DNA of 59,972 nucleotides from a virus (Duplodnaviria; Caudoviricetes), in the IMG/VR virus record IMGVR_UViG_3300043219_000134, positions 1-59,972 of that record. One strand, written 5' to 3'. Under the pieces are notes generated by a model, which worked only from the letters and a program-made list of their open reading frames with translations, was not told the DNA's origin and ran no database searches. This document shows positions 1 through 59,972 of this stretch, one piece after another (positions within the stretch are counted from its first letter, which is position 1; each line of letters begins with the position of its first letter). The position numbers and the translations under genes were made by a program.

Positions 1-187
1 TTCTAAGGTAGGCACTATAAAGTCTTTTTGACTTTAAAAAAGTTACAAATTCCTGTTGTTCAGGGGTTAATTTTGATTTTTTATTTTTTAACACGTAGCG
101 CCTCCCAACGTAGTTTAAGCTTGTTTAACTCTTTGTCCAGTAGTAGACTTGCAGAACTTTCCGACAGTTTAATCGGGGGTTGACCCT
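1..187. repeat. Terminal direct repeat / circular assembly overlap, left copy
   Basis: Identical to 59786-59972 except at 128, 129 and 135. Confidence 0.95.
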
Positions 188-707
188 TTTTAGGGAAGAT
201 TACTCTTCCGCAAATGTCCACGATCTCTACAGACCAGCGAACATTATTTAAGAGCATCAAGAGATTCGCCTTGGAGTTGGACTTAGCCGTCAGTATCTCC
301 ATTAGCATAGCTTGCGCCTTAAGTTTTGTAGCTCGATTGGTGTAGCTTAATAAGTTATTATCAAGAAGTTTCCTCTCTCTCTTATTAAGTAGGTCAGGGT
401 AAAGCTCGAACATTGAAGAGTTCGGAATAAAAAGTGCCCCTACTACTTTCATGTTGGCGTAGTCCGTTTGACAAATAGTCACCTTGAACTTGCCTTTCCA
501 CAAAGTAATACATGTTCCTCTGTCCTCTAGGTCTTCAAGCCATCGTTTGAAGTTTCCCTCTTCAAATAGCTTTCTCTCTTCTTTTTTAAATATGTACGGT
601 ACAATTTTTATATTGTACTTCTCTAGTCCCAATTGACCAAAATTAAGACTTTCGGGAGTTGTAGTCCCTTTGTACGGATGTTGGCAATAATTTACTAATC
701 GCTCCAT
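81..707 (-). CDS. Hypothetical early protein
   Basis: 208-aa ORF, GGAGG SD, sigma70-type promoter upstream. Confidence 0.8.
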   Translation of the reverse strand: MERLVNYCQHPYKGTTTPESLNFGQLGLEKYNIKIVPYIFKKEERKLFEEGNFKRWLEDLEDRGTCITLWKGKFKVTICQTDYANMKVVGALFIPNSSMFELYPDLLNKRERKLLDNNLLSYTNRATKLKAQAMLMEILTAKSNSKANLLMLLNNVRWSVEIVDICGRVIFPKKGQPPIKLSESSASLLLDKELNKLKLRWEALRVKK

Positions 708-769
708 ATTAAACCCTCCATAGGTTTAGTAAATGCCTATGCACTTACTTTTTTGTTTTCGACTATTAG

Positions 770-798
770 AGAATAATCCCTAACGCTTTGCTTGTCAA
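770..798 (-). promoter_or_regulatory. Sigma70-type promoter
   Basis: TTGACA-17 bp-TATTCT on - strand. Confidence 0.75.
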
Positions 799-1130
799 CT
801 GTTTTTATATCTTTTTATTAAAAAAGTTTTTATACCTTTTTAATCTGTTTGCTTATCGATTGATATTGATACTATTTATTAAATATTATTCCCTTCGCTA
901 TGTTTTTTTATAGTACTATATTGTAGTACTAGTTTTTATACTATATTAAATACCATAATCCGACGGGGAGCGTAAGTATTACTTTGTCCCTCAGTTGGAT
1001 TATTTTGGTTTAGGTTCATGTTAGGTTTTTGTTTCATTGGAGTTCCTTTGTCGGATAGGTGGGCTACTAGGCTCGTTTTTCGGCTGTTCACCCGTCATTA
1101 AGACAAGTATTATTATATACTGGGTCTGGG

Positions 1131-1505
1131 CTATTGTATATACTTCTTTTTGCTTTTAGTTATATTCTTTTCAAGTTTCGTTTCACAGAAGGCAATTCGC
1201 TTTTCTATAAATTGCGTGTAGTTATCCGGTCGGTCTGCATCCTTAAGGATTTTAGACAGGCGATAAGTTTCCATTAAATAGAATAAATGACTCCGGTGGT
1301 TAGAGATATACAGGCGCAGTTTCTTATTTTGAACTGAGTCTATCGAGATTAAGAACTTACCCTTGTTTTCAGTACTTTCTTTAATAACTACTGTTTGATC
1401 GGGTTTCCGGTAGTCGGTTACTATCAGGGCTATTTTTCCATTGTTCCGCTGGACTATAACGAGGTGCCAAACACCGTCAACTTTTTTAATGCTATTTAAT
1501 ATCAT
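1131..1505 (-). CDS. Hypothetical protein
   Basis: ORF; start taken at the ATGA overlap with the upstream gene (MILNSIKK). Confidence 0.7.
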   Translation of the reverse strand: MILNSIKKVDGVWHLVIVQRNNGKIALIVTDYRKPDQTVVIKESTENKGKFLISIDSVQNKKLRLYISNHRSHLFYLMETYRLSKILKDADRPDNYTQFIEKRIAFCETKLEKNITKSKKKYIQ

Positions 1506-1768
1506 GTTTTGTCTCCTAATTTGAATACGCATTGTTCCCAATTTTGATTCTTTTTTAACCAAGTATAGAGGTCTCTAGGCAAATATTTGCGTATATCAGC
1601 ATATTTCCAACCGTGCCAACCTTCTACAGTTGTTGATAAAAAAGCTGTACCAGTTTTGTCTAAGTTAACATACTTGTACCTTTTCGGTGGTAAATCTGAT
1701 TTTAGGTATTCTTCCAACTTTTTACCAATTTGTATTAACTTCGGTGGTGTATTTTTATCATAGATCAT
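1502..1768 (-). CDS. Hypothetical protein
   Basis: 88-aa ORF with AAGGA SD. Confidence 0.75.
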   Translation of the reverse strand: MIYDKNTPPKLIQIGKKLEEYLKSDLPPKRYKYVNLDKTGTAFLSTTVEGWHGWKYADIRKYLPRDLYTWLKKNQNWEQCVFKLGDKT

Positions 1769-1892
1769 ACTTGAATCCTTTGCACCATATCAGGCGCGAT
1801 ATTGTAGAGTATATAAACTATACATATAATACTTATAGTTACCCCGATAGCTAGGACTAGATTTAATACTATATTTAGCGTGTCCGGTTGTT

Positions 1893-2474
1893 TCATGACT
1901 TTATGTCTTCTAATCGGTGACTAGTCAAGGGGTGAAATCTACCAGAGGTAACATTAAATAGGAGTTCTTCACCGTCTCCGTTTTTGTGACCTACTGCCAC
2001 TACTACATGATTTTCTAATAGTCTTAAGTGACTAATTTTTATGTTGTCTTGTATTTCTATAAAGTTATCAGTACATAAACAATCACCATATGGGTAAAAC
2101 TTAAACGTTGTTAATCTACCCATATTAAAAGCATCGGAGTATATTTTGTTAAAATATAGTTCGGTTCCTAATGATTCAACTTCGGTATAGTCCGTTTTTA
2201 CTTTGAATACATGTATTATGTAATCATTTAAAAAGTTGTGTTCCTCCCCGAAGTATTCATTATAGAATATATTTTGTTTTCTTATTTGTTCGTTAAACTC
2301 TTCTACGGTATCACACTTAATTATTGATTCGTCCCCTTCACAATAACAACGTATTGAAAGATTAATTCTACTAATATTTAATAGATTGTGTCCTGCAAAT
2401 TCCGTTGTTTCATCGGAGTACAATTGTTCAAAATTGTCTTCACTATCTATAAATTTTCTAGTTACTTTTACCAT
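1893..2474 (-). CDS. Hypothetical protein
   Basis: 193-aa ORF, coupled to upstream gene. Confidence 0.75.
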   Translation of the reverse strand: MVKVTRKFIDSEDNFEQLYSDETTEFAGHNLLNISRINLSIRCYCEGDESIIKCDTVEEFNEQIRKQNIFYNEYFGEEHNFLNDYIIHVFKVKTDYTEVESLGTELYFNKIYSDAFNMGRLTTFKFYPYGDCLCTDNFIEIQDNIKISHLRLLENHVVVAVGHKNGDGEELLFNVTSGRFHPLTSHRLEDIKS

Positions 2475-2689
2475 TACAGTACCCTCACGAAATTAAATTT
2501 ACTTGTTTTATTTCTTTTCTTTTGAATAAAGGCTTTTATTTCCGCTTCTTCACCCATCCATGAACCACGGCTTGCACTAAATTGTCCTACCCATCGTGGT
2601 TGATTATTTCTGATTACATATACAACAAATATTGCTGTCTTGTATGGTCTAGTGTGTTTCTCTTTGTAAGTGTAAAAGAATTGTTCCAT
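2474..2689 (-). CDS. Hypothetical protein
   Basis: 71-aa ORF with AAGGA SD. Confidence 0.7.
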   Translation of the reverse strand: MEQFFYTYKEKHTRPYKTAIFVVYVIRNNQPRWVGQFSASRGSWMGEEAEIKAFIQKKRNKTSKFNFVRVL

Positions 2690-2733
2690 TTTTGATTCCT
2701 TTTTAGGGGAGGTTCTCCCCCGTTTGATTTAGA

Positions 2734-3255
2734 TTAGTTTTGACCTTTAAGGTCGGCTATTAAAAAGCATAAGTCTCCATAATTTATTTGTATGTAGTCT
2801 TGAAGGCTAGGGGCTTGAATTGTTGTTATTATGAATAAGTGTCCCCCGTTAGGATACCACCAGCCGTCACTTTTGACCTTTGGTTCATACACATATAAAG
2901 TAACGTCATTATCGTCATCTATTGCTACGTAGGAGTATTTTTCTGCTTGGTCAACGGTTATCTTTTCGATAAGTATATCCTTAATTTGTTGCAGTTCGGT
3001 TTTTGGTGTAACTTGCCCGTATTCATCAAAGGTTAATATCATTGAAAGAGCTATAACTTTTATCTGTGATAGGGTTTTAAAGTCGTGGGTTGTCTCGCCT
3101 AATGCATCGCCATTGATATCGAATACACGGATTGTAATACAATTCGATTCAAGTTTATTCTCTAAGTACATGACCATAACAGTGTAATCTTTGTTAAGTA
3201 CATAACCCTTTCTTGTAGTTCCGTTTAGACCTTCTGTTTCATACATTTTTTTCAT
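2734..3255 (-). CDS. Hypothetical protein
   Basis: 173-aa ORF with AAGGA SD. Confidence 0.75.
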   Translation of the reverse strand: MKKMYETEGLNGTTRKGYVLNKDYTVMVMYLENKLESNCITIRVFDINGDALGETTHDFKTLSQIKVIALSMILTFDEYGQVTPKTELQQIKDILIEKITVDQAEKYSYVAIDDDNDVTLYVYEPKVKSDGWWYPNGGHLFIITTIQAPSLQDYIQINYGDLCFLIADLKGQN

Positions 3256-3329
3256 ATTGTTTCCTTTAGGTGTCTATACACCTATTTTTTGATTCTTGAC
3301 GGGGGAGACTAGTCTCTTGACCCTTGATT

Positions 3330-3375
3330 GCTACATGGTGGAATTGCACCACCATTTAATCCTCTAGGATATAGC
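3330..3375 (-). ncRNA. tRNA-like minihelix (variant T-loop)
   Basis: GCTATA...TGGTGG-TGCAATT-CCACCA-TGTAGC on - strand, intergenic. Confidence 0.55.
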
Positions 3376-3376
3376 C

Positions 3377-3649
3377 TTAATCTTTTCTAAGTTTTATATA
3401 TTGTTTGATGGCTTTTTTTTGTTCTTTTAAAGTCTTATCATGTACCTGTAAATATATTAAGACCGCCTCAGTACTATCAATTAAACCCTTGCCGAATGCA
3501 ATACCATAAATGTATATTGTAGGGTAGTCTTTAAGGTCAAACTTTTTACAACCTCCGATACCAACCATTTCTATTTGTAGACTACTATCAATTAACATTT
3601 CCATAAAAGTATCATACTTTGTCACTAATTTTTTGTCATATATTATCAT
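3377..3649 (-). CDS. Hypothetical protein
   Basis: 90-aa ORF with GAGG SD. Confidence 0.7.
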   Translation of the reverse strand: MIIYDKKLVTKYDTFMEMLIDSSLQIEMVGIGGCKKFDLKDYPTIYIYGIAFGKGLIDSTEAVLIYLQVHDKTLKEQKKAIKQYIKLRKD

Positions 3650-3667
3650 TGTTACCTCTCTTTTTTA

Positions 3668-4177
3668 TTACCCTAATTGATAACTACTTGCAAAGTAGAC
3701 ACTATCACCGCTGTCATTGTATTTTACTAAGTTACTACTGAAATAACTTGTGCCTTCTGCACCGTCCCAAAAACGTGTTTCAGACTCCCTATACCCATCT
3801 AGTTTCATGAAGTTTCCTAAGTAGTAGACTTGACCGGAGACTCTAAAGAATGAGTAGCTAGAGTCTAATTCATCGGGTTCAAGAAAGTCATAATCTTTCT
3901 TTTCTTTGTCGGTTAGGTCGTAGCCTGATATGATTTCTTTAGGCTTGTAATCTGATACTATTACTAAGGCATTGTCGGCAAGTCCAGTTACGAATCTTTT
4001 TAGACTATGCATGTAAATTAGACAATAGGTGTCTGATTCGGCAAGGTCTACGAATGAGCACTTTAAGGCTTTACATTGTCGCTGTATTTTTAATAGGTCT
4101 CTACCCGTGAATTTAAAAGAACTCATTCTTTTTGCTATTAAGTCGGTCATTACTTCTTTTACTTGTTGCTCTAACAT
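3668..4177 (-). CDS. Hypothetical phage protein
   Basis: 169-aa ORF with GGAGG SD. Confidence 0.8.
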   Translation of the reverse strand: MLEQQVKEVMTDLIAKRMSSFKFTGRDLLKIQRQCKALKCSFVDLAESDTYCLIYMHSLKRFVTGLADNALVIVSDYKPKEIISGYDLTDKEKKDYDFLEPDELDSSYSFFRVSGQVYYLGNFMKLDGYRESETRFWDGAEGTSYFSSNLVKYNDSGDSVYFASSYQLG

Positions 4178-4338
4178 TATTTTGTTCCTCCTAGAACGGT
4201 GTATACTTCGGTCTTTCTGTCTGCTTGGTCAGTGAATAGATTCTCGATGAATGAGTCAAACTTGTCGGTCTCTTCGATAACAGGCTCTTTTGTTTCTCTT
4301 TGTTCTTTCCAGAATTGTTTAATTAGTTTTGATTTCAT
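4177..4338 (-). CDS. Small hypothetical protein
   Basis: Start at MKSKL after AAGGGA; stop overlaps next start. Confidence 0.6.
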   Translation of the reverse strand: MKSKLIKQFWKEQRETKEPVIEETDKFDSFIENLFTDQADRKTEVYTVLGGTK

Positions 4339-4390
4339 TTTTGTTCCCTTCGAGCTTGCCACAATGGACATTGATGTTGCACTCTTTCCT

Positions 4391-4433
4391 GTCTGCAATA
4401 GGGAGTCGAACCCTATACATAAACCATGCAGAT
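4391..4433 (-). ncRNA. tRNA-like minihelix
   Basis: TCTGCA...ATAGGG-TTCGACT-CCCTAT-TGCAGA on - strand, intergenic. Confidence 0.7.
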
Positions 4434-4931
4434 TTAGTCAATATTATTGTATTTGGCGGTCTTGTTACTTATTACTACCCTTCGTGTAATTGGTACTATT
4501 TCAACCTCTTCTATTGAAGTTTCGGGAACTATCTCTATTGATTGAATGCATACATAATCAATGTCTGATTTCATGGATTTATACAGGGTTATGTTTTCAC
4601 CACCAAAGTCTAATACATTAAGGTAGCAACGTTCTAATTCAAGGGACATTGTATCAAAGTCTAGTGACTTAATAGTCCGTAGTTTGTGGCTTAATGTGTC
4701 TGTAGTTAATAGTAGTTTTTGTCCTACCTTGTAGCCTTTTACTTCTATGTATCGTCTGGATATTAAGGCAAGTCTAGAGTCGTATAACTCTTCTTGTTTG
4801 TAATTGCCTAAGTCACATAATGCTTCAAGTGATTTCATAGAGCAATAGTTTGCCATGGAATGTAATAGGTCAGTGTCTGTGATAGTAGGGATTGAGTTGA
4901 TTAGTTTCTTAGTAAATCTGTATGTAGTCAT
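4434..4931 (-). CDS. Hypothetical protein
   Basis: 165-aa ORF with AAGGA SD; first gene left of the divergent region. Confidence 0.75.
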   Translation of the reverse strand: MTTYRFTKKLINSIPTITDTDLLHSMANYCSMKSLEALCDLGNYKQEELYDSRLALISRRYIEVKGYKVGQKLLLTTDTLSHKLRTIKSLDFDTMSLELERCYLNVLDFGGENITLYKSMKSDIDYVCIQSIEIVPETSIEEVEIVPITRRVVISNKTAKYNNID

Positions 4932-5540
4932 ATTGTACTTCCTTTTGTTAGCTGGTTAGTTTGTATTTGTTTAGGCTAACTCCTAACAGTACAGGCAGTA
5001 TGGGATTGTGTCTAGTATTATTTTAGGGAATTGGTGAAGTTTATTTTATTTGTGCTGTTTTCTATAGATATAAGGATATTTCTATAGTTTCTATAGGGTC
5101 TGTATTTAGGGGTGTTAGGTATAACTAATATATATATATGTTATTTTAATTATTTAATATGTTATTATAAAGTATATGCAGAAAAGCATATATAGATTGA
5201 AATATAGGTGAGTATTGGGGAAGAGAGGGGTACGAGAGGAGACGAGTCAAAGTAACATATTAAACCGAAATATGGCCAAATATGGCCATTTAGACACCCC
5301 AAATAACTATAGAAAAGGGTAGAAAGACATAGAAAGTTCTATAGACCCAGGGTTTTGACCCCCCAATGGGGGTTTTGGGTTCGGGAGGTAGAGAGACCCG
5401 TAAATCTCAATAATACAAAAAAATATATATATAAAATCAAACCAACATTCCATCCGTCACTGTGCGATTGCAAAAGCAATCCCCCTGTGGTATACTCTCT
5501 ATATAAAGAAAAACTAAAAGAAACTAAAAGGATCCAAAAT

Positions 5541-6062
5541 ATGAACGAAGACCAAAAGACAGCCCAGCGTATGAGACGCCAAACCCTAAAGGACCAAGAA
5601 ACCCGAGATTTCACCCAAGATCCATCCAGCGCCCCGTCCAACTACTTGCCCCCATCGGTAATCAACTCCATATCCTCGGTCAAACAAGCCAAGACTACCT
5701 TCGACAAATTAATCTCGCGAGAACTAATAGACATGATCGCCAATGGAGACACCCAAACTATAAAACTCAAGGCGATGGACATGTACCACAAACTATCCTC
5801 ATCTGCCCAGATGCTAATTAAACACGGCAACAACGTAGCCGCTATCGAAGCGCCAACTGGCGATACCGGAGCGACCATAAACGTAAACTTCTCCTCCCAC
5901 CTACAAAATGACGAGCCAGAGGAAACCCTCAAAATAGCCTCCAGAGACCTAGTCGCGGAAAAGAACGACAAACTATTCGCCGAATCCTTCTCCAAAAAGG
6001 ACTCCTTCTCCCCCGTCAGGAATGACGTCGAGGATGCAGAATTTGAGGTGATAAATGGATAA
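5541..6062 (+). CDS. Putative terminase small subunit
   Basis: Upstream of terL; AAGGA SD before MNEDQ; typical INVNF...EDAEFEVI tail. Confidence 0.55.
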   Translation: MNEDQKTAQRMRRQTLKDQETRDFTQDPSSAPSNYLPPSVINSISSVKQAKTTFDKLISRELIDMIANGDTQTIKLKAMDMYHKLSSSAQMLIKHGNNVAAIEAPTGDTGATINVNFSSHLQNDEPEETLKIASRDLVAEKNDKLFAESFSKKDSFSPVRNDVEDAEFEVING

Positions 6063-6184
6063 GAGAGAAATACTACCAAGAGAAACTATAGAGGCTTTAA
6101 TAAAAGAGAACACAAGATACTTAGAATCAGAGACAAGATTTGTTTTGAGAGAACTTAAAGTCTTAGCTGCTCAAAGGAGCACAG

Positions 6185-8041
6185 ATGACAAATTATAAAT
6201 TTACTAATTTTAACGAGCAAGAGAAACGGCTCTTTATAGCTGGCGGACTTGATCGAGATGATCCACGAACCTGCTGCATGATAGATATGAACGGAGACCC
6301 GATCAGGGTAATAAAGAAACCTCCAATTATACCGATGGAGATCATCCATCATCCGGATGCTCCAGCTTTTAAAGCAGAGAAAGATTCCGGTTTAATTTTC
6401 CAACAACTGATAAAAGAACTTAAGTCAAAACATACTGACTGGTCAAACCCCGAGTTCAAATCGTTGATGCAGCAAGCAGGTAAGGTTAACCTTTGGTTCT
6501 ACCTTAAATATATAGCGAGTCATTCTGGCCCCTATGGAGACGTGACTGATCATCTACATCGTGACCTGTGCAATTTTAGACAGAGTCAGCTCAAGCCCGG
6601 CGCTAGAGGAGCCGTTTTTATTCCCCGTTCTCATTATAAATCAACCGTGTTTACACATGGTGCGAATGGATGGGAACTACTAAGGAACCCCGACCTAAGA
6701 ATTGGACTAGGGTCAAATATTATTGATCGTTCGCAGGAGTTCATGAGAATGACTCAGGCACAATTTGATGATAACGAGATGATTGAGTTTCTTTACCCAG
6801 AGTACTGTCCAGAGAAATCCCTCAAGACGGGGAAGACGGTAGCCAAGCGGTGGAATAGCCGAGAGATGGTTATGCCGAATAGAAGTCGAAATATGCCTGA
6901 ACCCTCAATTAAGCCGATTGCAGTCGGTGGATCAACGGCCGGGAATCACTTTGATTTATTAGCCCTTGATGATATAATAGGAGATAAGCAATTAGATGCA
7001 GACCACATGTCAGGAACAGAAATGCAAAAGATCACCAACTGGTTTAAAAGTAGTTCTAGAACTTTACTTACTGATCCCGCTACTGGTCGGATCACTCTTG
7101 CTGCTACTAGATACGCCATCGACGATACTTATGAAGATCTCATGCTTGATTGCTGTGGTCAATTTGGGAATTGGGACGAAATTGATTATCCGATTAAAAG
7201 GAATGGTGAATGGGACATCTTTTATAAGATGGCGATTGAACGGAATGAAATTGTCTTTCCAGAGGCGATTACTCGGAACATGCTCGATAAGCTAAGGGTT
7301 GATGACTGGTGGACTTATGTGACACAGTATTTAAATAATCCTCACATAGCTGGGGCGTCAGAATGGACAGACTTTGACGTGAAAAAGTTTACTATGGACT
7401 ATGATGACAATTCGGGATATAGGATCTGGCTGAATGGCGAAGAGAAACCGCTCTATGTCGAGGATATGGATTTGCAGATTGGTATTGATCCTGCCGCCTC
7501 GGACCGAAAGGCCCGGGCTACGACTTCAAGGAGTGCAATATCAGTTCTCGCGAGAGACTCGCGTAACAGGATATTTCTTCTAGATGTACAAGCAGGTTAT
7601 TGGGGACCCAGTAAGCTATTTGATAATATGTTCCGTATCCATAAGAAATTCCGAAGGCATAACCCATCGACTCACCTTGAGCAAATGGGTGCATTCAAAC
7701 TACTTGGACCACTCCTTCGAGAGGAACAAGAAAAAAGAAATTACTACCTAAATCTGCGCGCAGTTACTAAGGGCACGGACAAAGACAATACAATACGGGC
7801 AAATATAGAACCGATACTAAATGACGGAAGACTATACGTAATAGAGAATAATTATAACCTACTAATACAAGAGGTTAAAACATTCCCTAATGGAAAGCTA
7901 AAAGACATCCTCGATTCAGTGACACTTGCTTACCAAGCATCACGAACTCCCCCGTCAGAGTTAGAACTAAGTGAAAGATATACTCGAAAGAAAGAAAGCG
8001 CTTGGAGAAGCAAAGGCAAAAACGCACTTACAGGATATTAA
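6185..8041 (+). CDS. terL: Terminase large subunit
   Basis: Walker A PRSHYKST, Walker B LALDD, nuclease motifs IGIDPA and KDILDS. Confidence 0.93.
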   Translation: MTNYKFTNFNEQEKRLFIAGGLDRDDPRTCCMIDMNGDPIRVIKKPPIIPMEIIHHPDAPAFKAEKDSGLIFQQLIKELKSKHTDWSNPEFKSLMQQAGKVNLWFYLKYIASHSGPYGDVTDHLHRDLCNFRQSQLKPGARGAVFIPRSHYKSTVFTHGANGWELLRNPDLRIGLGSNIIDRSQEFMRMTQAQFDDNEMIEFLYPEYCPEKSLKTGKTVAKRWNSREMVMPNRSRNMPEPSIKPIAVGGSTAGNHFDLLALDDIIGDKQLDADHMSGTEMQKITNWFKSSSRTLLTDPATGRITLAATRYAIDDTYEDLMLDCCGQFGNWDEIDYPIKRNGEWDIFYKMAIERNEIVFPEAITRNMLDKLRVDDWWTYVTQYLNNPHIAGASEWTDFDVKKFTMDYDDNSGYRIWLNGEEKPLYVEDMDLQIGIDPAASDRKARATTSRSAISVLARDSRNRIFLLDVQAGYWGPSKLFDNMFRIHKKFRRHNPSTHLEQMGAFKLLGPLLREEQEKRNYYLNLRAVTKGTDKDNTIRANIEPILNDGRLYVIENNYNLLIQEVKTFPNGKLKDILDSVTLAYQASRTPPSELELSERYTRKKESAWRSKGKNALTGY

Positions 8042-8042
8042 A

Positions 8043-8429
8043 ATGGAAGAAAGACCAATAAATTATATGACTTATGAGAGTACACTTGATAATCCAGTGG
8101 CAGCTAATGACTCTATTGAAAGATTTAAAAAGTACCTATATGGTGGTATGGGATTTTTATTTGAGGAAAGTGAGACAAACACTTTTAAAGAGAAAGTATT
8201 AATGGTAGATTTCAACCAGCATATGTTTACAGTTATTAATAAAGATTCTAGAGATCATATTAGAAGAATACCAACTGATATAGTAGGTTACAAGATAGAA
8301 TCAGCTTATTTTAAATATAGAAAAGAAATAAAACAAATACTATTAGTAGAGTCAGAAAAGAAATGGGCAAAGAAAAGAGAAGCTAAATTAAAAGCAAAAG
8401 AAGCAAACCTTAAAGGAGTTACCCAATGA
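8043..8429 (+). CDS. Hypothetical protein
   Basis: ORF from MEERP directly after terL stop; AT-rich. Confidence 0.65.
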   Translation: MEERPINYMTYESTLDNPVAANDSIERFKKYLYGGMGFLFEESETNTFKEKVLMVDFNQHMFTVINKDSRDHIRRIPTDIVGYKIESAYFKYRKEIKQILLVESEKKWAKKREAKLKAKEANLKGVTQ

Positions 8430-8647
8430 AAAAATATCCATTAGGATTAAGACTCAAGCAAATCTTTACTATGAGATTAAAAGTTGAAAAAGCTTGTTTT
8501 GAAATATTAACAAACTATAGATTCGCTAAAAAATATGAACCCTTACCAATTGAAAAAAGATTGAAAAACTTAAAAGAAACACTTATATTAGTACAAGAAT
8601 CTATAAACGAATTAGAACAGGAGACCCATAATGGCAGACGAAGATAA
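8426..8647 (+). CDS. Hypothetical protein
   Basis: 73-aa ORF, AAGGAG SD, ATGA overlap. Confidence 0.65.
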   Translation: MKKYPLGLRLKQIFTMRLKVEKACFEILTNYRFAKKYEPLPIEKRLKNLKETLILVQESINELEQETHNGRRR

Positions 8648-10604
8648 TATCTTTGATATTATAGTAGATGAAGCACCGGAGGACGTTAGGTCGTCTAATC
8701 TGGCGGTTTTTAATGACGAGGAACAGCAGACGGCGTTCCTTGATTATATTATTGAAGAACAGTCATTAGCCGAAGATGAGCGGCAGATAAGAGAGCAGAA
8801 ATGGAAAACTTTTAGACGACAGTCTAAAGCTTTACCTGAAAATGCAACAAAGAACTTTCCTTGGAAGGGAGCGTCAAATGTAAGCCCTCCTTTAATGATG
8901 TCGATTATTCATACGATAACGAGTAAGTTGGTTGCATCATTTGCGGATAAGAAACCACTTTGGAAAGTTGAGCCGAGAGATGAAGCCTTTAAGGATCATG
9001 CCTCAGCCCTAACTAAGTATATGAACTTATTGGCGATTTCGAGAAATCATTTGAATATTACGGATAAGAAACGATCAGTCTTTTACGACCTAGCTCGTCT
9101 CGGAGATCAGGTGATTCATTTACCGTGGATCTTTAAACAACAGAAATTCCGAGCAGATACAGTAGAGGGTACAGAAGAGGAAGTAGTAAAAGTACTACAA
9201 GATAGTCCCGGTTTTATTCCATTAAGGATTGAAGACTTTTTTATTAGGGGACACTTTACTAATATACAAGATGCACCTTGGGTGAGTAGACGAAATAGAT
9301 TCTATTATCACGAGCTTACACAGAAAGCGGCACAGGGTATATTTCAGAATGTTGACCTATTAACTTTAGAGAGTACAGCACCGACGGACGACAATAAGAT
9401 AGCGGATCAGGCTAACTTAGGTATTCAAATTACAGACAGCAACGTTAAAGAAAGTAGCGTCTTTGATATCTACGAAGCCTATTGCTTCTGGGACATCGAT
9501 GGTGACGGGGTAATGGAAGATATAATCGTAACGTATGAACCAACTACACGGACGATCCTAAGAACTGAGTATAATAAATTAGGTTTAAGACCGTTCGAGA
9601 ATATATCATACATAAAAATGCCACACTCCTTTTATTCATTAGGCGTAGGTGATATTACATCGGGTATGCAACAAGAAGCAGAAACACTTCATAACATGGA
9701 TATAGATGCGAGACATCTAGGAATGATGCAAATGAAAGTAGCTCGAAGGGGGAGCGGATTAGATGAAAATTCGGAGTACTATCCGGGAAAAACTATTATC
9801 GTTGATGACCTTAATGACTTCTCGACGTTTAAATTTGACGACATCTCGGAAGGAGCTTTTAGAGCAGAACAGAGAGCTTCATCTTACGCGAGAGAAGCTT
9901 CTGGCGCCACTGCACAGATGGCAGGTCAGGATGAGTCAGCGGGAAATAGATTGGGAGCGTCTGGAACAATGTTCCTCGCACAACAAGCAAATACTATCCT
10001 TGACTCAGTCAGAGATAACATTTCTGAAGCGTTTAGTAGAATTGGGTTCTTAGTTATTACACAGTTAGTAGCCAACTCAGAACGAGTAGACTATAGTATG
10101 GTTTCTGAATATGAGGCAGGTCTTCTTAAGGAGATCTTTGCACTTGATATTCATACACTACCGACTACGTTTAAGTTGGATGTACGAACTACAGAGATGC
10201 AAGAGACAGAAGATGCTAAACGAGAAGGCTTAATGTCAGTATGGCAAATCTATAGTCAATTTGGTCAGGAGATGATTCAGGTTGCAGGTATGTTAGGCCA
10301 AGGCGGAATGCCAGAAGGTATGACTGATGCGGTTGCATCTTACTATGTCGGAAAAGTTAAGATGATGAAAGAGATGCTAGAGCATTTTCAGATTGATGAC
10401 GTTAATGACTTTGTACCTTATATTAGGAACTTGGAGATGATGTTAGAGAATCTTGATAGACAAAAAGACGATCAATTAGGAGTTGACCCAGATGGAAACC
10501 CAACAGGATCTAATTCTTTTGGCGGACAACCAGCAGGACAAGTGGGACAAGCCGCAGGACAAACAGCTAGCCCAGTTTCTACAGGTAACGCAGGGGCAGT
10601 TTAA
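8631..10604 (+). CDS. Portal protein
   Basis: 657 aa after terL; PWKGASNV, WDIDGDG, FYSLGV motifs seen in P22-like podoviral portals. Confidence 0.85.
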   Translation: MADEDNIFDIIVDEAPEDVRSSNLAVFNDEEQQTAFLDYIIEEQSLAEDERQIREQKWKTFRRQSKALPENATKNFPWKGASNVSPPLMMSIIHTITSKLVASFADKKPLWKVEPRDEAFKDHASALTKYMNLLAISRNHLNITDKKRSVFYDLARLGDQVIHLPWIFKQQKFRADTVEGTEEEVVKVLQDSPGFIPLRIEDFFIRGHFTNIQDAPWVSRRNRFYYHELTQKAAQGIFQNVDLLTLESTAPTDDNKIADQANLGIQITDSNVKESSVFDIYEAYCFWDIDGDGVMEDIIVTYEPTTRTILRTEYNKLGLRPFENISYIKMPHSFYSLGVGDITSGMQQEAETLHNMDIDARHLGMMQMKVARRGSGLDENSEYYPGKTIIVDDLNDFSTFKFDDISEGAFRAEQRASSYAREASGATAQMAGQDESAGNRLGASGTMFLAQQANTILDSVRDNISEAFSRIGFLVITQLVANSERVDYSMVSEYEAGLLKEIFALDIHTLPTTFKLDVRTTEMQETEDAKREGLMSVWQIYSQFGQEMIQVAGMLGQGGMPEGMTDAVASYYVGKVKMMKEMLEHFQIDDVNDFVPYIRNLEMMLENLDRQKDDQLGVDPDGNPTGSNSFGGQPAGQVGQAAGQTASPVSTGNAGAV

Positions 10605-10800
10605 TGACGTTAGGGAGTACTTGTTAGAGTCTCCCCAAACGGTTAAAGTTCTAAAGAGAATTACATCAATATATGATGAGAAACAATTAAATAAACTTAA
10701 AACAAGTAAAGAAAGTATTGATATCTATCGCTCTCAAGGAGCGTTGGATATCCTTAAAAAGATAAATGATATGATAGAAAATATTAAAGGAAATTACTAA
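10483..10800 (+). CDS. Small head-module protein
   Basis: Between portal and scaffold; IYRSQG motif; start uncertain. Confidence 0.55.
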   Translation: MTQMETQQDLILLADNQQDKWDKPQDKQLAQFLQVTQGQFNDVREYLLESPQTVKVLKRITSIYDEKQLNKLKTSKESIDIYRSQGALDILKKINDMIENIKGNY

Positions 10801-11678
10801 TGGAAACACTAACAACAGAAGAAATTATTGTTGATCCAATAATCGACGGGGGAAATCTAGCACCGGATACTCATATTCAGCCAGATCTATTTCAGATTGA
10901 GGACGAGGAAAATACACCGTCGACTGACGACTTGACTGCTCAGATTGCTGCACAAGCTGCCGAACTGGAGAAACTTAAACTAGGATCAGACCTAAGCGCA
11001 GGTATGACTCAAGGATTTGATACTTTGGCTAGACAACTACAGAGTCAGAATGCGCCAAATTACGATCACCTTCCGGGACTTCCGGCAGTTATTAATACAC
11101 CCCAGACGCAGTTTAACTTGCCAGATCGGGAATCTTTTGAGCGAGAGTTCTTAACTAATCCTTATGACTCACTGCAAAAGTTTTTGGCTCCGGTAGTAGG
11201 AAATCAGCAACAAGTTGTGAATACTCAAATGGCCGAGATGAATAAGATGATCTCAAAGAATAATACTTATATGAACGATACTAACAAGGATATACTGAAT
11301 AAGTATGGAGATGAAGTTGGGGTTTATGCAAGTCGACTACAGGGTAATGATCCTTGGGGAGAAGCAGTTAAGCAAGTTAGATCTAATCACTTTGCGGATA
11401 TAATGGCGGATCAGACTAAATCTATTGAAGAAAAGATGTACGAAAAAGCTAAGGCAGACTTACTAGCAGAAAGTACAGCAGCAGATTCAACTCTAGCCTC
11501 CCCCGTCGGAAGTACTAATTTAGGACAGGCAACTATACCTACTGTTAAGAAGGTAAGTATAACTAAGACACAGATGGATAAGGTGAAAAAATTAACCGCG
11601 TTGAAGTTTGGTCCGGATTCAGGTTCTGAAACAGAGCTTATGATGTATAACTACTTGAAAGAAAGAAACGAGATTTAG
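10800..11678 (+). CDS. Putative scaffolding protein
   Basis: Acidic N-terminus, helical, between portal and capsid. Confidence 0.6.
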   Translation: METLTTEEIIVDPIIDGGNLAPDTHIQPDLFQIEDEENTPSTDDLTAQIAAQAAELEKLKLGSDLSAGMTQGFDTLARQLQSQNAPNYDHLPGLPAVINTPQTQFNLPDRESFEREFLTNPYDSLQKFLAPVVGNQQQVVNTQMAEMNKMISKNNTYMNDTNKDILNKYGDEVGVYASRLQGNDPWGEAVKQVRSNHFADIMADQTKSIEEKMYEKAKADLLAESTAADSTLASPVGSTNLGQATIPTVKKVSITKTQMDKVKKLTALKFGPDSGSETELMMYNYLKERNEI

Positions 11679-11688
11679 GAGAAATAAG

Positions 11689-11967
11689 ATGAAACAATAT
11701 ATTGGAATTAAAAAGATAAATGCAAAACCAATGAATAGACTAGACTATAATGTTTTTAGAGGTTGGGAATTACCTGCTGATGAAGATGGAACTGATGAAG
11801 GCTATTTAGTAGAATATATAAATGGTGGTAAAGCAAATACAGATTCTTATGGTGGTTATGTATCATGGAGTCCTAAAGATGTTTTTGAGAACGCTTATTA
11901 TGGTTTGAGTTTCATAAACTCATTTAATGTAATTGAAAAAATAACAGAACTATTCGGAGAGAAATAA
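11689..11967 (+). CDS. Conserved small phage protein (YIGxK...SWSPKDVFE family)
   Basis: Recognisable widespread phage motif; AGGAG SD. Confidence 0.75.
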   Translation: MKQYIGIKKINAKPMNRLDYNVFRGWELPADEDGTDEGYLVEYINGGKANTDSYGGYVSWSPKDVFENAYYGLSFINSFNVIEKITELFGEK

Positions 11968-12587
11968 TGGCAGATAAGAAAATAATTATAGGTAGAAAAT
12001 ACATTGACCTTGACACAAGCTATGAAAATGTGTTAGAATGGGCTGAGGAAGGTCATACGATGGTCTTTCTTAGTAAACCCGAGCTTTTTATGGAATTAAC
12101 CCCTGAACAGGTTAAGGCGCTTCCTCAGAGAGTGAAGACGTCCTATCGATTAGCATTGGCTGATTTTAAGACACAGACTAAGTCTTTTACTGACCCTGAA
12201 CTAGAGTTCTTGAGCGCTTCTGTAGAATACGGAAGTCCTACGGAACAACTTAATGTGGATCAGACTGGGGTGAAAGGTAAAAAGATTAAGTGGGTTAGAC
12301 CTGAACAGATCAAAGATTATGGTCGAAGAGGTTGGAGCGTAGTTAAGACCGATATGGATTCTCAGAGAGGATTACGTGACGGTAACTATCATATGGTAGG
12401 AAAGAAAGAGTTGATACTGTTGGAGATTCCTATTAAGAGATACAACGAAAATGCAGCGAAGCGTAATGAACGTGGAGCACAAATGTTAGAAGCAAATGCG
12501 GAAGAAATGAAACGATCAGCTAGAGAAATGAATGCGATTGGATCATTTGAAACTTCGGAAGAAGATATCAACATTCCGTTAGATTAA
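11967..12587 (+). CDS. Head-module hypothetical protein
   Basis: 206 aa; KWVR..GW.VV..LILLEIP pattern; position before capsid genes. Confidence 0.7.
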   Translation: MADKKIIIGRKYIDLDTSYENVLEWAEEGHTMVFLSKPELFMELTPEQVKALPQRVKTSYRLALADFKTQTKSFTDPELEFLSASVEYGSPTEQLNVDQTGVKGKKIKWVRPEQIKDYGRRGWSVVKTDMDSQRGLRDGNYHMVGKKELILLEIPIKRYNENAAKRNERGAQMLEANAEEMKRSAREMNAIGSFETSEEDINIPLD

Positions 12588-12603
12588 TTAATATAAATAA
12601 AGC

Positions 12604-12627
12604 AGCTCTCCTCGGAGGGCTATTCTT
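12604..12627 (+). terminator. Intergenic hairpin / weak terminator
   Basis: AGCTCTC-CTCG-GAGGGCT followed by ATTCTT. Confidence 0.4.
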
Positions 12628-12648
12628 GTTAATACTAAGGAGAATTAA

Positions 12649-13125
12649 ATGACTGGAACATTTCAGATCAAAAAACAAAACGACGGGGGAGTACAGGAGC
12701 TTAGAGAATACAACACTAAAGATGTTCTATTAGTAGGCGATCCGGTAGCCCTTGACACAGATGGAACTGTTATAGCATACGGTACAGGCGATGAAATTTT
12801 AGGAGTTAATGACTCTCAAATGGCTGCACCAGAGTTCTATAGCCAAACAGATTTAGACGATATTGCGACTACTGCTGTTAAAGTTCTTATTAGCCCTATT
12901 AAAGAGGGAGAGTCAGAGGTAGAGGTTGTACCTTCAGTAGCAATTACTGCAGTAGCAACTATTGAAGCAGTAATAGGTCATAAATTAGACTTTGTTGCAA
13001 ACGAACTAGTTTTGGGTACACCCGGAACAGATGCTCAAGTAGTAGACTATATGGTTTACACTGCAAAAGATGGTACATTAACTATCAATCCGATTGTTAT
13101 ATTCCTAGATGCAGTATTCGGATAA
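12649..13125 (+). CDS. Putative capsid decoration/cement protein
   Basis: 158 aa, VGDPVAL..G motif, immediately before the major capsid gene. Confidence 0.6.
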   Translation: MTGTFQIKKQNDGGVQELREYNTKDVLLVGDPVALDTDGTVIAYGTGDEILGVNDSQMAAPEFYSQTDLDDIATTAVKVLISPIKEGESEVEVVPSVAITAVATIEAVIGHKLDFVANELVLGTPGTDAQVVDYMVYTAKDGTLTINPIVIFLDAVFG

Positions 13126-13144
13126 GATAAGGAGAAATTAGAAT

Positions 13145-14104
13145 ATGTCAATGCAAATGACTTCAAGAAGTATGAAGAACCAATATTCAAAAGAGATTGA
13201 TAAGATTTGGTTTGAAGAATACATGGGACAACCATCAGAGTGGGACAAAGTCGCACATGTTGGAAACTTCCCTCAAGGAAATAGACTTACAGAATCTGAC
13301 ATGACTGGCTTTGGTTTACTAAAAGCTATGAATGAAGGTGGAACTGTAACTTACGATGTACCTGCTGAAAGAGACGGGATTACTAGACGGCTACAAAAAG
13401 CTGGTCTTGGTTTTCAAGTTACTATGGAAGCATGGAAAGATTCTCTACATGGAGATATCAGAAAAATGCCAGCAGCTCTTGCTAAGGCAGCGAACCACTA
13501 TAAGGAACTCGTATTCTGGGATAACTTCAATCGTGGACACGACTATCACAAGTCAATGGAAGGCGGATTCGTATTCGGTGACCATGACCTAATTAAACCT
13601 TTAAGAGGTGTTACTTCAGTTAGTAATATTGCAGGAACTCCTGCGGTACTTTCTGAGACATCTTTAGCAGCAGCTCAAGATCACTACTATGATCTAATTG
13701 ATGAAACTGGTATGCCAGCGAATGCATTTTATAAAGGTAATAAACTAATTATATCACCTAAGAACAGACACGTATTAAATAGACTTCAAACTACTGAGTT
13801 TGGTTCTACACTTGCTTCTGCTGCTAATGCAGGGTTACAAGATACAACTGGTCAGGTTCTTAAGAATACAGTTGCTTCTGGAGCCTACATGGGTTCTTAC
13901 GAAGGAATGGTTTCTAACTGGTTGACTGACGAGGACTCTTGGTTCTTAATCGATGCCAAAAATCATGACATGAGATGGTTATGGAAAGAAACTGCATCTC
14001 TTAGAAACAGTGATGACTTTGATACTGACTCAACTCGGTACAAAACAACAATGAGATTTTCTACATTTACTAATAAATGGAGAGGACTATACAAAGGAAA
14101 CTAA
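13145..14104 (+). CDS. Major capsid protein (HK97 fold)
   Basis: 319 aa; EGG.V.YD, LSETSL, LIISP, WLTD..SWFL, DFDT motifs. Confidence 0.85.
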   Translation: MSMQMTSRSMKNQYSKEIDKIWFEEYMGQPSEWDKVAHVGNFPQGNRLTESDMTGFGLLKAMNEGGTVTYDVPAERDGITRRLQKAGLGFQVTMEAWKDSLHGDIRKMPAALAKAANHYKELVFWDNFNRGHDYHKSMEGGFVFGDHDLIKPLRGVTSVSNIAGTPAVLSETSLAAAQDHYYDLIDETGMPANAFYKGNKLIISPKNRHVLNRLQTTEFGSTLASAANAGLQDTTGQVLKNTVASGAYMGSYEGMVSNWLTDEDSWFLIDAKNHDMRWLWKETASLRNSDDFDTDSTRYKTTMRFSTFTNKWRGLYKGN

Positions 14105-14105
14105 A

Positions 14106-14498
14106 ATGAACTTTGATCCAACGTTAATTTACGACGTGGATAATAATACCGAAGGGAATACTATCTATATGCCAGAGTACCAAGCAGTGTCTATCGCTGC
14201 TCCCGGTGCTACAGAACCGGCTGAGGCAGTATTCCCTTTTTTTGATCCTGAAACTGAAACGCCACAACTTGCCTTCGGCTGGAGATACCCAGTTGGTACA
14301 AAAGGTGGCTACTCTGGACAAGATTGGCGAGAATGTGCCTGTTGCAACAGAGATTACGGGTCTGATAGCTATCAGATCATTAATGGATTAGCGTATTGTA
14401 TACCACATGGCTGTTTACAGCAGAAACTGGCACAACTAGAAGAAGGTGGACCTCTATTCGAGGATTCAACTATTCCAGACGATGCCATAAATTTATAA
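14106..14498 (+). CDS. Hypothetical protein with Cys cluster
   Basis: CACC...CIPHGC; follows capsid gene. Confidence 0.65.
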   Translation: MNFDPTLIYDVDNNTEGNTIYMPEYQAVSIAAPGATEPAEAVFPFFDPETETPQLAFGWRYPVGTKGGYSGQDWRECACCNRDYGSDSYQIINGLAYCIPHGCLQQKLAQLEEGGPLFEDSTIPDDAINL

Positions 14499-14510
14499 TA
14501 GGAGTTAAAA

Positions 14511-15500
14511 ATGACTTTAGATGAAGGCGTTTTAACATTATACGAAACATTGGGAGAACCAACTGATTTCAGACCAACTGGGGCTGACTGGGAGACTTTA
14601 GATAATACAAGTAAGGGCTACTCTCGCTGTACTAAACTACTAAATAGTGGTCAGACAGCTTGTGCCAACTTTAAGTCTGGTCGAGGAAATCAAGTAAGGT
14701 TTAGCAACCTAATAGCAACAACTAATGTTACAATAAAAGAGATAAATACTACCTTCGGGATAGATAATAATGATGACTATAGGATATATATTAATAAGGC
14801 GGACTTACCAAATCCGGGTATTACTGAAACTAATACTTCGGGTAGATTTGAGGACTCCTTTTTAACTATTGACGAGATAGTCTATAACGTAGACTGGGAC
14901 GAATATGATTCAGTCTTAGATAGATGGTACATAGTACTTACTGTACCTAGAGATACAGATAGTTTAGTACGAGACGTAAAGATTAGTAAGAACTCATTTA
15001 TGTTTTTACCTACGACTCATCCTTGGGTTGGTGAAAACTTTAGGGCACCTAGTGTACTCTCATATGGAGTAGCTAAGGGTAACTTAACTTATGTACTAAA
15101 AATAAATAATATCAGTGATGAAGAAGAATTAGTTCGCTCCACTATTGGAGAAGACTTTCTATTTACGAGCACTGAGTTTGAGACACCTACAAGTTATATA
15201 CTTTTAGGTAAAACAATAAAGTTTGATACAATACCAGATGATGGGACAAGATTTGCTATAGATTACTATAGAACACCAAGTCGAATTTCAGACGGAGGAG
15301 AGAACTTCGAGATACCTGAACAATTTCACTATGGAATTATAATGTGGGCAACTTGGCAAGGCTTACTCTCGTTGCATGAACTTGAGACGAGTAACTTCTT
15401 TAAGTCGAATTGGTATAACTTTATGCAATCAACTAAGAATGACAACGATTACAAATGGGAACGAACCGATGAAGGTTCCGGCTCAATAAGGAGTAAATAA
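14511..15500 (+). CDS. Putative head-tail adaptor / tail tubular protein A
   Basis: C-terminal PD...YY..P...IPEQFH motif; synteny. Confidence 0.65.
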   Translation: MTLDEGVLTLYETLGEPTDFRPTGADWETLDNTSKGYSRCTKLLNSGQTACANFKSGRGNQVRFSNLIATTNVTIKEINTTFGIDNNDDYRIYINKADLPNPGITETNTSGRFEDSFLTIDEIVYNVDWDEYDSVLDRWYIVLTVPRDTDSLVRDVKISKNSFMFLPTTHPWVGENFRAPSVLSYGVAKGNLTYVLKINNISDEEELVRSTIGEDFLFTSTEFETPTSYILLGKTIKFDTIPDDGTRFAIDYYRTPSRISDGGENFEIPEQFHYGIIMWATWQGLLSLHELETSNFFKSNWYNFMQSTKNDNDYKWERTDEGSGSIRSK

Positions 15501-16261
15501 TGTCAACATGGAATAACGTATACAAACAGAATCCTCCTGATGATAACAATCCCGGTTATGGGGCAGCTTCCATTCGGGATCTAAAAACAAATATAGAAGG
15601 TTTACTAGTAGCGGAGCACAAGTTTCCTTTAACTACAAATCTTGCTACTCAGGGTCAGCATAAAGCTGGATCTGCAATAGTGGATTTACCTGACGCAACA
15701 ATAGATGACCGAGTTGATAATAACCAGATTGGTCGTTTAAGAGGTTATACTGACGGAGATGATAAAACAACTCTACAGGTACTTAATGGTGACCTAAGTT
15801 ATGTAAACATTTTCGGTATAAATCAAGTATCTAACGTTGGTAATGAAACTATATCTGGAGTAAAGACTTTTAATTCTGCACCTCTAGTTACACAAGTTGT
15901 AGACGACGGATCAGATGATGATACAATAGCTAATGTAGGGTATGTAAAAACTAAAACATCAACTACATCTATTGAACCGACGGTAGATAATGTCGGACCA
16001 GATAATTTAATAGAACTTAAAACTTTTGATGACGAGTTAATAAATACAATGCCGATTCAGGCTGTTGACTCTGGGAACTTAGAAGAGTTTTTACTTTCTG
16101 TTAAGACAGAACTATTTAATGTACGATCGGCTTTACTAGATGTAGCTCCGATGAGTCCTTATGGACAAGATCTTAGTGATGATGGTAGTCCAACTTTTGC
16201 AGGAGTAACTGTAAATGGTACACTAAGTGCTACTAGAGTAGAAGGCGCTGTTTGGGGGTAG
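15500..16261 (+). CDS. Tail fibre-associated structural protein
   Basis: GAASIRDLK anchor-like N-terminus, ETISGVKTF and SPTFAGVT fibre motifs. Confidence 0.6.
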   Translation: MSTWNNVYKQNPPDDNNPGYGAASIRDLKTNIEGLLVAEHKFPLTTNLATQGQHKAGSAIVDLPDATIDDRVDNNQIGRLRGYTDGDDKTTLQVLNGDLSYVNIFGINQVSNVGNETISGVKTFNSAPLVTQVVDDGSDDDTIANVGYVKTKTSTTSIEPTVDNVGPDNLIELKTFDDELINTMPIQAVDSGNLEEFLLSVKTELFNVRSALLDVAPMSPYGQDLSDDGSPTFAGVTVNGTLSATRVEGAVWG

Positions 16262-16264
16262 GAT

Positions 16265-16783
16265 ATGGCGATAAAGAAAGACGATTTAATATTAGCCTCA
16301 GACGTTGTAGAACTTCAAGTAAGCACAGATAGTTTTGATAACTATGTGCCCAGAGCACCGGGTGGTAATGAGGAGACTCAGACACATTATATTACAATTG
16401 GTCCTAGTCAAAAGGCTACAATAAAGTTTAAAACAGATAATTTGGATGGTAGCGGGAATTCAATACAGATTTATTCAAAAAGACAGAATGAAGAAACTTA
16501 CACTCTATTAGGTGATTTTTCCTTTTCAACTTTTACAACAACTGTACACTACATAGATTTGTTACATGAATTCCTTGAGTTCAAACTAGTTGTTACTACT
16601 AGTGCAGGGCTTTTTGTAGATAATAATACTTATGTAGATTTTATACGAAGTGTCCTTCCAGACATAGCGTTAGCCAATGAACCTATTAGAGTTCTAAATG
16701 GAACATACTCAGAGTGGCTACCTAGATTTATAACTCAGATTACAGTAGCCCTATATAATACAGGGAGGGTAGGTTATGAGTAA
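16265..16783 (+). CDS. Putative structural protein
   Basis: 172-aa ORF in tail module. Confidence 0.6.
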   Translation: MAIKKDDLILASDVVELQVSTDSFDNYVPRAPGGNEETQTHYITIGPSQKATIKFKTDNLDGSGNSIQIYSKRQNEETYTLLGDFSFSTFTTTVHYIDLLHEFLEFKLVVTTSAGLFVDNNTYVDFIRSVLPDIALANEPIRVLNGTYSEWLPRFITQITVALYNTGRVGYE

Positions 16784-19031
16784 CGATAAAACAACTGGAG
16801 TTGCATTAACCCAGCAGGGAAGATCGGCAGGTATCGGAGTTGAAAGACAAGATGCCGCCTTATTCCCTTTTGAGGCGTTTAGCTTTGACAACCCAAATGA
16901 AGTAGTCTCCCCCGTCCTGAGTTTAAGTGAACCTTGGGTTCTAGATGTAGGCGAGATTAGTACTAGTCAAATAACAAACTTTGGTGATGATGTAAGAACT
17001 GAGGCAGAGACTGAATTTCTTCAAGAGCAGATTGATGCTATAGAAGTTCTAGTTGACGACGGTTATACAAGTTGGTTCTATGAGGGTGTTCCTACACTTT
17101 TTAATGAGCCAGCAGTTAACTGGACAGATGATCCTACTAAGGATACTCATATAGGTGATACCTACTATGATATGCTTAATGGAAAAACATATAAGTTTGT
17201 GGAGGATACTGGAGTTTACGCTTGGGTTGAATTTGTTGATGCAGGTGTTACAGCAGCTTTACAAGCAGCATCCGAAGCACAAGATACAGCTGATGGAAAA
17301 AGGCGAGTATTCACTATTGAACCTAATGTTCCTTACGATATAGGAGACTTATGGTCTAGAGATGATGGTTCAGGACAAGCAGTATGGGTTGCTATAGTAT
17401 CTAAAACTGATGCGCAATTTTACGATTTAGCGGACTGGTCTGAGACTACCGATGCAACAAATGATGAAGCTTTAAATACTTTTGTATCAGATACCTATGA
17501 AGTATTTGTTGAATCAGTTGAAGAAGCTTTTAAAGAGACTCTTAATGGACGAGACTTCTTAAGTTATCATCTAGAGAAGATAGCTAAGGATCTACAGAAT
17601 ACAGATGCAGATCATGAGTTTAGTATGAGTCAAATTACAGTTGGTCAAGGTCAATTAGATATTAGAGTTGGCGCTGTTCCAGAAGGTTTTCAGAGTGTAA
17701 GTGAAGCTTGGATTTTTTTAGATGCTACTGTTGGAGATACTTCGGTATTAATAGGTACAGTATCAGAAGGGCTTGTTACTTTAAATGATTCTGTTTATGA
17801 TCCTACTGAAGGATTAGAGGCAACAGCTTCAGCTGTGACTACTTTAGAATCAACAGTAAATGATCCTCTAGGTGGTGTAGTAGCTAATGCTAGTCAAATA
17901 ACAGATATAAATACAACTTTGGATGATCCTATCACAGGTTACAGTGCCTTATCTTCAGCAGTTTCATCTTTAGATACAACAGTATATGATCCAATTGGTG
18001 GTGTGGTGGCTTCGGCTTCAGCTATAACTACAATTGAAACAACTGTTTATGATCCTATAGAAGGTACTGAGGCTACATACGAAGCTTATAGTATTTTAAA
18101 TACTCAGGTTCAAGATCCTGTTACAGGACTTGGAGAGGCACATGTTCAAATAGGTGTCAATGGCACCACAATAGATGGACATAATTCAGCCTTTATTAAT
18201 TTAGGGATAGATCCTGAAGGATCTTCTGTAGATATAGAAGCAGATAAGATTACTTTAGGTAGTTCAGCTAATTTAGATGATGTCTTAATAGATACTGGAA
18301 CAGAGGTTCAAATTTTAGGTACGCTTAAAGTTGGTACTAAGACGGATAATGGTAACTTTAAAGTTAAATCTGATGGTTCTGTAAAATGTACAGACATAGA
18401 AGCTATTGGTGGAACTTTTTCAGGTAATATCATAGCTTCAGGGACAATAACTGGTGGGACAATAAGTGGTGCTACTATAAGTGGTGGTTCTGTTAATGGG
18501 GCAGCTATTAATGCTTCTTACGTAACTGCTGGTGATATATATGCTGAAAAGGTAGTAGTAAATGATAGGGCAGATATACGTTTATCTTCCAGTAATGTAA
18601 GTTTAACTTGGGGTGTGACTCTTTTTGCACAACCTAGAGTAATTCAAGCAACAGTTCTACTAGGTAGTGGCGATAGCATACGTACAACTACATCATATTT
18701 ATCAGATAATCATATAGAAGCTGGGTCATATATAGAAGCTGGGTCATACATATCAGCGTCGAAAGGACATAGACTAATATCAAAAGGGCTAGGTACTAAT
18801 CCTTCTAATGGTGATATATTCGATGCTATTAATACTATTTGTGATGGGAGTGTCGCTGTTAAAGTAGCTGCATGGTTTGATAATGATGACGGTGGAGTAT
18901 ACGCAGGCATCGTTTCGTTAGATGTAGCAGGTCCTATTGGTGTTGCAAGATTTACGAGCACACTTGGTTTTAGTACATTTGGGCGTAATGATCCAAGCAC
19001 ATTGAGTGACTGGCGTGAATTGTACGCTTAG
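16776..19031 (+). CDS. Tail fibre / host-specificity protein
   Basis: 751 aa; AQDTADGKRRVF..P..PYDIGDLW motif, 21-aa DPxxG repeats, GGTISG repeats. Confidence 0.75.
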   Translation: MSNDKTTGVALTQQGRSAGIGVERQDAALFPFEAFSFDNPNEVVSPVLSLSEPWVLDVGEISTSQITNFGDDVRTEAETEFLQEQIDAIEVLVDDGYTSWFYEGVPTLFNEPAVNWTDDPTKDTHIGDTYYDMLNGKTYKFVEDTGVYAWVEFVDAGVTAALQAASEAQDTADGKRRVFTIEPNVPYDIGDLWSRDDGSGQAVWVAIVSKTDAQFYDLADWSETTDATNDEALNTFVSDTYEVFVESVEEAFKETLNGRDFLSYHLEKIAKDLQNTDADHEFSMSQITVGQGQLDIRVGAVPEGFQSVSEAWIFLDATVGDTSVLIGTVSEGLVTLNDSVYDPTEGLEATASAVTTLESTVNDPLGGVVANASQITDINTTLDDPITGYSALSSAVSSLDTTVYDPIGGVVASASAITTIETTVYDPIEGTEATYEAYSILNTQVQDPVTGLGEAHVQIGVNGTTIDGHNSAFINLGIDPEGSSVDIEADKITLGSSANLDDVLIDTGTEVQILGTLKVGTKTDNGNFKVKSDGSVKCTDIEAIGGTFSGNIIASGTITGGTISGATISGGSVNGAAINASYVTAGDIYAEKVVVNDRADIRLSSSNVSLTWGVTLFAQPRVIQATVLLGSGDSIRTTTSYLSDNHIEAGSYIEAGSYISASKGHRLISKGLGTNPSNGDIFDAINTICDGSVAVKVAAWFDNDDGGVYAGIVSLDVAGPIGVARFTSTLGFSTFGRNDPSTLSDWRELYA

Positions 19032-19051
19032 TTAATAATTAAGGAGAAAAT

Positions 19052-19432
19052 ATGTATAATACAATGAAACCGTTATTTGCGTCTAATAGAGGCTTTTACT
19101 CGGATACAACACTCGGTACAACACTTGTAGGAGACCCTACAGTATTTCCCGACAATATATCGTTCATAACTTGGACGATCTTTATTCCTAATGGAATTAA
19201 GGCAAAACTTCAGGCGTCAACTTTTAGCCCGGACAAACTGACTACTCCAATCGACAATCTCGATGAGTACTGGGTTGACTGGGACTTAGAAGGAACACCG
19301 ATTCAAGATGGCAACGGATTCGTATCTGGCCCAATTACGGTTCAGGGAAACCTGCCCGTAGTCTCAGGTCTTCGTATAGTTCGTGAAACTGGCTCGGCTA
19401 CTCTAGTACATCTAGGGTTAAGGGGGCAGTAA
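19052..19432 (+). CDS. Putative structural protein
   Basis: 126-aa ORF with AAGGAG SD. Confidence 0.65.
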   Translation: MYNTMKPLFASNRGFYSDTTLGTTLVGDPTVFPDNISFITWTIFIPNGIKAKLQASTFSPDKLTTPIDNLDEYWVDWDLEGTPIQDGNGFVSGPITVQGNLPVVSGLRIVRETGSATLVHLGLRGQ

Positions 19433-20274
19433 TGAACAATGGAATATGGAATAAAGAAAGAGGTCCAATAGGAGTAACCGGAGATACCGGACCAATCGGT
19501 CCAGATGGTCCTGTCTTCGATGGAAGTACTCCACTAGATGAATTGACTGTAAACGGTTTAACTGAATTAAACTCCGGTACAGCTAATACTACACTTGCAT
19601 TAACATCAAGCGATGCTTCTTGTTCTTTAATAATGTCTGATGATACTACAACATTAGTATCTACATTAGTAAAGACAGGTAATGCCTTATCAATAAACGG
19701 TAGTGGTGGTAATGTTTTAATAAAGTCTTTCACTGACAACGGAGACCTCCTACAAGTTGGGTCAAATACAAATAGTTCAGCTAGTCTTGGTAGAGTTGCA
19801 CTTTATGGAACTAACTTTAATGCGTATTTATCACATTATGCATATAAAGGTTCAGAAACTAATTACTCCATTAGAATGGAATCTGATGGGGATCTAAGAC
19901 TAAATGCTATAACAGGTAAAGCTGTTTCAATTACTAATAATAACTCAATTGTAGCAACATTCTCAGGTACAGATATTAGTTTATTAAAGCCTGTTACTAT
20001 AAGTGATTTCTTATCAGTAGACTATTCTTCTGTAGGAGGTACAGTAGCCCAGTTCATAAATAATGATAGTAATGGTTACGGTATCCTAGTAAAATTACCA
20101 AATAATACAACAGGTGGTCAATATATTTTAGAGGCCAGAGTAGGATCTTCTACAACTAGATTTAAAGTAGCGGCAGATGGTAACGTTTTTATGCCCGGAC
20201 TCCCTACAAGTAATCCTAACTCAGCTGGAGCATTATGGAATAGTTCTGGTACAGTTATGATAAGTGCAGGGTAG
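19432..20274 (+). CDS. Tail fibre/spike protein with short collagen-like repeat
   Basis: GPIGVTGDTGPIGPDGP; C-terminal LPTSNP..AGALW. Confidence 0.7.
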   Translation: MNNGIWNKERGPIGVTGDTGPIGPDGPVFDGSTPLDELTVNGLTELNSGTANTTLALTSSDASCSLIMSDDTTTLVSTLVKTGNALSINGSGGNVLIKSFTDNGDLLQVGSNTNSSASLGRVALYGTNFNAYLSHYAYKGSETNYSIRMESDGDLRLNAITGKAVSITNNNSIVATFSGTDISLLKPVTISDFLSVDYSSVGGTVAQFINNDSNGYGILVKLPNNTTGGQYILEARVGSSTTRFKVAADGNVFMPGLPTSNPNSAGALWNSSGTVMISAG

Positions 20275-20276
20275 AG

Positions 20277-20305
20277 TTGCTTTTTTAAGTTAAAAAGGGT
20301 ATACT
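20277..20305 (+). promoter_or_regulatory. Sigma70-type promoter inside the late arm
   Basis: TTGCTT-17 bp-TATACT. Confidence 0.55.
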
Positions 20306-20332
20306 AGAATTAATTAATATAGGAGAAATATA

Positions 20333-20497
20333 ATGAAAATAACATGTGATGAAGCCGGAAAGAAGGCGATAGATTCTTTATGCGATGTTACGCTTAAGGC
20401 TGGCGGAGTAAGTAATTTAACTTTCGTAATAGAAGTATTACAATCCGCAACAGTTGAAGAAACAGTAAAAGTTAAAGAATCAGATATTAAAGAATAA
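20333..20497 (+). CDS. 54-aa protein missing from the ORF track
   Basis: AGGAG SD; MKITCDEAGKKAIDSLCDVTLKAGG...KESDIKE. Confidence 0.75.
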   Translation: MKITCDEAGKKAIDSLCDVTLKAGGVSNLTFVIEVLQSATVEETVKVKESDIKE

Positions 20498-20549
20498 TAA
20501 TGAAACGGGGGAGAGTGGATCTTTTCCTCGACTAGCATAGGGGTACTGA

Positions 20550-20804
20550 ATGGATTCAGAGATTAGGACAGACGTAGAGATTTTGAAGAAACAAATATTT
20601 GGCAACGGCGTAAAAGGCGCTTTGACTCGAATTGAAAATCTTGAAGAGCAAATTGATAAATTGGAGATTTACATGGAGAAGTCATTTAGTGATAAGATTC
20701 AAATGGTTTTAGAAAAAATTGAAGAACGACGAAAGTTTAATGTGGGACAAGCCTTGGTTATTATAGGGCTGGTTGCTAATATCGCTGTCGGTCTGATGAG
20801 TTAG
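20550..20804 (+). CDS. Coiled-coil protein with C-terminal TM helix
   Basis: FGNG..G..TR..NLE then a hydrophobic C-terminus. Confidence 0.7.
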   Translation: MDSEIRTDVEILKKQIFGNGVKGALTRIENLEEQIDKLEIYMEKSFSDKIQMVLEKIEERRKFNVGQALVIIGLVANIAVGLMS

Positions 20805-20813
20805 GAGAAAGAT

Positions 20814-21668
20814 ATGGAATATATGAACGACATAAATGGTGTCGAAACAGATAAAGATATTGGTCTTGCTATATCAATGGGTATCTTGCCCGGATATACT
20901 AAGGTCACTAAATACGGGATCAATCCAGTAGTTACTACTCTAAGTGACCCAGAGACTATGTGGGAAGCTGGCGGAACATACATTTATGATGCTTGGGGAA
21001 CAGCCCCGATTATGTATATGAGTTCTAGCTCGACTTCGGACGTAGGACAAAATATAAGAATAATAGGTTTAGACATTAACGGGTATGAAGTTACGCAGTT
21101 TGCAATAACAACTGGACAAACTAATGTAATACTAGATACTCCACTTTGGCGTGTCTATAAGATGACTAATCTTTCTGCTGAAGGTCTGAGTACTGTAGGT
21201 ACAACCTATGTTCATACGGATATTGCTCCTACAACTGGAGTTCCTTTAGCGGCCAATAATAGAGCTATAATTGTTGAAGGTAAGAATAGTACATTAATGA
21301 CTATGACTACTATACCTAGAGGTAAGGTAGGCTTTCTCATGAGAGCTGAAGCTGGTGTTCAACTAGATGGAAATAATGCGGCAGCCTTGGCTGAGTTTGC
21401 ACATCTTCATTTTGACTTGAGACCATTAGGACTAAACTTTATTACCCAGAAGGCTGTAACATGTATAGTCGGCGGTAATACAACGTATAGTGATACAAGA
21501 GTTTTTCCAGATGCAATAACAGAACTTGCAGATCTAAAGATGACAGTCGATGAAGTTTCGGCTGCAATGGGTCTTTGGGGAGCATTCGAGCTTATGCTAG
21601 TAGACGAGAAATACTTTACACTAGCCTTCCTTGAGAGTATAAACCAACCATTCCCAAGGGACGAATAA
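20814..21668 (+). CDS. Conserved phage structural-type protein
   Basis: 284-aa ORF with AGGAG SD; SSSSTSD..IIGLD motif. Confidence 0.7.
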   Translation: MEYMNDINGVETDKDIGLAISMGILPGYTKVTKYGINPVVTTLSDPETMWEAGGTYIYDAWGTAPIMYMSSSSTSDVGQNIRIIGLDINGYEVTQFAITTGQTNVILDTPLWRVYKMTNLSAEGLSTVGTTYVHTDIAPTTGVPLAANNRAIIVEGKNSTLMTMTTIPRGKVGFLMRAEAGVQLDGNNAAALAEFAHLHFDLRPLGLNFITQKAVTCIVGGNTTYSDTRVFPDAITELADLKMTVDEVSAAMGLWGAFELMLVDEKYFTLAFLESINQPFPRDE

Positions 21669-21706
21669 ATATTCGGGGGATAAATCTCCCCCGTCGGAGT
21701 TAAAAT

Positions 21707-22192
21707 ATGACAAAAAATTATATACCGCAACAAACCTCTAAGTGGTTTCCACGGCAGATACAGCGTTACGGATGTTATTTTCTATCTATTCTATGGGGTG
21801 CTACAAAATACCTCGATAAGTCTTTGAAACCAAGTGAGGTTTTACAGATTTTCGAAGAGGCTATAGAGAAAGAATATATGACATTTTCATGCTACGTTAA
21901 GAACCCTGCTAAAGTAGGAACACTTGGTTTAGAAATACTGGGATCAAATGATAGATTTTACTATGTCGGATCAGAGAGAGATGGCAAGCTAGATATATAC
22001 AATGATACACTATCTGATAGTATAAATCATACTGTTGACAATATAGAGATAATGTGGGAAGATAAGAAGGGTTCTCTTAGGAACGGATCACATTTTGTGA
22101 CACAAGACTATAATCCAGATACAAGACTTATACCGACTGGTAAGATATTCGGTCACAGATACTTTAAAATAGGAGAACCCAATGTTAAATAA
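21707..22192 (+). CDS. DUF261-like / C39-type Cys peptidase, candidate endolysin
   Basis: Q...IQRYGCYFLS catalytic-Cys motif, HFV..DYNP; adjacent to holin. Confidence 0.55.
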   Translation: MTKNYIPQQTSKWFPRQIQRYGCYFLSILWGATKYLDKSLKPSEVLQIFEEAIEKEYMTFSCYVKNPAKVGTLGLEILGSNDRFYYVGSERDGKLDIYNDTLSDSINHTVDNIEIMWEDKKGSLRNGSHFVTQDYNPDTRLIPTGKIFGHRYFKIGEPNVK

Positions 22193-22394
22193 AGGAAACG
22201 GTTTTTTCAGTGATGCAGATGGAAACCTATCAATGGCTAGACTAACTACATTTGTATGTATGTTAGGAGGAGCTTACAATACAGCTTTCATACCTTTTTC
22301 AGATAATGCAGATGTATGTGTAACAGCAGCTTTAGCATTATTTACAATAGCAGTAGGTGGGAAGGCTATCACTAAAGTAACGGAGAGGAAATAA
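22182..22394 (+). CDS. Putative holin
   Basis: 70 aa, two TM segments, D.DG.LSM.R motif, basic tail. Confidence 0.7.
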   Translation: MLNKGNGFFSDADGNLSMARLTTFVCMLGGAYNTAFIPFSDNADVCVTAALALFTIAVGGKAITKVTERK

Positions 22395-22395
22395 T

Positions 22396-24450
22396 ATGCC
22401 TAATACAAATATACCGATTCGACCTCTTAATAAGGGTATGATTCGGAACTTGCCTTCACAGGCACTACCTAAAGGAGCAGTATTAGATTCTGGTAACTTT
22501 AATGTAACCACTAATGGTCTAAAGGCTAGAGGTGGTTTTTCACCGTTAATACAACCTCCTGAATTGGTAAGTCCACTAATCAATGAACAATTTGATTACG
22601 TTTTGGGAGATGTTCAGAATACATTTCTATTCCAACAGAATGACGGTCAGACGGAGTTACTTACATCAACTAATGAAGCCCTATATAAGGTTAAGAAGGA
22701 CGATGATATTTATGAGAGAATCTCATTCGGAGGTACACTAGATGCAGTGACTGTTTCTACGATAAATACCGACGAGATCGAGATTACACAACTAATAGGT
22801 GGAGCACCTCCAGAAGGAACTGCCTATGTAGACATGGGAAACTCTATTACAGAGCCTCTACGTCTAGGTGACTATATTAGATATGGTTCAGAATATGGAA
22901 TTATACAAGAACTAAGCGCAGATGCCACCTACTATAGAATACGTATAACTGTGGATAATCACCTACTATGGGACGGAGCTGGACCAGTTACTTTGGACTC
23001 AGAGTTGAACTTTAAAGTAGGGGATCAGTACAAGCTAGACCATGCCCAAGTTAATGGAATTGATACTAATAGTATTGTATTTACTGCTAATAGGGGATTA
23101 AGTCTAGCTGTATACGACGTATCTGGAATACTTACGCCCTATTTAATGGATAGTACTTCTAGTGTAGAGGAACAGTTTGATATAATAGTTACTGACGCGA
23201 AAGTTTCACGATGGTACAAAAACCGACTTTGGATAGCTAACACAATCGAAGACGGGGGAGTACATCGTCAAAGAGTTCGATGGAGTGATGCAACGACCTA
23301 TTTAAATCTAGCTTCGGCAAAACGATTTAGACCGGAAAACTATGTAGACTTAAATGACTCAATGGGCGAAGTATTAGCTATTTATCCAATGGGTGAACAA
23401 CTAATAGTTTATTGCAGTGATGCAGTCTATTATGGACGAGCGAGTCATTACAATAATTTACCTTATTTATTCAATAAAATTAATACACCTAACATAGGTC
23501 TTGTCGGTCAGAGTGCAGTTACACCTTGGATCGATGGACATTACTTTGTTGGGCAAGATGATATTTACTTTCTAAATGCTGCATCTAGTATGCAACCAAT
23601 AGGGAGTACAATTTTAAGTTTGACTTTGGATGTTTGCTTTAATAAGGCAGGGATTGACGTTAGACCAGATCCGGCAAATGACCGGATTGTTTTCCTGTTT
23701 CCAGAGGATACAGGAGAGAGCGATTTAAATAAGAGAAATGCCGCAGCAAAACTATATACATTTAACTATAAGACTGGTGCATGGAGCTATCTAGAAGCGT
23801 CATACGACGACACACCTACAGGAAAGGACTACAAGTACTACTTTGGGTCTATAAGCTCTTCTATGCTCTATTCTGGGCACACAGACTGGCAAGACGAGAT
23901 AGACTTGGAACCAGTTGGTTTAGATCAACCAGCGACGACTTATACTTGGGACAGGTGGAAGATAACTACTTCAACTTGGAACGGACTAAAGGATGGGCAA
24001 CTATCGGATCATACATTCCTATTTGGACTTGTATTCAGAGATCCTACCCTACCTGATGTATTAACTACAGACCTATATGTGGAGTTAAAGAACTCTGGCG
24101 CAGATGTCTTAGGTTATCAGGGCGTACTCTCCCCCGTCAGAAAGATATTCGTAAGTGCAGATTATGACTTCGATATACCGGATGACAATAAGCAGATAAA
24201 TAGATTCTCTATTAAACTGGAGAAGCACGTTATAGATAATACTTTATTTAACGCTTGGGTCTCAAACGATAGGGGTTATTCTTATAAGCCTATAGATCAG
24301 ATAATGATTCTTTCAGGTAAGGATGAGGGTAAAGTAAACTTTAGATCAAAGGGTTCGACATTTAGATTTAAGATAGAGTCGGACAATTTAAAAATAAATA
24401 CAATAAACGAATTCGTAATTAGATTATCGAAACGTGGTAAGGAGATATAA
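22396..24450 (+). CDS. Tail nozzle / tail tubular protein B-like
   Basis: 684-aa beta-rich protein (NRLW..N, VRWSD, FNYKTGAWS) before ejection proteins. Confidence 0.7.
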   Translation: MPNTNIPIRPLNKGMIRNLPSQALPKGAVLDSGNFNVTTNGLKARGGFSPLIQPPELVSPLINEQFDYVLGDVQNTFLFQQNDGQTELLTSTNEALYKVKKDDDIYERISFGGTLDAVTVSTINTDEIEITQLIGGAPPEGTAYVDMGNSITEPLRLGDYIRYGSEYGIIQELSADATYYRIRITVDNHLLWDGAGPVTLDSELNFKVGDQYKLDHAQVNGIDTNSIVFTANRGLSLAVYDVSGILTPYLMDSTSSVEEQFDIIVTDAKVSRWYKNRLWIANTIEDGGVHRQRVRWSDATTYLNLASAKRFRPENYVDLNDSMGEVLAIYPMGEQLIVYCSDAVYYGRASHYNNLPYLFNKINTPNIGLVGQSAVTPWIDGHYFVGQDDIYFLNAASSMQPIGSTILSLTLDVCFNKAGIDVRPDPANDRIVFLFPEDTGESDLNKRNAAAKLYTFNYKTGAWSYLEASYDDTPTGKDYKYYFGSISSSMLYSGHTDWQDEIDLEPVGLDQPATTYTWDRWKITTSTWNGLKDGQLSDHTFLFGLVFRDPTLPDVLTTDLYVELKNSGADVLGYQGVLSPVRKIFVSADYDFDIPDDNKQINRFSIKLEKHVIDNTLFNAWVSNDRGYSYKPIDQIMILSGKDEGKVNFRSKGSTFRFKIESDNLKINTINEFVIRLSKRGKEI

Positions 24451-24451
24451 A

Positions 24452-25429
24452 ATGGCAGATTCAACAGCTGGAGCAGGATTATCAGCAGGTGGAGACATAG
24501 CTGGAATACTTTCGGCATTAATGCAAATTATTGGGACACCGGAAAATAAACTTGGTGATCCTAGTGATGTTACAAATATAAATCAGGCGCAGACAGACCA
24601 GATGATTCAGCAATTGACTCAGATATTGGGTCAGTCTCAAGCGCAGACAGATCAATTTGCACAAGGTGCAGGAGCAGGTTTTGGTCAATTAGGCCAACAA
24701 GGTCAGACAGCTTTTAATCAAGGTGGTCAAGCATTTGGTCAAGGTCTTGGACAAGCACAGGGAGCAGCTAATAGATTAGGTAGTCTTCAAGGACAACTTG
24801 CGAATATGCCCGGATTTGATCCGAGTGGTGCAACAGATATCTTTCAACAGAATATACCAATCTTTCAGGACTTGGCTAATCAAGCTAGATCAGAGGCATT
24901 AAGTTCATTTGAACGACCAGCGGCAACACAAGCGTTGTTTCAGTCAGATCAGAATGTTCAAGGAGCAGCAAATCAATTTGCAGGTCTAGGTGCAGCGACT
25001 AGTGGGGCAGCAGCCTCAGCAGCAGCTCAGGGAGCAATAGCTCCACTATTAGCCTTAGACCAGCAGAGAGCAGCCTTAGGTACACAAGCATTTCAGAGTA
25101 CATTTAATCCACTACTTCAACAGGGACAGCAACTTGCGTCTCAGGAGAACCAATTTGGGTTCAATGCAGGCATTAATCAGTTACTACAACTTATTGGTGC
25201 AGCTCAAAGTCAAGGTCAATTGGGACTAGGTACAGCACAAGCTGGAGCAGGTCAACAGGCTCTTGGACAACAAGGTCAGATAGCAGGTGCAGGTGGATTA
25301 GCAGGATTAAGCTCTCTATATGCAGGATTACAAGGTGGAGCACTAAGTGGATTGGCAGGTTTAAGTCAACCAGAGTTCTTTGCACCAGCAATACAACCAG
25401 CTACCGGAATACAGGCGTGGTTACAATAA
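24452..25429 (+). CDS. Gln/Gly/Ala-rich internal virion (ejection) protein
   Basis: Composition and synteny; AAGGAG SD before MADST. Confidence 0.65.
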   Translation: MADSTAGAGLSAGGDIAGILSALMQIIGTPENKLGDPSDVTNINQAQTDQMIQQLTQILGQSQAQTDQFAQGAGAGFGQLGQQGQTAFNQGGQAFGQGLGQAQGAANRLGSLQGQLANMPGFDPSGATDIFQQNIPIFQDLANQARSEALSSFERPAATQALFQSDQNVQGAANQFAGLGAATSGAAASAAAQGAIAPLLALDQQRAALGTQAFQSTFNPLLQQGQQLASQENQFGFNAGINQLLQLIGAAQSQGQLGLGTAQAGAGQQALGQQGQIAGAGGLAGLSSLYAGLQGGALSGLAGLSQPEFFAPAIQPATGIQAWLQ

Positions 25430-25439
25430 GGGGAAAATA

Positions 25440-26426
25440 ATGGCGATATCATCACCACAAATAGTACAACCAACTAATACGGGCAGCAATGCCCTTATGC
25501 AGTTGGCTCAGATACTAGGTCAATCAGGACAATTTAAACAAAGTCAGGCATTAGATAGAGATAAATTAGCACAGCAACAAAGTCAGTTTGATATTAGTAA
25601 TAACTTGGCTAGAGAAGCAGATATCTTAAAACGAGAACAAGATGCTAAAGATCAGATTACTAAAGTTGCTCAAGCAAAATATGATAGATACTTAGATATA
25701 CCTTCAAGCAACCTTTTTCAGAATGAAGCAGCTATGGCTGACTTCTTGCAAGCTGGTATAGACGTAGGACAGTTTACAGCAGATTCAACCTTTGATGAGA
25801 TCAGAGCAGTATTATCTGATACTAAGGGTGAAACTATAGATATAAGGAAGGCTAATTTAGCGGATGATAGGTTTGCTTGGGACAAGTGGAAATGGAAGCA
25901 AGATTTTGATCTTAAACTTAACGATGCTAGTGTATCTCCAGCGGATAAAATGTTCTTAGCTCAGATGGGACGTATACAAGAAGTATTAATGAATACTCCT
26001 GCAGAAGATCGTGGAAAGATAATCCTTACTAATAAGTGGGACGAGATAGCAGACAACTTTAATGAGACAATAGCGGCAAAGAATAATTGGGAACCAATAA
26101 ATATTTCAGCAGAAGATGTTGGTGACTTTAAGTTTTGGACACCTAGATTTACATCAGAAATATCTGTAGGTACTCAAAAGGTTGTACCAAAACCTGTTCT
26201 TAGTCCGGGATTAAAAGAGCAAACTATAGAACTAGCTCTAGGCGGTGACAAAGATGCTCAGGCTAAACTAGAAGCCGCTGGTATAAATATTGATGCACAA
26301 GTTTTAGAAAGACAAAATAGAAACAAAGATAGACTAGACGAATTTGAAATTTTAAACAATAAACTAGTACCTAATACCCCAGCTCAACTTGATTTTAATC
26401 CATATTCAGCTGGTTTATCATTTTAA
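25440..26426 (+). CDS. Internal virion protein
   Basis: Q-rich coiled N-terminus; synteny. Confidence 0.6.
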   Translation: MAISSPQIVQPTNTGSNALMQLAQILGQSGQFKQSQALDRDKLAQQQSQFDISNNLAREADILKREQDAKDQITKVAQAKYDRYLDIPSSNLFQNEAAMADFLQAGIDVGQFTADSTFDEIRAVLSDTKGETIDIRKANLADDRFAWDKWKWKQDFDLKLNDASVSPADKMFLAQMGRIQEVLMNTPAEDRGKIILTNKWDEIADNFNETIAAKNNWEPINISAEDVGDFKFWTPRFTSEISVGTQKVVPKPVLSPGLKEQTIELALGGDKDAQAKLEAAGINIDAQVLERQNRNKDRLDEFEILNNKLVPNTPAQLDFNPYSAGLSF

Positions 26427-26438
26427 AAGGAGCCTAAC

Positions 26439-29400
26439 ATGGCAGATGAAAATACAATACCAATTAGCTTTAATGCTAAGTTAGACTATGCTGGTGAAAA
26501 TGAAAATAGATTTAATGAACGTATTACAACTATGGTCAATTCAGGGTATGATACCTCAATCTTAGATTGGGAGTATCCCCTTTATGAAGCTAATCAGACA
26601 CCAACTTTCATTACTTCACCAGAAGATAATCCAATATTAAAAGAAATGATTATGGCTAGAGAGTTTATGGTGAATCCAAACGTAAAGGATGATCCTTTAT
26701 TTCAGGATGCCTATGATGTATTCTCTAAACGTGGCATAAAAGATGCCGCTGTTAATGCAACCTTTGCTAGTGCTATGGCACATAAACTAGGTGACGTAAT
26801 TGACGGTAATCAAAACTCGTATAGTCTAGATAAACTAGATCATGACTCACAGAAGGCTTATGCATGGGCTAGAGCAACACAGGCACAGTATGAGCCAGAA
26901 GTATTTAGACAGTCTAAGACGGGGGAGTTTTTACAGACTTCCGCTGGACTTTTAATAGACGTTGTATCACTTAATCAGTTAGTAGCTGGAGATATGAAAA
27001 CCGTAGCTAAAGCTATACAAACTAAAAACTCTGCTCAAGCTAACTCCGTTTTCGGAAAGGCAGTAGTGGAGCACTTAATTAAGTCTGTGGGTACAAAACA
27101 ATTACCTAAAAGACTAGCAACAGGTGCGAAAGTTCTTACTACAGCGGCCGAAGATATCTTCGTCGGATTAGGAATTGCAACTAGAGATTTAATGATAGAG
27201 GATAGACCGGAAGGTCAAGCCTTTAAAGAGATAGCGATGGAGTTCGGTAAGGATTTCGGAGTAGGTTTAGGTCTAGATATGGCAATTAATACACTAATGA
27301 ACGTGGCTTTCCCTGCCGCTAAGATAGGCGGAAAAATCTTTTTCGACTGGGCAGGTAGAGGTAAGAATGTAGTTAAGAACGGGGATATTAATATTACTAA
27401 AATAGTCGAGGATGTTACATCGGCTCTTAGAGGTGAATTAGACCCAAATAATATAACGGATCTTAAAGCTAGAGGATTTGGAGAGACTGCTGAAAACCTA
27501 GAAGCGGCTCAAAGAAGAATCAAAGCAATTAATACATCTAAAGGCTTAGGTCAGAATGAACTAGCTTTGGCTCAAGCAACAGGTATGAAACTAAATATGG
27601 ACATCACCGAAATTGACGGAGGATTCAAGATAGTTAAGCATGCCGGAACTAAAACGAAGACTAAAACATTTACACATATCAAGGATGTATTCAAAGAATT
27701 AGATAACGACCTAATGAAAGGTCTTGTAAGAAACCCTAAAGACATTCATGAGATAGCATCAACAATGAATGACTTAAGAGTAACTCAAAGATTTCACGGT
27801 CCGGTTACATCTGACAAAGTAAAACTAAACTTGGGTGAGTTTACTCAATCAGTTATGCCAAAGACAGGAGCATTTAATGCTCGTTCTAAAAATGAGGCTT
27901 TACGTTATGTAAAGAATGCAATAAATGAACTAGGCGAAGGGGCACAAAAGTCTTTAGATGGTCTAAAGGTAGAACTTAAAGATGACTTCTTTAAGAACTT
28001 ACCAAACACTAACTCGGATGAACTCTTCCTCCCCCGTCAGATTGGATCAGCAATGGAGCAAAGTCAGTACTTAAAGTACATTGGCGATTTCATTACTAAT
28101 CATGGGACTGCAATTAATAAGGAAGGTCTAGAGGGGATTATAAAAACTCTTGGGGATACCGTTGGTAAATGGTCTCTTAGAGATCCTGAATGGGTAGCAA
28201 AGCAGGCTGCTACAAAAAGTATAAAGATACAACAAGAAGACGGAATCTTTTATGCTATAGACGAACTCGGAACTAGATCCTTTGAATCAGAAGACCTACT
28301 AGGTAATTATATTTACTCCAAGACTATAACAGATGATGAATATGCTAACTTTTTAGCTAAGAGTAAACACTATACTGTAGTACCAGATGAAAAGGCAGGT
28401 CTAATAAGGGTTCTAAATCCTTTTAAGGATACAGTAGCTATAGGATCTTCTATTGAAGATATCATGGCTAAAAATCCTTTACTAAGACCTAAATATCCTT
28501 TGGAGACTGGTCCAAGAATAGCCTTTATTACTGATAATACTAGAGATGTAGTACTTACAGGAGATTTTATTGAGAGTTCTGCGTCAGGTATACAAAAATA
28601 CATGGACAAATATGCAGATATGAAAATTACTGCGGACATATTAGATCATAAAAAATCTAAGAAGTACGTAAATGAAGCAGGGAAACGAGTGTCAGTGAAC
28701 GTTAAAAAAAGATCATGGCTTGTCGAGTCCCCTTCTACAGGAATGAAACCAAAAATATTCAAATCTGAAAAAGAGCTTAAGAAATTTCTAAACACTATAA
28801 ATACACCTGAGAAAACCTTGATGCACGTTGGTGCCCAGAAAGGTGTTGCAATAACTGCTACTCCAAATGGTTACATAGTAACTAAAGCTGGTCTTCCAGA
28901 TCAAGTACTGAAAAGCTATAATGATACTTTAGAATATATACGTAAACTACCTAATCAGGCAGAAATGCCAGAGGCTTTAAAAAGATCACAAGTTTATACC
29001 GATCAAGCGGAAGCAGCTTTTGGTGGTGAGTTTAAAAATATAGATTCTAAGAACTTTTCAACAGATCAAAATAAAGCAGAACTAGCTAAAGCCTTTGAGG
29101 AGCAAGATAGAAATTTCTTCTCCAAAGGTAAATCTAAAATAGGCAAAGGCTTATCCAATATATATGCATATGTACGTGATTCTAGATCTAAAATATTTTC
29201 AATCACTAAGGGTAGACCAGACCTGATCCCTTTGAATGGTAAATACAATAACATTGTAGAACTTACTAAAAAGGTTCAAACGATTCAGGCAACTACTCAT
29301 AACTCTTTAAATCAATTAGGTAAATTAGTACCGGAGACTAGACGTAAAGAATTAGGAACCCTCTTAAGCAAAGAGTTACCCGAAACTGAATGGGCAACCC

Positions 29401-31139
29401 AATTTAAAAAGCTGACGGGGGAGGATCTAACCTCTAAAGATACCGAGTTTTTGCATGGTATGCGTAAAATATTCGATGATGCTGGAACCGTAAATGGGTT
29501 TACTGGACAAATAGATCAAATACAAAATTATTTCTCTAGGTTACAAACATTGGATATGATGGATATTTTAAACCCTGATTCTAGTACACTGAGTCTAGTT
29601 AAGAAAGCGTTAGGACGAGAGTTACTTCCGGCAGAGACTAAGTTTTTTGGTAAAATGAGAACAATAGACTTGGCTGGATATGCTATTCAGAGAGACCCAT
29701 TAAGTATTGCTAAGAGATACATAGATGATACATTAAGGTCTAACTATATAGAACCAGCTGTTGAAGATATGGTGGATTTCGCAACTAAGAACTTAACAGA
29801 AGAGGCAGATAAAATAGACTTGGAACATGTTATGTCCGTGGCTAGAAATGCTCGTGGACTAAACGATGACCCAATAGTAGAAATCATTAAGAATATCAAT
29901 GACGAGATTACAATATTATTTGATAAGAATGTCCGTAAGGGTATTAAAGGTAGTATTGAGAAAGGTAAGTTTGCATATAAACCAAAAGCTTTCCTTAATG
30001 GGGAACTAGAAGAATTAACCACAGAAGCTATAGCTAAAATGTCTGATGAAGAGAAGACTCTATTCGTAGATTCAATAGCGAAACAAGGACTACGTAAGAA
30101 CCCAGTAAATAATATAATGGGTATGGTTACTCTAAGCACTCAGGGTTTTAAACCTTGGCTACCTATAAGGAACTCTTTTCAACCCGAGACACATCTTGCC
30201 CCTATCTTCGGATTTGAGTCAGTTTGGGATGCAAAAAGAGACGTAGCAAACTTGAATGCTGATGGTTGGGAATATCTTCATAGACGAGGTATAACTCAGG
30301 CTAAGACACCACAAGCTATGGTTGGGATTACAGGTTCGGAAGGTTTTGTTAAGAAACTGAATGAACGTGGTCTGAAAGCATACAAGCGATCAGATGATTT
30401 CGACAGGGCTGTCGGATTTATGACAGTGCGTAATAAGATTGCGGAATCAATGCGTGTCTCCGAAGCTTGGGGAGATCAGGCTGGTGATTTCTTTATAGAG
30501 AATACTAAGCTTTATGCCGCTGAACCAGCGATTAGAGACAGAGTCCTTAAAGAAGTATACGCCGGAAATCTAGAGGAAGCGACAGTAGTCTATTCAAATT
30601 GGATTAACTCGATGGCGTTCCTTGACTATCAAGCGGTAGCTAGACCAACTGCATTTAACTCTTTCCTTGGAAAGATGTTTGGTCAGATGGGAACATTTGC
30701 GACACAAACTCTATCTTCTAGACAGTATTTTATGTCTAGGCTTAGTAAGACCGATAAAGCACTATATGCAGGTAGGGCAGTTCTTGGTGGATTTGCACTA
30801 AACAGTGCCTTCTCAGCCATAACTGGCACAGAAGTAAACAACTTTTCAACTTTTAAGTCAATGATGTTCACAGGTGGACCACTCGTAGAGACAGGAATTG
30901 CGATTAGAGACATAGCTTCTGGACGAGACTTCAAGTTTAACCGTGGTAGAAATGCCATAACTGGTCAAGTAGCGTCTCTATTTACTCCATATAGTACAGC
31001 TAGAAATATTATTCAAGGTGCTGGAAAATTAGCCGAAGGCGAGATTGTTCCGGGTATCTTACAAATGATAAATGCACCCGGTAAGGGTAAAGTAGATTCC
31101 TCCACTAGAACAATTGGAGACTATCTAAGTAGATTTTAA
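26439..31139 (+). CDS. Large internal virion / DNA ejection protein
   Basis: 1566 aa, last gene of structural arm, hydrophobic C-terminal region. Confidence 0.65.
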   Translation: MADENTIPISFNAKLDYAGENENRFNERITTMVNSGYDTSILDWEYPLYEANQTPTFITSPEDNPILKEMIMAREFMVNPNVKDDPLFQDAYDVFSKRGIKDAAVNATFASAMAHKLGDVIDGNQNSYSLDKLDHDSQKAYAWARATQAQYEPEVFRQSKTGEFLQTSAGLLIDVVSLNQLVAGDMKTVAKAIQTKNSAQANSVFGKAVVEHLIKSVGTKQLPKRLATGAKVLTTAAEDIFVGLGIATRDLMIEDRPEGQAFKEIAMEFGKDFGVGLGLDMAINTLMNVAFPAAKIGGKIFFDWAGRGKNVVKNGDINITKIVEDVTSALRGELDPNNITDLKARGFGETAENLEAAQRRIKAINTSKGLGQNELALAQATGMKLNMDITEIDGGFKIVKHAGTKTKTKTFTHIKDVFKELDNDLMKGLVRNPKDIHEIASTMNDLRVTQRFHGPVTSDKVKLNLGEFTQSVMPKTGAFNARSKNEALRYVKNAINELGEGAQKSLDGLKVELKDDFFKNLPNTNSDELFLPRQIGSAMEQSQYLKYIGDFITNHGTAINKEGLEGIIKTLGDTVGKWSLRDPEWVAKQAATKSIKIQQEDGIFYAIDELGTRSFESEDLLGNYIYSKTITDDEYANFLAKSKHYTVVPDEKAGLIRVLNPFKDTVAIGSSIEDIMAKNPLLRPKYPLETGPRIAFITDNTRDVVLTGDFIESSASGIQKYMDKYADMKITADILDHKKSKKYVNEAGKRVSVNVKKRSWLVESPSTGMKPKIFKSEKELKKFLNTINTPEKTLMHVGAQKGVAITATPNGYIVTKAGLPDQVLKSYNDTLEYIRKLPNQAEMPEALKRSQVYTDQAEAAFGGEFKNIDSKNFSTDQNKAELAKAFEEQDRNFFSKGKSKIGKGLSNIYAYVRDSRSKIFSITKGRPDLIPLNGKYNNIVELTKKVQTIQATTHNSLNQLGKLVPETRRKELGTLLSKELPETEWATQFKKLTGEDLTSKDTEFLHGMRKIFDDAGTVNGFTGQIDQIQNYFSRLQTLDMMDILNPDSSTLSLVKKALGRELLPAETKFFGKMRTIDLAGYAIQRDPLSIAKRYIDDTLRSNYIEPAVEDMVDFATKNLTEEADKIDLEHVMSVARNARGLNDDPIVEIIKNINDEITILFDKNVRKGIKGSIEKGKFAYKPKAFLNGELEELTTEAIAKMSDEEKTLFVDSIAKQGLRKNPVNNIMGMVTLSTQGFKPWLPIRNSFQPETHLAPIFGFESVWDAKRDVANLNADGWEYLHRRGITQAKTPQAMVGITGSEGFVKKLNERGLKAYKRSDDFDRAVGFMTVRNKIAESMRVSEAWGDQAGDFFIENTKLYAAEPAIRDRVLKEVYAGNLEEATVVYSNWINSMAFLDYQAVARPTAFNSFLGKMFGQMGTFATQTLSSRQYFMSRLSKTDKALYAGRAVLGGFALNSAFSAITGTEVNNFSTFKSMMFTGGPLVETGIAIRDIASGRDFKFNRGRNAITGQVASLFTPYSTARNIIQGAGKLAEGEIVPGILQMINAPGKGKVDSSTRTIGDYLSRF

Positions 31140-31151
31140 ATAAAAAAGAGC

Positions 31152-31192
31152 AAAAAAAAAGACCCACTCCAGATTACCGGAATGGGTTTTTT
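31152..31192. terminator. Bidirectional intrinsic terminator
   Basis: A9-GACCCACTCC...GGAATGGGTT-TTTT where the two arms converge. Confidence 0.8.
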
Positions 31193-31200
31193 ATTTGGGT

Positions 31201-31231
31201 AAAAAAAAAGGAACCTTAATTGGTTCCTTTT
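31201..31231 (-). terminator. Intrinsic terminator
   Basis: AAGGAACC-AATTAA-GGTTCC-T9 on - strand. Confidence 0.85.
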
Positions 31232-31363
31232 GTGTTAATTTATTTTCCGTCTAGCAATAACTAATCTAGCTATTAACGTTTGATCTCCCCCGTCTTTCAT
31301 TAGAAAAGGAAGCAAGATTCATTCCGATACAAAACCGTTTGGCACCTTACCTCGTTCGCTGAT
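31201..31363 (-). ncRNA. Candidate small RNA, about 165 nt
   Basis: Bounded by a near-consensus promoter and a terminator; no ORF over 21 aa seen. Confidence 0.55.
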
Positions 31364-31369
31364 TTATAT

Positions 31370-31398
31370 ATAATACTCTATTTGTAAAAAAGTGTCAA
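31370..31398 (-). promoter_or_regulatory. Sigma70-type promoter
   Basis: TTGACA-17 bp-TATTAT. Confidence 0.8.
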
Positions 31399-31411
31399 GC
31401 CCTACTGAGTC

Positions 31412-31840
31412 CTATTGGATTTCATCTTCGGAGTTCCCTCTAAGTTCTCTAGAGATTTCCTCTTGTACCCAACCAGTAATACTATGATTCAGTTGCTCTC
31501 TATTACAAGTAGTCAGATTTACATAAGTATCACTAGGTCTCTTAGGCATTCTTATAGTTAAGAACCCATGCTCTACTCTCTTTATTGTATGGTTATAATC
31601 ACGAGTCTCATGGGTAAAACTTGATCCAATCTGTAATCTATCAAGAATATCCATCAATTCTTCGTATTTACGAAAAGCTCTCTCAGGGTCTCTAGGATCT
31701 GTATCTGTACTTGAAGGTACACTATAAGATATTGTAGTTCCCTCAGCCATTGGGACTACTAGACCAAATCCGGTCATATCTTGGCTCATTCCTATATTTC
31801 TTGATGTAACTTGTTGTGCTACTGGTGCATCATATTCCAT
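31412..31840 (-). CDS. Hypothetical protein
   Basis: 142-aa ORF with AAGGAG SD. Confidence 0.75.
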   Translation of the reverse strand: MEYDAPVAQQVTSRNIGMSQDMTGFGLVVPMAEGTTISYSVPSSTDTDPRDPERAFRKYEELMDILDRLQIGSSFTHETRDYNHTIKRVEHGFLTIRMPKRPSDTYVNLTTCNREQLNHSITGWVQEEISRELRGNSEDEIQ

Positions 31841-31980
31841 TATTTATATCTCCTTGTTGGATTAAAAACGGGTACTCGTTTAGTCTCTCCACAGAAGAGA
31901 CACTCATATTTATGACTCCAATTCTTACCCTTAAAAGTCTTCTTAATTGTCATTTCATTTATACACTTAGGACATTCCAT
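31840..31980 (-). CDS. 46-aa zinc-ribbon protein (not in ORF track)
   Basis: MECPKC...YECLFCG; GGAGG SD; coupled stop/start at both ends. Confidence 0.75.
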   Translation of the reverse strand: MECPKCINEMTIKKTFKGKNWSHKYECLFCGETKRVPVFNPTRRYK

Positions 31981-32138
31981 TAGTCTTCCTCCAATAACTC
32001 GGCTAAGTTCTCAAAGACTGATATATCTTCATGAGGATACTTAGGGTCAGTTTCTATTTGCACTAAGTTGCAAGAATCAGTCGAGTCGCAAAACTCTAGA
32101 GTGCAATGTTTGCATATCTCAGGGTCAAACTTAATCAT
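31980..32138 (-). CDS. 52-aa Cys-rich protein (not in ORF track)
   Basis: MIKFDPEICKHCTLEFC...C...LLEED; fills the gap exactly. Confidence 0.65.
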   Translation of the reverse strand: MIKFDPEICKHCTLEFCDSTDSCNLVQIETDPKYPHEDISVFENLAELLEED

Positions 32139-32460
32139 CTTCTCCCCCGTCAGAGTCATAGAAGAAACATTCGATGTTTGATTCTTTAATAACTACATAT
32201 TGTTCATCTTCGATTTCCATATTGACTTCTAGTACCTCGTCAAATAGAACTCTAACTCCTACTTTACAGGCGTCCTTATTGGATATGTCGTTTCCGATTG
32301 CTACTATTATGCCCATATTATCTATGGAGCCTTTAGCCGGATCGTTTACCATCCAGATTAATCCGCTCTTAGTTTGCGTAGGTCTATCTAATTTTTTAAT
32401 AAAAACTCTATTTCCATTAGGCTGGATCAAGTTTGCTATTGAAGGTTTTTTCTTGCTCAT
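32131..32460 (-). CDS. groES: Co-chaperonin GroES-like
   Basis: IQPNGNRVFIK, TKSGL, GIIVAIG, KVG.RVLF, YVVIKESNI. Confidence 0.9.
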   Translation of the reverse strand: MSKKKPSIANLIQPNGNRVFIKKLDRPTQTKSGLIWMVNDPAKGSIDNMGIIVAIGNDISNKDACKVGVRVLFDEVLEVNMEIEDEQYVVIKESNIECFFYDSDGGEDD

Positions 32461-32662
32461 TTCGTTCCTTCTCATAAAGGTAAAACAGACTACTATTTAG
32501 CGCTTCCGTTAAGAAAGGTTTAATAGTATCCGTTAGACACTCTTCACCATTAAGATATATATCATATATATAAGGCTTTAGGTCTTCCGTCTCTGCAATT
32601 TCAACTACAAACGGCAATGTAACCTGAATAGGTATATCAATTGTCTGTATAGCTTCGTCCAT
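32417..32662 (-). CDS. Hypothetical protein
   Basis: 81-aa ORF with AAGGAG SD. Confidence 0.65.
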   Translation of the reverse strand: MDEAIQTIDIPIQVTLPFVVEIAETEDLKPYIYDIYLNGEECLTDTIKPFLTEALNSSLFYLYEKERNEQEKTFNSKLDPA

Positions 32663-32666
32663 TCTA

Positions 32667-33167
32667 TTACTCCTTATGTCCGACGGGGGAGACTGAACCC
32701 TCTGGGGTTACATTCTTTAACTCTCCGTCAGTCTCTCTTGTATCGCCTGAACCTTTAACTAGGTTTTTCTGCATTCTCTTAGATAACTTCTCAATGTTTT
32801 GAAAGGGAACCTCGCCAAATTGCAGTCCGTGAATTGTACACCAAGCTGACATGTACCATAAGATATCACCAAGTTCTTTACTCGCTAGGAATAGTGCCTC
32901 AGATTGTTTCTCAGGTGTATCGTAATCGCCTCGGATCATTCTCTTATGAAAGGAGAAGAACTCGCCCATCTCTTCTGCTAGTCCAAACATGATCTCCGAT
33001 AATCTATTATCTTTAGGAGTTACATTCGACTTTTCTGCCAACATTTGATATAGGTCGAAGTCTTGAAACGGAACTGGTGCGTTATTGTCTGCCTCAACTT
33101 CCGTTAAAGGCTTTCCGTCAAGCCCTACTATTGGTATTGATTTAATTAGTTCTGGTTTATCGCTCAT
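32667..33167 (-). CDS. mazG: MazG-like nucleotide pyrophosphohydrolase
   Basis: GLAEEMGE, KELGDILWY, NIEKL..R, GSGD. Confidence 0.88.
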   Translation of the reverse strand: MSDKPELIKSIPIVGLDGKPLTEVEADNNAPVPFQDFDLYQMLAEKSNVTPKDNRLSEIMFGLAEEMGEFFSFHKRMIRGDYDTPEKQSEALFLASKELGDILWYMSAWCTIHGLQFGEVPFQNIEKLSKRMQKNLVKGSGDTRETDGELKNVTPEGSVSPVGHKE

Positions 33168-33391
33168 TTTGATTCCTTCTCTTTATAGTTCATATCTACC
33201 ATTATATTTTCCAGTTCTTCTATTGGAATAAGTCCATATTCAGTATCTATATAATTCTGCCCTTCAACTAAAGGGTACATTTTGATACCTTCTTGCTGAA
33301 CTAAAATATCGACAGCTTCCATATAGAGTTCTTTAGCTTTAGGAGTTATTTTCATAGATCCTTTGCATAATGTTAATAGTCTCTCTAACAT
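33164..33391 (-). CDS. Hypothetical protein
   Basis: 75-aa ORF, overlaps neighbours. Confidence 0.65.
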   Translation of the reverse strand: MLERLLTLCKGSMKITPKAKELYMEAVDILVQQEGIKMYPLVEGQNYIDTEYGLIPIEELENIMVDMNYKEKESK

Positions 33392-33693
33392 TTTCCGTCC
33401 TCGTCTTTAAATAGTTTTGAAGAGAAATTATCGTGTAGCCATTCAAAGTCGGCTTCGACTGCCATTTCTCTCCACTGCTTTAATACTTTGGGTCGTTCTT
33501 CTAGCGCCATTTGACTGAACCATCGACCGATCTGTTTGTATTCTTTTAGGTATTCTTTAGATTGTTCCTCTTCATCATCGAAGTATCTGAACCCAAATGA
33601 ATCTGCTTCAAGGGGAAAATGCACATGACTTTCCGTCAATTCAAGCTCCCCCGTCAGAGTTGGATTATTTAATTCTTCTACATAATCTCCCAT
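33385..33693 (-). CDS. Hypothetical acidic protein
   Basis: 102-aa ORF. Confidence 0.7.
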   Translation of the reverse strand: MGDYVEELNNPTLTGELELTESHVHFPLEADSFGFRYFDDEEEQSKEYLKEYKQIGRWFSQMALEERPKVLKQWREMAVEADFEWLHDNFSSKLFKDEDGKC

Positions 33694-34284
33694 TTATTTC
33701 TGTTCCTCTTGTTCGATATCGAACATCTTTAGGTACTCGTCTTGTTGGATTACGAATGTTACGCGATTACCCGATAGGGTTGTGGCTTTTATTACGAAAC
33801 AGAGGGCGAAGTCGTCAATGATGATTCTCATTGTAAGTAGTCCTTTGTTAGTAATCATGTGCCCTGATACGTCTTTTAATCCGAATAAGTCTAGTCCTAT
33901 TATATCGTTGTGTTCTATAAGGATAGAGTGCAGTTTCTCTTGTCGCCTTTTGAAGTAAGCTCTAACTGTCGCTACAGGGATATCCATACGGTCGGATATT
34001 TCCTTGTAGTTTCTTGGTAGGGCTACATCAGAGTGCTTTCTGAGCCAATCTGCCACTATACTTGTATGCTTCTTTTTGAAGCCTCGTCTACCCCTTGTAA
34101 AGACGTATCCGTTTTTCTTCATAACCGAGTGAAACGTGCCTGAGTTGATACCTAAAGATATAGAGGCTCTTACTATAGATTTCTCTTCTTCGTAAGCCTC
34201 AATTAAATCTTCAATGGATAAACCCTTTTCACGTAGGACGTCTCTACTTGGTAAGTTATTCTTTTTTCTATGTTTTTCTACCAT
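33694..34284 (-). CDS. Putative DNA-binding protein with two HTH-like segments
   Basis: SIVRASISLGINSGTF and YKEISDRMDIPVATVR. Confidence 0.6.
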   Translation of the reverse strand: MVEKHRKKNNLPSRDVLREKGLSIEDLIEAYEEEKSIVRASISLGINSGTFHSVMKKNGYVFTRGRRGFKKKHTSIVADWLRKHSDVALPRNYKEISDRMDIPVATVRAYFKRRQEKLHSILIEHNDIIGLDLFGLKDVSGHMITNKGLLTMRIIIDDFALCFVIKATTLSGNRVTFVIQQDEYLKMFDIEQEEQK

Positions 34285-35738
34285 TATGACCCCCCTACTA
34301 ATTCGTAGGTTTCACCAACAGCAGTTGAATAATCCATTTGGGCAATATTACCCTTCTTGACTATAATTTCGTCAGTACTTATCAGTTGTTGTAAGCACTC
34401 GTTAACACTCTTGGCATTTATTTTCTTGCTAGACATTTTCCTCAGTAGCTTCGACCTAGTTATTGGGTCTCCATTGTTTTTATTTGTAAATGTCTTTAAG
34501 GCTTGTTTTACTTTATTTACTGTAGTGAAGAAAACACTTTCTCCTACTGTATCCATAGCCTTGGCTGAACTTAATAGGGTTTTTGCGATGATCTTTTCGG
34601 CTAATATATAGTCAGCCTTAGTTATCGTATGCTCCATTCCCGGCGCATGATTGTATCGCTGTGCACATAGGATAGTTGATAACTTTAGAGTAATTACATC
34701 TTGCCTATGACTAAGACTTCTATCGTCTGGGTTTTCTTCTTGCTCGTCGTCCCACTTGTAGTACCAGTTTTCGTAGTACTTATAGGCTAGTTCACTGAGG
34801 TCGTACTCTCCTCTAGCTCTCATTGCAAGCCAAGCAAGTCGTATTTTTAGGTCTGTAGCCGTCGGTACTCCGAATAGTTTCATAGGTTTAGGAAACCTTC
34901 TTGTAGGTCTAGAACAGTAAACTGTAGTAAGTCTAGACATGAAACCACCACCAAAGGCAGATTCTGGTATCGAATCTTTTAGACCATCTGGTGTTACGCC
35001 ACCGAGGAAGGTTGCATATATATTAGTAAGAATATTCATTCCACGACTTCTAGTCGCTTCTGAGTCCTTACTCTTGCAGTCATACATGTCTGTTAGCTTT
35101 TCAACTATTCCCGAAGAGTAGCTTGCTTTGCTAAGAAAGGTTGCTAATTCGTTTATACATGCAAATATTTTACCATCTGACTCCACGGTAATAGAGTTTC
35201 CCACATCGTCTAGGACTGTCTTCTTCTGATTTTCCATAACCATATATAAAGAGGCTTCACTTGTCTTACCGAGTAAGCAAGGTGTCCTCTTTTGAAACTG
35301 GATAGCTTCATTAGGTATATAGTCCACGTAGTCCTGTACTATGTCTTGTGTTTTCATTATAGCTGTAGACTTCTTTACTCGACCAGCTGGACCGACTAAT
35401 AGGGTATAAAAGTTCGCGAACATCTGTCCACTTCCCCATGCCATCCAAGCATCTCTTCCTAACATAGTACTTAAGGCAGTTATACCAGACCAGAGCCAAT
35501 AGGACGAGGGAGAGGCGTAACCCCTATGAGCTAAACAAAAATCATGTAAAAAGCCATCCTTGGGAATAAGATCATCCCAGTCTTCGTTTTTCCATGTCTT
35601 AGTGTAGTTCTCTTTTCCCCATATCTCCATATCTTCCGGTAATGGTTGAACAGGATTACTCTCGAAATCCAGCTCCATTAAACTTTCTACTGTAATGTTA
35701 GCATAATCCAAGTCTTCTAACTTTGAACTAGTACTCAT
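34284..35738 (-). CDS. DUF3987-like P-loop ATPase, putative replicative helicase
   Basis: LVGPAGRVKKST, INELATFL, LTDMYD, GGVTP, GGGFMSR; winged-helix-like C-terminus. Confidence 0.75.
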   Translation of the reverse strand: MSTSSKLEDLDYANITVESLMELDFESNPVQPLPEDMEIWGKENYTKTWKNEDWDDLIPKDGFLHDFCLAHRGYASPSSYWLWSGITALSTMLGRDAWMAWGSGQMFANFYTLLVGPAGRVKKSTAIMKTQDIVQDYVDYIPNEAIQFQKRTPCLLGKTSEASLYMVMENQKKTVLDDVGNSITVESDGKIFACINELATFLSKASYSSGIVEKLTDMYDCKSKDSEATRSRGMNILTNIYATFLGGVTPDGLKDSIPESAFGGGFMSRLTTVYCSRPTRRFPKPMKLFGVPTATDLKIRLAWLAMRARGEYDLSELAYKYYENWYYKWDDEQEENPDDRSLSHRQDVITLKLSTILCAQRYNHAPGMEHTITKADYILAEKIIAKTLLSSAKAMDTVGESVFFTTVNKVKQALKTFTNKNNGDPITRSKLLRKMSSKKINAKSVNECLQQLISTDEIIVKKGNIAQMDYSTAVGETYELVGGS

Positions 35739-35788
35739 TGCGTATTCTCACTTTTTTAAATAGTATTGTATGCGTTTGTGCGTATTCT

Positions 35789-35830
35789 ATAGTAACATTA
35801 TATTAGTTCATAGTAACATATAACTAGTTC
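35789..35830. repeat. 21-bp tandem repeat x2
   Basis: ATAGTAACATTATATTAGTTC / ATAGTAACATATAACTAGTTC. Confidence 0.8.
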
Positions 35831-35838
35831 TTAATCAA
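35810..35838 (-). promoter_or_regulatory. Promoter for the helicase operon
   Basis: TTGATT-17 bp-TACTAT with TG extension. Confidence 0.55.
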
Positions 35839-36004
35839 TAGGGTACTTAGTTTTCTTAAACTTATGGTAATTTTTGCACCCAACTGCGCTAGAGCGTTCG
35901 AATATCTTATACCCAAATATCTTACACAGAAACTCTCTAAAACCATACTTCTTCTTACAATTCTTACATTGTCCACAAGTCCTTTTAAGTCGCCTCTTTC
36001 TCAT
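35831..36004 (-). CDS. 57-aa basic Cys-rich protein (not in ORF track)
   Basis: MRKRRLKRTCGQCKNC...C...C; start overlaps upstream stop. Confidence 0.65.
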   Translation of the reverse strand: MRKRRLKRTCGQCKNCKKKYGFREFLCKIFGYKIFERSSAVGCKNYHKFKKTKYPID

Positions 36005-36231
36005 TATTCACTCCATTTAATTAGATTCAATCCGTAAAGTATAATCCTAGCATCCTCTTTTTCTTGTGTTATACAAATAGGGTCAGACCAGTGCTGTTTA
36101 TCCTCACCAGCAAACCCTCTAGTAGTATCTATTAACTCATAGAACCCATCTTCATAAAAGGATATATACTGATTACTTAATCCTTTCTTAAAAGCCTCAA
36201 CTGAGTCAGTTTCGTTTTCAAACATATTCAT
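36004..36231 (-). CDS. Hypothetical protein
   Basis: 75-aa ORF with GGAG SD. Confidence 0.7.
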   Translation of the reverse strand: MNMFENETDSVEAFKKGLSNQYISFYEDGFYELIDTTRGFAGEDKQHWSDPICITQEKEDARIILYGLNLIKWSE

Positions 36232-36234
36232 AGT

Positions 36235-36504
36235 TTACTCCATTGGAAGAGTCAGATTAAGACTAACTCCCCCGTTTTCATTTGGGGTTACAATTCGACC
36301 CCTACTAGAAACAGTAGAAACAGGTATAAACGACCGTTCACCGTCGAGTGCTGTTCCGATATATACCTCTCCGTCTGGTTTAAGTTCATACGATCCATCC
36401 TTCTGTCTCAAAAAGGGTTGATTACCTGCAAAAGTTCCATCACAAGAATGGAGCTTAAACTCTTGGAGCCTAATCGGCATTATTAGATATTCCACCTGTT
36501 TCAT
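36235..36504 (-). CDS. Hypothetical protein
   Basis: 89-aa ORF. Confidence 0.65.
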   Translation of the reverse strand: MKQVEYLIMPIRLQEFKLHSCDGTFAGNQPFLRQKDGSYELKPDGEVYIGTALDGERSFIPVSTVSSRGRIVTPNENGGVSLNLTLPME

Positions 36505-36643
36505 CCTTTAGTATTGTCTTACATCGTCCACAACGTTTGAACTTCTTATTTCTAATAGAATACAGAACACCACAGCACATAACTGCATATTCGGCTATCC
36601 CGTAGTTATTCTTTTTATTCTGTTCTTTTGTTTCATGTGTCAT
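36470..36643 (-). CDS. Small zinc-finger protein
   Basis: CCG...CGRC; AAGGA SD before MTHET. Confidence 0.6.
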   Translation of the reverse strand: MTHETKEQNKKNNYGIAEYAVMCCGVLYSIRNKKFKRCGRCKTILKDETGGISNNAD

Positions 36644-36765
36644 AAATTGTTCCTTTATTATTAACTTCAAACGGGGGAGAGGCGGTTGATACTTAGATCT
36701 CAACGAGTACTCCCGAAGGAATCTCTCGATCTGACTTTCTCATTTTGCAGTCTCCCCCGTCAGGG

Positions 36766-39531
36766 TTAATGTTTGGATTTACCTACCACTTTGAAGGTCT
36801 TTGGATCGAATGAACCAAGTTCCCCAAGGGAGTAGCCAATTTCAGGGTCTATCTTAAACTCTCGTACGATACCCTTAATAGTTACGGGTCTAGTCATTTC
36901 TTCGGACACGATTTTATAAACTGCTTCCAGTTCCTCTATTGGAACTTCATAGTTTAATTCGTCGTATACGTAGAGGACTAGTTCGGCTTTGAGATTAAGC
37001 TTTCGTAATCGTTTATGTATCCGTATCATAGCCCTGTTTACGATATCTGCGGCTGTGCCTTGAATTGGCGTGTTCATAGCCTCTTTTCGTATGTCTCTCT
37101 CGTTCCCATAAAGGTAACGTCTTCGACCAGAGATATAAGTTTCTACATATCTTTTATCATTTGCTTGTTCAACTATTTCATCTACCCATTCTCGATACTG
37201 AGGATGTGCCTCCATATAAGAGGATCGTGCCTCTTTTATATCTTTCAGTAGTAGTTTAGTCTCGGGATACTTAGATATAATGTTTCCATGTATCACTGAG
37301 TCTCCACCTCCATAAGAGGAGGCAAACTGATAGATTTTTGCGGCTTTCCTAAAAAGCTTGAATCTGGGATCATCCGGTTCGAGTCCGAACAACGCCTTAG
37401 TATTCTCGTCATGCAAATCTAGACCGTCATTGATAATTGATAAAAGGTGACGATCTTTTGTAACGTAGGCTAGAACAACATTCTCTATACCTTTGTAATC
37501 ACAGGAGAGGAATACATGTCCATCTTTCGGCGTAAATATGTTACGCAACATAGGGCAGTTTTCTTTTGAAGGGAACGTAAAGAGGTTAGGTTTGGAGGAC
37601 GAAAATCTTCCAGTACTAGTACCAGTAACTTTAATATTACTATGCACTCGTCCGTCTGCTCTGGTTTCCCAAAAGTAGTATGAACTTTTTAATTTATTTA
37701 TTGAGGCGAACTCATTGTAAGACTTAATTATTTGTAACATCTTTTCAATTTGCTCGACTTCTTCTCTAAAGTGTTTCTTCTTTCCGGTGCTTTCGTCAGC
37801 ATCCCATGCTTTAAGACCCTTGATAGAGTTAATCCTCTTAATCAGGGCAATCGAATAGGTCTCTCTGAATGCATCGTCAAGTTGCTTTTTATTCGACTCT
37901 TTGGTAGTTTTACATTTAAAGTTGCGTAATACATACGGGGGAGAATAAGATTCCACCTCCATAATACCAGCAATTTTTAACCAGTCCTTTGTCTCCTTGG
38001 ACTTTACCTTACCTTCTTGCTCTCGGGTTGTCTTGTGCCATTGACCAGTTTTGCATTTACGGCATTTAGTGAAGAGACCTAACTTAAGGTTTGGATTTAA
38101 GCTAACCTCTCTACTATCGTCCTGTGTAAATAGTTTCTTCGTACCGCAGATGGGGCATTCTCCCCCGTATTGAGTCCACGGTTCATATTTCCACGCATTA
38201 GGTAATTGTTTCTTTGCCTTAGACGAGGATTCACCTAGCCATACTCTGAGCATGTCGTCCTGAGAAGTTAGAGATAACTCTGGAGGAACCTTAGAGATTT
38301 CTCTAAAGTCTTTCTCTGCCTTTATCGCTGACTCTTTTAGCCACTTTTGTAGCTCAACTAGTCTCTTCTTGTCTATATGTAGTCCCACTTGGGACATTCG
38401 TACAACTATCTCGGTAAGGTCTTTTTGCTCCTGATAAAGATCCATTAGACCCTTATCGGCACATTCTTTTAACATAGCTTCATACATTGGTACAAGTGCT
38501 ACACAGTCTCGTGCATTGTATCGGCGCATCTTTTCCTGATCGGTATAATAAATATGCTCTTTCTTAGTTATGAAAGAGTCTTTCCAATAGGGTAGTTTAC
38601 CATAAAAACTATTGATAAACCCGATATCATGTTTTAACTCTGGATTGATAGTATGGTGAAGTAACATTGTGTCACCCTCGAAGGCTCGATGTTTTATATC
38701 AAATCCGTTAAAAGAATTGTTTAGTACTGGTATATCATAATTCGGTCCATTTTGCCATATGATACCTTTGCAGTAGTCGAATAGCTTTTGGACAGCTATC
38801 TTTACTCGCATCATGCCGTCGAAGTTAAAGGCAGATTCTCCCCCGTATTTCTTAAAGGGTATAACTATTGCTTCCGATTCTGACCAAGCTAATCCTAGCA
38901 CTACAGCCTCAGAACGATTCAAGTTGAGTCCTGTACCTTCAATGTCACCATAAAGGACTACTTGTTCTTCTATCGCCCAATCTACAAACTTTTCTACCTC
39001 TTCTACGGTAGGGTCTAACTGGAAATTCTCCTTGGGTCTCTCCCAACCTTCATCCGCTATAAAAACGGACTTACGCATATCATTCTGAAACATACAACAT
39101 CTAGTTGCATCACCTGAACCTATTTTTGACCACCTCTTACTATTAAGGAGTCTTTGATCGTAGGTAGGAATGACCCAATATTTCTTGCCGTTTCTAGTCC
39201 AGTCCATTACTGAACCTCTATACTTTTCGATTTTACTTTCTCCAAGTATAGTCTTCATGATATTTTCACCCAATAGTACAATTACTTTGGGCTGTATTAT
39301 AGCTATTTTTTCATCTAATAATTTAAAATTAAAATCTAAGTTCCCATCCTGAAAGTCAGCCTCGTCATTCCAAAACTGTTGAAAGACCATATTTGACCAA
39401 CTTATCTTTGCACTCGAAATTGACCAGAACATAAACCTAGAGTCTTGATCTTTAAAACCACGACCCTGCATTATATCTGCGTCGGAGGGATAATCACCTA
39501 GAACTAGAATATCTCGTTGTGATAATTCCAT
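36766..39531 (-). CDS. polA: DNA polymerase family A with N-terminal UDG-like domain and 3'-5' exonuclease
   Basis: Exo DIEGTG / N..YD / YNARD; pol TGRFSS..PN, DYKGIE, RKAAK...F...YG, NTPIQGTAAD, YDE; UDG-like GDYP, PKVIVLLG, RG, IPTY. Confidence 0.93.
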   Translation of the reverse strand: MELSQRDILVLGDYPSDADIMQGRGFKDQDSRFMFWSISSAKISWSNMVFQQFWNDEADFQDGNLDFNFKLLDEKIAIIQPKVIVLLGENIMKTILGESKIEKYRGSVMDWTRNGKKYWVIPTYDQRLLNSKRWSKIGSGDATRCCMFQNDMRKSVFIADEGWERPKENFQLDPTVEEVEKFVDWAIEEQVVLYGDIEGTGLNLNRSEAVVLGLAWSESEAIVIPFKKYGGESAFNFDGMMRVKIAVQKLFDYCKGIIWQNGPNYDIPVLNNSFNGFDIKHRAFEGDTMLLHHTINPELKHDIGFINSFYGKLPYWKDSFITKKEHIYYTDQEKMRRYNARDCVALVPMYEAMLKECADKGLMDLYQEQKDLTEIVVRMSQVGLHIDKKRLVELQKWLKESAIKAEKDFREISKVPPELSLTSQDDMLRVWLGESSSKAKKQLPNAWKYEPWTQYGGECPICGTKKLFTQDDSREVSLNPNLKLGLFTKCRKCKTGQWHKTTREQEGKVKSKETKDWLKIAGIMEVESYSPPYVLRNFKCKTTKESNKKQLDDAFRETYSIALIKRINSIKGLKAWDADESTGKKKHFREEVEQIEKMLQIIKSYNEFASINKLKSSYYFWETRADGRVHSNIKVTGTSTGRFSSSKPNLFTFPSKENCPMLRNIFTPKDGHVFLSCDYKGIENVVLAYVTKDRHLLSIINDGLDLHDENTKALFGLEPDDPRFKLFRKAAKIYQFASSYGGGDSVIHGNIISKYPETKLLLKDIKEARSSYMEAHPQYREWVDEIVEQANDKRYVETYISGRRRYLYGNERDIRKEAMNTPIQGTAADIVNRAMIRIHKRLRKLNLKAELVLYVYDELNYEVPIEELEAVYKIVSEEMTRPVTIKGIVREFKIDPEIGYSLGELGSFDPKTFKVVGKSKH

Positions 39532-39653
39532 ACATGTTCCTTTACTTTTTTAAATATTTTATTTTATACTACTTCTTTAAAAGAATAGCCACAGGAAGCC
39601 CAGATATACTGTCTATGTCAAAACTACTCTTATTTAAGTTATCTAAGTTAATC

Positions 39654-39860
39654 CTAATAAATCTTTAACAGTCTAGAAAGTTTACCTAATAGGTGCAAAC
39701 TTAAAGCCGTTAATCCTAAGATAGACAGGAGATCACTTGGGGAAGCTAAAATCCATGTCATTGTTGCTGTTCCCATAGCCAAAACTTTGTAAGATATTGA
39801 ACCCCAATTTATTATTGGTCTAGTTATTTTAAGTATGCTCTTTGGTATTTCTATTTCCAT
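39654..39860 (-). CDS. Small membrane protein
   Basis: 68 aa, two hydrophobic stretches. Confidence 0.6.
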   Translation of the reverse strand: MEIEIPKSILKITRPIINWGSISYKVLAMGTATMTWILASPSDLLSILGLTALSLHLLGKLSRLLKIY

Positions 39861-39876
39861 ATCTATTCCTTACCCC

Positions 39877-40047
39877 TTATCGGGGTACATTGGGAGATCG
39901 AATTACACTCCCTACTGTAAGTAATTTATTAAGCTTGCCCGAACAATTATCATCTGGACAGTCTTCTTCCTTTTCCATATCTGCAATAGACCTTCGTTGG
40001 TTGGCTTTTAGTTTACAGATTGGACACTCATATAAATATATCGGCAT
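39877..40047 (-). CDS. FmdB-family zinc-ribbon protein (not in ORF track)
   Basis: MPIYLYECPIC...CPDDNC; GGAGG SD; 56 aa. Confidence 0.8.
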   Translation of the reverse strand: MPIYLYECPICKLKANQRRSIADMEKEEDCPDDNCSGKLNKLLTVGSVIRSPNVPR

Positions 40048-40055
40048 CTAACCTC

Positions 40056-40283
40056 CTACAAGTTGTTTAATTCCGTTAAGGTATCTATAACCTCGTCTCG
40101 TGTTTCTAGTTCGGCTATTTGAGTAAAAGTCTTGTTATTAAGGATACACATAATTGTGTAACTACAATTATCCGATTCCGCTTCGTTAATGGCTACATAA
40201 GTATCCGCTGGTTCGTCAAACTCTATAGCCTTTTCTAGTTCTTCTTCATCTTCGTAGATTTCACAATTTTCTACTATTGTCAC
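40056..40283 (-). CDS. Small acidic protein, paralogue A
   Basis: 75 aa; aligns by eye with 40295-40534. Confidence 0.75.
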   Translation of the reverse strand: MTIVENCEIYEDEEELEKAIEFDEPADTYVAINEAESDNCSYTIMCILNNKTFTQIAELETRDEVIDTLTELNNL

Positions 40284-40294
40284 TTTGTCCTCCC

Positions 40295-40534
40295 TTATAG
40301 GTAATTTAAAGCTGTTGTTACCTCTACAGCGTCTTCATATGTTATACAAGTAGCTATAGGACTAAAATAAAGAACGTCGTCGTGATCTATTTTGTTTATA
40401 CTATATGTATCATCACCGTCCTCATTTTGACCAATGTAAACTATTACATAGTTTTCAACTATTTTACTAGCCACTAAGCTCTGTATAAAATCGTCTGTAC
40501 CACGATAAAACTCGCAACCGTCTTTTATTTCCAT
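40295..40534 (-). CDS. Small acidic protein, paralogue B
   Basis: 79 aa; GGGGAG SD. Confidence 0.75.
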   Translation of the reverse strand: MEIKDGCEFYRGTDDFIQSLVASKIVENYVIVYIGQNEDGDDTYSINKIDHDDVLYFSPIATCITYEDAVEVTTALNYL

Positions 40535-40543
40535 AGCTCCCCC

Positions 40544-41026
40544 CTATTTTAATAAGTATACAATTAAGGCGGAACTACCTATTCCGATAGCACCGCCTAT
40601 AAATAAATTATTGAATGCCCTAGACTCTAGTTTAATTATCGTTAGGGCTTGCTCGTTTTTAATAGTATTGTCGGTTTTAGCTCCGAGAGTTAATTTTTTG
40701 TTCAGGGCTTCCAACCTTGTATTATCTCGTATAAAACCTTCCTTAGCCTCACGCTCTAAGATTATTTCTACTTCCAGTATTGGAATTGTTTTCTGATCTG
40801 CCCTCATGGACTGTATAATCCAGACGGGGGAGACGTACAATAACTGTGGCGGTATGTCGCTACTCTTTACTAGGGTTATTCTCCCAATCGAACTTAGATT
40901 TATCGTCGGTAACAGTGATATCTCGCTCTGGCTTATCGACTCCGTAAAAGCTGTTGATATCGTCAGCGAGATCAATAGGAGACATAAGGCTAGTCTCTTC
41001 CTTAATTTTTGTAACATTGTTTTCAA
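40544..41026 (-). CDS. Exported coiled-coil protein with C-terminal TM
   Basis: Signal peptide, coiled coil, LFIGGAIGIG...LLK. Confidence 0.65.
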   Translation of the reverse strand: MKTMLQKLRKRLALCLLLISLTISTAFTESISQSEISLLPTINLSSIGRITLVKSSDIPPQLLYVSPVWIIQSMRADQKTIPILEVEIILEREAKEGFIRDNTRLEALNKKLTLGAKTDNTIKNEQALTIIKLESRAFNNLFIGGAIGIGSSALIVYLLK

Positions 41027-41225
41027 ACTCCTCGTCCTGTGTATGCTCTACTTCTAGAATCTCGTACTCTACTTCTAGAGTTTCGGCTTCTTCCTCTGGA
41101 CTGAGGGTTAAGTCTGGGCTGAACCCTTCTGGGTTGTAATCAACCTTTCTCCCCCGTCCGAATAATAAATATAGAGAACCAAAAAGTCCTCCCGTTAATA
41201 ATAATATAATAATAAATTGTGTCAT
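40860..41225 (-). CDS. N-terminally anchored acidic membrane protein
   Basis: N-terminal TM; overlaps next gene by 167 bp. Confidence 0.7.
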   Translation of the reverse strand: MTQFIIILLLTGGLFGSLYLLFGRGRKVDYNPEGFSPDLTLSPEEEAETLEVEYEILEVEHTQDEEFENNVTKIKEETSLMSPIDLADDINSFYGVDKPERDITVTDDKSKFDWENNPSKE

Positions 41226-42193
41226 TCTTTATCCTCCAACGCTCTTAACCCCATAATACTAGGGTTTGCTAACTGATTTACCCATGATGGGTATCCTTCA
41301 CCTAGTGTAGAGGATAACTCCAGAGTCATAGTGGGTTCTTGTGGTGTTGGGTTAACTTTTTCTGGACTACATATCATTGTTGTAGCCTTATCTGTAAAGT
41401 ATTTAGATTGGCATTCCCTAGCTTCTTCAATAGTATCGAAGCTTTTTATAATTCTACCTGTAGTCTCACAAATTTCTTTTGCTTCTAAAAGACCTAGTCC
41501 TGTGGCTTCTCTTATCGCTTTAATAAGGGGTATTTTACCATTTTCCTGATAATTAACAAATAGTAGGTCAAACTTTTCTTCTTCTTTCTTAGTTTCAATT
41601 TTAGTTGCAGATTCCGGTTCAGACATTACCGTTCCGGCTGTACTTTGAATTAGGGCTAGCTTTTGTATATGTTTTTCTTCCGAGAAGGAAAATACTTTTA
41701 GGATATCTTCTACTGATGGAACGTCCCAAAACCAAGGATGGTAAAAAGAGTATTCTCCGGTAGACACTTTACAAGTAGATACTAATCTTTTATCGCCTGT
41801 CCCTTTATAGTAAAGTGTTCCTCGTACTTCATTAGATAGCATTCCAGCTGGTCTATGCTCATTCCGTCTGGGAGAACTTGTAGATAGTCTACGAAGGATT
41901 ACTCCTACGGGTACGTCCTTGTCCTCTTTTTTATTAGTAGAGTCGTCTCCAATATCATTAGATACTCGATGATAGTCTCTGTGTTGAAGACGGAATGTTT
42001 TTGCATTAGCCATTTTTAGAAAGATGTTTGATAGGTAGCCGTTGTGACAATCTACGTTAACCTGTTGACTAACTTTATGAACCGCTTTTTGATCTGGGGT
42101 GAGTTCTTTTACCCAAGGGAACGAGTTCATGAAGTCTGTAGAGATTTTATGTAGATACTCTGCAAGTTCCCTGTACTGCTCTGTTTCTCTCAT
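41222..42193 (-). CDS. Protein with C-terminal ribosomal bL12 (L7/L12) CTD-like domain
   Basis: EEEKFDLLF...KIPLIKAIREATGLGLLEAKEICE. Confidence 0.75.
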   Translation of the reverse strand: MRETEQYRELAEYLHKISTDFMNSFPWVKELTPDQKAVHKVSQQVNVDCHNGYLSNIFLKMANAKTFRLQHRDYHRVSNDIGDDSTNKKEDKDVPVGVILRRLSTSSPRRNEHRPAGMLSNEVRGTLYYKGTGDKRLVSTCKVSTGEYSFYHPWFWDVPSVEDILKVFSFSEEKHIQKLALIQSTAGTVMSEPESATKIETKKEEEKFDLLFVNYQENGKIPLIKAIREATGLGLLEAKEICETTGRIIKSFDTIEEARECQSKYFTDKATTMICSPEKVNPTPQEPTMTLELSSTLGEGYPSWVNQLANPSIMGLRALEDKE

Positions 42194-42897
42194 GAGGCAA
42201 CTCCCTCGATAGTTATGTCTGGGTTCATGTTACCAGAGATAAACTTTTTATATTGCATATTGTCACTGTTTTCTGTAGCGAGACCATTTTCCGATACTGC
42301 GATCATATTCTCAAACTCTTCTAAGGTAGCTACCTTGAAGGCTGACGCAAAGTTTCGTAGTAAGGCTTCGTCGTTTAAGATTGTCCCGACAAATATTGTT
42401 ATTTCATTCTCAGTAGGTAAGCTTATGTCCTGATTATACTTCTCGAAAGAGGTATCCTTAGTCATTTTTGAACCACTAATTATTTGTAGGTTCGACTTTT
42501 CTGAGATGATTCCGATTGTTCCGTTTTTACGTTTTATTATAGTAGCTTTGGGTAAGTCTATTCGACATGTTAAGCCGACTTCTTTTGAGTTAAGATTTCT
42601 TCCGATAAAGATAGAGAAAATCCTATTCATAGCCTGACCTGAACCTTCCCAACCACCACCAATTACGTCTTTAGATATTGCCTTCGCTAAGGCTAAATCT
42701 GTCGCTGTTGGCTTGCTTACGCTTTCCGATGGTACTATCCCTTCAATAGTTAGTACTTTCTTTGAATAGTTGAAGATGTTTTTTGCTAGTCCACCGAACT
42801 TTTCTTTAAAAGTTGCAGACTTGATTTCATTTAACTTGTCCGAAGCGTTACTTTTAAGACTCGCTAAATACTCTCTGATATTATTCTTTACTACCAT
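42190..42897 (-). CDS. Hypothetical protein
   Basis: Start at MVVKNN after GGGGGA SD. Confidence 0.7.
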   Translation of the reverse strand: MVVKNNIREYLASLKSNASDKLNEIKSATFKEKFGGLAKNIFNYSKKVLTIEGIVPSESVSKPTATDLALAKAISKDVIGGGWEGSGQAMNRIFSIFIGRNLNSKEVGLTCRIDLPKATIIKRKNGTIGIISEKSNLQIISGSKMTKDTSFEKYNQDISLPTENEITIFVGTILNDEALLRNFASAFKVATLEEFENMIAVSENGLATENSDNMQYKKFISGNMNPDITIEGVAS

Positions 42898-42973
42898 ATA
42901 TCCCCCTAGATATAAAAAAGGGAACCAATCGATATTGGCTCCCCCTGTTAGTATAGTTAATGTTTGTATTCGA

Positions 42974-43465
42974 TTATGCTTTTTTAAACTTGTCAATAAC
43001 TTGTTCATTATCACCTGTTCCAACGTAAGTAATTTTTCCGTTGTCGTCAGTTGATTTTTCAGTCTTTTCTTTCCACTGTACTCTAGCTTCAATATTTGCT
43101 CCGACTGTTAAGTCCCAGAACTCCTGAGTAGCTATTCCACCAGCCGATACCGTACTGTAGTCTGGATGGCTCTGTACATCTGATCCAAGGATAAACTCTT
43201 GAACCATCATTGCCATGTAGTCGGCTGACTTTTGCTTATCATCTTTCATAGGAAAGTAGAAAGTTTTAAACATCACTTCACCTAGTGGTGCTTGATCTCC
43301 CTTTAATACGGCTGTATCCTCAATTCTTAATTGAAGACTAACACCGGGTCTATCGTTCTTAGACATGATACTCTCTGCTTTCTTAACTGAAAATAGGTAT
43401 TGACCATTGTCATAATGTGGCTTCTCCACATTCATAATTGCATTAACGTCCATTACTTCGCTCAT
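42974..43465 (-). CDS. Putative single-stranded DNA-binding protein (DUF669-like)
   Basis: G.Y...V..AE...SK...P...L.L.I pattern; downstream of Sak4-like ATPase. Confidence 0.65.
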   Translation of the reverse strand: MSEVMDVNAIMNVEKPHYDNGQYLFSVKKAESIMSKNDRPGVSLQLRIEDTAVLKGDQAPLGEVMFKTFYFPMKDDKQKSADYMAMMVQEFILGSDVQSHPDYSTVSAGGIATQEFWDLTVGANIEARVQWKEKTEKSTDDNGKITYVGTGDNEQVIDKFKKA

Positions 43466-43569
43466 AATAATTCCTTTTACTTTTTTAAATATATTTAAAC
43501 TACTAAGTAGTTTGCTTTGATTTGATTTATTCATTCTAGCAGAACTCGACCCGAAGGTCAAGACCCTAG

Positions 43570-43836
43570 TTAAAATACATTTAGCATTTCTGTGTAAACT
43601 CTCCCATAAGTACTCCCTTTACTATCTTTTAATTTGTAAAAAGTTTCACCTTGGATACAAAAATTACCATTCGTGCCTAGACTATTAAAATACAAACCAA
43701 GGTTTTTACTTGGTTTAAGAATACTATTTACGACTATAAAAAGCTCATTCTCTATTAAAATATAGATACTGCTTTCAAGCTCTTTTAAATCTACTAATAA
43801 GTTATTTATTATTAATCTTTCAATATCTTTTATCAT
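43570..43836 (-). CDS. Hypothetical protein (AT-rich insertion)
   Basis: 88-aa ORF between ATPase and SSB. Confidence 0.6.
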   Translation of the reverse strand: MIKDIERLIINNLLVDLKELESSIYILIENELFIVVNSILKPSKNLGLYFNSLGTNGNFCIQGETFYKLKDSKGSTYGRVYTEMLNVF

Positions 43837-43876
43837 CTTTAACCCCCGTTTAAGTATCTTAATTAGACACTATGTC

Positions 43877-44644
43877 TTATTTAATGTTTTTGTATGAGAT
43901 ATTCTCCGTTAAGTGTTTAACCCCTACCCTAGTTTTGGCGTTAAATGGGTAAGTGTCTACAGTTTCAACTAGATACTGAGTCTTACCCATAATGGTTTTA
44001 ACCACAAAATGGTATGTTTCATCAAACTCGTGTGGTAGTACGTTTTTATATCCACCTTGGATATTTACACCACCCACTTGACCACCTCTTAATTCGTCCA
44101 TGTCAACTTTTTCACCAGCAGTAACGATCACATTATACTTTAAGTCTTTAAGCTTAGAGCCTATTTCCTCTTGTTGATTACCTAATATCGCCCAGACGTC
44201 AAAGTCCGGCTTGTCCTTCATGGGGTCTTTACCATTCATAAATCTGAGTATACCGTACTTTAAAAATCGGTTCAGGTTAGTCATATCGTCAATGGCAATG
44301 GTCTCTATTTTAGATAGAGCTTCTCCCTCTGCAAAAAGTCCTCGTTTATATTTGGCATCATCAAGTATTTGTATGATAGTTTTATACACATTAGGATTTA
44401 CCTCGTTTCCTCGTTCGTCCTTAGATGTATGTTCCAGTGAAATCACTTGCACGTTCTCATTATTCTGTAGTGTTTTCAATCCTTTATTAGTGTCTAAGAC
44501 TAAGACGTTTGGAAATGTTCCAATAAATCTAGTCTTACCTGCACCAGCTTTCCCATAGACAAGACATTTGACATAGTCACCTGTCAGTTCTTTAGGAGTG
44601 CTTAATAGTCCTGCATAGTTAAAAGTTATGTTACTTGTTAACAT
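43877..44644 (-). CDS. AAA_24 / Sak4-like ATPase
   Basis: VYGKAGAGKT, LDTNKG, TIAIDD, AKTR. Confidence 0.85.
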   Translation of the reverse strand: MLTSNITFNYAGLLSTPKELTGDYVKCLVYGKAGAGKTRFIGTFPNVLVLDTNKGLKTLQNNENVQVISLEHTSKDERGNEVNPNVYKTIIQILDDAKYKRGLFAEGEALSKIETIAIDDMTNLNRFLKYGILRFMNGKDPMKDKPDFDVWAILGNQQEEIGSKLKDLKYNVIVTAGEKVDMDELRGGQVGGVNIQGGYKNVLPHEFDETYHFVVKTIMGKTQYLVETVDTYPFNAKTRVGVKHLTENISYKNIK

Positions 44645-45585
44645 TGTTCACTTCCCTTTTTTAAATTGTTTTTGTTCTCTTCCATTAAGGCAGATATATA
44701 ATTATTTTCAACCCATTCGTCTTTATCAAAACCATAATCTTCCGGTTTGATTCCTTCAACAAGTCGCTTGTCGCATATAGAAGAATAGGGACAACCCCAA
44801 ACAGAACACGCTCCCTTTCTAGCTGGAAAAAGATACTCGGAGGGTAGTTTTCCCTCTCGATATAGCGCGTATCTGCTTGTTAAGTCTTCTATGTCCGACA
44901 TTAAACCTATTTCCCATGTTTGACTTCTCTCGTCGTCAATAAGCACGGGAATGCTACGTTCGCATTGATGGACAGAACTTCGTGAATATAAACAATCGGT
45001 GATCCAACCTTTAAAGTTGTCACCGTACAATGGTTCTATTATCTTCGTATAACCAGTAGGTTGATCGCTCTTGGCTGTCTTGTCAAACATCCTTTGCAGA
45101 CCGACACCTGTAGTCTTGGTGTCAAAAATGTAAACATTTTCAGTTTCCATCTCTCTAAAAATCCTATCTGGTCTAATACGATACTCTATACCATTAGAAA
45201 GAACACCAATATGTTCCTGTTCGTTCTCTACTACTTCGAATGTTTCCTTATCAGAAACCCCGAATCGTGAGTACCACGCTGTCAATGATGCTACCGCTTT
45301 GTTTCTATCGTTTTGGTAGTCAAGGAGTTTGTAATACTTATCACGACTTTCGTCAATCCTCTGTAGTGTAACGCCTAATAGTGTATCCTTGTCCCAGTCC
45401 TTGTAGAACTGACTGAACGCTTCGTGAACGGCAGAACCATAAATAAGGGCTTTTCCTAGCGTTCGTTCCTTTAATCCTAGAACATACTTTAAGAACCATT
45501 TCCGAGGGCATCCCCTAAACGTGTCATAAAAATGACCACCGCCTAGACCTTCCCTCATTGAATGGGCTTTAGCTGGTGTTACCAC
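44638..45585 (-). CDS. PD-(D/E)XK exonuclease (Cas4/RecB-like)
   Basis: CPRKW, GSAVH, PDR, DTKT, Q...Y, C...CPY..IC. Confidence 0.85.
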   Translation of the reverse strand: MVTPAKAHSMREGLGGGHFYDTFRGCPRKWFLKYVLGLKERTLGKALIYGSAVHEAFSQFYKDWDKDTLLGVTLQRIDESRDKYYKLLDYQNDRNKAVASLTAWYSRFGVSDKETFEVVENEQEHIGVLSNGIEYRIRPDRIFREMETENVYIFDTKTTGVGLQRMFDKTAKSDQPTGYTKIIEPLYGDNFKGWITDCLYSRSSVHQCERSIPVLIDDERSQTWEIGLMSDIEDLTSRYALYREGKLPSEYLFPARKGACSVWGCPYSSICDKRLVEGIKPEDYGFDKDEWVENNYISALMEENKNNLKKGSEQC

Positions 45586-46030
45586 CTTCGCTAACCTCCT
45601 CTGGTGCTACTTTAAAGTAGAACCGATTAAGTACCGCCCAACGTATATTATAGAACTCATTTTGACCCTCTCGAGCCAACTTAGTCTCCGATAAGGAAAA
45701 GAATTGTCTTTCGACAACCCAGTCTCCCCCGTCAGATTCTATAATATACAGGTAGTACCCCCCTCTCTTCCGAGAAAGTGGAGTCACGCCATGCTTTGAC
45801 ACATCAACGAAAAACAAAAATTTATTTTCATTAGTTATCCTTAGCAGACGAGCGTGGGATACAATGTCTTTTGGATTAAACTTGTCCAAATGTATCCCTT
45901 TTAGTTTTATATTATGATAGTCTTTACCACATTTAAAGCGTAGTATCGTACTAAAAAATCTTTCTCTTGAAGTCCATCTATGGTCGTCTCTAGACGGAGG
46001 TCTTCTCCCTGTCCTAGTCTTTATGCACAT
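45569..46030 (-). CDS. Hypothetical protein
   Basis: 153-aa ORF, GGAGG SD. Confidence 0.65.
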   Translation of the reverse strand: MCIKTRTGRRPPSRDDHRWTSRERFFSTILRFKCGKDYHNIKLKGIHLDKFNPKDIVSHARLLRITNENKFLFFVDVSKHGVTPLSRKRGGYYLYIIESDGGDWVVERQFFSLSETKLAREGQNEFYNIRWAVLNRFYFKVAPEEVSEGGNTS

Positions 46031-46847
46031 ATTCCGCCTCCATCAGACTTAGTATTTCATCACCATCAGTGTATTTGTTCGCCGTACAAAGTGCTCTTAG
46101 CCCGCTGACTAGAGTCTTAACTTCCTCGGGATCTATTGCCTTTTCCAGTAAGGTATCCTTATCCAGTACCTTCCAAATACGAACCCATCGGCTACCGTCA
46201 TTCACACACAGTCTGTTATGTCTAATCTCAACCCTATTTACATAGCCTGTTCTCTCGATCAAAAAGTACCCATGTTCAGCCTGATCTTTTGAATCTTTGA
46301 TTAGAGCCTTTTTTGCTTCATCATAGGATACATCCAAATATTTAGGGTCGTCTGTACTAACCCATTCGGCTTGTAGGGTATTAACCAAGTCTCCTCGCTC
46401 TGGTTTAATAGATAGCTTTTTTGAGATAGCCTCTATCTTTCTCATAAAACTCTCAATATACTTCATTTGAGCTTCTTCGTCAACCCCAGTAAAATCTATA
46501 GGGTCACTTAAATAGTCATGTTCCGGCTCAGGAGGAACAGTGCTATAGGGTACATATTCTACATTATGATAGTCACTGTATTCAAGTAAATCTGATTCAC
46601 CGTTAAACCCTTTTTGGTAAACCACTTGACCCGCTTTAGACATTCGTACACCAAACCCCGAATAACCATTAATTTCTCTCGCAACCGCTGAATCATTCCA
46701 ATGCTCACTGTATTCAAAAGATAGGAATCCTTCTCTAGAGTACATCTCTCTAAGCTCGGTTTCGTTATGAATACAGTAGCGTTCACTATCTAAATATCTG
46801 TAGACACGATCTTCGGTAATATTTATTATGTCTATTCTCGTTGCCAT
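46014..46847 (-). CDS. Hypothetical protein
   Basis: 277-aa ORF, AAGGAG SD. Confidence 0.75.
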   Translation of the reverse strand: MATRIDIINITEDRVYRYLDSERYCIHNETELREMYSREGFLSFEYSEHWNDSAVAREINGYSGFGVRMSKAGQVVYQKGFNGESDLLEYSDYHNVEYVPYSTVPPEPEHDYLSDPIDFTGVDEEAQMKYIESFMRKIEAISKKLSIKPERGDLVNTLQAEWVSTDDPKYLDVSYDEAKKALIKDSKDQAEHGYFLIERTGYVNRVEIRHNRLCVNDGSRWVRIWKVLDKDTLLEKAIDPEEVKTLVSGLRALCTANKYTDGDEILSLMEAEYVHKD

Positions 46848-47234
46848 CTATTCTCCTTCTTCAACCTCTGTTGAATGCTTGACGGGGGAGTGCCAGTCTA
46901 AAAAGCCCTCAATTGCATACCCGAGCATACTAAGTATAATTATCCCGTTAAAGACCATTATAATTGTATTTCCTATATACTCATATACAGGGTGGGTATT
47001 ATGTAACACCAAAAGTATTACAGCTGAGACTAATCCGAATAGACATTGTCTCCGTCCTATTTTTATGTCCGTCTCTTCTGGAAGAGTAAGACCATCTGTT
47101 TCTGTTGTTTCTTCCGACACTTCGGAATACAACGCTTCGTTCATTGATTTATTTGTTTGAGCTATTTCATGTTTGGAGATATGTGTCACTAATGGTATCA
47201 TCAGTATTAGTAAACTCCAAGCTATAAATATCAT
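46848..47234 (-). CDS. Membrane protein (about 3 TM)
   Basis: Hydrophobic segments; AGGAG SD. Confidence 0.7.
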   Translation of the reverse strand: MIFIAWSLLILMIPLVTHISKHEIAQTNKSMNEALYSEVSEETTETDGLTLPEETDIKIGRRQCLFGLVSAVILLVLHNTHPVYEYIGNTIIMVFNGIIILSMLGYAIEGFLDWHSPVKHSTEVEEGE

Positions 47235-47236
47235 AT

Positions 47237-47698
47237 CTAGCTCCTTTTTGGCATAGGCTTGATTACACAGCTTACGTCGAACGCTTCGAGGTCACGTTTA
47301 ATTTCGTTCATCTCGTCTAATGTTCCCTGTGCAACTCGTGTATAGCCTTGTTTAAAAATCAGATTAGCTTCCCTCTCTGAGAAGTTCATCACGTATTCAA
47401 AGTACGCTGTCGGGTCTGGTTCTCTACAATCTTGAACCGGACACACATGTACTATCAATCTATGTGCATCTTCATTAACTAATTCTCCCCCGTCAGACTT
47501 TATGAATCTAGGTTTTAAATTGTACTTACCTTTCTCCCAAGTCTTAGTTATCCGGTTGGGTTTAGCTTTTAATTTCGCTAATTTAGTCATTTTATTAAGA
47601 TATCTAGAGACTTCTCTCGGAGTACCTTTTATAGAGGTAATATCTAAATTAAGGAGGCTCGCTCTCTTCTCTAGTTTTGCTTTTGTTCTTTTGTTCAT
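47237..47698 (-). CDS. Hypothetical basic protein
   Basis: 153-aa ORF. Confidence 0.7.
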   Translation of the reverse strand: MNKRTKAKLEKRASLLNLDITSIKGTPREVSRYLNKMTKLAKLKAKPNRITKTWEKGKYNLKPRFIKSDGGELVNEDAHRLIVHVCPVQDCREPDPTAYFEYVMNFSEREANLIFKQGYTRVAQGTLDEMNEIKRDLEAFDVSCVIKPMPKRS

Positions 47699-47706
47699 CT
47701 GTCCCC

Positions 47707-48132
47707 CTAAGCCGTTTTGCTATAGGTTCTAGATAGAACCAGCTTTAATCTATAATCTGCCATTGGTTTAGCACCAAATGACAACTTTTTGTCTGCATAA
47801 GAACTAATTTTATGACGTAGCAATATCTCGTTTATTACACTCCGTCTAGTATCTATGTCTTTAATTTTTTGTATTATGACATTTCTTTTAGTTCTTTCAA
47901 GTACTGCCACAATAATTCCAGCCAAAGTCTTTTCGTATTCTTTAGCTTTTTCTGCATTGTACAGTTTAATTTCATTTCTCCTAACAGAAGCTTTATCTGC
48001 CCTAGCAAGCTTTTCAGTACTTGAACAGGGTTTAGGTGCTGTATAGCATTTTTTAGCTCTGTCTCTTCTTCTGTTCTCTTTATGGGCTTGATTCCATAAT
48101 TTCGTCATCAGCATTTTTAGATTTTTTGTCAT
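47707..48132 (-). CDS. Hypothetical basic protein
   Basis: 141-aa ORF. Confidence 0.7.
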   Translation of the reverse strand: MTKNLKMLMTKLWNQAHKENRRRDRAKKCYTAPKPCSSTEKLARADKASVRRNEIKLYNAEKAKEYEKTLAGIIVAVLERTKRNVIIQKIKDIDTRRSVINEILLRHKISSYADKKLSFGAKPMADYRLKLVLSRTYSKTA

Positions 48133-48328
48133 TAAATAGTTCCTTTAAAGACTTAACTTGTCGTTCAAGTTTCTTTATTTTGTAGACGTTAAAAAACTCA
48201 AATAGGAACAGTAACATTGTGGTAGAAGTAAATAGATACCCATAGTCGGGTATCTTTGTATTATAGATAACTTCTGTCAGTTCACGTATAGTATACATAA
48301 ACTGGTTCATTAATAGAGGAAACGTCAT
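48080..48328 (-). CDS. Small membrane protein
   Basis: 82 aa, one TM. Confidence 0.6.
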   Translation of the reverse strand: MTFPLLMNQFMYTIRELTEVIYNTKIPDYGYLFTSTTMLLFLFEFFNVYKIKKLERQVKSLKELFNDKKSKNADDEIMESSP

Positions 48329-48558
48329 GGCACTCCTTTGAAGATTATCGTAATCTCCGTATATAGCTCCTCAGAGCTTAGTTTCAGAACTTCCTTTGAA
48401 TAAAGCCCCTGTGAGGCTAGATACAATAAATAGTACTGAATGTAAGAATCGTCTAAAAGATCATAGTACTTGAATAGAAACGAGGGACAATCCTCAACGT
48501 TCAAACCGAAAATAATTTCTTTGCCCCATTCACTTAATACATCTTTAAAATCCGCCAT
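48325..48558 (-). CDS. Hypothetical protein
   Basis: 77-aa ORF. Confidence 0.65.
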   Translation of the reverse strand: MADFKDVLSEWGKEIIFGLNVEDCPSFLFKYYDLLDDSYIQYYLLYLASQGLYSKEVLKLSSEELYTEITIIFKGVP

Positions 48559-48561
48559 TAC

Positions 48562-49041
48562 CTAGTAACAAGCCTTTACAAACTTTTTAGCTTTCTCTAC
48601 AACTTTATCACAGTCGTCATCGTCTTCTAAGTCCGGTTCTTCTTTTTCAAACCAGTTAAGGAAACTGTACATTGCCTTAGCCTGTTTAGAATTGTCAAAC
48701 TTACCATATTCATTACCAACTGAATAGTGGTTCTTACCGGAACTATGACTATTTTTGTGTCCCTTTTTATCGGAACCCTTTACTTCAACTAATTTGAAAG
48801 TTTTACCACATGAACATTTAACTGTTCCATGTGTGCCGAAGTCTGCTCTAGCGAAAAGTTGTGGGAATGGTATGTTCTTTACCATTGCGTAAACGCCCTT
48901 TTCAGCGATAGAAACCAGTTGCCCTTCGACACCTTTTGAATCTTTTTTGTCTTTATAAAATGTACCTGTCTTACCTAAGTTAGATACATAACCTTTGTAG
49001 TCAAATCTGTCTTTATTATTTGAGTGTTCTCTCTTCTTCAC
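48562..49041 (-). CDS. Hypothetical protein
   Basis: 159-aa ORF, GTG start. Confidence 0.65.
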   Translation of the reverse strand: MKKREHSNNKDRFDYKGYVSNLGKTGTFYKDKKDSKGVEGQLVSIAEKGVYAMVKNIPFPQLFARADFGTHGTVKCSCGKTFKLVEVKGSDKKGHKNSHSSGKNHYSVGNEYGKFDNSKQAKAMYSFLNWFEKEEPDLEDDDDCDKVVEKAKKFVKACY

Positions 49042-50620
49042 TGTCTTTTCCTTTTAGGACAGTTCCGGTGTCTAACACAGCCATAAGCGACGCTAATTGT
49101 GCAGAGTCGTCTTTTGGTATTGATACGATTAACATGTTGTCAACGTTTTCCTGATAAACTTTCGTTGTAACTCTTAGAAGTCCCGATACGGAACCTTGCA
49201 TAGCTATAACGTCATTGTGAATGGAAATACGTTCCCCATTTTCAAAGTTAAAACTTAACCATCTATAGTCAGTCTTTACATTGTCGAGGTCGATTGGGGA
49301 TGCGAAGAACGCCATTTGTTGATTCAGATGATTCCAAACCAGTATAGTAACGTATTCTTGCTCTCTTGTTAAATTTCTGATTGCTGTATCATAACCAACA
49401 GGCTTTGAAAAACTACCCGAACGTTTGTCCGTTAATAGTTTATCAGCAACTTTTTCAACGTCTTTCACGTCTTTAAGTTTTACTGTTGGTGATGCAGTTA
49501 TTCCATCAGGAAGATCGAGGGAGATGTATCTATATCCCCTTCTTATTTTTTTGGCTTTACCATCATGACCCGTTCCGTCTATAAGGATTGTATTAACGTT
49601 TTTTCCACCTTGTAGACCGACAAAAGTTCCGGTAAGATTTAATTTCTTTTCACTCTTTTTATTCCAGCAGTGAACTGTTCTCGAATGCATATGCATCAAA
49701 GTTGGCATCATCTTATCGAACTTCTTATATAGCTCCATAAGGGTGTTTGCTCTCCTCAGACGAGCATCTGTTAAACGCTTGTCATACTCTTGGCGAGCTA
49801 CCACTACTTCTTCTGGTGTCATTTTCGAGGTGTCAGGTCTTTCAATGTCAGTAAACGGTATCTCTCTAGAATTACCATTATCATCAAAACCAAGGTTAGC
49901 GTGTAATTCAATTTTACCACCAGCAGGGTGTTCAACTGAACCATGCGACTTTAACCATCCTCTGTCTATGAAGGTTTCTACAAACCACGGCACTTCACCC
50001 TTACCCCAAGGTAATGGACTTTTTTCTTCAACTTTAGGTTCTACTTTAGACGTTGTTGTCCCGTCGCTACTATCTTTATCCGGTAAGTCAGTGGGGTTGG
50101 AACCCTCCGACTCGGTAGCCGACTCAGTCTCAGACGGATCACTGGATATGACCTCTGTCTTTTCATTCTCTCGTTCCTTAGTTGAATCTTCCGCCAGCTT
50201 ATTCTTGAAGGTATTATACTTTTCCATACCCTCTTCATAATTGCTGTCTCTTGCTTCTGCTTCAATTGCTTTTTTGCCTTTTTTCTCTTCCTGTGAATCT
50301 GTATCACATGGAGCCGGAGTCGCGGTCACAAGGGGGATGTTTTCACAACCTTTTCCCTCACAAGGCGAACTCTTTGCTCCATCTAATACCTCAGACGACT
50401 TTTCGTCTTTTGCTGTATCTACAGCCGGAGGAGTTTCGTTTTCGATTACCATTACTGGTATCTCTTTTTTCGCTTTTACTTTGTCAGAAGCCTTTTTAGA
50501 CTCGATAAGAAGGTAATGCGCATCTATTCTCTCTTGCAAGAGTCTAGCCTCATTTGTCTTACCTGCTTTTTTAAGTCGTTTGACTTCTTTTTTACTTGAT
50601 CTAACTTCTTGTTGTTTCAT
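49016..50620 (-). CDS. Hypothetical protein with disordered charged N-terminal half
   Basis: 534-aa ORF, AAGGA SD. Confidence 0.8.
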   Translation of the reverse strand: MKQQEVRSSKKEVKRLKKAGKTNEARLLQERIDAHYLLIESKKASDKVKAKKEIPVMVIENETPPAVDTAKDEKSSEVLDGAKSSPCEGKGCENIPLVTATPAPCDTDSQEEKKGKKAIEAEARDSNYEEGMEKYNTFKNKLAEDSTKERENEKTEVISSDPSETESATESEGSNPTDLPDKDSSDGTTTSKVEPKVEEKSPLPWGKGEVPWFVETFIDRGWLKSHGSVEHPAGGKIELHANLGFDDNGNSREIPFTDIERPDTSKMTPEEVVVARQEYDKRLTDARLRRANTLMELYKKFDKMMPTLMHMHSRTVHCWNKKSEKKLNLTGTFVGLQGGKNVNTILIDGTGHDGKAKKIRRGYRYISLDLPDGITASPTVKLKDVKDVEKVADKLLTDKRSGSFSKPVGYDTAIRNLTREQEYVTILVWNHLNQQMAFFASPIDLDNVKTDYRWLSFNFENGERISIHNDVIAMQGSVSGLLRVTTKVYQENVDNMLIVSIPKDDSAQLASLMAVLDTGTVLKGKDSEEERTLK

Positions 50621-50636
50621 TTTAGTTCCTTACTGT

Positions 50637-50951
50637 CTATACAGTTATTTTTAATTGATCTTTAACCAACACAGGGTCGCCATTTTTTAAAGTCTTATTT
50701 CTATACGTAACTTTAAAACCTTTTCTTCTCAGTAGTTCTGCATCTGCATCACTTAACCCTCTTACATAGAACTCGGTCTGTCCGAATCTTTTGGAGTTTT
50801 TTCTGATTTTCTTATTGAGCTTTCTTAAATCCTTACTCAATTGTCCCACTTCGGCATACTGTTTAACTTCCTCTCTAGAAACGAAGTCAGGTTCTTTACA
50901 ACCGTAGTCTAATACTACTTTTTTGTTACCGATAGGTATTTCAAATCTCAT
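50637..50951 (-). CDS. Hypothetical protein
   Basis: 104-aa ORF. Confidence 0.7.
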   Translation of the reverse strand: MRFEIPIGNKKVVLDYGCKEPDFVSREEVKQYAEVGQLSKDLRKLNKKIRKNSKRFGQTEFYVRGLSDADAELLRRKGFKVTYRNKTLKNGDPVLVKDQLKITV

Positions 50952-50954
50952 TTT

Positions 50955-52100
50955 TTAGTCCTTTAGTAGCACTTCGCTACCTAGTAAGTATGCATCCTTA
51001 GTGATTCTGAACACCTCAATTTCAGTTACATACTTGTTTATCTTCTGTATCATAGTGCTGTCATTCAGCGTATATGAACCCCAAATCCACTTCTCTTGTT
51101 TTCGCTTGTACCGGAATCTAAACTCCTCGAAAACATAGACTTTATCCGATATACTGCCGTATTGTCTTACTCTATACGTTTCAGTCGGCATCACCTCAAC
51201 GAACCCGTATCCTAAAATGTGGGGATAATCCATATCCGAAAGATAAGCCGTCGCTTTAACCTTTCTTAGACTCTCCATTAGATTAAAGGAACTATCATTT
51301 CTGATAAAAAGCTCCCTAGAGTCTTTGACCTCTTCTCGTAAGAGATCGATCTTTAGAAGACGTTCATCTATTAAAAAGATTAGTTCTTCTATCTTATTGA
51401 ATGCATATCTTAACCCGATCGTTATATCTTTTCTCTTAAAAGGGCTTCCAGTCTCACTAAGATTTTTGCGCATTCCTTTTAGCTCACTAAGAGCTACAGC
51501 CGTATTCTCTCCGATACTTAAAGTATTCACTATAGTTCCGACGATACCTATTTGATAGTCGAAGTCATAGTTTTTAAATCCTGTATTCAAGGCATCATAG
51601 TAAACTCTTAAAGTAAAACTAATATTAGATAGGCTCATACTCATTAGCATGTGTTCACTTAACCTAAAAATTGTTTGCTTCAAATAGTTTGCTTCATCAC
51701 TCTTGACGGGGGAGAATAAGCTTGTTAAATTATATAATAACTTCAACTCCGATACCATTTCTAAAAAGAACTGGGGAGTCATAGGCGAAATATGTTTAAT
51801 TTGGGAGTAAAATCTATCCTCGAAATACTTAACGCCCATATTAAATGAGAGTTTATTTATTGTGCCCTTATCATACAAGTGAATTGCTTCAATTATATGG
51901 TCTTGAACTATTATGTCGGTCTGTTTCCAATCATCCTTGTAGAAGGAGGGTAAAACGATATCGTTATTGAAACAGCCAGTAAGAACCAATAAGAATAAGG
52001 ATATAAAAAGTACGCCCAAGCTTGTTAACGAAGTCTTTAGTAGGTATTTACTTCTTGTCTTTTTGTTCAGGAGTGGATTTGTCTTTTTTGTTTTTATCAT
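50955..52100 (-). CDS. Putative lipoprotein
   Basis: Basic N-terminus, hydrophobic core, lipobox LTGC. Confidence 0.65.
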   Translation of the reverse strand: MIKTKKTNPLLNKKTRSKYLLKTSLTSLGVLFISLFLLVLTGCFNNDIVLPSFYKDDWKQTDIIVQDHIIEAIHLYDKGTINKLSFNMGVKYFEDRFYSQIKHISPMTPQFFLEMVSELKLLYNLTSLFSPVKSDEANYLKQTIFRLSEHMLMSMSLSNISFTLRVYYDALNTGFKNYDFDYQIGIVGTIVNTLSIGENTAVALSELKGMRKNLSETGSPFKRKDITIGLRYAFNKIEELIFLIDERLLKIDLLREEVKDSRELFIRNDSSFNLMESLRKVKATAYLSDMDYPHILGYGFVEVMPTETYRVRQYGSISDKVYVFEEFRFRYKRKQEKWIWGSYTLNDSTMIQKINKYVTEIEVFRITKDAYLLGSEVLLKD

Positions 52101-53121
52101 TTGATCTCCCCCTAGTATTATTCTTCGGCGGTGTACTTACGGACGGTTTAGCTTTAGGCTTTACCTTTGACTTATTAACGTCAGTCTCCCCCGTCGAGTT
52201 GGGAGACTTTTTGGTCTTTTTAGGCGCCTTAGCCGTCATTATATATTTTAGAATCTTCTTTAAGACACCACCAGCCAGAGCTTTATTGGTATCCTGTATT
52301 GAAGTTTCTTCTATAATGTCGCCCGGTTTTTGAGTAAGCTCCTTAGCCTTTAGAGCTTCAAGTTTAAGAGTCCGTCTAATGTCCTTTTTTCTCTTGATAT
52401 CATCGATAAAAAGTGAAAAGGTCATAGGCTCTTTAGGATTGATCGGTGCTGGCTCAGTTACCGGAGTATTATTTAAAGGTTTTTTCTTGTCCTCAACTAT
52501 TGGAGTAGTCTCTGGTTTTTTGTTAGTCTCTTTAGTAGAAGGTTTTTTAGGTTCTTCTTTTTTAACTGACGTTAAAGGTATGGTTTTTGTAGTTTTCGGC
52601 TTTCGGTTAAGTACTGCTTTTTGTATATTATAGAGTATAAAACAGATTATTAAACCGAAGGTAAGTAATTTACCGAATAGTGTAATTTTATCTATAGTAG
52701 ACTCTAATTTAGCGTACTTAATAACGTCAGCTTCACTAGCGACCATTGACTCGTAGAGTTGCATCTCGTATCCGGCTATTACAGATTCAAAGTGTTTAAT
52801 AGTTGCTTTGTCCTGTTTGGTTACTCGAGCGTGCTCTTTAGTTATATTTGTGTAGGCTGTTCTCTCAGTATCGATAAGATACTTTAATTCTTCATTCATT
52901 TCTTTAAAGAAGACAGCTCTTTTTTCTGATTGTTCCGCGTCTTTTTCGGAGTACCCTGAAATCTTTGCATAATGGTTTTTCATACTAATTTCATGGGTAA
53001 GTTGTTCCTTCAAGATATTATTCTCTATTGACGTAATATCCATCATAGAGAATACTTGCGCATGACTAGCCCAAGTGATACTTAGAGCTAATAAAATAAT
53101 GTACATAAATTTCTTCATCAT
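52048..53121 (-). CDS. Exported/membrane protein
   Basis: Signal peptide (SHA-Q), coiled coil, TM, Lys/Pro-rich tail. Confidence 0.7.
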   Translation of the reverse strand: MMKKFMYIILLALSITWASHAQVFSMMDITSIENNILKEQLTHEISMKNHYAKISGYSEKDAEQSEKRAVFFKEMNEELKYLIDTERTAYTNITKEHARVTKQDKATIKHFESVIAGYEMQLYESMVASEADVIKYAKLESTIDKITLFGKLLTFGLIICFILYNIQKAVLNRKPKTTKTIPLTSVKKEEPKKPSTKETNKKPETTPIVEDKKKPLNNTPVTEPAPINPKEPMTFSLFIDDIKRKKDIRRTLKLEALKAKELTQKPGDIIEETSIQDTNKALAGGVLKKILKYIMTAKAPKKTKKSPNSTGETDVNKSKVKPKAKPSVSTPPKNNTRGRSNDKNKKDKSTPEQKDKK

Positions 53122-53170
53122 ATTGTCCTTTAGTAGCCTATGCTACTCGTTGCGTAATCTCTCTAGATTA

Positions 53171-53662
53171 CTAATCTTTATAGTACTCGAGGCGTTCACC
53201 AAACTTGAACTTATCTAACTCGTCGTCAGTCAGTTCGGTCATGAGTGAACCTTCAATACGTTCCATAGAAGTATTTAGTAGAACATATCTAACACCTTTT
53301 GAAGCGTCAAACTTCATTTCTATGTAGATACCTACTTGGTCGTTGTTGTCAGACATTCGATACATCTTGTGCGGTACAAAACATGAGCCTTGTGGCTTAA
53401 CATTGTCCATTTCTACGAAGATGTAATCTACCATTACTGGTATATCAGAATACATGGTTGTTACCGCGAATCTCATATCATCTGTTAATACGGCATTGAT
53501 CTCTTTTCCGTGACCACCTATAACAACTTGAAGGAACGCTTGATTCTGTTCACACAGATTTAACGCTCCCTTGTCGTCTTCTAGATACTTATACAGTAAA
53601 CTTACTGCATAATCGTCTTTGATGGTGATTTTCACCTTTTGTACTGTTTCTTCTTTGCTCAT
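53171..53662 (-). CDS. Hypothetical protein
   Basis: 163-aa ORF with AGGAGG SD. Confidence 0.8.
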   Translation of the reverse strand: MSKEETVQKVKITIKDDYAVSLLYKYLEDDKGALNLCEQNQAFLQVVIGGHGKEINAVLTDDMRFAVTTMYSDIPVMVDYIFVEMDNVKPQGSCFVPHKMYRMSDNNDQVGIYIEMKFDASKGVRYVLLNTSMERIEGSLMTELTDDELDKFKFGERLEYYKD

Positions 53663-53742
53663 TCTTGAGCCTCCTAAATAATTGGATTTAGTCGCCTATG
53701 CAACTAAAGAAAGAGAGCCTGTCGTCGAAAACTGCTCTCTAA

Positions 53743-53789
53743 ACTACTAGTGGGGACTCGAACCCCATGTACTCCACCGTTCTAGTAGT
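53743..53789 (-). ncRNA. tRNA-like minihelix
   Basis: ACTACTAG...TGGGG-TTCGAGT-CCCCA-CTAGTAGT. Confidence 0.7.
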
Positions 53790-53841
53790 AGTGATTACCT
53801 TTTCACGTTTGTATTCATCCGAGGGAGGTATACCCTCTATG

Positions 53842-53882
53842 GGAAAAGGCGGAATCGAACCGCCGATTAAAAACCTTATTCC
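53842..53882 (-). ncRNA. tRNA-like minihelix
   Basis: GGAATA...GGCGG-TTCGATT-CCGCC-TTTTCC. Confidence 0.65.
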
Positions 53883-53883
53883 G

Positions 53884-54306
53884 TTAAATCTTTTTTACGA
53901 GTGTAATTAAAAAAGTTGAGCTACCAAACCATTGTTCCTCAAAATTCCTTGCTTCTTTTTCTGTAGCAAAGGTTTTTATTGTTGAAGGGACTGCTTCAAC
54001 AAGATCTTTTGCTTCTTTAAGACCAAGACCAGTTGCTCCACGAATAACTTTAAGTGTAGGAATTATCATTCCATCAGTGAACTTTACAAATCTCACAGCC
54101 CACTCTTCTCTAAAAGTTGGGTTGTCTACTGCGGGTAAGTCTTCCTCTTTAATTACTTTACGAGTTAACGTAATGTCGTACTCTGAACTAAGTAGTTCTG
54201 CGTATTTTAAGGTGCTTTTTAAAGATACACAAAATGTAGCTATAGAGTCCAGTTCAGTTCTGTCTCTAAGTTTTACTAATTCATCTTTTATTTCGTTTGT
54301 TGTCAT
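53884..54306 (-). CDS. Protein with ribosomal bL12 (L7/L12) CTD-like domain
   Basis: IPTLKVIRGATGLGLKEAKDLVEAVPSTIK...EKEA. Confidence 0.8.
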   Translation of the reverse strand: MTTNEIKDELVKLRDRTELDSIATFCVSLKSTLKYAELLSSEYDITLTRKVIKEEDLPAVDNPTFREEWAVRFVKFTDGMIIPTLKVIRGATGLGLKEAKDLVEAVPSTIKTFATEKEARNFEEQWFGSSTFLITLVKKI

Positions 54307-54803
54307 TTTCGCTCCTCGAAAAAGCCCTTCTCTAAGGACTTGTATTCAGCTAAAATGTACTTTTCAGCAGTACCCAATGCCCGGACTCGATAAGCCCACG
54401 CAACTGTCTCCCCAAGCTGTTTCCTAGTCAGCCTAGTTGCTTTGTCAGCTTGTATAAGAGATAGTATATATATAGGCTCGAATTGGTAATACTTACTTAG
54501 CATTATTACATAACGCATAGTCTCGTCGGTTATTAGTATTTCCCCATAGATAGGATCGTGTATTATTGTATCTACGTAGGGTTTTTTCATTATAGGCACA
54601 GGTGTAAAGATTGTACCTATCCGTTTATCTTCATACTTAGTCTTAAGTACGTCATAGTAAGGGTCATTTAGGACTCGACCCTTGTCTAAATCCCAAGCCA
54701 ATACCGCAATTGAATAGTACTCCTTAGTAATTCTATTCTCTGGATATGGACTTGCCGATAGTAGTAAAAAGACTATACCTAAAAAGGTCAATACTCGTTT
54801 CAT
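54303..54803 (-). CDS. Exported protein
   Basis: MKRVLTFLGIVFLLLSA signal peptide; GGAGG SD. Confidence 0.7.
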   Translation of the reverse strand: MKRVLTFLGIVFLLLSASPYPENRITKEYYSIAVLAWDLDKGRVLNDPYYDVLKTKYEDKRIGTIFTPVPIMKKPYVDTIIHDPIYGEILITDETMRYVIMLSKYYQFEPIYILSLIQADKATRLTRKQLGETVAWAYRVRALGTAEKYILAEYKSLEKGFFEERK

Positions 54804-54967
54804 AGTCCCTCCGTTATCACTACGAGCATCAGTAAGATTACGTAAACCTCTCCAAGAATAAAAAAACATCTAATCATTGGATCATTGGTTTCGACAAAGG
54901 ATACTATAGCCAAAACAGTGAAGGCTGCCCCACATAACATTATGAAAATAAATAAAGCTATTAACAT
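54800..54967 (-). CDS. Small membrane protein
   Basis: 55 aa, two TM; AAGGAG SD. Confidence 0.65.
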   Translation of the reverse strand: MLIALFIFIMLCGAAFTVLAIVSFVETNDPMIRCFFILGEVYVILLMLVVITEGL

Positions 54968-54999
54968 ATTTACTCCTTTGATGCCTATGCACCAAGTAA

Positions 55000-55063
55000 A
55001 GCTAGTCGAGGGACTCGAACCCTGCAAGCAAACACCATATAAGCTCTCAACCAGAAACTAACT
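55000..55063 (-). ncRNA. tRNA-like minihelix
   Basis: AGTTAGTT...AGGG-TTCGAGT-CCCT-C-GACTAGCT. Confidence 0.6.
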
Positions 55064-55146
55064 GTGGGATATCTCCCACATAGATAGTAGTAAAAACAGT
55101 GACTTTTCGTCTAAGGTAGCCACCACCTGATTTTTATTTAGTACAT

Positions 55147-55467
55147 CTAAGATATACTGTGCCAAGACCTAATAAAGTTTAAGTCTCGCCTGTTTATCGA
55201 TACACGTTGATGGGGTTCAACCCCACTAGGCACGATTTCGCTACCCTCCGTAAAGCCTAAGCCCTTACTTAATAGGTACAGATGAATATAATATGATCTT
55301 ATCGATTTTATTATATATTCCTTACTCGTCGTCGGACTCCTTGCCCGATAGAGAATCACGGTGCAAACCTCGGTTTGTGTTCCATGACGTATTACCTCTT
55401 CTTCCAGGGATGTGTTGCAAGACACAATCAGAAAAGATATTAAAAGAGTTATTAGTAGTTTTAGCAT
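55147..55467 (-). CDS. Putative lipoprotein
   Basis: MLKLLITLLISFLIVSC; AAGGAGG SD. Confidence 0.65.
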   Translation of the reverse strand: MLKLLITLLISFLIVSCNTSLEEEVIRHGTQTEVCTVILYRARSPTTSKEYIIKSIRSYYIHLYLLSKGLGFTEGSEIVPSGVEPHQRVSINRRDLNFIRSWHSIS

Positions 55468-55483
55468 AACTACCTCCTTTATG

Positions 55484-55525
55484 GAGAAAATGGGAATCGA
55501 ACCCAAACTTATGTACCAACTTCTC
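55484..55525 (-). ncRNA. tRNA-like minihelix
   Basis: GAGAAG...TGGG-TTCGATT-CCCA-TTTTCTC. Confidence 0.65.
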
Positions 55526-55715
55526 TAAATGCAAACTTAAGCAATTCTATAGATACTACGTAACCTTCATAACCTTCTGCGCTTATATATACAGTAGTAG
55601 TTTCTTCAATGCTTATTATTTTGTCTATACTCATTTTAGTCCCTTTAGGAACATCTTCTCGTCTTGCTCTAGACGAGTCTGGTTCTAATACCATGTCATA
55701 TTTTGCTTCAAACAT
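55509..55715 (-). CDS. Hypothetical protein
   Basis: 68-aa ORF with AAGGAG SD. Confidence 0.7.
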   Translation of the reverse strand: MFEAKYDMVLEPDSSRARREDVPKGTKMSIDKIISIEETTTVYISAEGYEGYVVSIELLKFAFREVGT

Positions 55716-55731
55716 TATTTACTCCTTTATT

Positions 55732-55774
55732 AGTCAAGGGGGAGTCGAACCCCCACTAGATCACCAGATTAACT
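55732..55774 (-). ncRNA. tRNA-like minihelix
   Basis: AGTTAA...GGGGG-TTCGACT-CCCCC-TTGACT. Confidence 0.7.
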
Positions 55775-56094
55775 TAAGTATAGAACTCAATACCTTCTGG
55801 AAGGTCTAAGCCCATTGCTTTACCAGTTGCAATGATAACTTTGAACAACTCGTTCAAATCATCCGTTGCAAACTCTTCGGTTAGCTCCGGTGTAAGAAGT
55901 GCCTTCGGTGCGAATCTAAAAGCAAGGTTTCTCACTTCTTTTTCGTTCTGAAACTTCACCTCGATAGGTGCATTGTCCCCTAACTGAACTGTAACAATTG
56001 CACTGCAAGCGTTGTTACTTAAAACTTTCTTTGCAGGGATTGATGAATTACCACCACCAATTGGCTCTCTTGTATTTAATACTCTAATTTCCAT
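55774..56094 (-). CDS. Hypothetical protein
   Basis: 106-aa ORF with AGGAG SD. Confidence 0.75.
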   Translation of the reverse strand: MEIRVLNTREPIGGGNSSIPAKKVLSNNACSAIVTVQLGDNAPIEVKFQNEKEVRNLAFRFAPKALLTPELTEEFATDDLNELFKVIIATGKAMGLDLPEGIEFYT

Positions 56095-56102
56095 TTTGTC
56101 TC

Positions 56103-56600
56103 CTATGACGGGTTATTTAATATTCTTGAAGGGTTAAATCCCTTTAAGTGCTGTACTGCTACTGGGATACCATCGGGTCTAGTAATGGCATGCCAGATTT
56201 TTCTAAACAAGATGTAATCTTCTTCCGAGAGCATCCTATTTGTTGTTAATTCATGTAACCTTTTAAGGTACAGTCCTCGACGGATCATATTTTCTTTTAA
56301 CGGGCATGAACCATGCTCCTGATATCTCTTATCGTATGTAACTAGTTTATCTAGTACATACTCGTTGCCTTTTTCCCTGTCTTGCCGTAGTAGACCAATT
56401 TCAGTTATGGCATGACCAGCACTACTGTATATACCAAAGAGCCAATCTATTGACCAGTAGTTTAAAAAGCCTGTCTTATAGATTTTAAGCTCCTCTGCAT
56501 TAGAGAGCCTTTTCTCGTTGGTTACATTTATACGGACTTTCCAATCCTCAGAAGGGGCGCAAGTATATCCGTAAGTAAATCTATTTTTACCGGGTTGCAT
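56103..56600 (-). CDS. Hypothetical protein
   Basis: 165-aa ORF with AGGAG SD. Confidence 0.75.
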   Translation of the reverse strand: MQPGKNRFTYGYTCAPSEDWKVRINVTNEKRLSNAEELKIYKTGFLNYWSIDWLFGIYSSAGHAITEIGLLRQDREKGNEYVLDKLVTYDKRYQEHGSCPLKENMIRRGLYLKRLHELTTNRMLSEEDYILFRKIWHAITRPDGIPVAVQHLKGFNPSRILNNPS

Positions 56601-56602
56601 AT

Positions 56603-57151
56603 TTACTCCTTTCTCATTCGGGCAATCTCGATGTCGATTACGGAAGCTAGTTCCGTTTCGGAATTAGTAAGTATCGTAAAGGACTTACTACGGGATCGGT
56701 CTTCGTCCTGATCGTTATGGAAGGTGTAAAAGTTACCCTCTGGATAGATCACTAAGACCGGACATTTCCAACGGGGGAGATCCATTGCATCGACTATGTG
56801 CATTTTCTCTTTAAAACCAGACATTTCTAGGTGGGTCTGTAATAGGCGCACCATTGCATTATGAAAGTGCAGATTGATAATGTCTGCTCCGGCATAATAA
56901 ATATTGATGGTCTTTTTTTCCGAGATATTAAGTTCTTTTACTACTTGGACTAATTCTTCTTCGGTAGCATTCTCGACACGCTCTTTAAGACGGAACTTCT
57001 CTAAGTCATCTTCATCTTTTTGTTTTTTGTCAAAGCTTTTTTTAAGCATCGACATTACCCAACCTATAATAAATATTACTAACCCCCAGAATAATGCAAC
57101 GTAGAAATGACTTCCTAGTGACCATTCATGGACTTTTAATAAAATTTCCAT
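56603..57151 (-). CDS. Membrane-anchored protein, possible degenerate thioredoxin-like ferredoxin domain
   Basis: N-terminal TM; CPVLVIYPEGNFY. Confidence 0.55.
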   Translation of the reverse strand: MEILLKVHEWSLGSHFYVALFWGLVIFIIGWVMSMLKKSFDKKQKDEDDLEKFRLKERVENATEEELVQVVKELNISEKKTINIYYAGADIINLHFHNAMVRLLQTHLEMSGFKEKMHIVDAMDLPRWKCPVLVIYPEGNFYTFHNDQDEDRSRSKSFTILTNSETELASVIDIEIARMRKE

Positions 57152-57193
57152 AAGTTCTCCTTTTATTTTTTATTTCCTGTCTATACAGGATAA

Positions 57194-57233
57194 AGCAACA
57201 AGGGGAGTCGAACCCCTCCAATACCTTTTTGCT
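57194..57233 (-). ncRNA. tRNA-like minihelix
   Basis: AGCAAAA...AGGGG-TTCGACT-CCCCT-TGTTGCT. Confidence 0.7.
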
Positions 57234-57489
57234 AACTGCTCTCACTAGCTTGATTTGCTTTTAGTTTTTCTAATCTCTCTTCTAAATCAGCTATTTCGTT
57301 CTGTATTAATTCTGACTCAGTAAATCTCTTCTGTGCATCATACCGCATGGAACCACCTGTTTCACCCATTTCCTGTACTACTAAATGGGTTGCCCCGTTT
57401 TCTTTAGCAGATTTAAGAAAGGTTATAATTTCATCTATAGGGTTTTGACAACTACCTGTAAATATATTTACAGTCTTACTAAAATTCAT
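57232..57489 (-). CDS. Hypothetical protein
   Basis: Start at MNFSK after AAGGAG. Confidence 0.75.
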   Translation of the reverse strand: MNFSKTVNIFTGSCQNPIDEIITFLKSAKENGATHLVVQEMGETGGSMRYDAQKRFTESELIQNEIADLEERLEKLKANQASESS

Positions 57490-57539
57490 ATTGTCTCCTT
57501 TTATTCTTAAAGCAACGGGGCAGTTTGACCCACCCAAGA

Positions 57540-58768
57540 AACTCTTTTGTCTCTCTGAACATCCCCGAAGGGACTTCGCGTCACTATTTATTTAGAAGTA
57601 TTTTTGTTAATTTTATTTAGCTTCGTGCTTAAGTAATAGTGCTCGCTTATGGTATGGCGCTTTCATCGGGGTCTAAGTGGGGAATCATTCCTGATTTCCA
57701 TATCGCCAAGGTTGCTAATCCCTGTTGTGCGCCTTTCTATATTTGACCTTCAACTACTATTACTCCCCTTCCTTTACGACAGGTGTATTTTAATAAACAA
57801 TACTTTTGTCTTCGGCATGGGGCACATGACCAGATTTCTTACCGTCTGGCTTGGTCGAGTCACTTCTGACTCGTAACACATTGGTAGGTTGAGAAAGTCC
57901 TCGAGATTACTTATCGCCCATAAGGACTATAAATTGGTAATCTTTTTAACTCAACAGTAGTTTCAAGCATTCTGGAATTGTCTGTTCCTAGAATAACTAT
58001 CATGCAAATAGACTATCTTAAAGCAGTAATATGTTCTTTTCCACCGACTCTCACGGCTACCCACTTCGTCTACAAGCGACCTTTTTGTCCACGGGGTATT
58101 ACCCCGATTCGTGTTTGGGTTTCCTAGTCCCTCAACCGCGCAAGCCTTACTCTCACACTCTTTGCGGTTTCTACCTGCCAGTTAATATTTCAATGATCTA
58201 AACCACCTACTACTAAATATCTGACTCTGTCCATGCGACTGTAGAATATATCTCAATTCCATCTCGCCCCGTCTTGGACTTAATTATTTATTGGGCTATA
58301 TCTCGTCCCGTAGTGTTCACTGATTATACTGGTTGAACTCCCAGATTTAGACTTGTGTAATATAAGCCTGAAAGGGTTAACTTGGCTTTGAACCATAATC
58401 TATAACTGCACTATAAATAGGGTCATATTTCCGTGACTGAATTTGTCTAGTTCAGGCGTGTCTATAAATAGTGTCGGTTACAATTAAATTAACCTTAAGA
58501 GTGTACCGGATGCTTTGATACTAAGTCGCCGATTACTCTCGCCTTTAAATAAATACCCCACTCTATTAGGATAAGTTTGTTAATTAACTAGTCAGCAGAA
58601 GGGGTATCAATCCCAAAATAGACCTGTACGAGATACGATCGGGTTTGACCCTAGTGACACCCCCTTGGACTCACTCGCTCTCTTGGACTCTTTATTATTT
58701 ACCCATGATAACCACCTCCCATTCTTTGTTCTACAACAATGTGTTGTGCAAGTAACCTCTATTAGATA
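57540..58768 (-). ncRNA. Candidate large structured RNA / 1.2-kb leader
   Basis: No sense ORF of 60 aa or more; many hairpins; promoter directly upstream. Confidence 0.55.
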
Positions 58769-58774
58769 CTTACA

Positions 58775-58803
58775 ACTTTAACATGGGGTTAAAAGGTTGT
58801 CAA
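58775..58803 (-). promoter_or_regulatory. Sigma70-type promoter
   Basis: TTGACA-17 bp-TAAAGT with TG extension and AT-rich upstream tract. Confidence 0.8.
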
Positions 58804-58910
58804 GGACTTTTTTTAAAAGTTCAATGGTTTTGCTATTTAACAGGATACTATTTGCAACCTGTTAAAGTCCAATAGAGTATTTAACAACTCTACTTAGGTA
58901 TTCTATAGGG

Positions 58911-59285
58911 TTAACTTAAACCTGTCAACTCTTTTTGTATTTTATTTTGCATTTCTTTTTTCCAGATTATTCTGTAAGACATTTTATAGTTCTCATTTAA
59001 GAACTTATAGAAAGATGGCTTACAAATAGTCTGTTCTGTGAATGTTCCTGTGTATTGCTCCGCACAATATTCATTTATGAAGCGTACCAGAGCTTTTAAC
59101 TGAGAGTAACCATTACTATAATATATATTTGCTACAATAACTAATCGAAATCTATCATGTTTATATACATATGCCTCAGTTATATTTTTATCCTGCCTAG
59201 CTAAGACTAATTTTATTATACCTTTACCATCCAGAGTGTCAGTAATAGCATAACGATTCATAGTATGTTTAATTTTCTCAATCAT
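58911..59285 (-). CDS. Hypothetical protein
   Basis: 124-aa ORF, GGAGG SD. Confidence 0.7.
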   Translation of the reverse strand: MIEKIKHTMNRYAITDTLDGKGIIKLVLARQDKNITEAYVYKHDRFRLVIVANIYYSNGYSQLKALVRFINEYCAEQYTGTFTEQTICKPSFYKFLNENYKMSYRIIWKKEMQNKIQKELTGLS

Positions 59286-59623
59286 AATTTTACCTCCGGT
59301 AATTCTAGTCTAAAGAAGTTTAATAGCTTATTACAAGACTTTTTCCAGTCTCGTTGATTGAGCCGTAGCTTCTTATTTGGTTCTAGTGTATTAAAATGCT
59401 GTCCTGAGTGCTTCTTCTCCTCGGGTAGTAGATTCCTACAGATTACGTTTAACGAGCCGTCACGGTTACGTATAGAGACGGAAAAGAGTTTAAAAGTCTT
59501 TTCTCCCCGTTCGTTATCAGTACCAGTAAAATCAAACTCAACATTAAATAGGTTTGACTTATAGTGGTTATCTGTTAGCCTTACAAGGGCTATTCGATCT
59601 ATATTAAGGCTTTGCTTTTTCAT
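59282..59623 (-). CDS. Hypothetical protein
   Basis: Start at MKKQ after AAGGA. Confidence 0.7.
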   Translation of the reverse strand: MKKQSLNIDRIALVRLTDNHYKSNLFNVEFDFTGTDNERGEKTFKLFSVSIRNRDGSLNVICRNLLPEEKKHSGQHFNTLEPNKKLRLNQRDWKKSCNKLLNFFRLELPEVKL

Positions 59624-59879
59624 GTTGAATCCTTCGCCATTCATTACAGACTTTATTCCAGATTGAAAAATCAATGTCGGACTCCCCCCAGTCAATTTGA
59701 TCTACCCAACTAGATACATCGCGGTATGATTCAAAGACCTCTTTTAAACAGGTAGCTTCAAAAAAGACACCATCAGGTTTAAAACTTCTAAGGTAGGCAC
59801 TATAAAGTCTTTTTGACTTTAAAAAAGTTACAAATTCCTGTTGTTCAGGGGTTAATTTTGATTTTTTATTTTTTAACAC
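59604..59879 (-). CDS. Hypothetical protein
   Basis: 91 aa; follows gene 81-707 across the circular junction. Confidence 0.7.
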   Translation of the reverse strand: MLKNKKSKLTPEQQEFVTFLKSKRLYSAYLRSFKPDGVFFEATCLKEVFESYRDVSSWVDQIDWGESDIDFSIWNKVCNEWRRIQHEKAKP

Positions 59880-59972
59880 GTAGCGCCTCCCAACGTAGTT
59901 TAAGCTTGTTTAGTTCTTTATCCAGTAGTAGACTTGCAGAACTTTCCGACAGTTTAATCGGGGGTTGACCCT
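59786..59972. repeat. Terminal direct repeat / circular assembly overlap, right copy
   Basis: Matches 1-187 with 3 substitutions. Confidence 0.95.

Follow-up and report, generated by a model that had tools for sequence, protein, structure and literature searches.

Seven early genes of a marine-sediment phage share a small covarying RNA hairpin upstream of the ribosome-binding site

Seven early genes of an uncultured phage from marine sediment share one small RNA hairpin upstream of the ribosome-binding site, which looks like a common tag for the joint control of early messages. The window, that is, the whole stretch of DNA analysed here, comprises the 59,972 nt of IMG/VR record IMGVR_UViG_3300043219_000134, and its early genes lie on the minus strand. 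What is new is that the same element occurs in three partial IMG/VR relatives, with some copies at orthologous sites and others in front of unrelated genes. Judging from the sequences, the seven hairpins may form a clade-specific family of start-linked mRNA hairpins whose apical motif would be recognised by a factor acting in trans to set ribosome access or the fate of the message; we hold this joint reading tentatively, as slightly less than an even chance. A search of Rfam returned no match for the hairpin and a full-text literature search for "AUAG tetraloop" found nothing, in agreement with an earlier remark that no named family was known for it.

All seven minus-strand hairpins listed in a preliminary description of this DNA were found where it had placed them, and three stems proved longer than first noted (728-749 and 53687-53708, 9 bp each; 54978-54995, 7 bp). 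The hairpin at 728-749 (AGUAAGUGC-AUAG-GCAUUUACU, with one G.U pair) lies 8 nt 5' of the GGAGG of gene 81-707 and about 13 nt downstream of the start predicted for a sigma-70-like promoter (TTGACA-17-TATTCT, minus strand, 770-798) that is kept in the relatives L130 and L132. Those at 3267-3284 (UAGGUGU-AUAG-ACACCUA, 7 bp), 50632-50645 (ACUGU-AUAG-ACAGU, 5 bp), 53132-53147 (AGUAGC-AUAG-GCUACU, 6 bp) and 54978-54995 (UUGGUGC-AUAG-GCAUCAA, one G.U) adjoin the Shine-Dalgarno (SD) sequences of genes 2734-3255 (AAGGA), 49016-50620, 52048-53121 and 54800-54967 (AGGAG), respectively. The remaining two, 53687-53708 (UUUAGUUGC-AUAG-GCGACUAAA, one U.G) and 57175-57190 (UCCUGU-AUAG-ACAGGA, 6 bp), stand 11 nt 5' of the AGGAGG of gene 53171-53662 and 12 nt 5' of the AAGGAG of gene 56603-57151. 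A second hairpin, UAAUCU-AGAG-AGAUUA (53155-53170), precedes the one at 53132-53147. Hairpin 50632-50645 lies within the upstream reading frame, and the UAG of its loop is the stop codon of gene 50637-50951.

The ends of the seven hairpins lie 10, 10, 11, 11, 20, 23 and 24 nt from the ATG, within the range of about 10-26 nt given previously. When the relatives are included, an SD follows 0-12 nt 3' of every hairpin (15/15), which bears out the proposed tie to early-strand ribosome-binding sites; at four of the seven window hairpins this distance is 0-1 nt. The SD is always outside the hairpin and is therefore not masked. The hairpin is bound to starts rather than to gaps, because all 15 lie near an SD and the one at 50632 even sits inside the upstream ORF. 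At the fresh-start gaps 1769-1892, 2690-2733, 55468-55508 and 55716-55773, the hairpin's position is occupied by a minihelix or an unrelated hairpin, which fits a generic structural role.

The core GYATAGRC occurs nine times on the minus strand of the whole window versus twice on the plus strand. Seven of the nine are the hairpins, and the other two (55623 and 41851) lie in ORFs and are stemless. Requiring a stem of at least 5 bp leaves seven on the minus strand versus none on the plus strand, and 300 dinucleotide-preserving shuffles gave a mean of 0.10 such hairpins and a maximum of 2. A covariance model trained on the seven hairpins, with which either strand of the whole window was scanned, found exactly those seven (24.9-29.9 bits; next best match, 15.8 bits). 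Among the seven, the closing pair is C-G in four and U-A in three, and the pair beneath it is G-C in 7/7; paired cells amount to 93.9% versus 68.1% in shuffles, and the covariation score of 0.81, versus 0.245, was reached in 0 of 500 shuffles. Three hairpins (728, 53687 and 54978) carry G.U pairs, which the plus strand would show as A.C mismatches. Since the stems covary and three carry G.U pairs, the hairpin is RNA on the sense strand, as had been claimed from compensatory closing pairs and from G.U pairs that work on the minus strand only.

The identical AUAG loop, previously taken as the defining trait, did not hold up: in the relatives the loop varies (AUAG, GUAG, UGAG, AGAG), with AGAG, UGAG and GUAG at orthologous sites. 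Across 15 sequences from three genomes (seven from the window and eight from relatives), four alignment positions never change (15/15): A12 and G13, which end the loop, and G8 and C15, which form the G-C pair directly beneath the closing pair. The apparent AG invariance is inflated, as some of the eight were chosen by the model or by a screen for AG-ending loops; the four sequences picked by the census were not selected for the G-C pair. As read from these sequences, the real motif is G-N[NKAG]N'-C. Over the 15, the closing pair is C-G (7), A-U (4) or U-A (4) and all other stem pairs change on both sides; covariation is 0.954 versus 0.200, and paired cells are 92.4% versus 54.8%. Counting G-N[NKAG]N-C hairpins (at least 5 bp) with an SD and an ORF after them gives seven in the window (60 kb) and five in L132 (18 kb). 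Unrelated loci totalling 1.38 Mb contain six (0.26 per 60 kb); this control is conservative, because GYATAGRC was part of the pattern used to retrieve some of its sequences.

At site 728, L130 and L132 carry a different 9-bp hairpin with the loop AGAG between conserved flanks; the apical CUUGA-AGAG-UCAAG is common to both, and their basal pairs differ by compensatory changes. Site 3267 of L130 keeps AUAG on a new stem, GCGC/GCGC. In L132, site 54978 reads GAUGC-GUAG-GCAUC, with UGC-(A/G)UAG-GCA kept from the window and the G.U pair replaced by A-U, and site 57175 has an identical stem with AUAG changed to UGAG. Three of four orthologous sites differ at loop positions 1-2, and therefore any reader must tolerate AU, GU, UG and AG. 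All seven window loops are AUAG, and about 9 kb of L132 contains three GA-AGAG-UC, one AUAG, one GUAG and one UGAG; one loop per genome with other loops between genomes would be expected of co-evolution with a genome-specific reader. L132 genes without a window homologue also carry the tag (loop positions 6335, 6786 and 5773), so that it is portable.

Three hairpins (53687, 54978 and 57175) clearly follow tRNA-derived acceptor/T-arm minihelices. The preliminary description had counted four, but the hairpin at 3267 follows a T-arm-shaped hairpin without the T-loop sequence. At hairpins 57175 and 54978, and at one in L132 (119-140), 1-6 nt separate the hairpin from the 3' strand of the preceding minihelix acceptor. 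Minihelix 57192-57261 (minus strand, like all those that follow) has an acceptor-like stem and the T-arm GAGGGG-UUCGACU-CCCCUU; hairpin 57175 starts 1-3 nt past it, and in the orthologous minihelix of L132 the T-arm is retained but the acceptor stem is another one. Between minihelix 55002-55054 (T-arm AGGG-UUCGAGU-CCCU, 9-bp acceptor-like stem) and hairpin 54978-54995 there are 4-6 nt, the exact gap depending on the acceptor pairing chosen. In minihelix 53743-53789, an 8-bp acceptor (ACUACUAG/CUAGUAGU) is combined with a 14-nt linker and the T-arm UGGGG-UUCGAGU-CCCCA; next on the strand come a hairpin at 53712-53740 and then the AUAG hairpin 53687-53708. Minihelix 55732-55774 (T-arm GGGGG-UUCGACU-CCCCC) lies, without an AUAG hairpin, directly 5' of the SD of gene 55509-55715, and minihelix 55485-55526, a decayed tRNA that aligns to the orthologous intact tRNA-Cys(GCA) of L132 (611-683), lies directly 5' of the SD of gene 55147-55467. 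Minihelix 4392-4432 (6-bp acceptor, 10-nt linker, 6-bp T-stem) is identical in L130, within the best-conserved stretch of the comparison (98% over 107 nt). A lone T-arm, GGCGG-UUCGAUU-CCGCC, is present at 53848-53864, where an acceptor stem was looked for and not found.

In the mechanism that we propose, each hairpin, consisting of a covarying 5-9 bp stem, any Watson-Crick closing pair, an invariant G-C beneath it and an N-K-A-G tetraloop, precedes a minus-strand early gene whose translation must begin afresh. We infer factor binding, an effect on translation and cleavage at the minihelices as follows. A single factor acting in trans, most probably an early protein of the phage, would read G-N[NKAG]N'-C in the mRNA and, sitting beside the SD, would set ribosome access, and hence message lifetime, for swappable early accessory genes, much as T4 gp43 acts on its own hairpin operator and RegA on a regulon. 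The long early transcript may be cut in the upstream A-rich tract or at the minihelices, where RNase P could act or RNase Z could cleave past the discriminator base, and the hairpin would then be the 5'-terminal structure of the downstream message. Hairpin 728 would not be 5'-terminal unless the A-tract is cut, because the predicted transcription start is about 13 nt away. No RNA-binding, RegA-like or N-like domain was recognised in 60 minus-strand proteins scanned with Pfam, nor in eight minus-strand proteins among 10 scanned with PHROGs. Of the functions suggested in the preliminary description, protein operator and 5' stabiliser remain the two best readings; boxB-like antitermination is unlikely, as the seven copies each lie right at an SD rather than once or twice behind a promoter, the loop is not GNRA-like, and the Pfam scan of 60 proteins gave no N-like domain.

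The main rival, which we regard as rather unlikely, is that the hairpin is a structural module that acts purely in cis and needs no specific reader. Placed just 5' of the SD, a stable helix would stop 5'-to-3' or 5'-end-dependent decay of processed messages and would prevent the SD from pairing with upstream sequence when gene cassettes swap. This is consistent with the minihelices or unrelated hairpins in the same position at other fresh-start sites, with hairpins starting 1-6 nt past minihelix 3' ends at three window sites and one L132 site, with an unmasked SD, and with site 728, where the hairpin was wholly replaced, yet a 9-bp stem and a tetraloop were kept. However, such a module leaves unexplained the four invariant apical positions and the restriction of loops to NKAG, with an all-AUAG window versus a mostly AGAG L132. 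Moreover, hairpin 50632, only 5 bp long (-3.0 kcal/mol) and in a translated region, would be a poor barrier to decay, and hairpin 728 is away from the predicted 5' end.

T4 RegB cuts early messages at GGAG, and a sequence- and structure-specific endoribonuclease of phage or host could similarly cut in or beside the loop, separating cistrons or inactivating early messages. In its favour, the conserved apical bases are unpaired, the site adjoins the SD between two cistrons, and the transcript already appears punctuated by tRNA-type processing signals; nevertheless, we consider this improbable, as the only nuclease candidate recognised is a PD-(D/E)XK protein, typical of recombination modules, and a second site 1-6 nt from a minihelix cut would be redundant. 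It is very improbable that the hairpins are intrinsic terminators of antisense (plus-strand) transcription, with the A-run upstream on the sense strand serving as a U-run after the hairpin. A T-rich plus-strand tail accompanies three of the seven (728, 3267 and 50632) and, as read from the sequences, several of the relatives' hairpins, and 3267-3284 was called terminator-like on the plus strand; but the T-run is absent at the other four, the G.U pairs become A.C mismatches, and the fixed SD distance and the conserved AG and G-C are left unexplained. The mosaic early genes of the relatives and, as a weak hint, contig joints beside these modules in one run would suit a DNA-level signal, be it a protein operator, an N4-type hairpin promoter or a recombination linker for cassette exchange. 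We give this very little credence: stems that vary with pairing kept, together with G.U pairs, argue for RNA, the wobble pairs would mismatch on the template strand, just four shared bases are too few for homologous exchange, and no virion RNA polymerase was recognised among the proteins examined, all of them smaller than the largest ORF (1566 aa).

The known kinds nearest to the hairpin are phage translational operators, SAS-like start signals and 5' stabilisers. In the E. coli ompA, B. subtilis ermC and SP82 leaders, a 5' hairpin upstream of the SD protects from 5'-end-dependent decay; the phage hairpin likewise lies upstream of the SD and would suit messages released by processing, but it differs in having a constrained loop and G-C pair. 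In lambda nut, too, a phage protein (N) recognises a short mRNA hairpin of conserved loop, boxB; but that is a GNRA-like pentaloop paired with boxA and present once per early operon behind the promoter, whereas the window has seven NKAG tetraloops, each beside an SD. T7 early-region RNase III sites, which need a duplex of about 20 bp, and T4-type PeSL cassettes, which are terminator-plus-promoter units, are also repeated intergenic structures that punctuate an early transcript or flank swappable genes; unlike them, the hairpins have 5-9 bp and neither a U-run nor a promoter.

According to PMC3014915, the translational operator of T4/RB69 gp43 is a single autoregulatory hairpin with a loop conserved between the phages, in which the bases on the 3' side of the loop are the most important (UAAC, UAAA), and RegA acts together on about 30 early messages through unstructured, A/U-rich sites. 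As in these systems, an RNA site adjoins or overlaps the ribosome-binding site; unlike in them, at least seven structured sites share an apical motif here, and no RegA-like protein was detected among the 60 Pfam-scanned proteins. According to PMC3203893, the SAS/ESAS of Cluster K mycobacteriophages lie a few bases before start codons of non-structural genes; the SAS is a fixed 13-nt sequence including the SD, stands in one orientation before genes of different families, and has a consensus that varies by subcluster and no assigned function, and for the ESAS inverted repeats the authors find no support for RNA pairing and favour DNA binding. The phage hairpin is likewise a repeated, single-orientation signal near starts of different gene families with a consensus differing between genomes, but its stem covaries and has G.U pairs, and the SD lies outside. 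Plant mitochondrial t-elements (PMC1920247) are intergenic tRNA-like structures that are believed to guide RNase Z and/or RNase P to the cuts that produce mRNA ends; together with the minihelix substrates of RNase P/Z, they resemble the neighbouring acceptor/T-arm minihelices, not the AUAG hairpins, and differ from these minihelices in that the latter stand in a phage early operon, one of them being a visibly decayed tRNA-Cys.

All seven minus-strand hairpins with an AUAG tetraloop that the preliminary description had claimed were found on that strand, at 728-749, 3267-3284, 50632-50645, 53132-53147, 53687-53708, 54978-54995 and 57175-57190 (called here by their start coordinates), and three of them extend beyond the stems first drawn. 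The apical sequence GYATAGRC occurs nine times on the minus strand and twice on the plus strand of the window, and seven of the nine minus-strand copies are the hairpins. When a stem of at least 5 bp is required, seven copies on the minus strand and none on the plus strand are left, compared with a mean of 0.10 and a maximum of 2 in 300 dinucleotide shuffles. A covariance model built from the seven scored its own members at 24.9-29.9 bits, and the best other match on either strand of the window reached 15.8. Because nothing else exceeds that value, ORFs and the antisense strand contain no copies by this measure; an equal frequency of such hairpins there would have spoken against a specific element. 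As a search pattern, GNNNAGNC alone was too degenerate to be informative.

The stems behave as RNA helices of the minus strand. Both partners change with pairing kept at five of the seven stem positions, the covariation score of the seven hairpins is 0.81, a value that none of 500 shuffles attained (0.245 in shuffles), and pairing is lost when the partner strand is slid. The compensatory stems described at the outset are also strand-specific as proposed, since three hairpins contain G.U pairs that become A.C on the other strand.

We next consider where the hairpins lie. Each of the seven ends 10-24 nt before an ATG, within the range of about 10-26 nt first estimated, and in four the Shine-Dalgarno sequence (SD) follows immediately. 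The distance from hairpin end to SD is 0-12 nt at all seven sites, as it is at eight sites in related genomes, while the SD and spacer themselves vary (AAGGA, GGAGG or AGGAGG at 4-9 nt). Six of the 17 minus-strand gaps of at least 25 nt in our gene list contain an AUAG hairpin; hairpin 50632 occupies a 16-nt gap, and the UAG of its loop ends the upstream gene. As the place beside the SD is fixed, even inside an upstream ORF, the hairpin appears tied to translation initiation of the downstream gene. A function of the loop as a stop codon was rejected: UAG is so used at one site only, and AGAG loops contain no stop. Only one hairpin, 728, is near a promoter, with a predicted start ~13 nt upstream.

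The window is the entire IMG/VR virus record (59,972 b, G+C 38%), and its DNA is present in two marine-sediment sequencing runs, both DNA-type. An imperfect direct repeat (184/187 identical) is seen at its ends, 1-187 and 59786-59972; the classification given in the record itself is linear, with no end repeats. Plus-strand genes at 6.2-31.1 kb include those for the large terminase and head protease. The minus-strand genes run from 6.0 kb down across the record ends to 31.4 kb and encode a family A DNA polymerase, a DUF3987 helicase-primase-like protein, an AAA_24 ATPase, a PD-(D/E)XK nuclease, Cpn10 (GroES-like, 32131-32460), a MazG-type pyrophosphohydrolase (32667-33167), two proteins with a bL12 C-terminal domain and many small proteins without family. 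Strong sigma-70-like promoters lie on the same strand at 58928-58900, 58803-58775 and 798-770. From strand, promoters and gene content we infer that the tagged genes are early. Directly downstream of the two strongest promoters, 57490-58910 (minus) comprises 1.4 kb with no convincing ORF, ending in a degenerate T-arm-like element (57509-57535). This stretch is partly kept at 65-79% in one relative, L132, with no consistent reading frame, and had no Rfam match; possible identities are a long structured leader and a non-coding RNA.

Among GenBank phages none matched the window at the DNA level, and a polymerase protein search gave distant matches only (at most 33% identity). A search of IMG/VR with the large terminase, the sole query to yield relatives, returned three partial genomes, L130 (12.8 kb), L131 (5.8 kb) and L132 (18.1 kb), with 65-98% identity to the window in syntenic blocks. 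In IMG/VR, a 534-aa protein found no match and the polymerase found matches of 28-29% only; alignments of two early proteins brought up no further contigs, and two metagenome scans gave no matches.

At orthologous sites in these relatives the element is kept, and the AUAG loop itself is not always. At site 728 little has changed in the promoter, the A-rich 5' flank or the SD, and the hairpin is replaced, by AUAGCUUGA-AGAG-UCAAGCUAU in L130 and UUGCCUUGA-AGAG-UCAAGGCAA in L132; these two have their apical part in common, and their basal differences are compensatory. Site 3267 keeps the AUAG loop in L130 on a new stem, GCGC/GCGC. In L132, site 57175 has the same stem with a UGAG loop, and site 54978 reads GAUGC-GUAG-GCAUC, a G.U pair having become A-U. 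Further elements in L132 precede genes with no counterpart in the window (AUAG at 6323-6344; AGAG at 6774-6795 and 5761-5782). One sequencing run contains a relative with ~1,640 differences over 20 kb, and among the 40 differences listed none lies in a hairpin.

Alignment of the 15 sequences, seven from the window and eight from relatives, defined an apical motif, G-N[NKAG]N'-C. The loop is a 4-nt NKAG in 15/15, G8, A12, G13 and C15 never vary, and the stem is closed by C-G in seven, by A-U in four and by U-A in four. In this alignment 92.4% of cells are paired, the covariation score is 0.954 (0.200 in shuffles, reached by 0 of 500), and six of the seven stem pairs change on both sides, with double changes in 39 cells. 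The relatives' sites were chosen from model matches and from a census listing loops ending in AG or stems of at least 6 bp, so that the invariance of AG is partly due to selection; the G-C pair was not a selection criterion for the four census-picked sites. Counted where an SD and an ORF of 40 or more codons come next, the motif occurs seven times in the window, five times in L132 and, as a control, six times in 1.38 Mb of unrelated loci.

Three other minus-strand hairpins have AGAG loops and lack the family's G-C pair; they may be kin of the family or chance occurrences. One (53155-53170) lies 7 nt upstream of hairpin 53132; the others (54322-54341 and 46860-46875) sit just before an SD and were not counted as members, and one of the two precedes a bL12-like gene. 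An IMG/VR scan for a T-loop followed by GYATAGRC found mostly real tRNA clusters. It also found, in an unrelated viral contig with 51% G+C (L032, IMGVR_UViG_3300033068_000411), a tRNA followed by UUUGU-AUAG-ACAAA, AGGAG and ATG at ~5445-5466 (minus), a single case, which a scan of this kind could yield by chance.

Two observations argue for sequence-specific reading of the apex and not for structure alone: four apical positions stay fixed while the stem below them covaries freely, and the loop is uniformly AUAG in the window and mostly GA-AGAG-UC in L132. We tentatively favour, with slightly less than even confidence, a model where the hairpin is an operator-like tag, which a putative factor would read as common to early messages; as a second role, it would be the 5'-terminal structure of messages released at adjacent tRNA-like minihelices. 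The observation in the preliminary description is confirmed and extended, and its reading as an operator or 5' stabiliser is supported in part. The main rival, a purely structural stabiliser or insulator, accounts for the other helices that occupy the same position at untagged starts and leaves the fixed bases unexplained; we consider it rather unlikely. That the hairpins are nuclease sites is more doubtful still. Antisense terminators seem very improbable. Among known elements, boxB, RNase III sites and PeSLs each match the hairpins in one aspect and differ in others, and 5' stabilisers probably do so too. An intrinsic terminator on the sense strand was rejected, with no U-run after any of the seven, and three of the seven have such a run on the opposite strand. 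A signal acting at the DNA level is just as hard to credit, N4-type DNA hairpin promoters being dismissed by wobble pairs on the wrong strand. CRISPR-repeat mimics were discarded because the stems are not conserved.

The proposed boxB-like antitermination is unlikely. A lambda-type nut site would be expected to carry a GNRA-like pentaloop and to occur once or twice per operon, behind an early promoter and upstream of terminators, whereas here the loop is a 4-nt NKAG in 15/15 and each of the seven copies stands 0-12 nt ahead of an SD. No N-like Pfam domain was found among 60 minus-strand proteins, a search that N proteins, being small and quick to diverge, may escape. Pfam on the same 60 proteins, and PHROGs on eight minus-strand proteins, recognised no RNA-binding domain either, and the predicted structure of the conserved, hairpin-tagged protein at 81-707 has a mean pLDDT of 35, too low for use.

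The closest experimental parallel is the operator of T4/RB69 gene 43, described in PMC3014915 as a hairpin that lies upstream of the ribosome-binding site and overlaps it, with a loop common to both phages whose 3' bases matter most; the same source has RegA, one phage protein, able to repress ~30 early messages. The hairpins resemble gp43/RegA-type operators in that the RNA site is next to the ribosome-binding site at all 15 sites, and in that the sequence determinants are conserved in related phages (15/15 across three genomes, the relatives' sites being partly loop-selected). The nearest genome-wide start-associated signals described are the SAS and ESAS of Cluster K mycobacteriophages; in PMC3203893, the SAS is a fixed sequence including the SD, and the authors saw no support for RNA pairing in the ESAS. 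Identity with either was rejected. The SAS is an asymmetric 13-nt sequence with the SD inside, 3-7 nt before the start, whereas here the conserved part is upstream of the SD; ESAS repeats would be conserved in sequence and lack compensatory change, whereas here six of seven stem pairs change on both sides. Scanning the entire window against Rfam (cmscan, E up to 1) produced no match at the hairpins, and a full-text literature search returned no paper with 'AUAG tetraloop', in agreement with the original statement that no named family was known. We conclude that this is a genuine RNA motif, specific to the clade and apparently undescribed, whose general kind is known.

The minihelices consist of an acceptor-like stem and a T-arm. 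The sequence GGTTCGAnTCC has five copies on the minus strand and one on the plus strand (a control pattern, 0), and a relaxed T-arm pattern of this type has seven on the minus strand. Six of these seven T-arms have an acceptor-like stem of 6-9 bp in tRNA-like placement, which is the structure that defines t-elements, with a linker of 10-36 nt in place of the D and anticodon arms. ARAGORN found no tRNA in the window, and three T-arms matched the Rfam tmRNA model weakly (12-16 bits against a gathering score of 47). The minihelices resemble the t-elements of plant mitochondria, which, according to PMC1920247, are thought to direct cuts by RNase Z and/or RNase P.

Four hairpins had been placed after a minihelix; we find three (57175, 54978 and 53687). 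Hairpins 57175 and 54978 start 1-6 nt past the acceptor 3' strand, and at 53687 another hairpin (53712-53740) occupies this position, with the AUAG hairpin next. Should RNase Z cut after the discriminator base, the predicted 5' overhang would be 1-6 nt at three sites. Minihelices stand alone at the fresh-start sites 55732-55774, 55485-55526 and 4392-4432 (minus), and some other fresh-start sites have an unrelated hairpin just ahead of the SD.

L132 encodes an intact tRNA-Cys(GCA) at 611-683, aligned with minihelix 55485-55526. The two have the T-arm and 3' flank in common, and the window carries an internal deletion, so this minihelix is, on the alignment, the decayed counterpart of the tRNA, and in this clade tRNA genes appear to be cut back to acceptor/T-arm stubs left in place ahead of an SD. 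Minihelix 4392-4432 is identical in L130, where it falls in the stretch most conserved between the two (98% over 107 nt), and the L132 orthologue of minihelix 57192-57261 retains the T-arm with a wholly different acceptor stem. Judged by sequence, the minihelices are tRNA-derived and under selection. In a second marine-sediment run, entire small early genes seem replaced or missing between conserved intergenic modules (54785-55131, 55777-56101, 57190-57508 and 58936-59284), with contig joints beside modules at 54785/54965, 55022/55131 and 57190/57508, one joint falling in a 9-nt repeat, GTTGCTTTA, common to two minihelix 3' ends; these are single contigs of low likeness, and hence hints only.

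In the two bL12-domain proteins (323 aa, 41222-42193; 140 aa, 53884-54306; both minus) the hinge and the factor-binding C-terminal domain are those of ribosomal protein bL12, and the N-terminal parts had no match. Matches to the bL12-like protein spread across many phyla through the C-terminal domain alone, so no host was assigned. A bolder and improbable proposal would join hairpins, minihelices and these proteins into one phage-specific early-expression system. Host tRNA-processing enzymes would cut a long early transcript into single messages, the G-N[NKAG]N'-C hairpin would flag each message, and a phage protein would read it and recruit or exclude ribosomes, with loop specificity co-evolving between related phages.

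Phage early regions are rich in small genes without assigned function that relatives exchange, and outside T4, T7 and lambda, to our knowledge, little has been established about what co-ordinates their expression. A portable tag of this sort, travelling with the ribosome-binding site, with four apical bases fixed across relatives and tRNA-derived processing signals adjacent, would offer a compact and testable case of how an uncultured phage lineage organises expression after transcription. If a reader protein is found, hairpin and protein could be used as an orthogonal translational control pair.

Finally, the 10-mer CTCCCCCGTC has 24 exact copies in the window (15 plus, 9 minus; 0.02 expected from shuffles), for example at 3298-3307 (minus), 7947-7956 (plus) and 52186-52195 (plus). 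The copies fall in coding and intergenic DNA alike, with a weak flanking consensus only, and the CCCCGTC core, usually with the whole 10-mer, is retained at the orthologous positions of L130 and L132. The pattern resembles that of a DNA-level signal, such as a nick site, a Chi-like site, a modification site or a promoter.

Follow-up and report, generated by a model that had tools for sequence, protein, structure and literature searches.

The window, i.e. the whole 59,972-nt stretch of DNA from an uncultured phage analyzed here, contains a single stand-out k-mer (k = 6-12), CTCCCCCGT, which is present in 32 exact copies between positions 2715 and 56779, 19 on the plus strand and 13 on the minus strand. 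In 100 dinucleotide shuffles its mean number is 0.10 and the maximum 2, and the reversed, non-complemented control word is absent from the window. An earlier reading of the DNA, based on the sequence only, had arrived at the same count and coordinates and at an expectation of about 0.1 copy, which the shuffle mean confirms; its GC content of 36% does not hold, as 5-kb bins range from 0.35 to 0.40. The word ends in GT, and the base that follows is C in 24 copies, T in five and A in three (n = 32), identical to the earlier tally. The extended consensus is T(69%)-CTCCCCCGT-C(75%)-A/T-G(59%)-A(50%)-N-T(56%)-T(72%), or, in a fuller form of the word, T-CTCCCCCGT-C-AGA-N-TT; the word-bearing single-stranded form is written 5'-CTCCCCCGTCAGA-3', and the complementary strand, ACGGGGGAG, is G-rich. 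Twelve copies with one mismatch are found, while the shuffles predict 4.68 matches with zero or one mismatch; hence, recognition of the word is sharp. The flanks had been thought to pair as a short stem, but perfect 3-bp pairing of positions -3 to -1 with +2 to +4 occurs in none of the 32 sites. The mean folding energy of the sites is slightly lower than that of controls (-3.74 versus -2.75 kcal/mol), and 1.7% of the controls reach -3.74.

According to our own, crude gene calls (85 ORFs, from which ORF 40860-41225 was dropped), 26 of the 32 copies lie wholly within genes, 14 in sense and 12 in antisense orientation, and six are intergenic. Plus-strand copies in sense orientation are located at 6008-6016 (gene 5355-6062), 7947-7955 (terminase large subunit gene, 6185-8041), 24129-24137 (gene 22396-24450) and 28029-28037 (gene 26439-31139); the latter two genes also carry minus-strand, antisense copies, i.e. 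23252-23260 in the former, and 26919-26927 and 29415-29423 in the latter. Another antisense copy on the minus strand is 12683-12691 (gene 12649-13125). Plus-strand copies in antisense orientation are 32142-32150 (GroES-like gene, 32131-32475), 33646-33654 (gene 33385-33693), 36267-36275 (gene 36235-36504), 38160-38168 and 38838-38846 (both in the PolA gene, the second retained with altered flanks in a relative's contig, run X2), 45724-45732 (gene 45569-46030), 47485-47493 (gene 47237-47698) and 52186-52194 (gene 52048-53121). Sense copies on the minus strand comprise 32683-32691 (MazG-like gene, 32667-33167), 36671-36679 (gene 36470-36703; the copy that follows, on the opposite strand, is 81 bp away), 37935-37943 (PolA gene), 40824-40832 (gene 40544-41026), 46882-46890 (gene 46848-47234), 51706-51714 (gene 50955-52100) and 56771-56779 (gene 56603-57151). 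Further genic copies are 11498-11506 (plus; gene 10800-11678), 16907-16915 (plus; gene 16776-19031) and 20505-20513 (minus; small ORF 20314-20538). The intergenic copies are 2715-2723 (plus; 3' of a GGGGAG-gtt-CTCCCC hairpin), 3299-3307 (minus), 21686-21694 (plus; the 3' arm of a CGGGGGA/TCCCCCG hairpin), 31285-31293 (plus; where two gene arms converge), 36752-36760 (plus; directly downstream of PolA) and 41149-41157 (plus), which would be genic if ORF 40860-41225 is real.

The genic copies fall in each of the three sense frames and in two of the three antisense frames. The sequence-only reading had claimed all six; five stand, and the sixth (RGR at 41149) depends on the dropped ORF. Its proposed codon-preserving shuffle leaves the enrichment intact: 300 synonymous-codon shuffles leave 6.70 copies on average and at most 12; these totals include the six intergenic copies, which the shuffling does not touch, so that about 0.7 copies are expected within genes versus 26 observed. 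Selection thus acts on the DNA and not on the peptide, as had been suggested, and the orientation of the word shows no relation to transcription. CTCCCCCGT is a cis-acting DNA word of the phage lineage, read as DNA by some phage machinery.

Related phages, among which a motif search had also been proposed, possess the same word or a private variant centered on five to seven consecutive C. The relative G002 (PolA 56% identical, GC 33%) contains 18 exact copies of CTCCCCCGT and no control word. Variants are found in vir526 (PolA 33% identical, GC 51%; 19 copies of ACCCCCCCGTCAGA), L104 (PolA 36% identical; ten copies of CTGCCCCCC, also written CTCTGCCCCCC, ten copies), L116 (PolA 73% identical; three copies of TCCCCCATC within 2.7 kb) and L128 (four copies of TTGCCCCCC). 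Its occurrence in these relatives supports a word proper to the phage lineage, and not one produced by chance or codon usage. The picture differs in two relatives that share the replication module: L117 shows no C-run enrichment (six runs of at least five C versus about 5.4 by a hand estimate) and may carry a different word, CTTATTGG, in seven copies, and in L107 no comparable over-represented word was found. Only two of 13 alignable window sites and two of six G002 sites are at common positions (in the window, the copies at 11498 and 16907), so that density and not place is selected; what selection preserves is the number of words and their even spacing on each strand.

This turnover, in which the count is kept while positions change, also bears on a host origin, e.g. 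as a host repeat (uptake sequence or other) that the phage passively carries. In favor of it, uptake sequences are 9-10 nt long, occupy both strands and recur about once per 1-2 kb. However, the same or related words occur in relatives from different habitats with a GC content of 33% to 51%, and the drive by which uptake sequences build up has no way to act in a phage that looks virulent. When 185,579 species genomes were scanned for the 14-mer, at least 120 stretches in scattered taxa came up, each a single match, and among the matches listed none has three or more core copies, which weakly argues in the same direction. We consider a host-derived signal very improbable.

Evenness was measured as the coefficient of variation of the gaps, for each strand separately, against simulations. 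In the window both strands are even (plus, P=0.0036; minus, P=0.0112), as they are in G002 (plus, P 0.0044; minus, P 0.0010). In vir526 the minus strand is even (P 0.03) but not the plus strand (P 0.46), seven copies of which cluster at 34.7-42.8 kb; the two strands of L104 give P 0.05 and 0.10. The combined per-strand evenness was reached in none of 20,000 simulations, and for the four genomes combined the largest gaps are too small and the smallest too large. With both strands pooled, the sites are not regular (P 0.11-0.16), and when the window is treated as a circle, a gap of 10.5 kb opens in the plus row (P 0.47). What is new in structural terms is one evenly spaced row of words for each strand separately, and most of the near-perfect alternation of orientations follows from these two rows. 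Evenness among copies of the same orientation could in part be due to selection against closely placed direct repeats and not to function; the one observation against this is the maximum-gap test, which is weak in the window itself.

The genes listed in this paragraph are all on the minus strand. The conserved module consists of a PolA with a Cys4 ribbon (36766-39531; in 23 homologs C462, C490 and C493 are invariant and C459 is almost so), a DUF3987-type helicase of 484 aa (34284-35738) and a tandem-HTH protein of 196 aa with two HTH units and a C-terminal beta domain (33694-34284), whose gene start overlaps the helicase stop and which is translationally coupled to the helicase. At higher coordinates are a conserved 195-aa protein of the replication module with no family match found (42974-43561), a Sak4-like ssDNA-annealing ATPase (43877-44644) and a PD-(D/E)XK-type exonuclease (44638-45585). 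The helicase had been proposed as a primase, a role that is not supported: its match to primase-helicase families is confined to their helicase half, and the protein hence lacks a primase domain. A scan of about 55 ORFs detected neither a primase of any known family nor a nickase (HNH or other) nor a methylase. The modules of L117 and L107 contain the exonuclease, Sak4/AAA_24, PolA and the DUF3987 helicase, and no primase was found there either.

Solely by position and conservation, the Cys4 ribbon and the tandem-HTH protein are candidate primase parts, and the latter is also a candidate reader of the word. It is conserved in the window, G002, vir526 and L104, i.e. in all four C-run-word genomes with the region sampled; its structural model (pLDDT 77) shows a weak likeness to bipartite DNA-binding domains of transposases (Foldseek E 0.03-0.2), and, judging from this model, the two HTH units could enable a monomer to read an asymmetric word some 14-20 bp long. 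The copies might then be its binding sites in a role other than synthesis – genome condensation or organization, a stoperator-like block of transcription, or packaging. Asymmetric repressor sites occur by the dozen in each cluster A mycobacteriophage genome, and both the conservation and the predicted fit of a two-HTH monomer would suit such a role. Yet an organizer that binds duplex DNA would need no separate even strand rows, and the pooled sites are not even; the mixed orientation and the few intergenic copies are unlike stoperators, and the gene is coupled to a replicative helicase. Such a role seems improbable to us.

The word class extends beyond this replisome. The Bacteroides phage crAss002 contains 29 copies of tt-CCCCC-R-TA-R-AGGAG, whose core, CCCCC-R-T, is near-identical to that of the window word and which are spaced alike (P 0.002 and 0.0001 for the evenness of the two strands). 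The primase that it encodes is of the DnaG family, and, according to tblastn, crAss002 shares no replication-module protein with the window; hence, the word class is not tied to this replisome. The PD-(D/E)XK exonuclease and recombinase of crAss002, together with the exonuclease and Sak4 annealase found in the window phage and every relative examined, are compatible with a Chi-like, orientation-dependent signal that marks phage DNA as self and halts a nuclease or recombination machine translocating from a break or end, read by the phage exonuclease/Sak4 system or a host enzyme of the RecBCD/AddAB type. A signal read in one direction would likewise select an even row per orientation, and known Chi sequences are G-rich, as is the complement of the word. 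They have far fewer specified positions, however, than the nine to 14 of the word, which moreover differs between phages as close as L116 and that of the window; the species-genome scan listed single matches only, and crAss002 has a Gam-like nuclease inhibitor besides its word. We regard this explanation as quite unlikely.

A phage nickase could instead cut the word-bearing strand at each copy, here on both strands, in mature or replicating DNA, as in T5, phiKMV-like and tf/LUZ24-like phages. Among phage 9-mers that are dispersed, embedded in genes and highly over-represented, nick words are the only class on record: phage tf contains 14 copies of TACTRTGMC, all nicked, with a variant word in relatives (PMC3517423), and WACTRTGAC is enriched in 60 related phages (PMC11780129). 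The lineage of the window resembles these phages in its sharp specificity and in the drift of the word among relatives. In every documented case, however, nick words occupy one strand only and are uneven – 11 of the 14 in tf lie in the left half (PMC3517423), and those of the Rembedalsseter group are "not evenly spread" (PMC11780129) – whereas the window has even rows on both strands. No nickase was found in the scanned ORFs, although tf is likewise without a known one. Programmed nicking is doubtful in our view.

Tentatively, we propose that phage DNA synthesis uses the copies as strand-specific signals for starting or loading, a reading that we favor over the others but hold to be possible rather than probable. 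Priming, the hypothesis favored by the sequence-only reading, is a reasonable, unproven interpretation of the word: the DNA-level selection, the lineage-specific word, the T7-like layout and the even strand rows agree with it, the last because a strand-reading process would select such rows. Against it count that no primase gene or activity is identified, that L117 and L107 share the module but not the C-run word, and that crAss002 combines its word with DnaG; the uneven plus strand of vir526 and the 10.5-kb gap of the circular plus row weigh on the same side. The lack of a primase family in the scanned ORFs and of a primase half in the helicase can, for their part, be counted in favor of a synthesis start. 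In one form of the proposal, each copy would be a template site, with a primer beginning 5'-AC-GGGGG laid opposite ...CCCCC-GT, and the next base (mostly C) and 3' flank would be recognized without being copied, like those of T7 primase sites; in the other, each would be a site for one-directional loading of the phage helicase. If forks run either way, each strand would need its own regular row, and near-perfect alternation of orientation would result.

The layout of the word is that of a T7-type priming site, i.e. a templated part, GT, a mostly-C 'cryptic' base and a conserved 3' flank; for T7 primase, the site is described as 5'-(G/T)2GTC-3' followed by a 3' flank of 10 nt, and strong sites number about 26 in a genome (PMC12839067). 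The reader would presumably be the phage's own module of Cys4-ribbon PolA, DUF3987 helicase and tandem-HTH protein. A precedent may be seen in A-family polymerase-based primases such as CCPol-MP of SCCmec: an A-family polymerase and its small partner are reported to prime de novo, mostly opposite template C, and this pair adjoins a D5-like, iteron-binding helicase (PMC7581432).

The nine-letter word CTCCCCCGT is present in 32 exact copies in the window, 19 on the plus strand and 13 on the minus strand, spread from 2715 to 56779, whereas dinucleotide shuffles yield an expectation of 0.10. The over-representation noticed in the sequence-only reading is thereby confirmed; the reversed control word has no copies in the window, and no further k-mer stands out there. 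The same reading had proposed that selection acts on the DNA, and a codon-preserving shuffle bears this out: 26 out of the 32 copies are genic (14 sense and 12 antisense; the other six are intergenic), as against about 0.7 left by synonymous-codon shuffles. All nine positions of the word are read, because only 12 copies with one mismatch are found in the window. The flanks favor T at -1 (69%) and C at +1 (75%), then A/T, G, A, N, T and T; the base after the word is C in 24, T in 5 and A in 3 copies, and the GT before it is invariant. A pairing of these flanks into a short stem, which had also been suggested, was absent on testing, so that the hairpin reading fails. An AT-rich unwinding element at the copies is ruled out since the AT content of the flanks equals that of the genome. 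Ruled out, too, is a promoter for a T7-like RNA polymerase: a single-subunit RNA polymerase was not found, and the orientation of the copies is independent of transcription. Two loci that do encode such an enzyme (L110 and L111) have a different word. We are dealing with a real, selected, strand-specific and lineage-private cis-acting word; in the literature searched, no description of an evenly spaced word with a C run was found, and among the papers listed for the word itself, it occurs in primers or unrelated constructs.

Successive copies nearly alternate in orientation (26 runs versus 16.4 expected, P=0.00011), and no two minus-strand copies are adjacent in the window. For four genomes combined, the alternation reaches P = 5e-6. 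Most of it comes from a simpler rule, namely that each strand has its own evenly spaced row. The gap CV in the window is 0.54 on the plus strand (P 0.0036) and 0.50 on the minus strand (P 0.0112); in the relative G002 (= L103), the corresponding values are 0.21 (P 0.0044) and 0.38 (P 0.0010). For vir526 (BK063670.1), evenness by gap CV has a P of 0.03 on the minus and 0.46 on the plus strand, and for the relative L104 P is 0.05 and 0.10 on the two strands. The combined per-strand evenness was reached in 0 out of 20,000 simulations. When the copies of both strands are pooled, they are not regular (P 0.11-0.16), and neighbors on opposite strands lie as near as 81 bp. Rotation of one row against that of the other strand gives a mean of 21.3 runs, and the observed 26 are reached in 1.5% of the rotations. 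In a circular test that combines the window, G002, vir526 and the Bacteroides phage crAss002 (MN917146), the largest gaps are too small and the smallest gaps too large; for the window alone, only the minus row passes the largest-gap test. Per-strand evenness and the gap tests therefore indicate that the reader tells strands or directions apart and that coverage along each of them matters. This layout, on both strands and even on each, is absent from the literature searched on phage motifs and primase recognition.

The two longest gaps between exact minus-strand copies, 3299-12683 and 12683-20505, contain five of the twelve copies with one mismatch, all on that strand (6827, 9746, 10846, 15292 and 18889); such weaker copies may fill the minus row. 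The plus strand is free of copies for longest between 52186 and 2715, a span of 10.5 kb if the record is closed into a circle. It includes an ORF-poor region at about 57.5-58.9 kb, and the true ends of the genome, or an origin, might lie in this span.

Relatives were found via PolA (36766-39531, minus strand), whose homologs are between 94% and about 30% identical to it, and the same or variant words do occur in several of the PolA-related phages. G002 (PolA 56%, GC 33%, 44,865 bp, 94% complete) possesses 18 exact copies, 6 plus and 12 minus, vir526 (PolA 33%, GC 51%) 19 copies of A-CCCCCCCGTCAG-A, and L104 (PolA 36%) 10 copies of CT-CTGCCCCCC-T in 16.7 kb. Three further relatives contain three copies of TCCCCCATC in 2.7 kb (L116, PolA 73%), four of TTGCCCCCC in 6.6 kb (L128) and two of CTGCCCCCCTCT (L119). 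Other private words are possible, with a weaker signal, in the PolA-family loci L122 (ACTCCCC, seven times), L130 (GAGCGACT, six times) and L117 (CTTATTGG, seven times). Of the 13 window sites that can be aligned with G002, just 2 have a shared position, as do 2 of 6 in G002, and amino-acid changes are the price of some copies. Since most sites are unshared, it is the number and spacing of copies that are selected, not their positions.

The replication module, terminase, portal and capsid of vir526 are all common with the bacterial-looking window phage despite the record's host label, Methanomicrobiales, and this label may deserve checking. Seven plus copies of the vir526 word are bunched in its capsid-to-terminase region (34.7-42.8 kb), and its genome, too, has a groS gene.

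Scanning IMG/VR with a 14-mer returned 90 stretches with a single match in each. In the species genomes, among the matches listed, at least 120 stretches from scattered taxa likewise have a single match each, which is weak evidence; the core occurs once in 115 of those listed, twice in 5, and three or more times in none. A PolA-profile scan found no relative among species genomes, and binned contigs gave no host lead. Chi and uptake words are host-genome words of 5-10 nt; that the phage word, too, is a signal of its host we consider highly improbable.

The window itself, an entire IMG/VR virus record (59,972 bp, GC 0.35-0.40), is complete according to CheckV, with no end repeats found, and its genes form two arms that converge. 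Structural genes occupy the plus strand at about 5.3-31.1 kb, among them those for the terminase large subunit, the major capsid protein, tail proteins and an SU10-like portal; the early and replication genes make up the other arm, on the minus strand, which extends from about 59.7 kb to 31.4 kb and is resumed at 4.9-0.1 kb. A near-identity search with 8 kb of the window found no close relative among GenBank phages. Its DNA is present as contigs in two public runs of marine-sediment metagenomes, and the copy at 38838 is retained with changed flanks in one contig of run X2. A tRNA scan found no tRNA genes in the window. Two of its proteins (41222-42193 and 53884-54306, both minus) contain a C-terminal domain of ribosomal protein L7/L12 (E 2.5e-10 and 9.1e-12); these domains are unusual in a phage and suggest interference with translation factors. 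Furthermore, the minus strand carries genes for a GroES-like co-chaperonin (32131-32475) and a MazG-like pyrophosphatase (32667-33167).

Unrelated loci have words of their own. L074/G001, a 56.6-kb IMG/VR fragment (12% complete) apparently derived from a much larger, unrelated phage, contains CCCCCGT 30 versus 3 times by strand (reversed control: 13 and 0). L110 and L111 are T7-like loci that also possess a Toprim primase-helicase and PolA; AGTCTCACA occurs there about 10 times in 20 kb, together with TCACAGTGTGA-type palindromes, and these repeats are probably phage promoters or operators. An unrelated phage in IMG/VR (L255, 13.4 kb, GC 33%) has its own GC-rich words: TGTGCCGGAT (four to five copies), TTCCTTGCGC (four) and CGAAGAACTGCG (four).

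On the question of the reader, the window, G002, vir526 and L104 have in common a PD-(D/E)XK exonuclease, Sak4, PolA, a DUF3987 helicase (34284-35738, minus) and a 196-aa protein (33694-34284, minus), the start of whose gene overlaps the helicase stop. A 195-aa protein (42974-43561) is present in the window, G002 and vir526 and was not detected in L104. PolA is composed of UDG-like, exonuclease, Cys4-ribbon and polymerase parts; the ribbon separates the exonuclease from the polymerase part, and in it C462, C490 and C493 are invariant and C459 nearly so among 23 PolA-family sequences. UDG-like domains without catalytic residues mark N4-like PolAs and are placed on the incoming template strand (PMC13697223). 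The helicase, 1 kb from PolA, aligns with primase-helicase profiles over their helicase half only. Its structure model is poor (pLDDT 51); residues 425-482 (pLDDT 70-78) are the sole winged-helix-like part. The model of the 196-aa protein (pLDDT 77) has two helix-turn-helix (HTH) units and a C-terminal beta domain, and is weakly like the bipartite DNA-binding domains of transposases; language-model neighbors agree with this, at the level of a lead. Sequence searches matched neither the helicase nor the HTH protein to a solved structure below E 0.1, and when IMG/VR was scanned with an HTH profile, just G002, once more, and a single unrelated locus came up.

No primase, nickase, HNH, methyltransferase or integrase was found when about 55 window ORFs of roughly 100 aa or more, few of them structural, were compared with Pfam and/or PHROGs. 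This divides the priming-site interpretation, the leading one of the sequence-only reading: as a template, the word does end in GT followed mostly by C on the 3' side, but a primase of the Toprim/DnaG or AEP type was not found among these ORFs. L117 and L107 possess the same replication module, again with no primase in the scanned ORFs. Enrichment of a C run is absent from L117 and a comparable over-represented word from L107, which counts against tying the word to this replisome. In L117, the Sak4-like ATPase (L117:5308-6834) carries an inserted intein that includes an HNH endonuclease, and in L104 a GIY-YIG homing endonuclease gene splits the ribonucleotide reductase (L104:10575-13320).

Our preferred reading, held tentatively, is that the copies mark where DNA synthesis starts or its machinery is loaded. 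In its most specific form, which we think unlikely, the phage family would lack a conventional primase and carry a priming map in its genome. The replisome would consist of PolA with its zinc ribbon, the primase-less DUF3987 helicase and the coupled tandem-HTH protein, and would begin each new strand only at a private word of 9-14 nt. The genome would then be obliged to keep an even row of the word on each strand, and the outcome would be sequence-addressed replication restricted to 'self' DNA. Almost the same C5-R-T word would have arisen independently in crAss-like phages. If the copies are indeed start or loading signals, replication machinery would be directed by sequence throughout a phage family, and the start points of DNA fragments would be readable from the genome, which is undescribed for any replicon. 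Whatever the function, another unrelated phage group is found to have evenly spaced, strand-specific private words, with a core in common with that of the crAss-like phages, which are very abundant in the gut, and this makes the phenomenon general. The window phage offers a small (60 kb), primase-less system for finding the reader. Such words are lineage markers and a constraint on coding sequence, and their copies are candidate nick sites, of concern for the long-read sequencing of native phage DNA.

A close likeness in layout is to crAss002, a member of an unrelated group (93 kb, giant RNA polymerase, host Bacteroides). Its genome contains 29 copies of tt-CCCCC-(G/A)-TA-(A/G)-AGGAG, 13 plus and 16 minus, which are written through genes in alternating orientation and are even on each strand (P 0.002 and 0.0001). 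The C5-R-T core, the genic copies and the even row per strand are those of the window and G002. The core CCCCC-R-T, which a purine-rich flank follows, is in its A form also that of L116; as R, crAss002 allows either purine, the window strictly G. When 85 window ORFs were compared with crAss002 by tblastn, just two short matches came up, neither in the replication module, and judged by shared proteins the window phage would fall outside Crassvirales. Shine-Dalgarno sites are not known to be used by the host of crAss002. A Shine-Dalgarno core lies upstream of 43 of the 58 longer window genes, and a Bacteroidota host as for crAss-like phages is therefore unlikely. Furthermore, crAss002 carries a DnaG primase, HNH genes and a Gam-like protein. 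Similarity of the word despite DnaG, and with no common replication protein found by tblastn, lowers the odds of a reader specific to the window replisome. Unrelated readers may have converged on a C run followed by R-T, which would suit a strand start with a stable G-rich primer; alternatively, the same word may be read by an unrecognized shared factor.

Chi sites, DNA uptake sequences and stoperators are likewise oriented short words at high genome-wide density. A Chi-like control of nucleases or recombination would make use of such words, and we give it little credence. The stoperators of cluster A mycobacteriophages are asymmetric, present in dozens of copies and read by one HTH protein; they are mostly intergenic and oriented with transcription. 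Unlike these, the window word is genic in 26 of 32 cases and ignores transcription in its orientation, and the 14 sense to 12 antisense copies, with 6 of 32 intergenic, argue against stoperator-like repressor sites. Binding by the HTH protein for other uses is equally doubtful.

Programmed nicks at the copies are a rival that we hold to be rather unlikely. The nick-associated words of tf/LUZ24-like Pseudomonas phages, TACTRTGMC / WACTRTGAC, occur in 13-14 copies in about 45 kb, inside genes, and are over-represented hundreds of times (PMC3517423, PMC11780129). The nick words of tf/LUZ24-like, T5 and phiKMV-like phages match the window word in sharpness (about 9 bp), in genic location, in over-representation and in drift, being kept or slightly altered among relatives. 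However, they are clustered on one strand only, whereas the window copies lie on both strands (19+, 13-; in G002 6+, 12-) in an evenly spaced row on each. Positions are similar among tf relatives, while 11 of the 13 alignable window positions differ from G002.

Start or loading signals find counterparts among primase sites. T7 gene 4 primase reads 5'-(G/T)2GTC-3' aided by 10 nt of 3' flank, at about 26 strong sites per genome, and a zinc-binding element is implicated in site reading (PMC12839067). The window word matches the layout of these sites, in which a templated part is followed by GT, an uncopied 'cryptic' C and a 3' flank that adds affinity, and it likewise occurs on both strands about once per 1.5-2 kb. 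In contrast to the 5-nt core of T7, common by chance, it has 9 invariant and 14-17 biased positions and therefore must be kept by selection; its templated run is C5, which would give a G-rich primer, instead of a G/T template. The primase-polymerase of phage NrS-1, in the excerpts of its description (PMC8718748), shows, as a precedent, that a phage primase can have a word as long as 8 nt, 5'-TTTGGTTA-3', later given as 5'-GTG-3', i.e. relaxed to 3-4 nt. It differs in being an AEP-family enzyme with a helix-bundle domain, none of which was found in the window, and even spacing is unreported for NrS-1 in those excerpts. The third counterpart is CCPol-MP of SCCmec, an A-family polymerase with a small partner that is a proven primase, adjoins the D5-like iteron-reading helicase Cch2 and mostly begins primers by placing a purine across from a C of the template (PMC7581432). 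No homolog of MP, which is beta-rich, was identified in the window; the HTH protein has a predicted C-terminal beta domain. CCPol is without exonuclease domains and zinc and its site is at one origin, whereas the window PolA, with its UDG-like, exonuclease and Cys4 parts, is a complete replicative polymerase and the 32 copies are dispersed; yet, in line with the 'TV-Pol' idea, both systems, with no canonical primase found, place an A-family polymerase near a helicase, which is of the D5/primase-C-terminal type in SCCmec and perhaps so in the window.

What the first reader, a model, noticed from the sequence alone, without database searches (positions are those of the whole stretch)
57540..58803. 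About 1.2 kb of hairpin-dense non-coding sequence behind a strong promoter, candidate large ncRNA
Seen: in a gene-dense genome, TTGACA-17-TAAAGT is followed by about 1,280 nt with no credible sense ORF before the ATG at 57489. The - strand is purine-rich with many stems, e.g. GAGTCA-GAAG-TGACTC (57857-57872), CGGGGT-AAT-ACCCCG (58092-58106), CCAGA...TCTGG (57830-57849), GTCAC-GGAAAT-ATGAC (58422-58437), GTCCC-TTCG-GGGAT (57561-57574), and AGTCCT/AGGACT interleaved with GATTAC/GTAATC (57896-57942, pseudoknot-like). Established: GOLLD and ROOL are large structured phage RNAs, GOLLD often near tRNA genes; here the neighbours are tRNA mimics. Inference: a member of those classes, a new class, or an antitermination leader.
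Basis: partly seen in the sequence, partly recalled or inferred. Interest (0 to 1): 0.78.

Follow-up and report, generated by a model that had tools for sequence, protein, structure and literature searches.

The report
New large structured phage RNA
A marine-sediment phage carries a gene-free stretch of about 1.25 kb that appears to make a large folded RNA of a class not catalogued in Rfam, conserved in the one related phage found better than the genes around it.

Summary
The gene-free stretch is real. Behind TTGACA-17-TAAAGT (58803-58775, - strand) lies the longest ORF-free run of this 60-kb phage genome. It is unreadable under four genetic codes, has no protein-family remnants and no credible small ORFs.

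One related IMG/VR contig (L012, TerL 92% aa) settles the main point. It has an ORF-free homologue at the same place behind the same promoter.

- The core (window 58404-57587) is 69.9% identical. Five flanking early genes are 50-62% identical.
- The core has identical runs of 36 and 32 nt and shows no codon periodicity.
- Of 32 base pairs predicted from the window sequence alone that changed on both sides in L012, 27 still pair. A permutation null gives 13.5±2.7 (0 of 2000 reach 27).
- The - strand fold is kept better than the + strand fold.

Neither copy gives an Rfam hit, so it is not GOLLD, ROOL, an intron or tmRNA.

My reading is a new class of large structured phage RNA. It has a conserved 3' core of about 0.8 kb and a variable 5' domain, and it ends at a tRNA-like module. 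The function is unknown, and a leader or a replication-primer role is not excluded. The evidence rests on two sequences and no expression data.

The parts
58900..58928 (-). Upstream promoter-like site P1 (TTGACA-17-TAGAAT), overlapping the end of gene 58911-59285
   Evidence: 11 of 12 matches. An equivalent TTGACA-17-TAAATT is seen in L012.
58839..58863 (-). Conserved hairpin between P1 and P2 (AACAGG...CCTGTT). L012 has AACAAG...CTTGTT, a two-sided change that keeps the pair.
   Evidence: alignment A5
58775..58803 (-). Promoter P2 (TTGACA-17-TAAAGT with TG before the -10), conserved in L012 as TTGACA-17-TAACTT. The transcript start is inferred near 58768.
   Evidence: No expression data.
58405..58768 (-). 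Variable 5' domain of about 365 nt. L012 has only about 60 nt here. It holds a 3-codon mini-ORF (ATG at 58706) behind a GGGAGGTG Shine-Dalgarno-like site.
57587..58404 (-). Conserved structured core (about 820 nt here, about 735 nt in L012). It is 69.9% identical to L012. Conserved blocks alternate with hairpins whose stems differ but still pair.
58177..58225 (-). Three-part hairpin with a conserved UUAG loop. Both sequences fold to the same shape independently, and 3 pairs are changed on both sides.
   Evidence: helices H9-H11
58092..58106 (-). Hairpin CGGGGT-AAT-ACCCCG. L012 has a hairpin of unrelated sequence (AGAGAGTA...TACTCTT) at the same place between conserved blocks.
   Evidence: H15
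57894..58083 (-). Long-range helix (58083-58073 with 57903-57894, 10 pairs, nearly invariant). It encloses a variable insert of 169 nt here and 122 nt in L012. It lies inside a second invariant helix, 58175-58171 with 57887-57883.
   Evidence: H12, H16. Invariant pairs give no covariation support.
57856..57873 (-). Hairpin CGAGTCA-GAAG-TGACTCG. L012 has CAAGTCT-GTAG-AGACTTG (2 pairs changed on both sides).
   Evidence: H21
57766..57821 (-). Nested hairpin of the same shape in both sequences. The inner stem is GTATT/AATAC here and TGCAC/GTGCA in L012.
   Evidence: H22-H24
57635..57761 (-). 3' multi-branch domain closed by a 9-pair helix with 3 two-sided changes. It contains a hairpin with a GGAA loop (57699-57681, 2 two-sided changes).
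   Evidence: H25-H30
57641..57676 (-). 36-nt block identical in both phages, mostly unpaired in the predicted fold. It is the longest identical run in any segment compared (TerL: 29).
57587..57618 (-). 32-nt A/U-rich block identical in both phages, predicted unpaired, directly before the tRNA-like module
57511..57585 (-). tRNA-like module TLS-A. Its minimum-energy fold is a four-arm cloverleaf of about 75 nt. The last hairpin plus its tail was also flagged as terminator-like. L012 has a smaller tRNA-like module with a canonical TTCGATT loop at the same place. The 5' acceptor strand GTGACG is invariant, and the 3' strands differ by one-sided changes that keep pairing.
   Evidence: Not called as a tRNA by ARAGORN. 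The fold z of -1.77 is not significant by itself.
57232..57489 (-). Small gene (85 aa from the ATG at 57489) that is absent from L012, so it is not part of the conserved unit
57194..57233 (-). tRNA-like minihelix TLS-B with a GGTTCGACTCC T-arm. It is the counterpart of the single L012 module.

Best explanation
The - strand of about 58768-57511 encodes a large structured non-coding RNA of a class not in Rfam.

**Anatomy.** The RNA has three parts:
- a length-variable 5' domain (about 365 nt here, about 60 nt in the relative);
- a conserved 3' core of about 0.8 kb, built of many hairpins and two long-range helices separated by strictly conserved unpaired blocks;
- a tRNA-like module at the 3' end.

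**Shown.**
- The stretch is non-coding.
- It is conserved above its neighbours.
- Its pairs are maintained by compensating changes.
- The - strand is the better-kept fold.
- It keeps its own sigma-70-type promoter in both phages.

**Inferred.**
- It is transcribed early from P2, and perhaps also from P1.
- Its 3' end is set at the tRNA-like module, either by RNase P/Z-type cleavage or by weak termination at the T-arm-like hairpin.
- It then acts as a free RNA. The conserved unpaired blocks would be sites for tertiary contacts, self-association or a host or phage partner, in the way GOLLD and ROOL are thought to work.

I have no evidence for the molecular target.
For: **Non-coding**
- It is the longest ORF-free stretch of the genome.
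- No long frame opens under code 11, code 4, TAG=Q or TAA=Q.
- A scan for a Shine-Dalgarno site plus a start codon gave 7 hits on the - strand. One is the true start at 57489. The other six have 12 codons or fewer.
- Of the 10 longest stop-to-stop frames, 0 hit Pfam at E<=1. Three hit PHROGs, but only at E 0.094-0.94.
- L012 has 23, 23 and 25 stops in its three frames of about 288 codons.
- Mismatches show no period of 3, unlike TerL and the portal gene.

**Homologue**
- A TerL search gave 3 IMG/VR loci, and 1 of the 3 records holds the region.
- L012 is colinear with the window and ORF-free at the same place.

**Conservation**
- The core is 69.9% identical, against 50.1-62.2% for five flanking early genes. 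Its longest identical run is 36 nt.
- The two downstream proteins are only 39% and 44% identical.
- In a second marine-sediment study (run X2), contigs cover 57880-58168 with 15 other letters and 5 gaps. They cover 58139-58394 with 24 other letters and 5 gaps.

**Structure**
- The window's own minimum-energy fold of the core has 207 pairs. I projected it on L012 through a sequence-only alignment. Of 32 pairs changed on both sides, 27 are kept, against a null of 13.5±2.7 (0 of 2000).
- In that projection 81.6% of pairs are kept, against 59.6±3.1% (0 of 2000).
- RNAalifold predicts 166 pairs, 38 of them with two-sided changes.
- Re-predicting on 40 column-shuffled alignments gives 10.7±3.4 such pairs (maximum 18), against 28 in the core (one search's companion test).
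- Sliding the partners gives 1-6 such pairs, against 38.
- Hairpins between conserved anchors fold to the same shapes in both sequences independently.

**Strand**
- Pairs kept are 0.816 and 0.758 for the - strand, against 0.683 and 0.718 for the + strand.
- 38 of 331 consensus pair cells are G·U.

**Module behaviour**
- Promoter, RNA and tRNA-like end are kept together, while the downstream neighbour differs.
Against: - Only two full sequences exist, so no R-scape-type test is possible. The RNAalifold counts are biased towards covariation by construction.
- The reverse test is weaker. With the L012 fold projected on the window, 20 of 33 two-sided changes are kept, against a null of 15.1±2.8 (P=0.055).
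- Thermodynamic stability is not above shuffled sequence on the - strand.
- There is no expression evidence.
- No clean intrinsic terminator separates the RNA from the downstream genes. It could be the 5' part of a polycistronic early mRNA rather than a free RNA.
- The two long-range helices are invariant and therefore unsupported by covariation.
- Phage genomes are mosaics, so part of the higher identity could come from recent exchange.
Confidence: 0.6

Rival explanations
1. It is a structured 5' leader acting in cis on the early operon. It would control read-through, stability or translation of the downstream early genes, for example as an antitermination or processing leader, rather than acting as a free RNA.
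For: - It is on the same strand as the early genes and directly upstream of them.
- The only terminator-like sites behind it are the weak T-arm-like hairpins.
- Two tandem promoters precede it.
- The conserved structure fits a leader as well as a free RNA.
Against: - A conserved core of about 800 nt is far larger than the cis antitermination RNAs I recall, such as HK022 put at about 70 nt (recall, not tested here).
- The immediate downstream gene differs between the two phages: gene 57232-57489 is absent from L012. Gene-specific control is therefore unlikely.
- The RNA ends in its own tRNA-like module.
Confidence: 0.17
2. It is a replication origin with a structured primer transcript. A strong promoter would make a folded, purine-rich RNA that forms a persistent hybrid at the conserved 32-bp A/T-rich block and is extended by the phage PolA. 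This is analogous to ColE1 RNA II or the R-loop origins of T4 (both from recall).
For: - It is the largest non-coding region of the genome.
- Strong promoters point into it.
- A perfectly conserved 32-bp block of very high A+T sits at the 3' end of the structured part.
- The phage has a PolA.
- No primase family was found in the 20 proteins I scanned. That is not the whole proteome.
- Conserved RNA structure is also required of an RNA II-type primer.
Against: - No iterons or other repeats were found.
- The cumulative GC skew turns near 5-6 kb and 31 kb, following gene orientation, not at 57-58 kb.
- The tRNA-like end has no role in this model.
- The DUF3987-type helicase protein could carry an unrecognised primase domain.
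Confidence: 0.1
3. It is a non-functional spacer: a decayed gene or a leftover of recombination with no RNA function. The apparent structure would be chance or DNA-level palindromes.
For: - Folding energy is not better than shuffled sequence.
- Base composition equals that of the coding arm.
- The region sits in a mosaic early arm where small genes are swapped.
Against: - It is more conserved than all five flanking genes, with identical runs of 36 and 32 nt.
- 27 of 32 two-sided changes keep pairing, against 13.5 expected.
- There are no protein remnants.
- G·U pairs and better conservation of the - strand fold argue for RNA rather than duplex-DNA symmetry.
Confidence: 0.06
4. It is a diverged member of a catalogued RNA family (GOLLD, ROOL, group I or II intron, tmRNA, OLE, HEARO).
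For: The context resembles GOLLD and ROOL. It is phage-encoded, lies beside tRNA-like elements, and has a conserved 3' part and a variable 5' part, as described for GOLLD in passages of preprint 10.1101/2024.12.08.627333.
Against: - There are 0 Rfam matches at gathering score in the window.
- At E<=10 none of the 9 matches (window) or 5 matches (L012) lies in the core or belongs to these families.
- ARAGORN finds no tmRNA.
- No split flanking gene suggests an intron.
Confidence: 0.04

Closest known systems
GOLLD RNA (Rfam RF01998; accession from recall)
   Same: - It is a large RNA of about 0.8 kb or more, encoded by phages and found beside tRNA genes or islands.
[quoted passage not shown]
- Its function is unknown.

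These features come from passages of preprint 10.1101/2024.12.08.627333. Here there is a core of about 0.8 kb, a variable 5' domain and a tRNA-like module at the end.
   Different: - There is no sequence or structure match to the Rfam model, even at E<=10.
- It is found so far in one small lineage of marine-sediment phages.
- The neighbours are tRNA-like remnants, not working tRNA genes, in this window.
- Multimer formation is untested.
ROOL RNA (Rfam RF03087; accession from recall)
   Same: It is a phage- or prophage-encoded ornate RNA near tRNA islands with no known protein partner (passages).
   Different: There is no Rfam match. The RNA here is larger, about 820-1260 nt, against the roughly 580 nt I recall for ROOL.
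MALAT1-mascRNA type 3'-end formation and the mitochondrial 'tRNA punctuation' model (recalled, not tested)
   Same: A long non-coding RNA is followed directly by a tRNA-like fold that could be cut by RNase P. An A-rich conserved tract sits just before it.
   Different: Those are eukaryotic and organellar systems. No cleavage is shown here. The tRNA-like folds are not called by ARAGORN.
ColE1 RNA II primer and T4 R-loop origins (recalled)
   Same: A strong promoter drives a structured transcript of several hundred nt that ends at an A/T-rich conserved DNA block, in a genome with a PolA-type polymerase.
   Different: No antisense regulator, no origin repeats and no skew signal were found. The tRNA-like end is not a feature of those systems.

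Membership tests
GOLLD (Rfam) | Match to the family covariance model at or above its gathering score | tested here: not met
   0 matches in the window; no GOLLD match even at E<=10 in the window region or in L012.
GOLLD (Rfam) | Phage-encoded, beside tRNA genes, with a conserved 3' and a variable 5' region | tested here: met
   This is context only and does not establish membership.
GOLLD / ROOL | Homo-oligomeric RNA cage (cryo-EM) | not testable with these tools
   The feature is taken from passages of preprint 10.1101/2024.12.08.627333.
ROOL (Rfam) | Match to the family covariance model | tested here: not met
Group I / group II introns | Match to the intron models, and a host gene split by the element | tested here: not met
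   No Rfam match. The flanking genes are complete and end or start outside the region.
tmRNA / tRNA | ARAGORN call or Rfam match at gathering score | tested here: not met
   ARAGORN finds none in the window. The only Rfam hit is a 17-nt T-arm match to tmRNA at 57201-57217, at 14 bits against a gathering score of 47.
Structured non-coding RNA (general) | No coding potential | tested here: met
Structured non-coding RNA (general) | Base pairs maintained by compensating changes among homologues | tested here: met
   The evidence comes from only two sequences, and the reverse projection gives P=0.055.
Structured non-coding RNA (general) | A transcript of the predicted strand and ends | not testable with these tools
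   No RNA data were available (see Tried and rejected).
DGR template / CRISPR array / iteron origin | A second copy or repeats of the sequence | tested here: not met
   The region matches only itself in its genome. No repeat families beyond short two-copy matches were found.

The most novel reading that the evidence does not exclude
This is a third, unrelated class of giant 'ornate' phage RNA. Its covalently attached tRNA-like module and strictly conserved unpaired blocks would let it self-assemble or dock onto the translation machinery. It might work together with this phage's two proteins that carry ribosomal bL12 C-terminal domains and its many tRNA-like minihelices, to capture ribosomes or translation factors early in infection.
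Probability: 0.12. Interest if true: 0.9.

Novelty: new variant of a known kind. Interest (0 to 1): 0.68.

Why it matters
Very large structured bacterial and phage RNAs are rare. From recall, GOLLD, ROOL, OLE and a few others are the known classes, and their functions are largely unknown. A new, unrelated class would add an independent case for asking what such RNAs do for a phage.

This one has the same lifestyle as GOLLD and ROOL: it is phage-borne, sits beside tRNA-type elements, and has a conserved 3' core and a variable 5' part. It also has clear module boundaries (its own promoter and a tRNA-like end) that make it easy to clone, transcribe and image.

It also shows that such RNAs can hide in rare environmental phage lineages. 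A survey of IMG/VR that I read in passages found motifs of 29-151 nt and required three or more matched regions, so it would not report this RNA as a unit (PMC10690425).

Tried and rejected
**Alternative genetic codes.** Code 4, TAG=Q and TAA=Q open no frame across the region.

**Protein remnants.** The 10 longest stop-to-stop frames gave nothing significant against Pfam or PHROGs.

**Sponge for a GGA-binding protein.** GGA density is 15.6 per kb here, against 17.8 per kb in the coding arm.

**Antisense regulator.** The conserved blocks have only scattered 10-nt complements elsewhere in the genome.

**Repeats, iterons, DGR or CRISPR.** None found.

**Searches for more homologues that found nothing useful**
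- blastn against GenBank phages and tblastn of P0002 against the same collection.
- Protein-seeded scans of viral contigs and with PolA, which gave only 28-29% relatives.
- A scan with alignment A4, which found only the L012 contig.
- Genome contigs and metagenome contigs.
- DNA pattern scans. One search gave 2 stretches, the L012 contig and L015. One search gave 1, the L012 contig. One search gave 2, L017 and L018.
- L015, L017 and L018 are chance matches. They have no other similarity, their GC is 44-66%, and L015 lies inside a 1065-aa ORF.
- Our own scan's index holds no look-alike.

**Expression.** No RNA holder is listed for this stretch, so nothing can be said about expression.

**Cover in run X2.** Cover is next to nil over 58384-58649. 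A part without cover is no finding. I note only that it coincides with the 5' domain that L012 lacks.

**Joints.** The joints skipping 57190-57508 and 58936-59284 have 'between: not known'. I read them only as a hint that the small flanking genes are replaced or diverged in variants.

**Papers.** For that paper and for preprint 10.1101/2024.12.08.627333 I saw the search listing and passages only. My two paper searches are not enough to claim that this RNA is not in print.

**Not run.** Complex prediction, structure prediction and the protein atlas were not relevant to an RNA.
Full report
**What the window is.** The window is a whole IMG/VR virus record of 59,972 bp. Its first 187 bases repeat its last 187 at 98% identity, so the genome is circular or terminally redundant. 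It comes from a marine-sediment metagenome. It encodes a large terminase and a PolA-type polymerase. Its nearest GenBank terminase is only 35% identical, so this is a poorly sampled phage lineage. The finding lies in the arm of - strand genes, most of which have no known family.

**The observation.**
- TTGACA-17-TAAAGT with an extended -10 is at 58803-58775 on the - strand. A second good promoter-like site is at 58928-58900.
- From there to the ATG at 57489 the - strand has only four ORFs of 30-38 aa. None has a Shine-Dalgarno site. The only starts with such a site, apart from the real gene start, open frames of 1 to 12 codons.
- The stretch 57877-58910 is the longest in the genome without any ORF of 60 aa or more on either strand: 1034 nt, against 423 nt for the runner-up.
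- Reading TGA, TAG or TAA as sense does not open a frame.
- The ten longest stop-to-stop frames have no Pfam or meaningful PHROG match.

So the non-coding gap is real and exceptional.

Seventeen 150-nt windows on the - strand have z-scores between -2.35 and +1.42. The 798-nt core has z = -0.79. The purine content equals that of the coding arm. The stems that were listed exist, but stems of that kind are expected by chance.

**Known families.** Rfam 15 gives no match at gathering score in the whole window. With permissive filters and E<=10 it gives nothing inside the region. ARAGORN finds no tRNA or tmRNA. The region matches only itself in its genome and has no repeat families.

**Finding a relative.**
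- The two small flanking proteins have almost no relatives.
- Scans seeded with them found nothing.
- A scan with the large terminase gave three related IMG/VR contigs. One of them, fetched whole as L012 (18,145 bp, TerL 92% aa), reaches into the early arm and holds the region.
- Three DNA pattern scans with the best conserved blocks and one further protein scan found no other true homologue (chance matches rejected).
- Contigs of a second marine-sediment study (run X2) also carry close variants of the core, 91-95% alike over 57880-58394. Their letters could not be retrieved.

**What the comparison shows.** L012 is colinear with the window. At the same place, behind the same two promoters, it has an ORF-free stretch of about 1 kb.

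The window's 826-nt core segment (58404-57579, which runs into the first strand of the tRNA-like module) aligns with 734 nt of L012 at 69.9% identity. Five flanking early genes align at 50-62%, and their proteins are 39-44% identical where tested. The core contains perfectly identical runs of 36 and 32 nt, longer than any in TerL.

Mismatches are clustered and show no period of three, unlike TerL and the portal gene. Both versions are full of stops in all frames.

The pattern is the one expected of a structured RNA. Invariant blocks alternate with segments that differ in sequence and length yet fold, each on its own, into hairpins of the same shape at the same place. Two examples:
- 58106-58092 has a stem of completely different sequence in L012.
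- 58169-58134 is a helix with a 26-nt tip here and a 4-nt loop in L012.

**Statistics of the pairing.** RNAalifold predicts 166 pairs, 38 of them changed on both sides and still paired. That count is biased by the method, so I added controls.
- Forty column-shuffled alignments, re-predicted, give 10.7±3.4 such pairs (maximum 18) against 28 in the core. Their consensus energy is -56±4 against -112 kcal/mol.
- Sliding the partners by 1-3 columns gives 1-6 such pairs against 38.
- The least biased test predicts the fold from the window sequence alone and projects it on L012 through a sequence-only alignment. Of 32 pairs changed on both sides, 27 are still standard pairs, against a permutation null of 13.5±2.7 (0 of 2000). 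Overall 81.6% of pairs survive, against 59.6±3.1%.
- The reverse projection is weaker: 20 of 33 (P=0.055), and 75.8% against 65.6% (0 of 2000).
- The - strand fold is kept better than the + strand fold (0.816 and 0.758 against 0.683 and 0.718). In addition, 38 of 331 pair cells are G·U. Both agree with the promoter direction.

With two sequences this is good but not conclusive evidence. The two long-range helices never vary and so are unsupported.

**Anatomy.** From 5' to 3' on the - strand:
- P1 (58928-58900).
- A conserved hairpin (58863-58839).
- P2 (58803-58775).
- A 5' domain of about 365 nt. L012 reduces it to about 60 nt.
- The core (58404-57587), with its 36-nt and 32-nt invariant blocks near the 3' end.
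- A tRNA-like module. In the window it folds as a four-arm cloverleaf (57585-57511). In L012 it is a smaller fold with a canonical T-loop.

The window then has an extra small gene (57489-57232) and a second minihelix (57233-57194). L012 lacks the gene. Promoter, RNA and tRNA-like end therefore behave as one module.

T-arm-like elements recur between early genes. At one of these places L012 has a true tRNA-Cys, where the window keeps only a decayed remnant with an intact T arm. The 'tRNA mimics' thus look like a decaying tRNA island. That is the context reported for GOLLD and ROOL (passages).

**How it may work.** I commit to a free, large structured RNA made early, with its 3' end set at the tRNA-like module. 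It would act through its conserved unpaired blocks on itself or on a partner. I give this 0.6. The steps after 'conserved structured RNA on the - strand' are inference.

The rivals are:
- a cis-acting leader of the early operon (0.17);
- an origin with an RNA II-like primer (0.10), suggested by the invariant A/T-rich block, the PolA and the lack of a recognised primase in the 20 proteins I scanned;
- a non-functional spacer (0.06);
- a diverged member of a catalogued family (0.04).

**Verdict.** It is a new variant of a known kind, the large ornate phage RNAs, and I score its interest at 0.68.

Noticed in passing
window 1-187 and 59786-59972: The two ends of the record repeat each other at 98.4% identity (3 mismatches in 187). 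The genome is therefore circular or terminally redundant, and about 59.8 kb long.
   Followed up: partly
window 4385-4432, 53700-53900 (two), 55728-55772, 57194-57233, 57511-57585, all - strand: tRNA-like minihelices with GGTTCGAnTCC-type T arms sit between early genes. The pattern gave 5 matches against 0.49 expected. They may punctuate the early transcripts for RNase P/Z-type processing or act as weak terminators.
   Followed up: partly
window 55470-55570 (-) and L012 611-683 (-): L012 has a tRNA-Cys called by ARAGORN. The window has at the same place a diverged remnant with a 17-nt insertion that keeps only the T arm and is not called as a tRNA.
   Followed up: partly
window 58695-58722 (-): A three-codon mini-ORF (Met-Gly-Lys-stop) lies 9 nt behind a strong GGGAGGTG site in the variable 5' domain. 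It is not present in L012.
   Followed up: no
window 57190-57508, 58936-59284, 55773-56101: Contigs of related strains in both sediment runs align on either side of small early genes but not across them (joints with 'between: not known'). This suggests that small early genes are swapped or diverge fast, while the intergenic elements are kept.
   Followed up: no
window 41222-42193 and 53884-54306 (-): Both proteins match the Pfam ribosomal L7/L12 C-terminal domain above its cut-off (41.0 and 45.6 bits against 25.9).
   Followed up: partly
window 57445-57474 (+): A promoter-like site, TTGACA-18-TACAGT, on the opposite strand inside gene 57232-57489 points into the RNA region. The + strand of the core folds with z = -2.31. 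An antisense transcript is not excluded.
   Followed up: no
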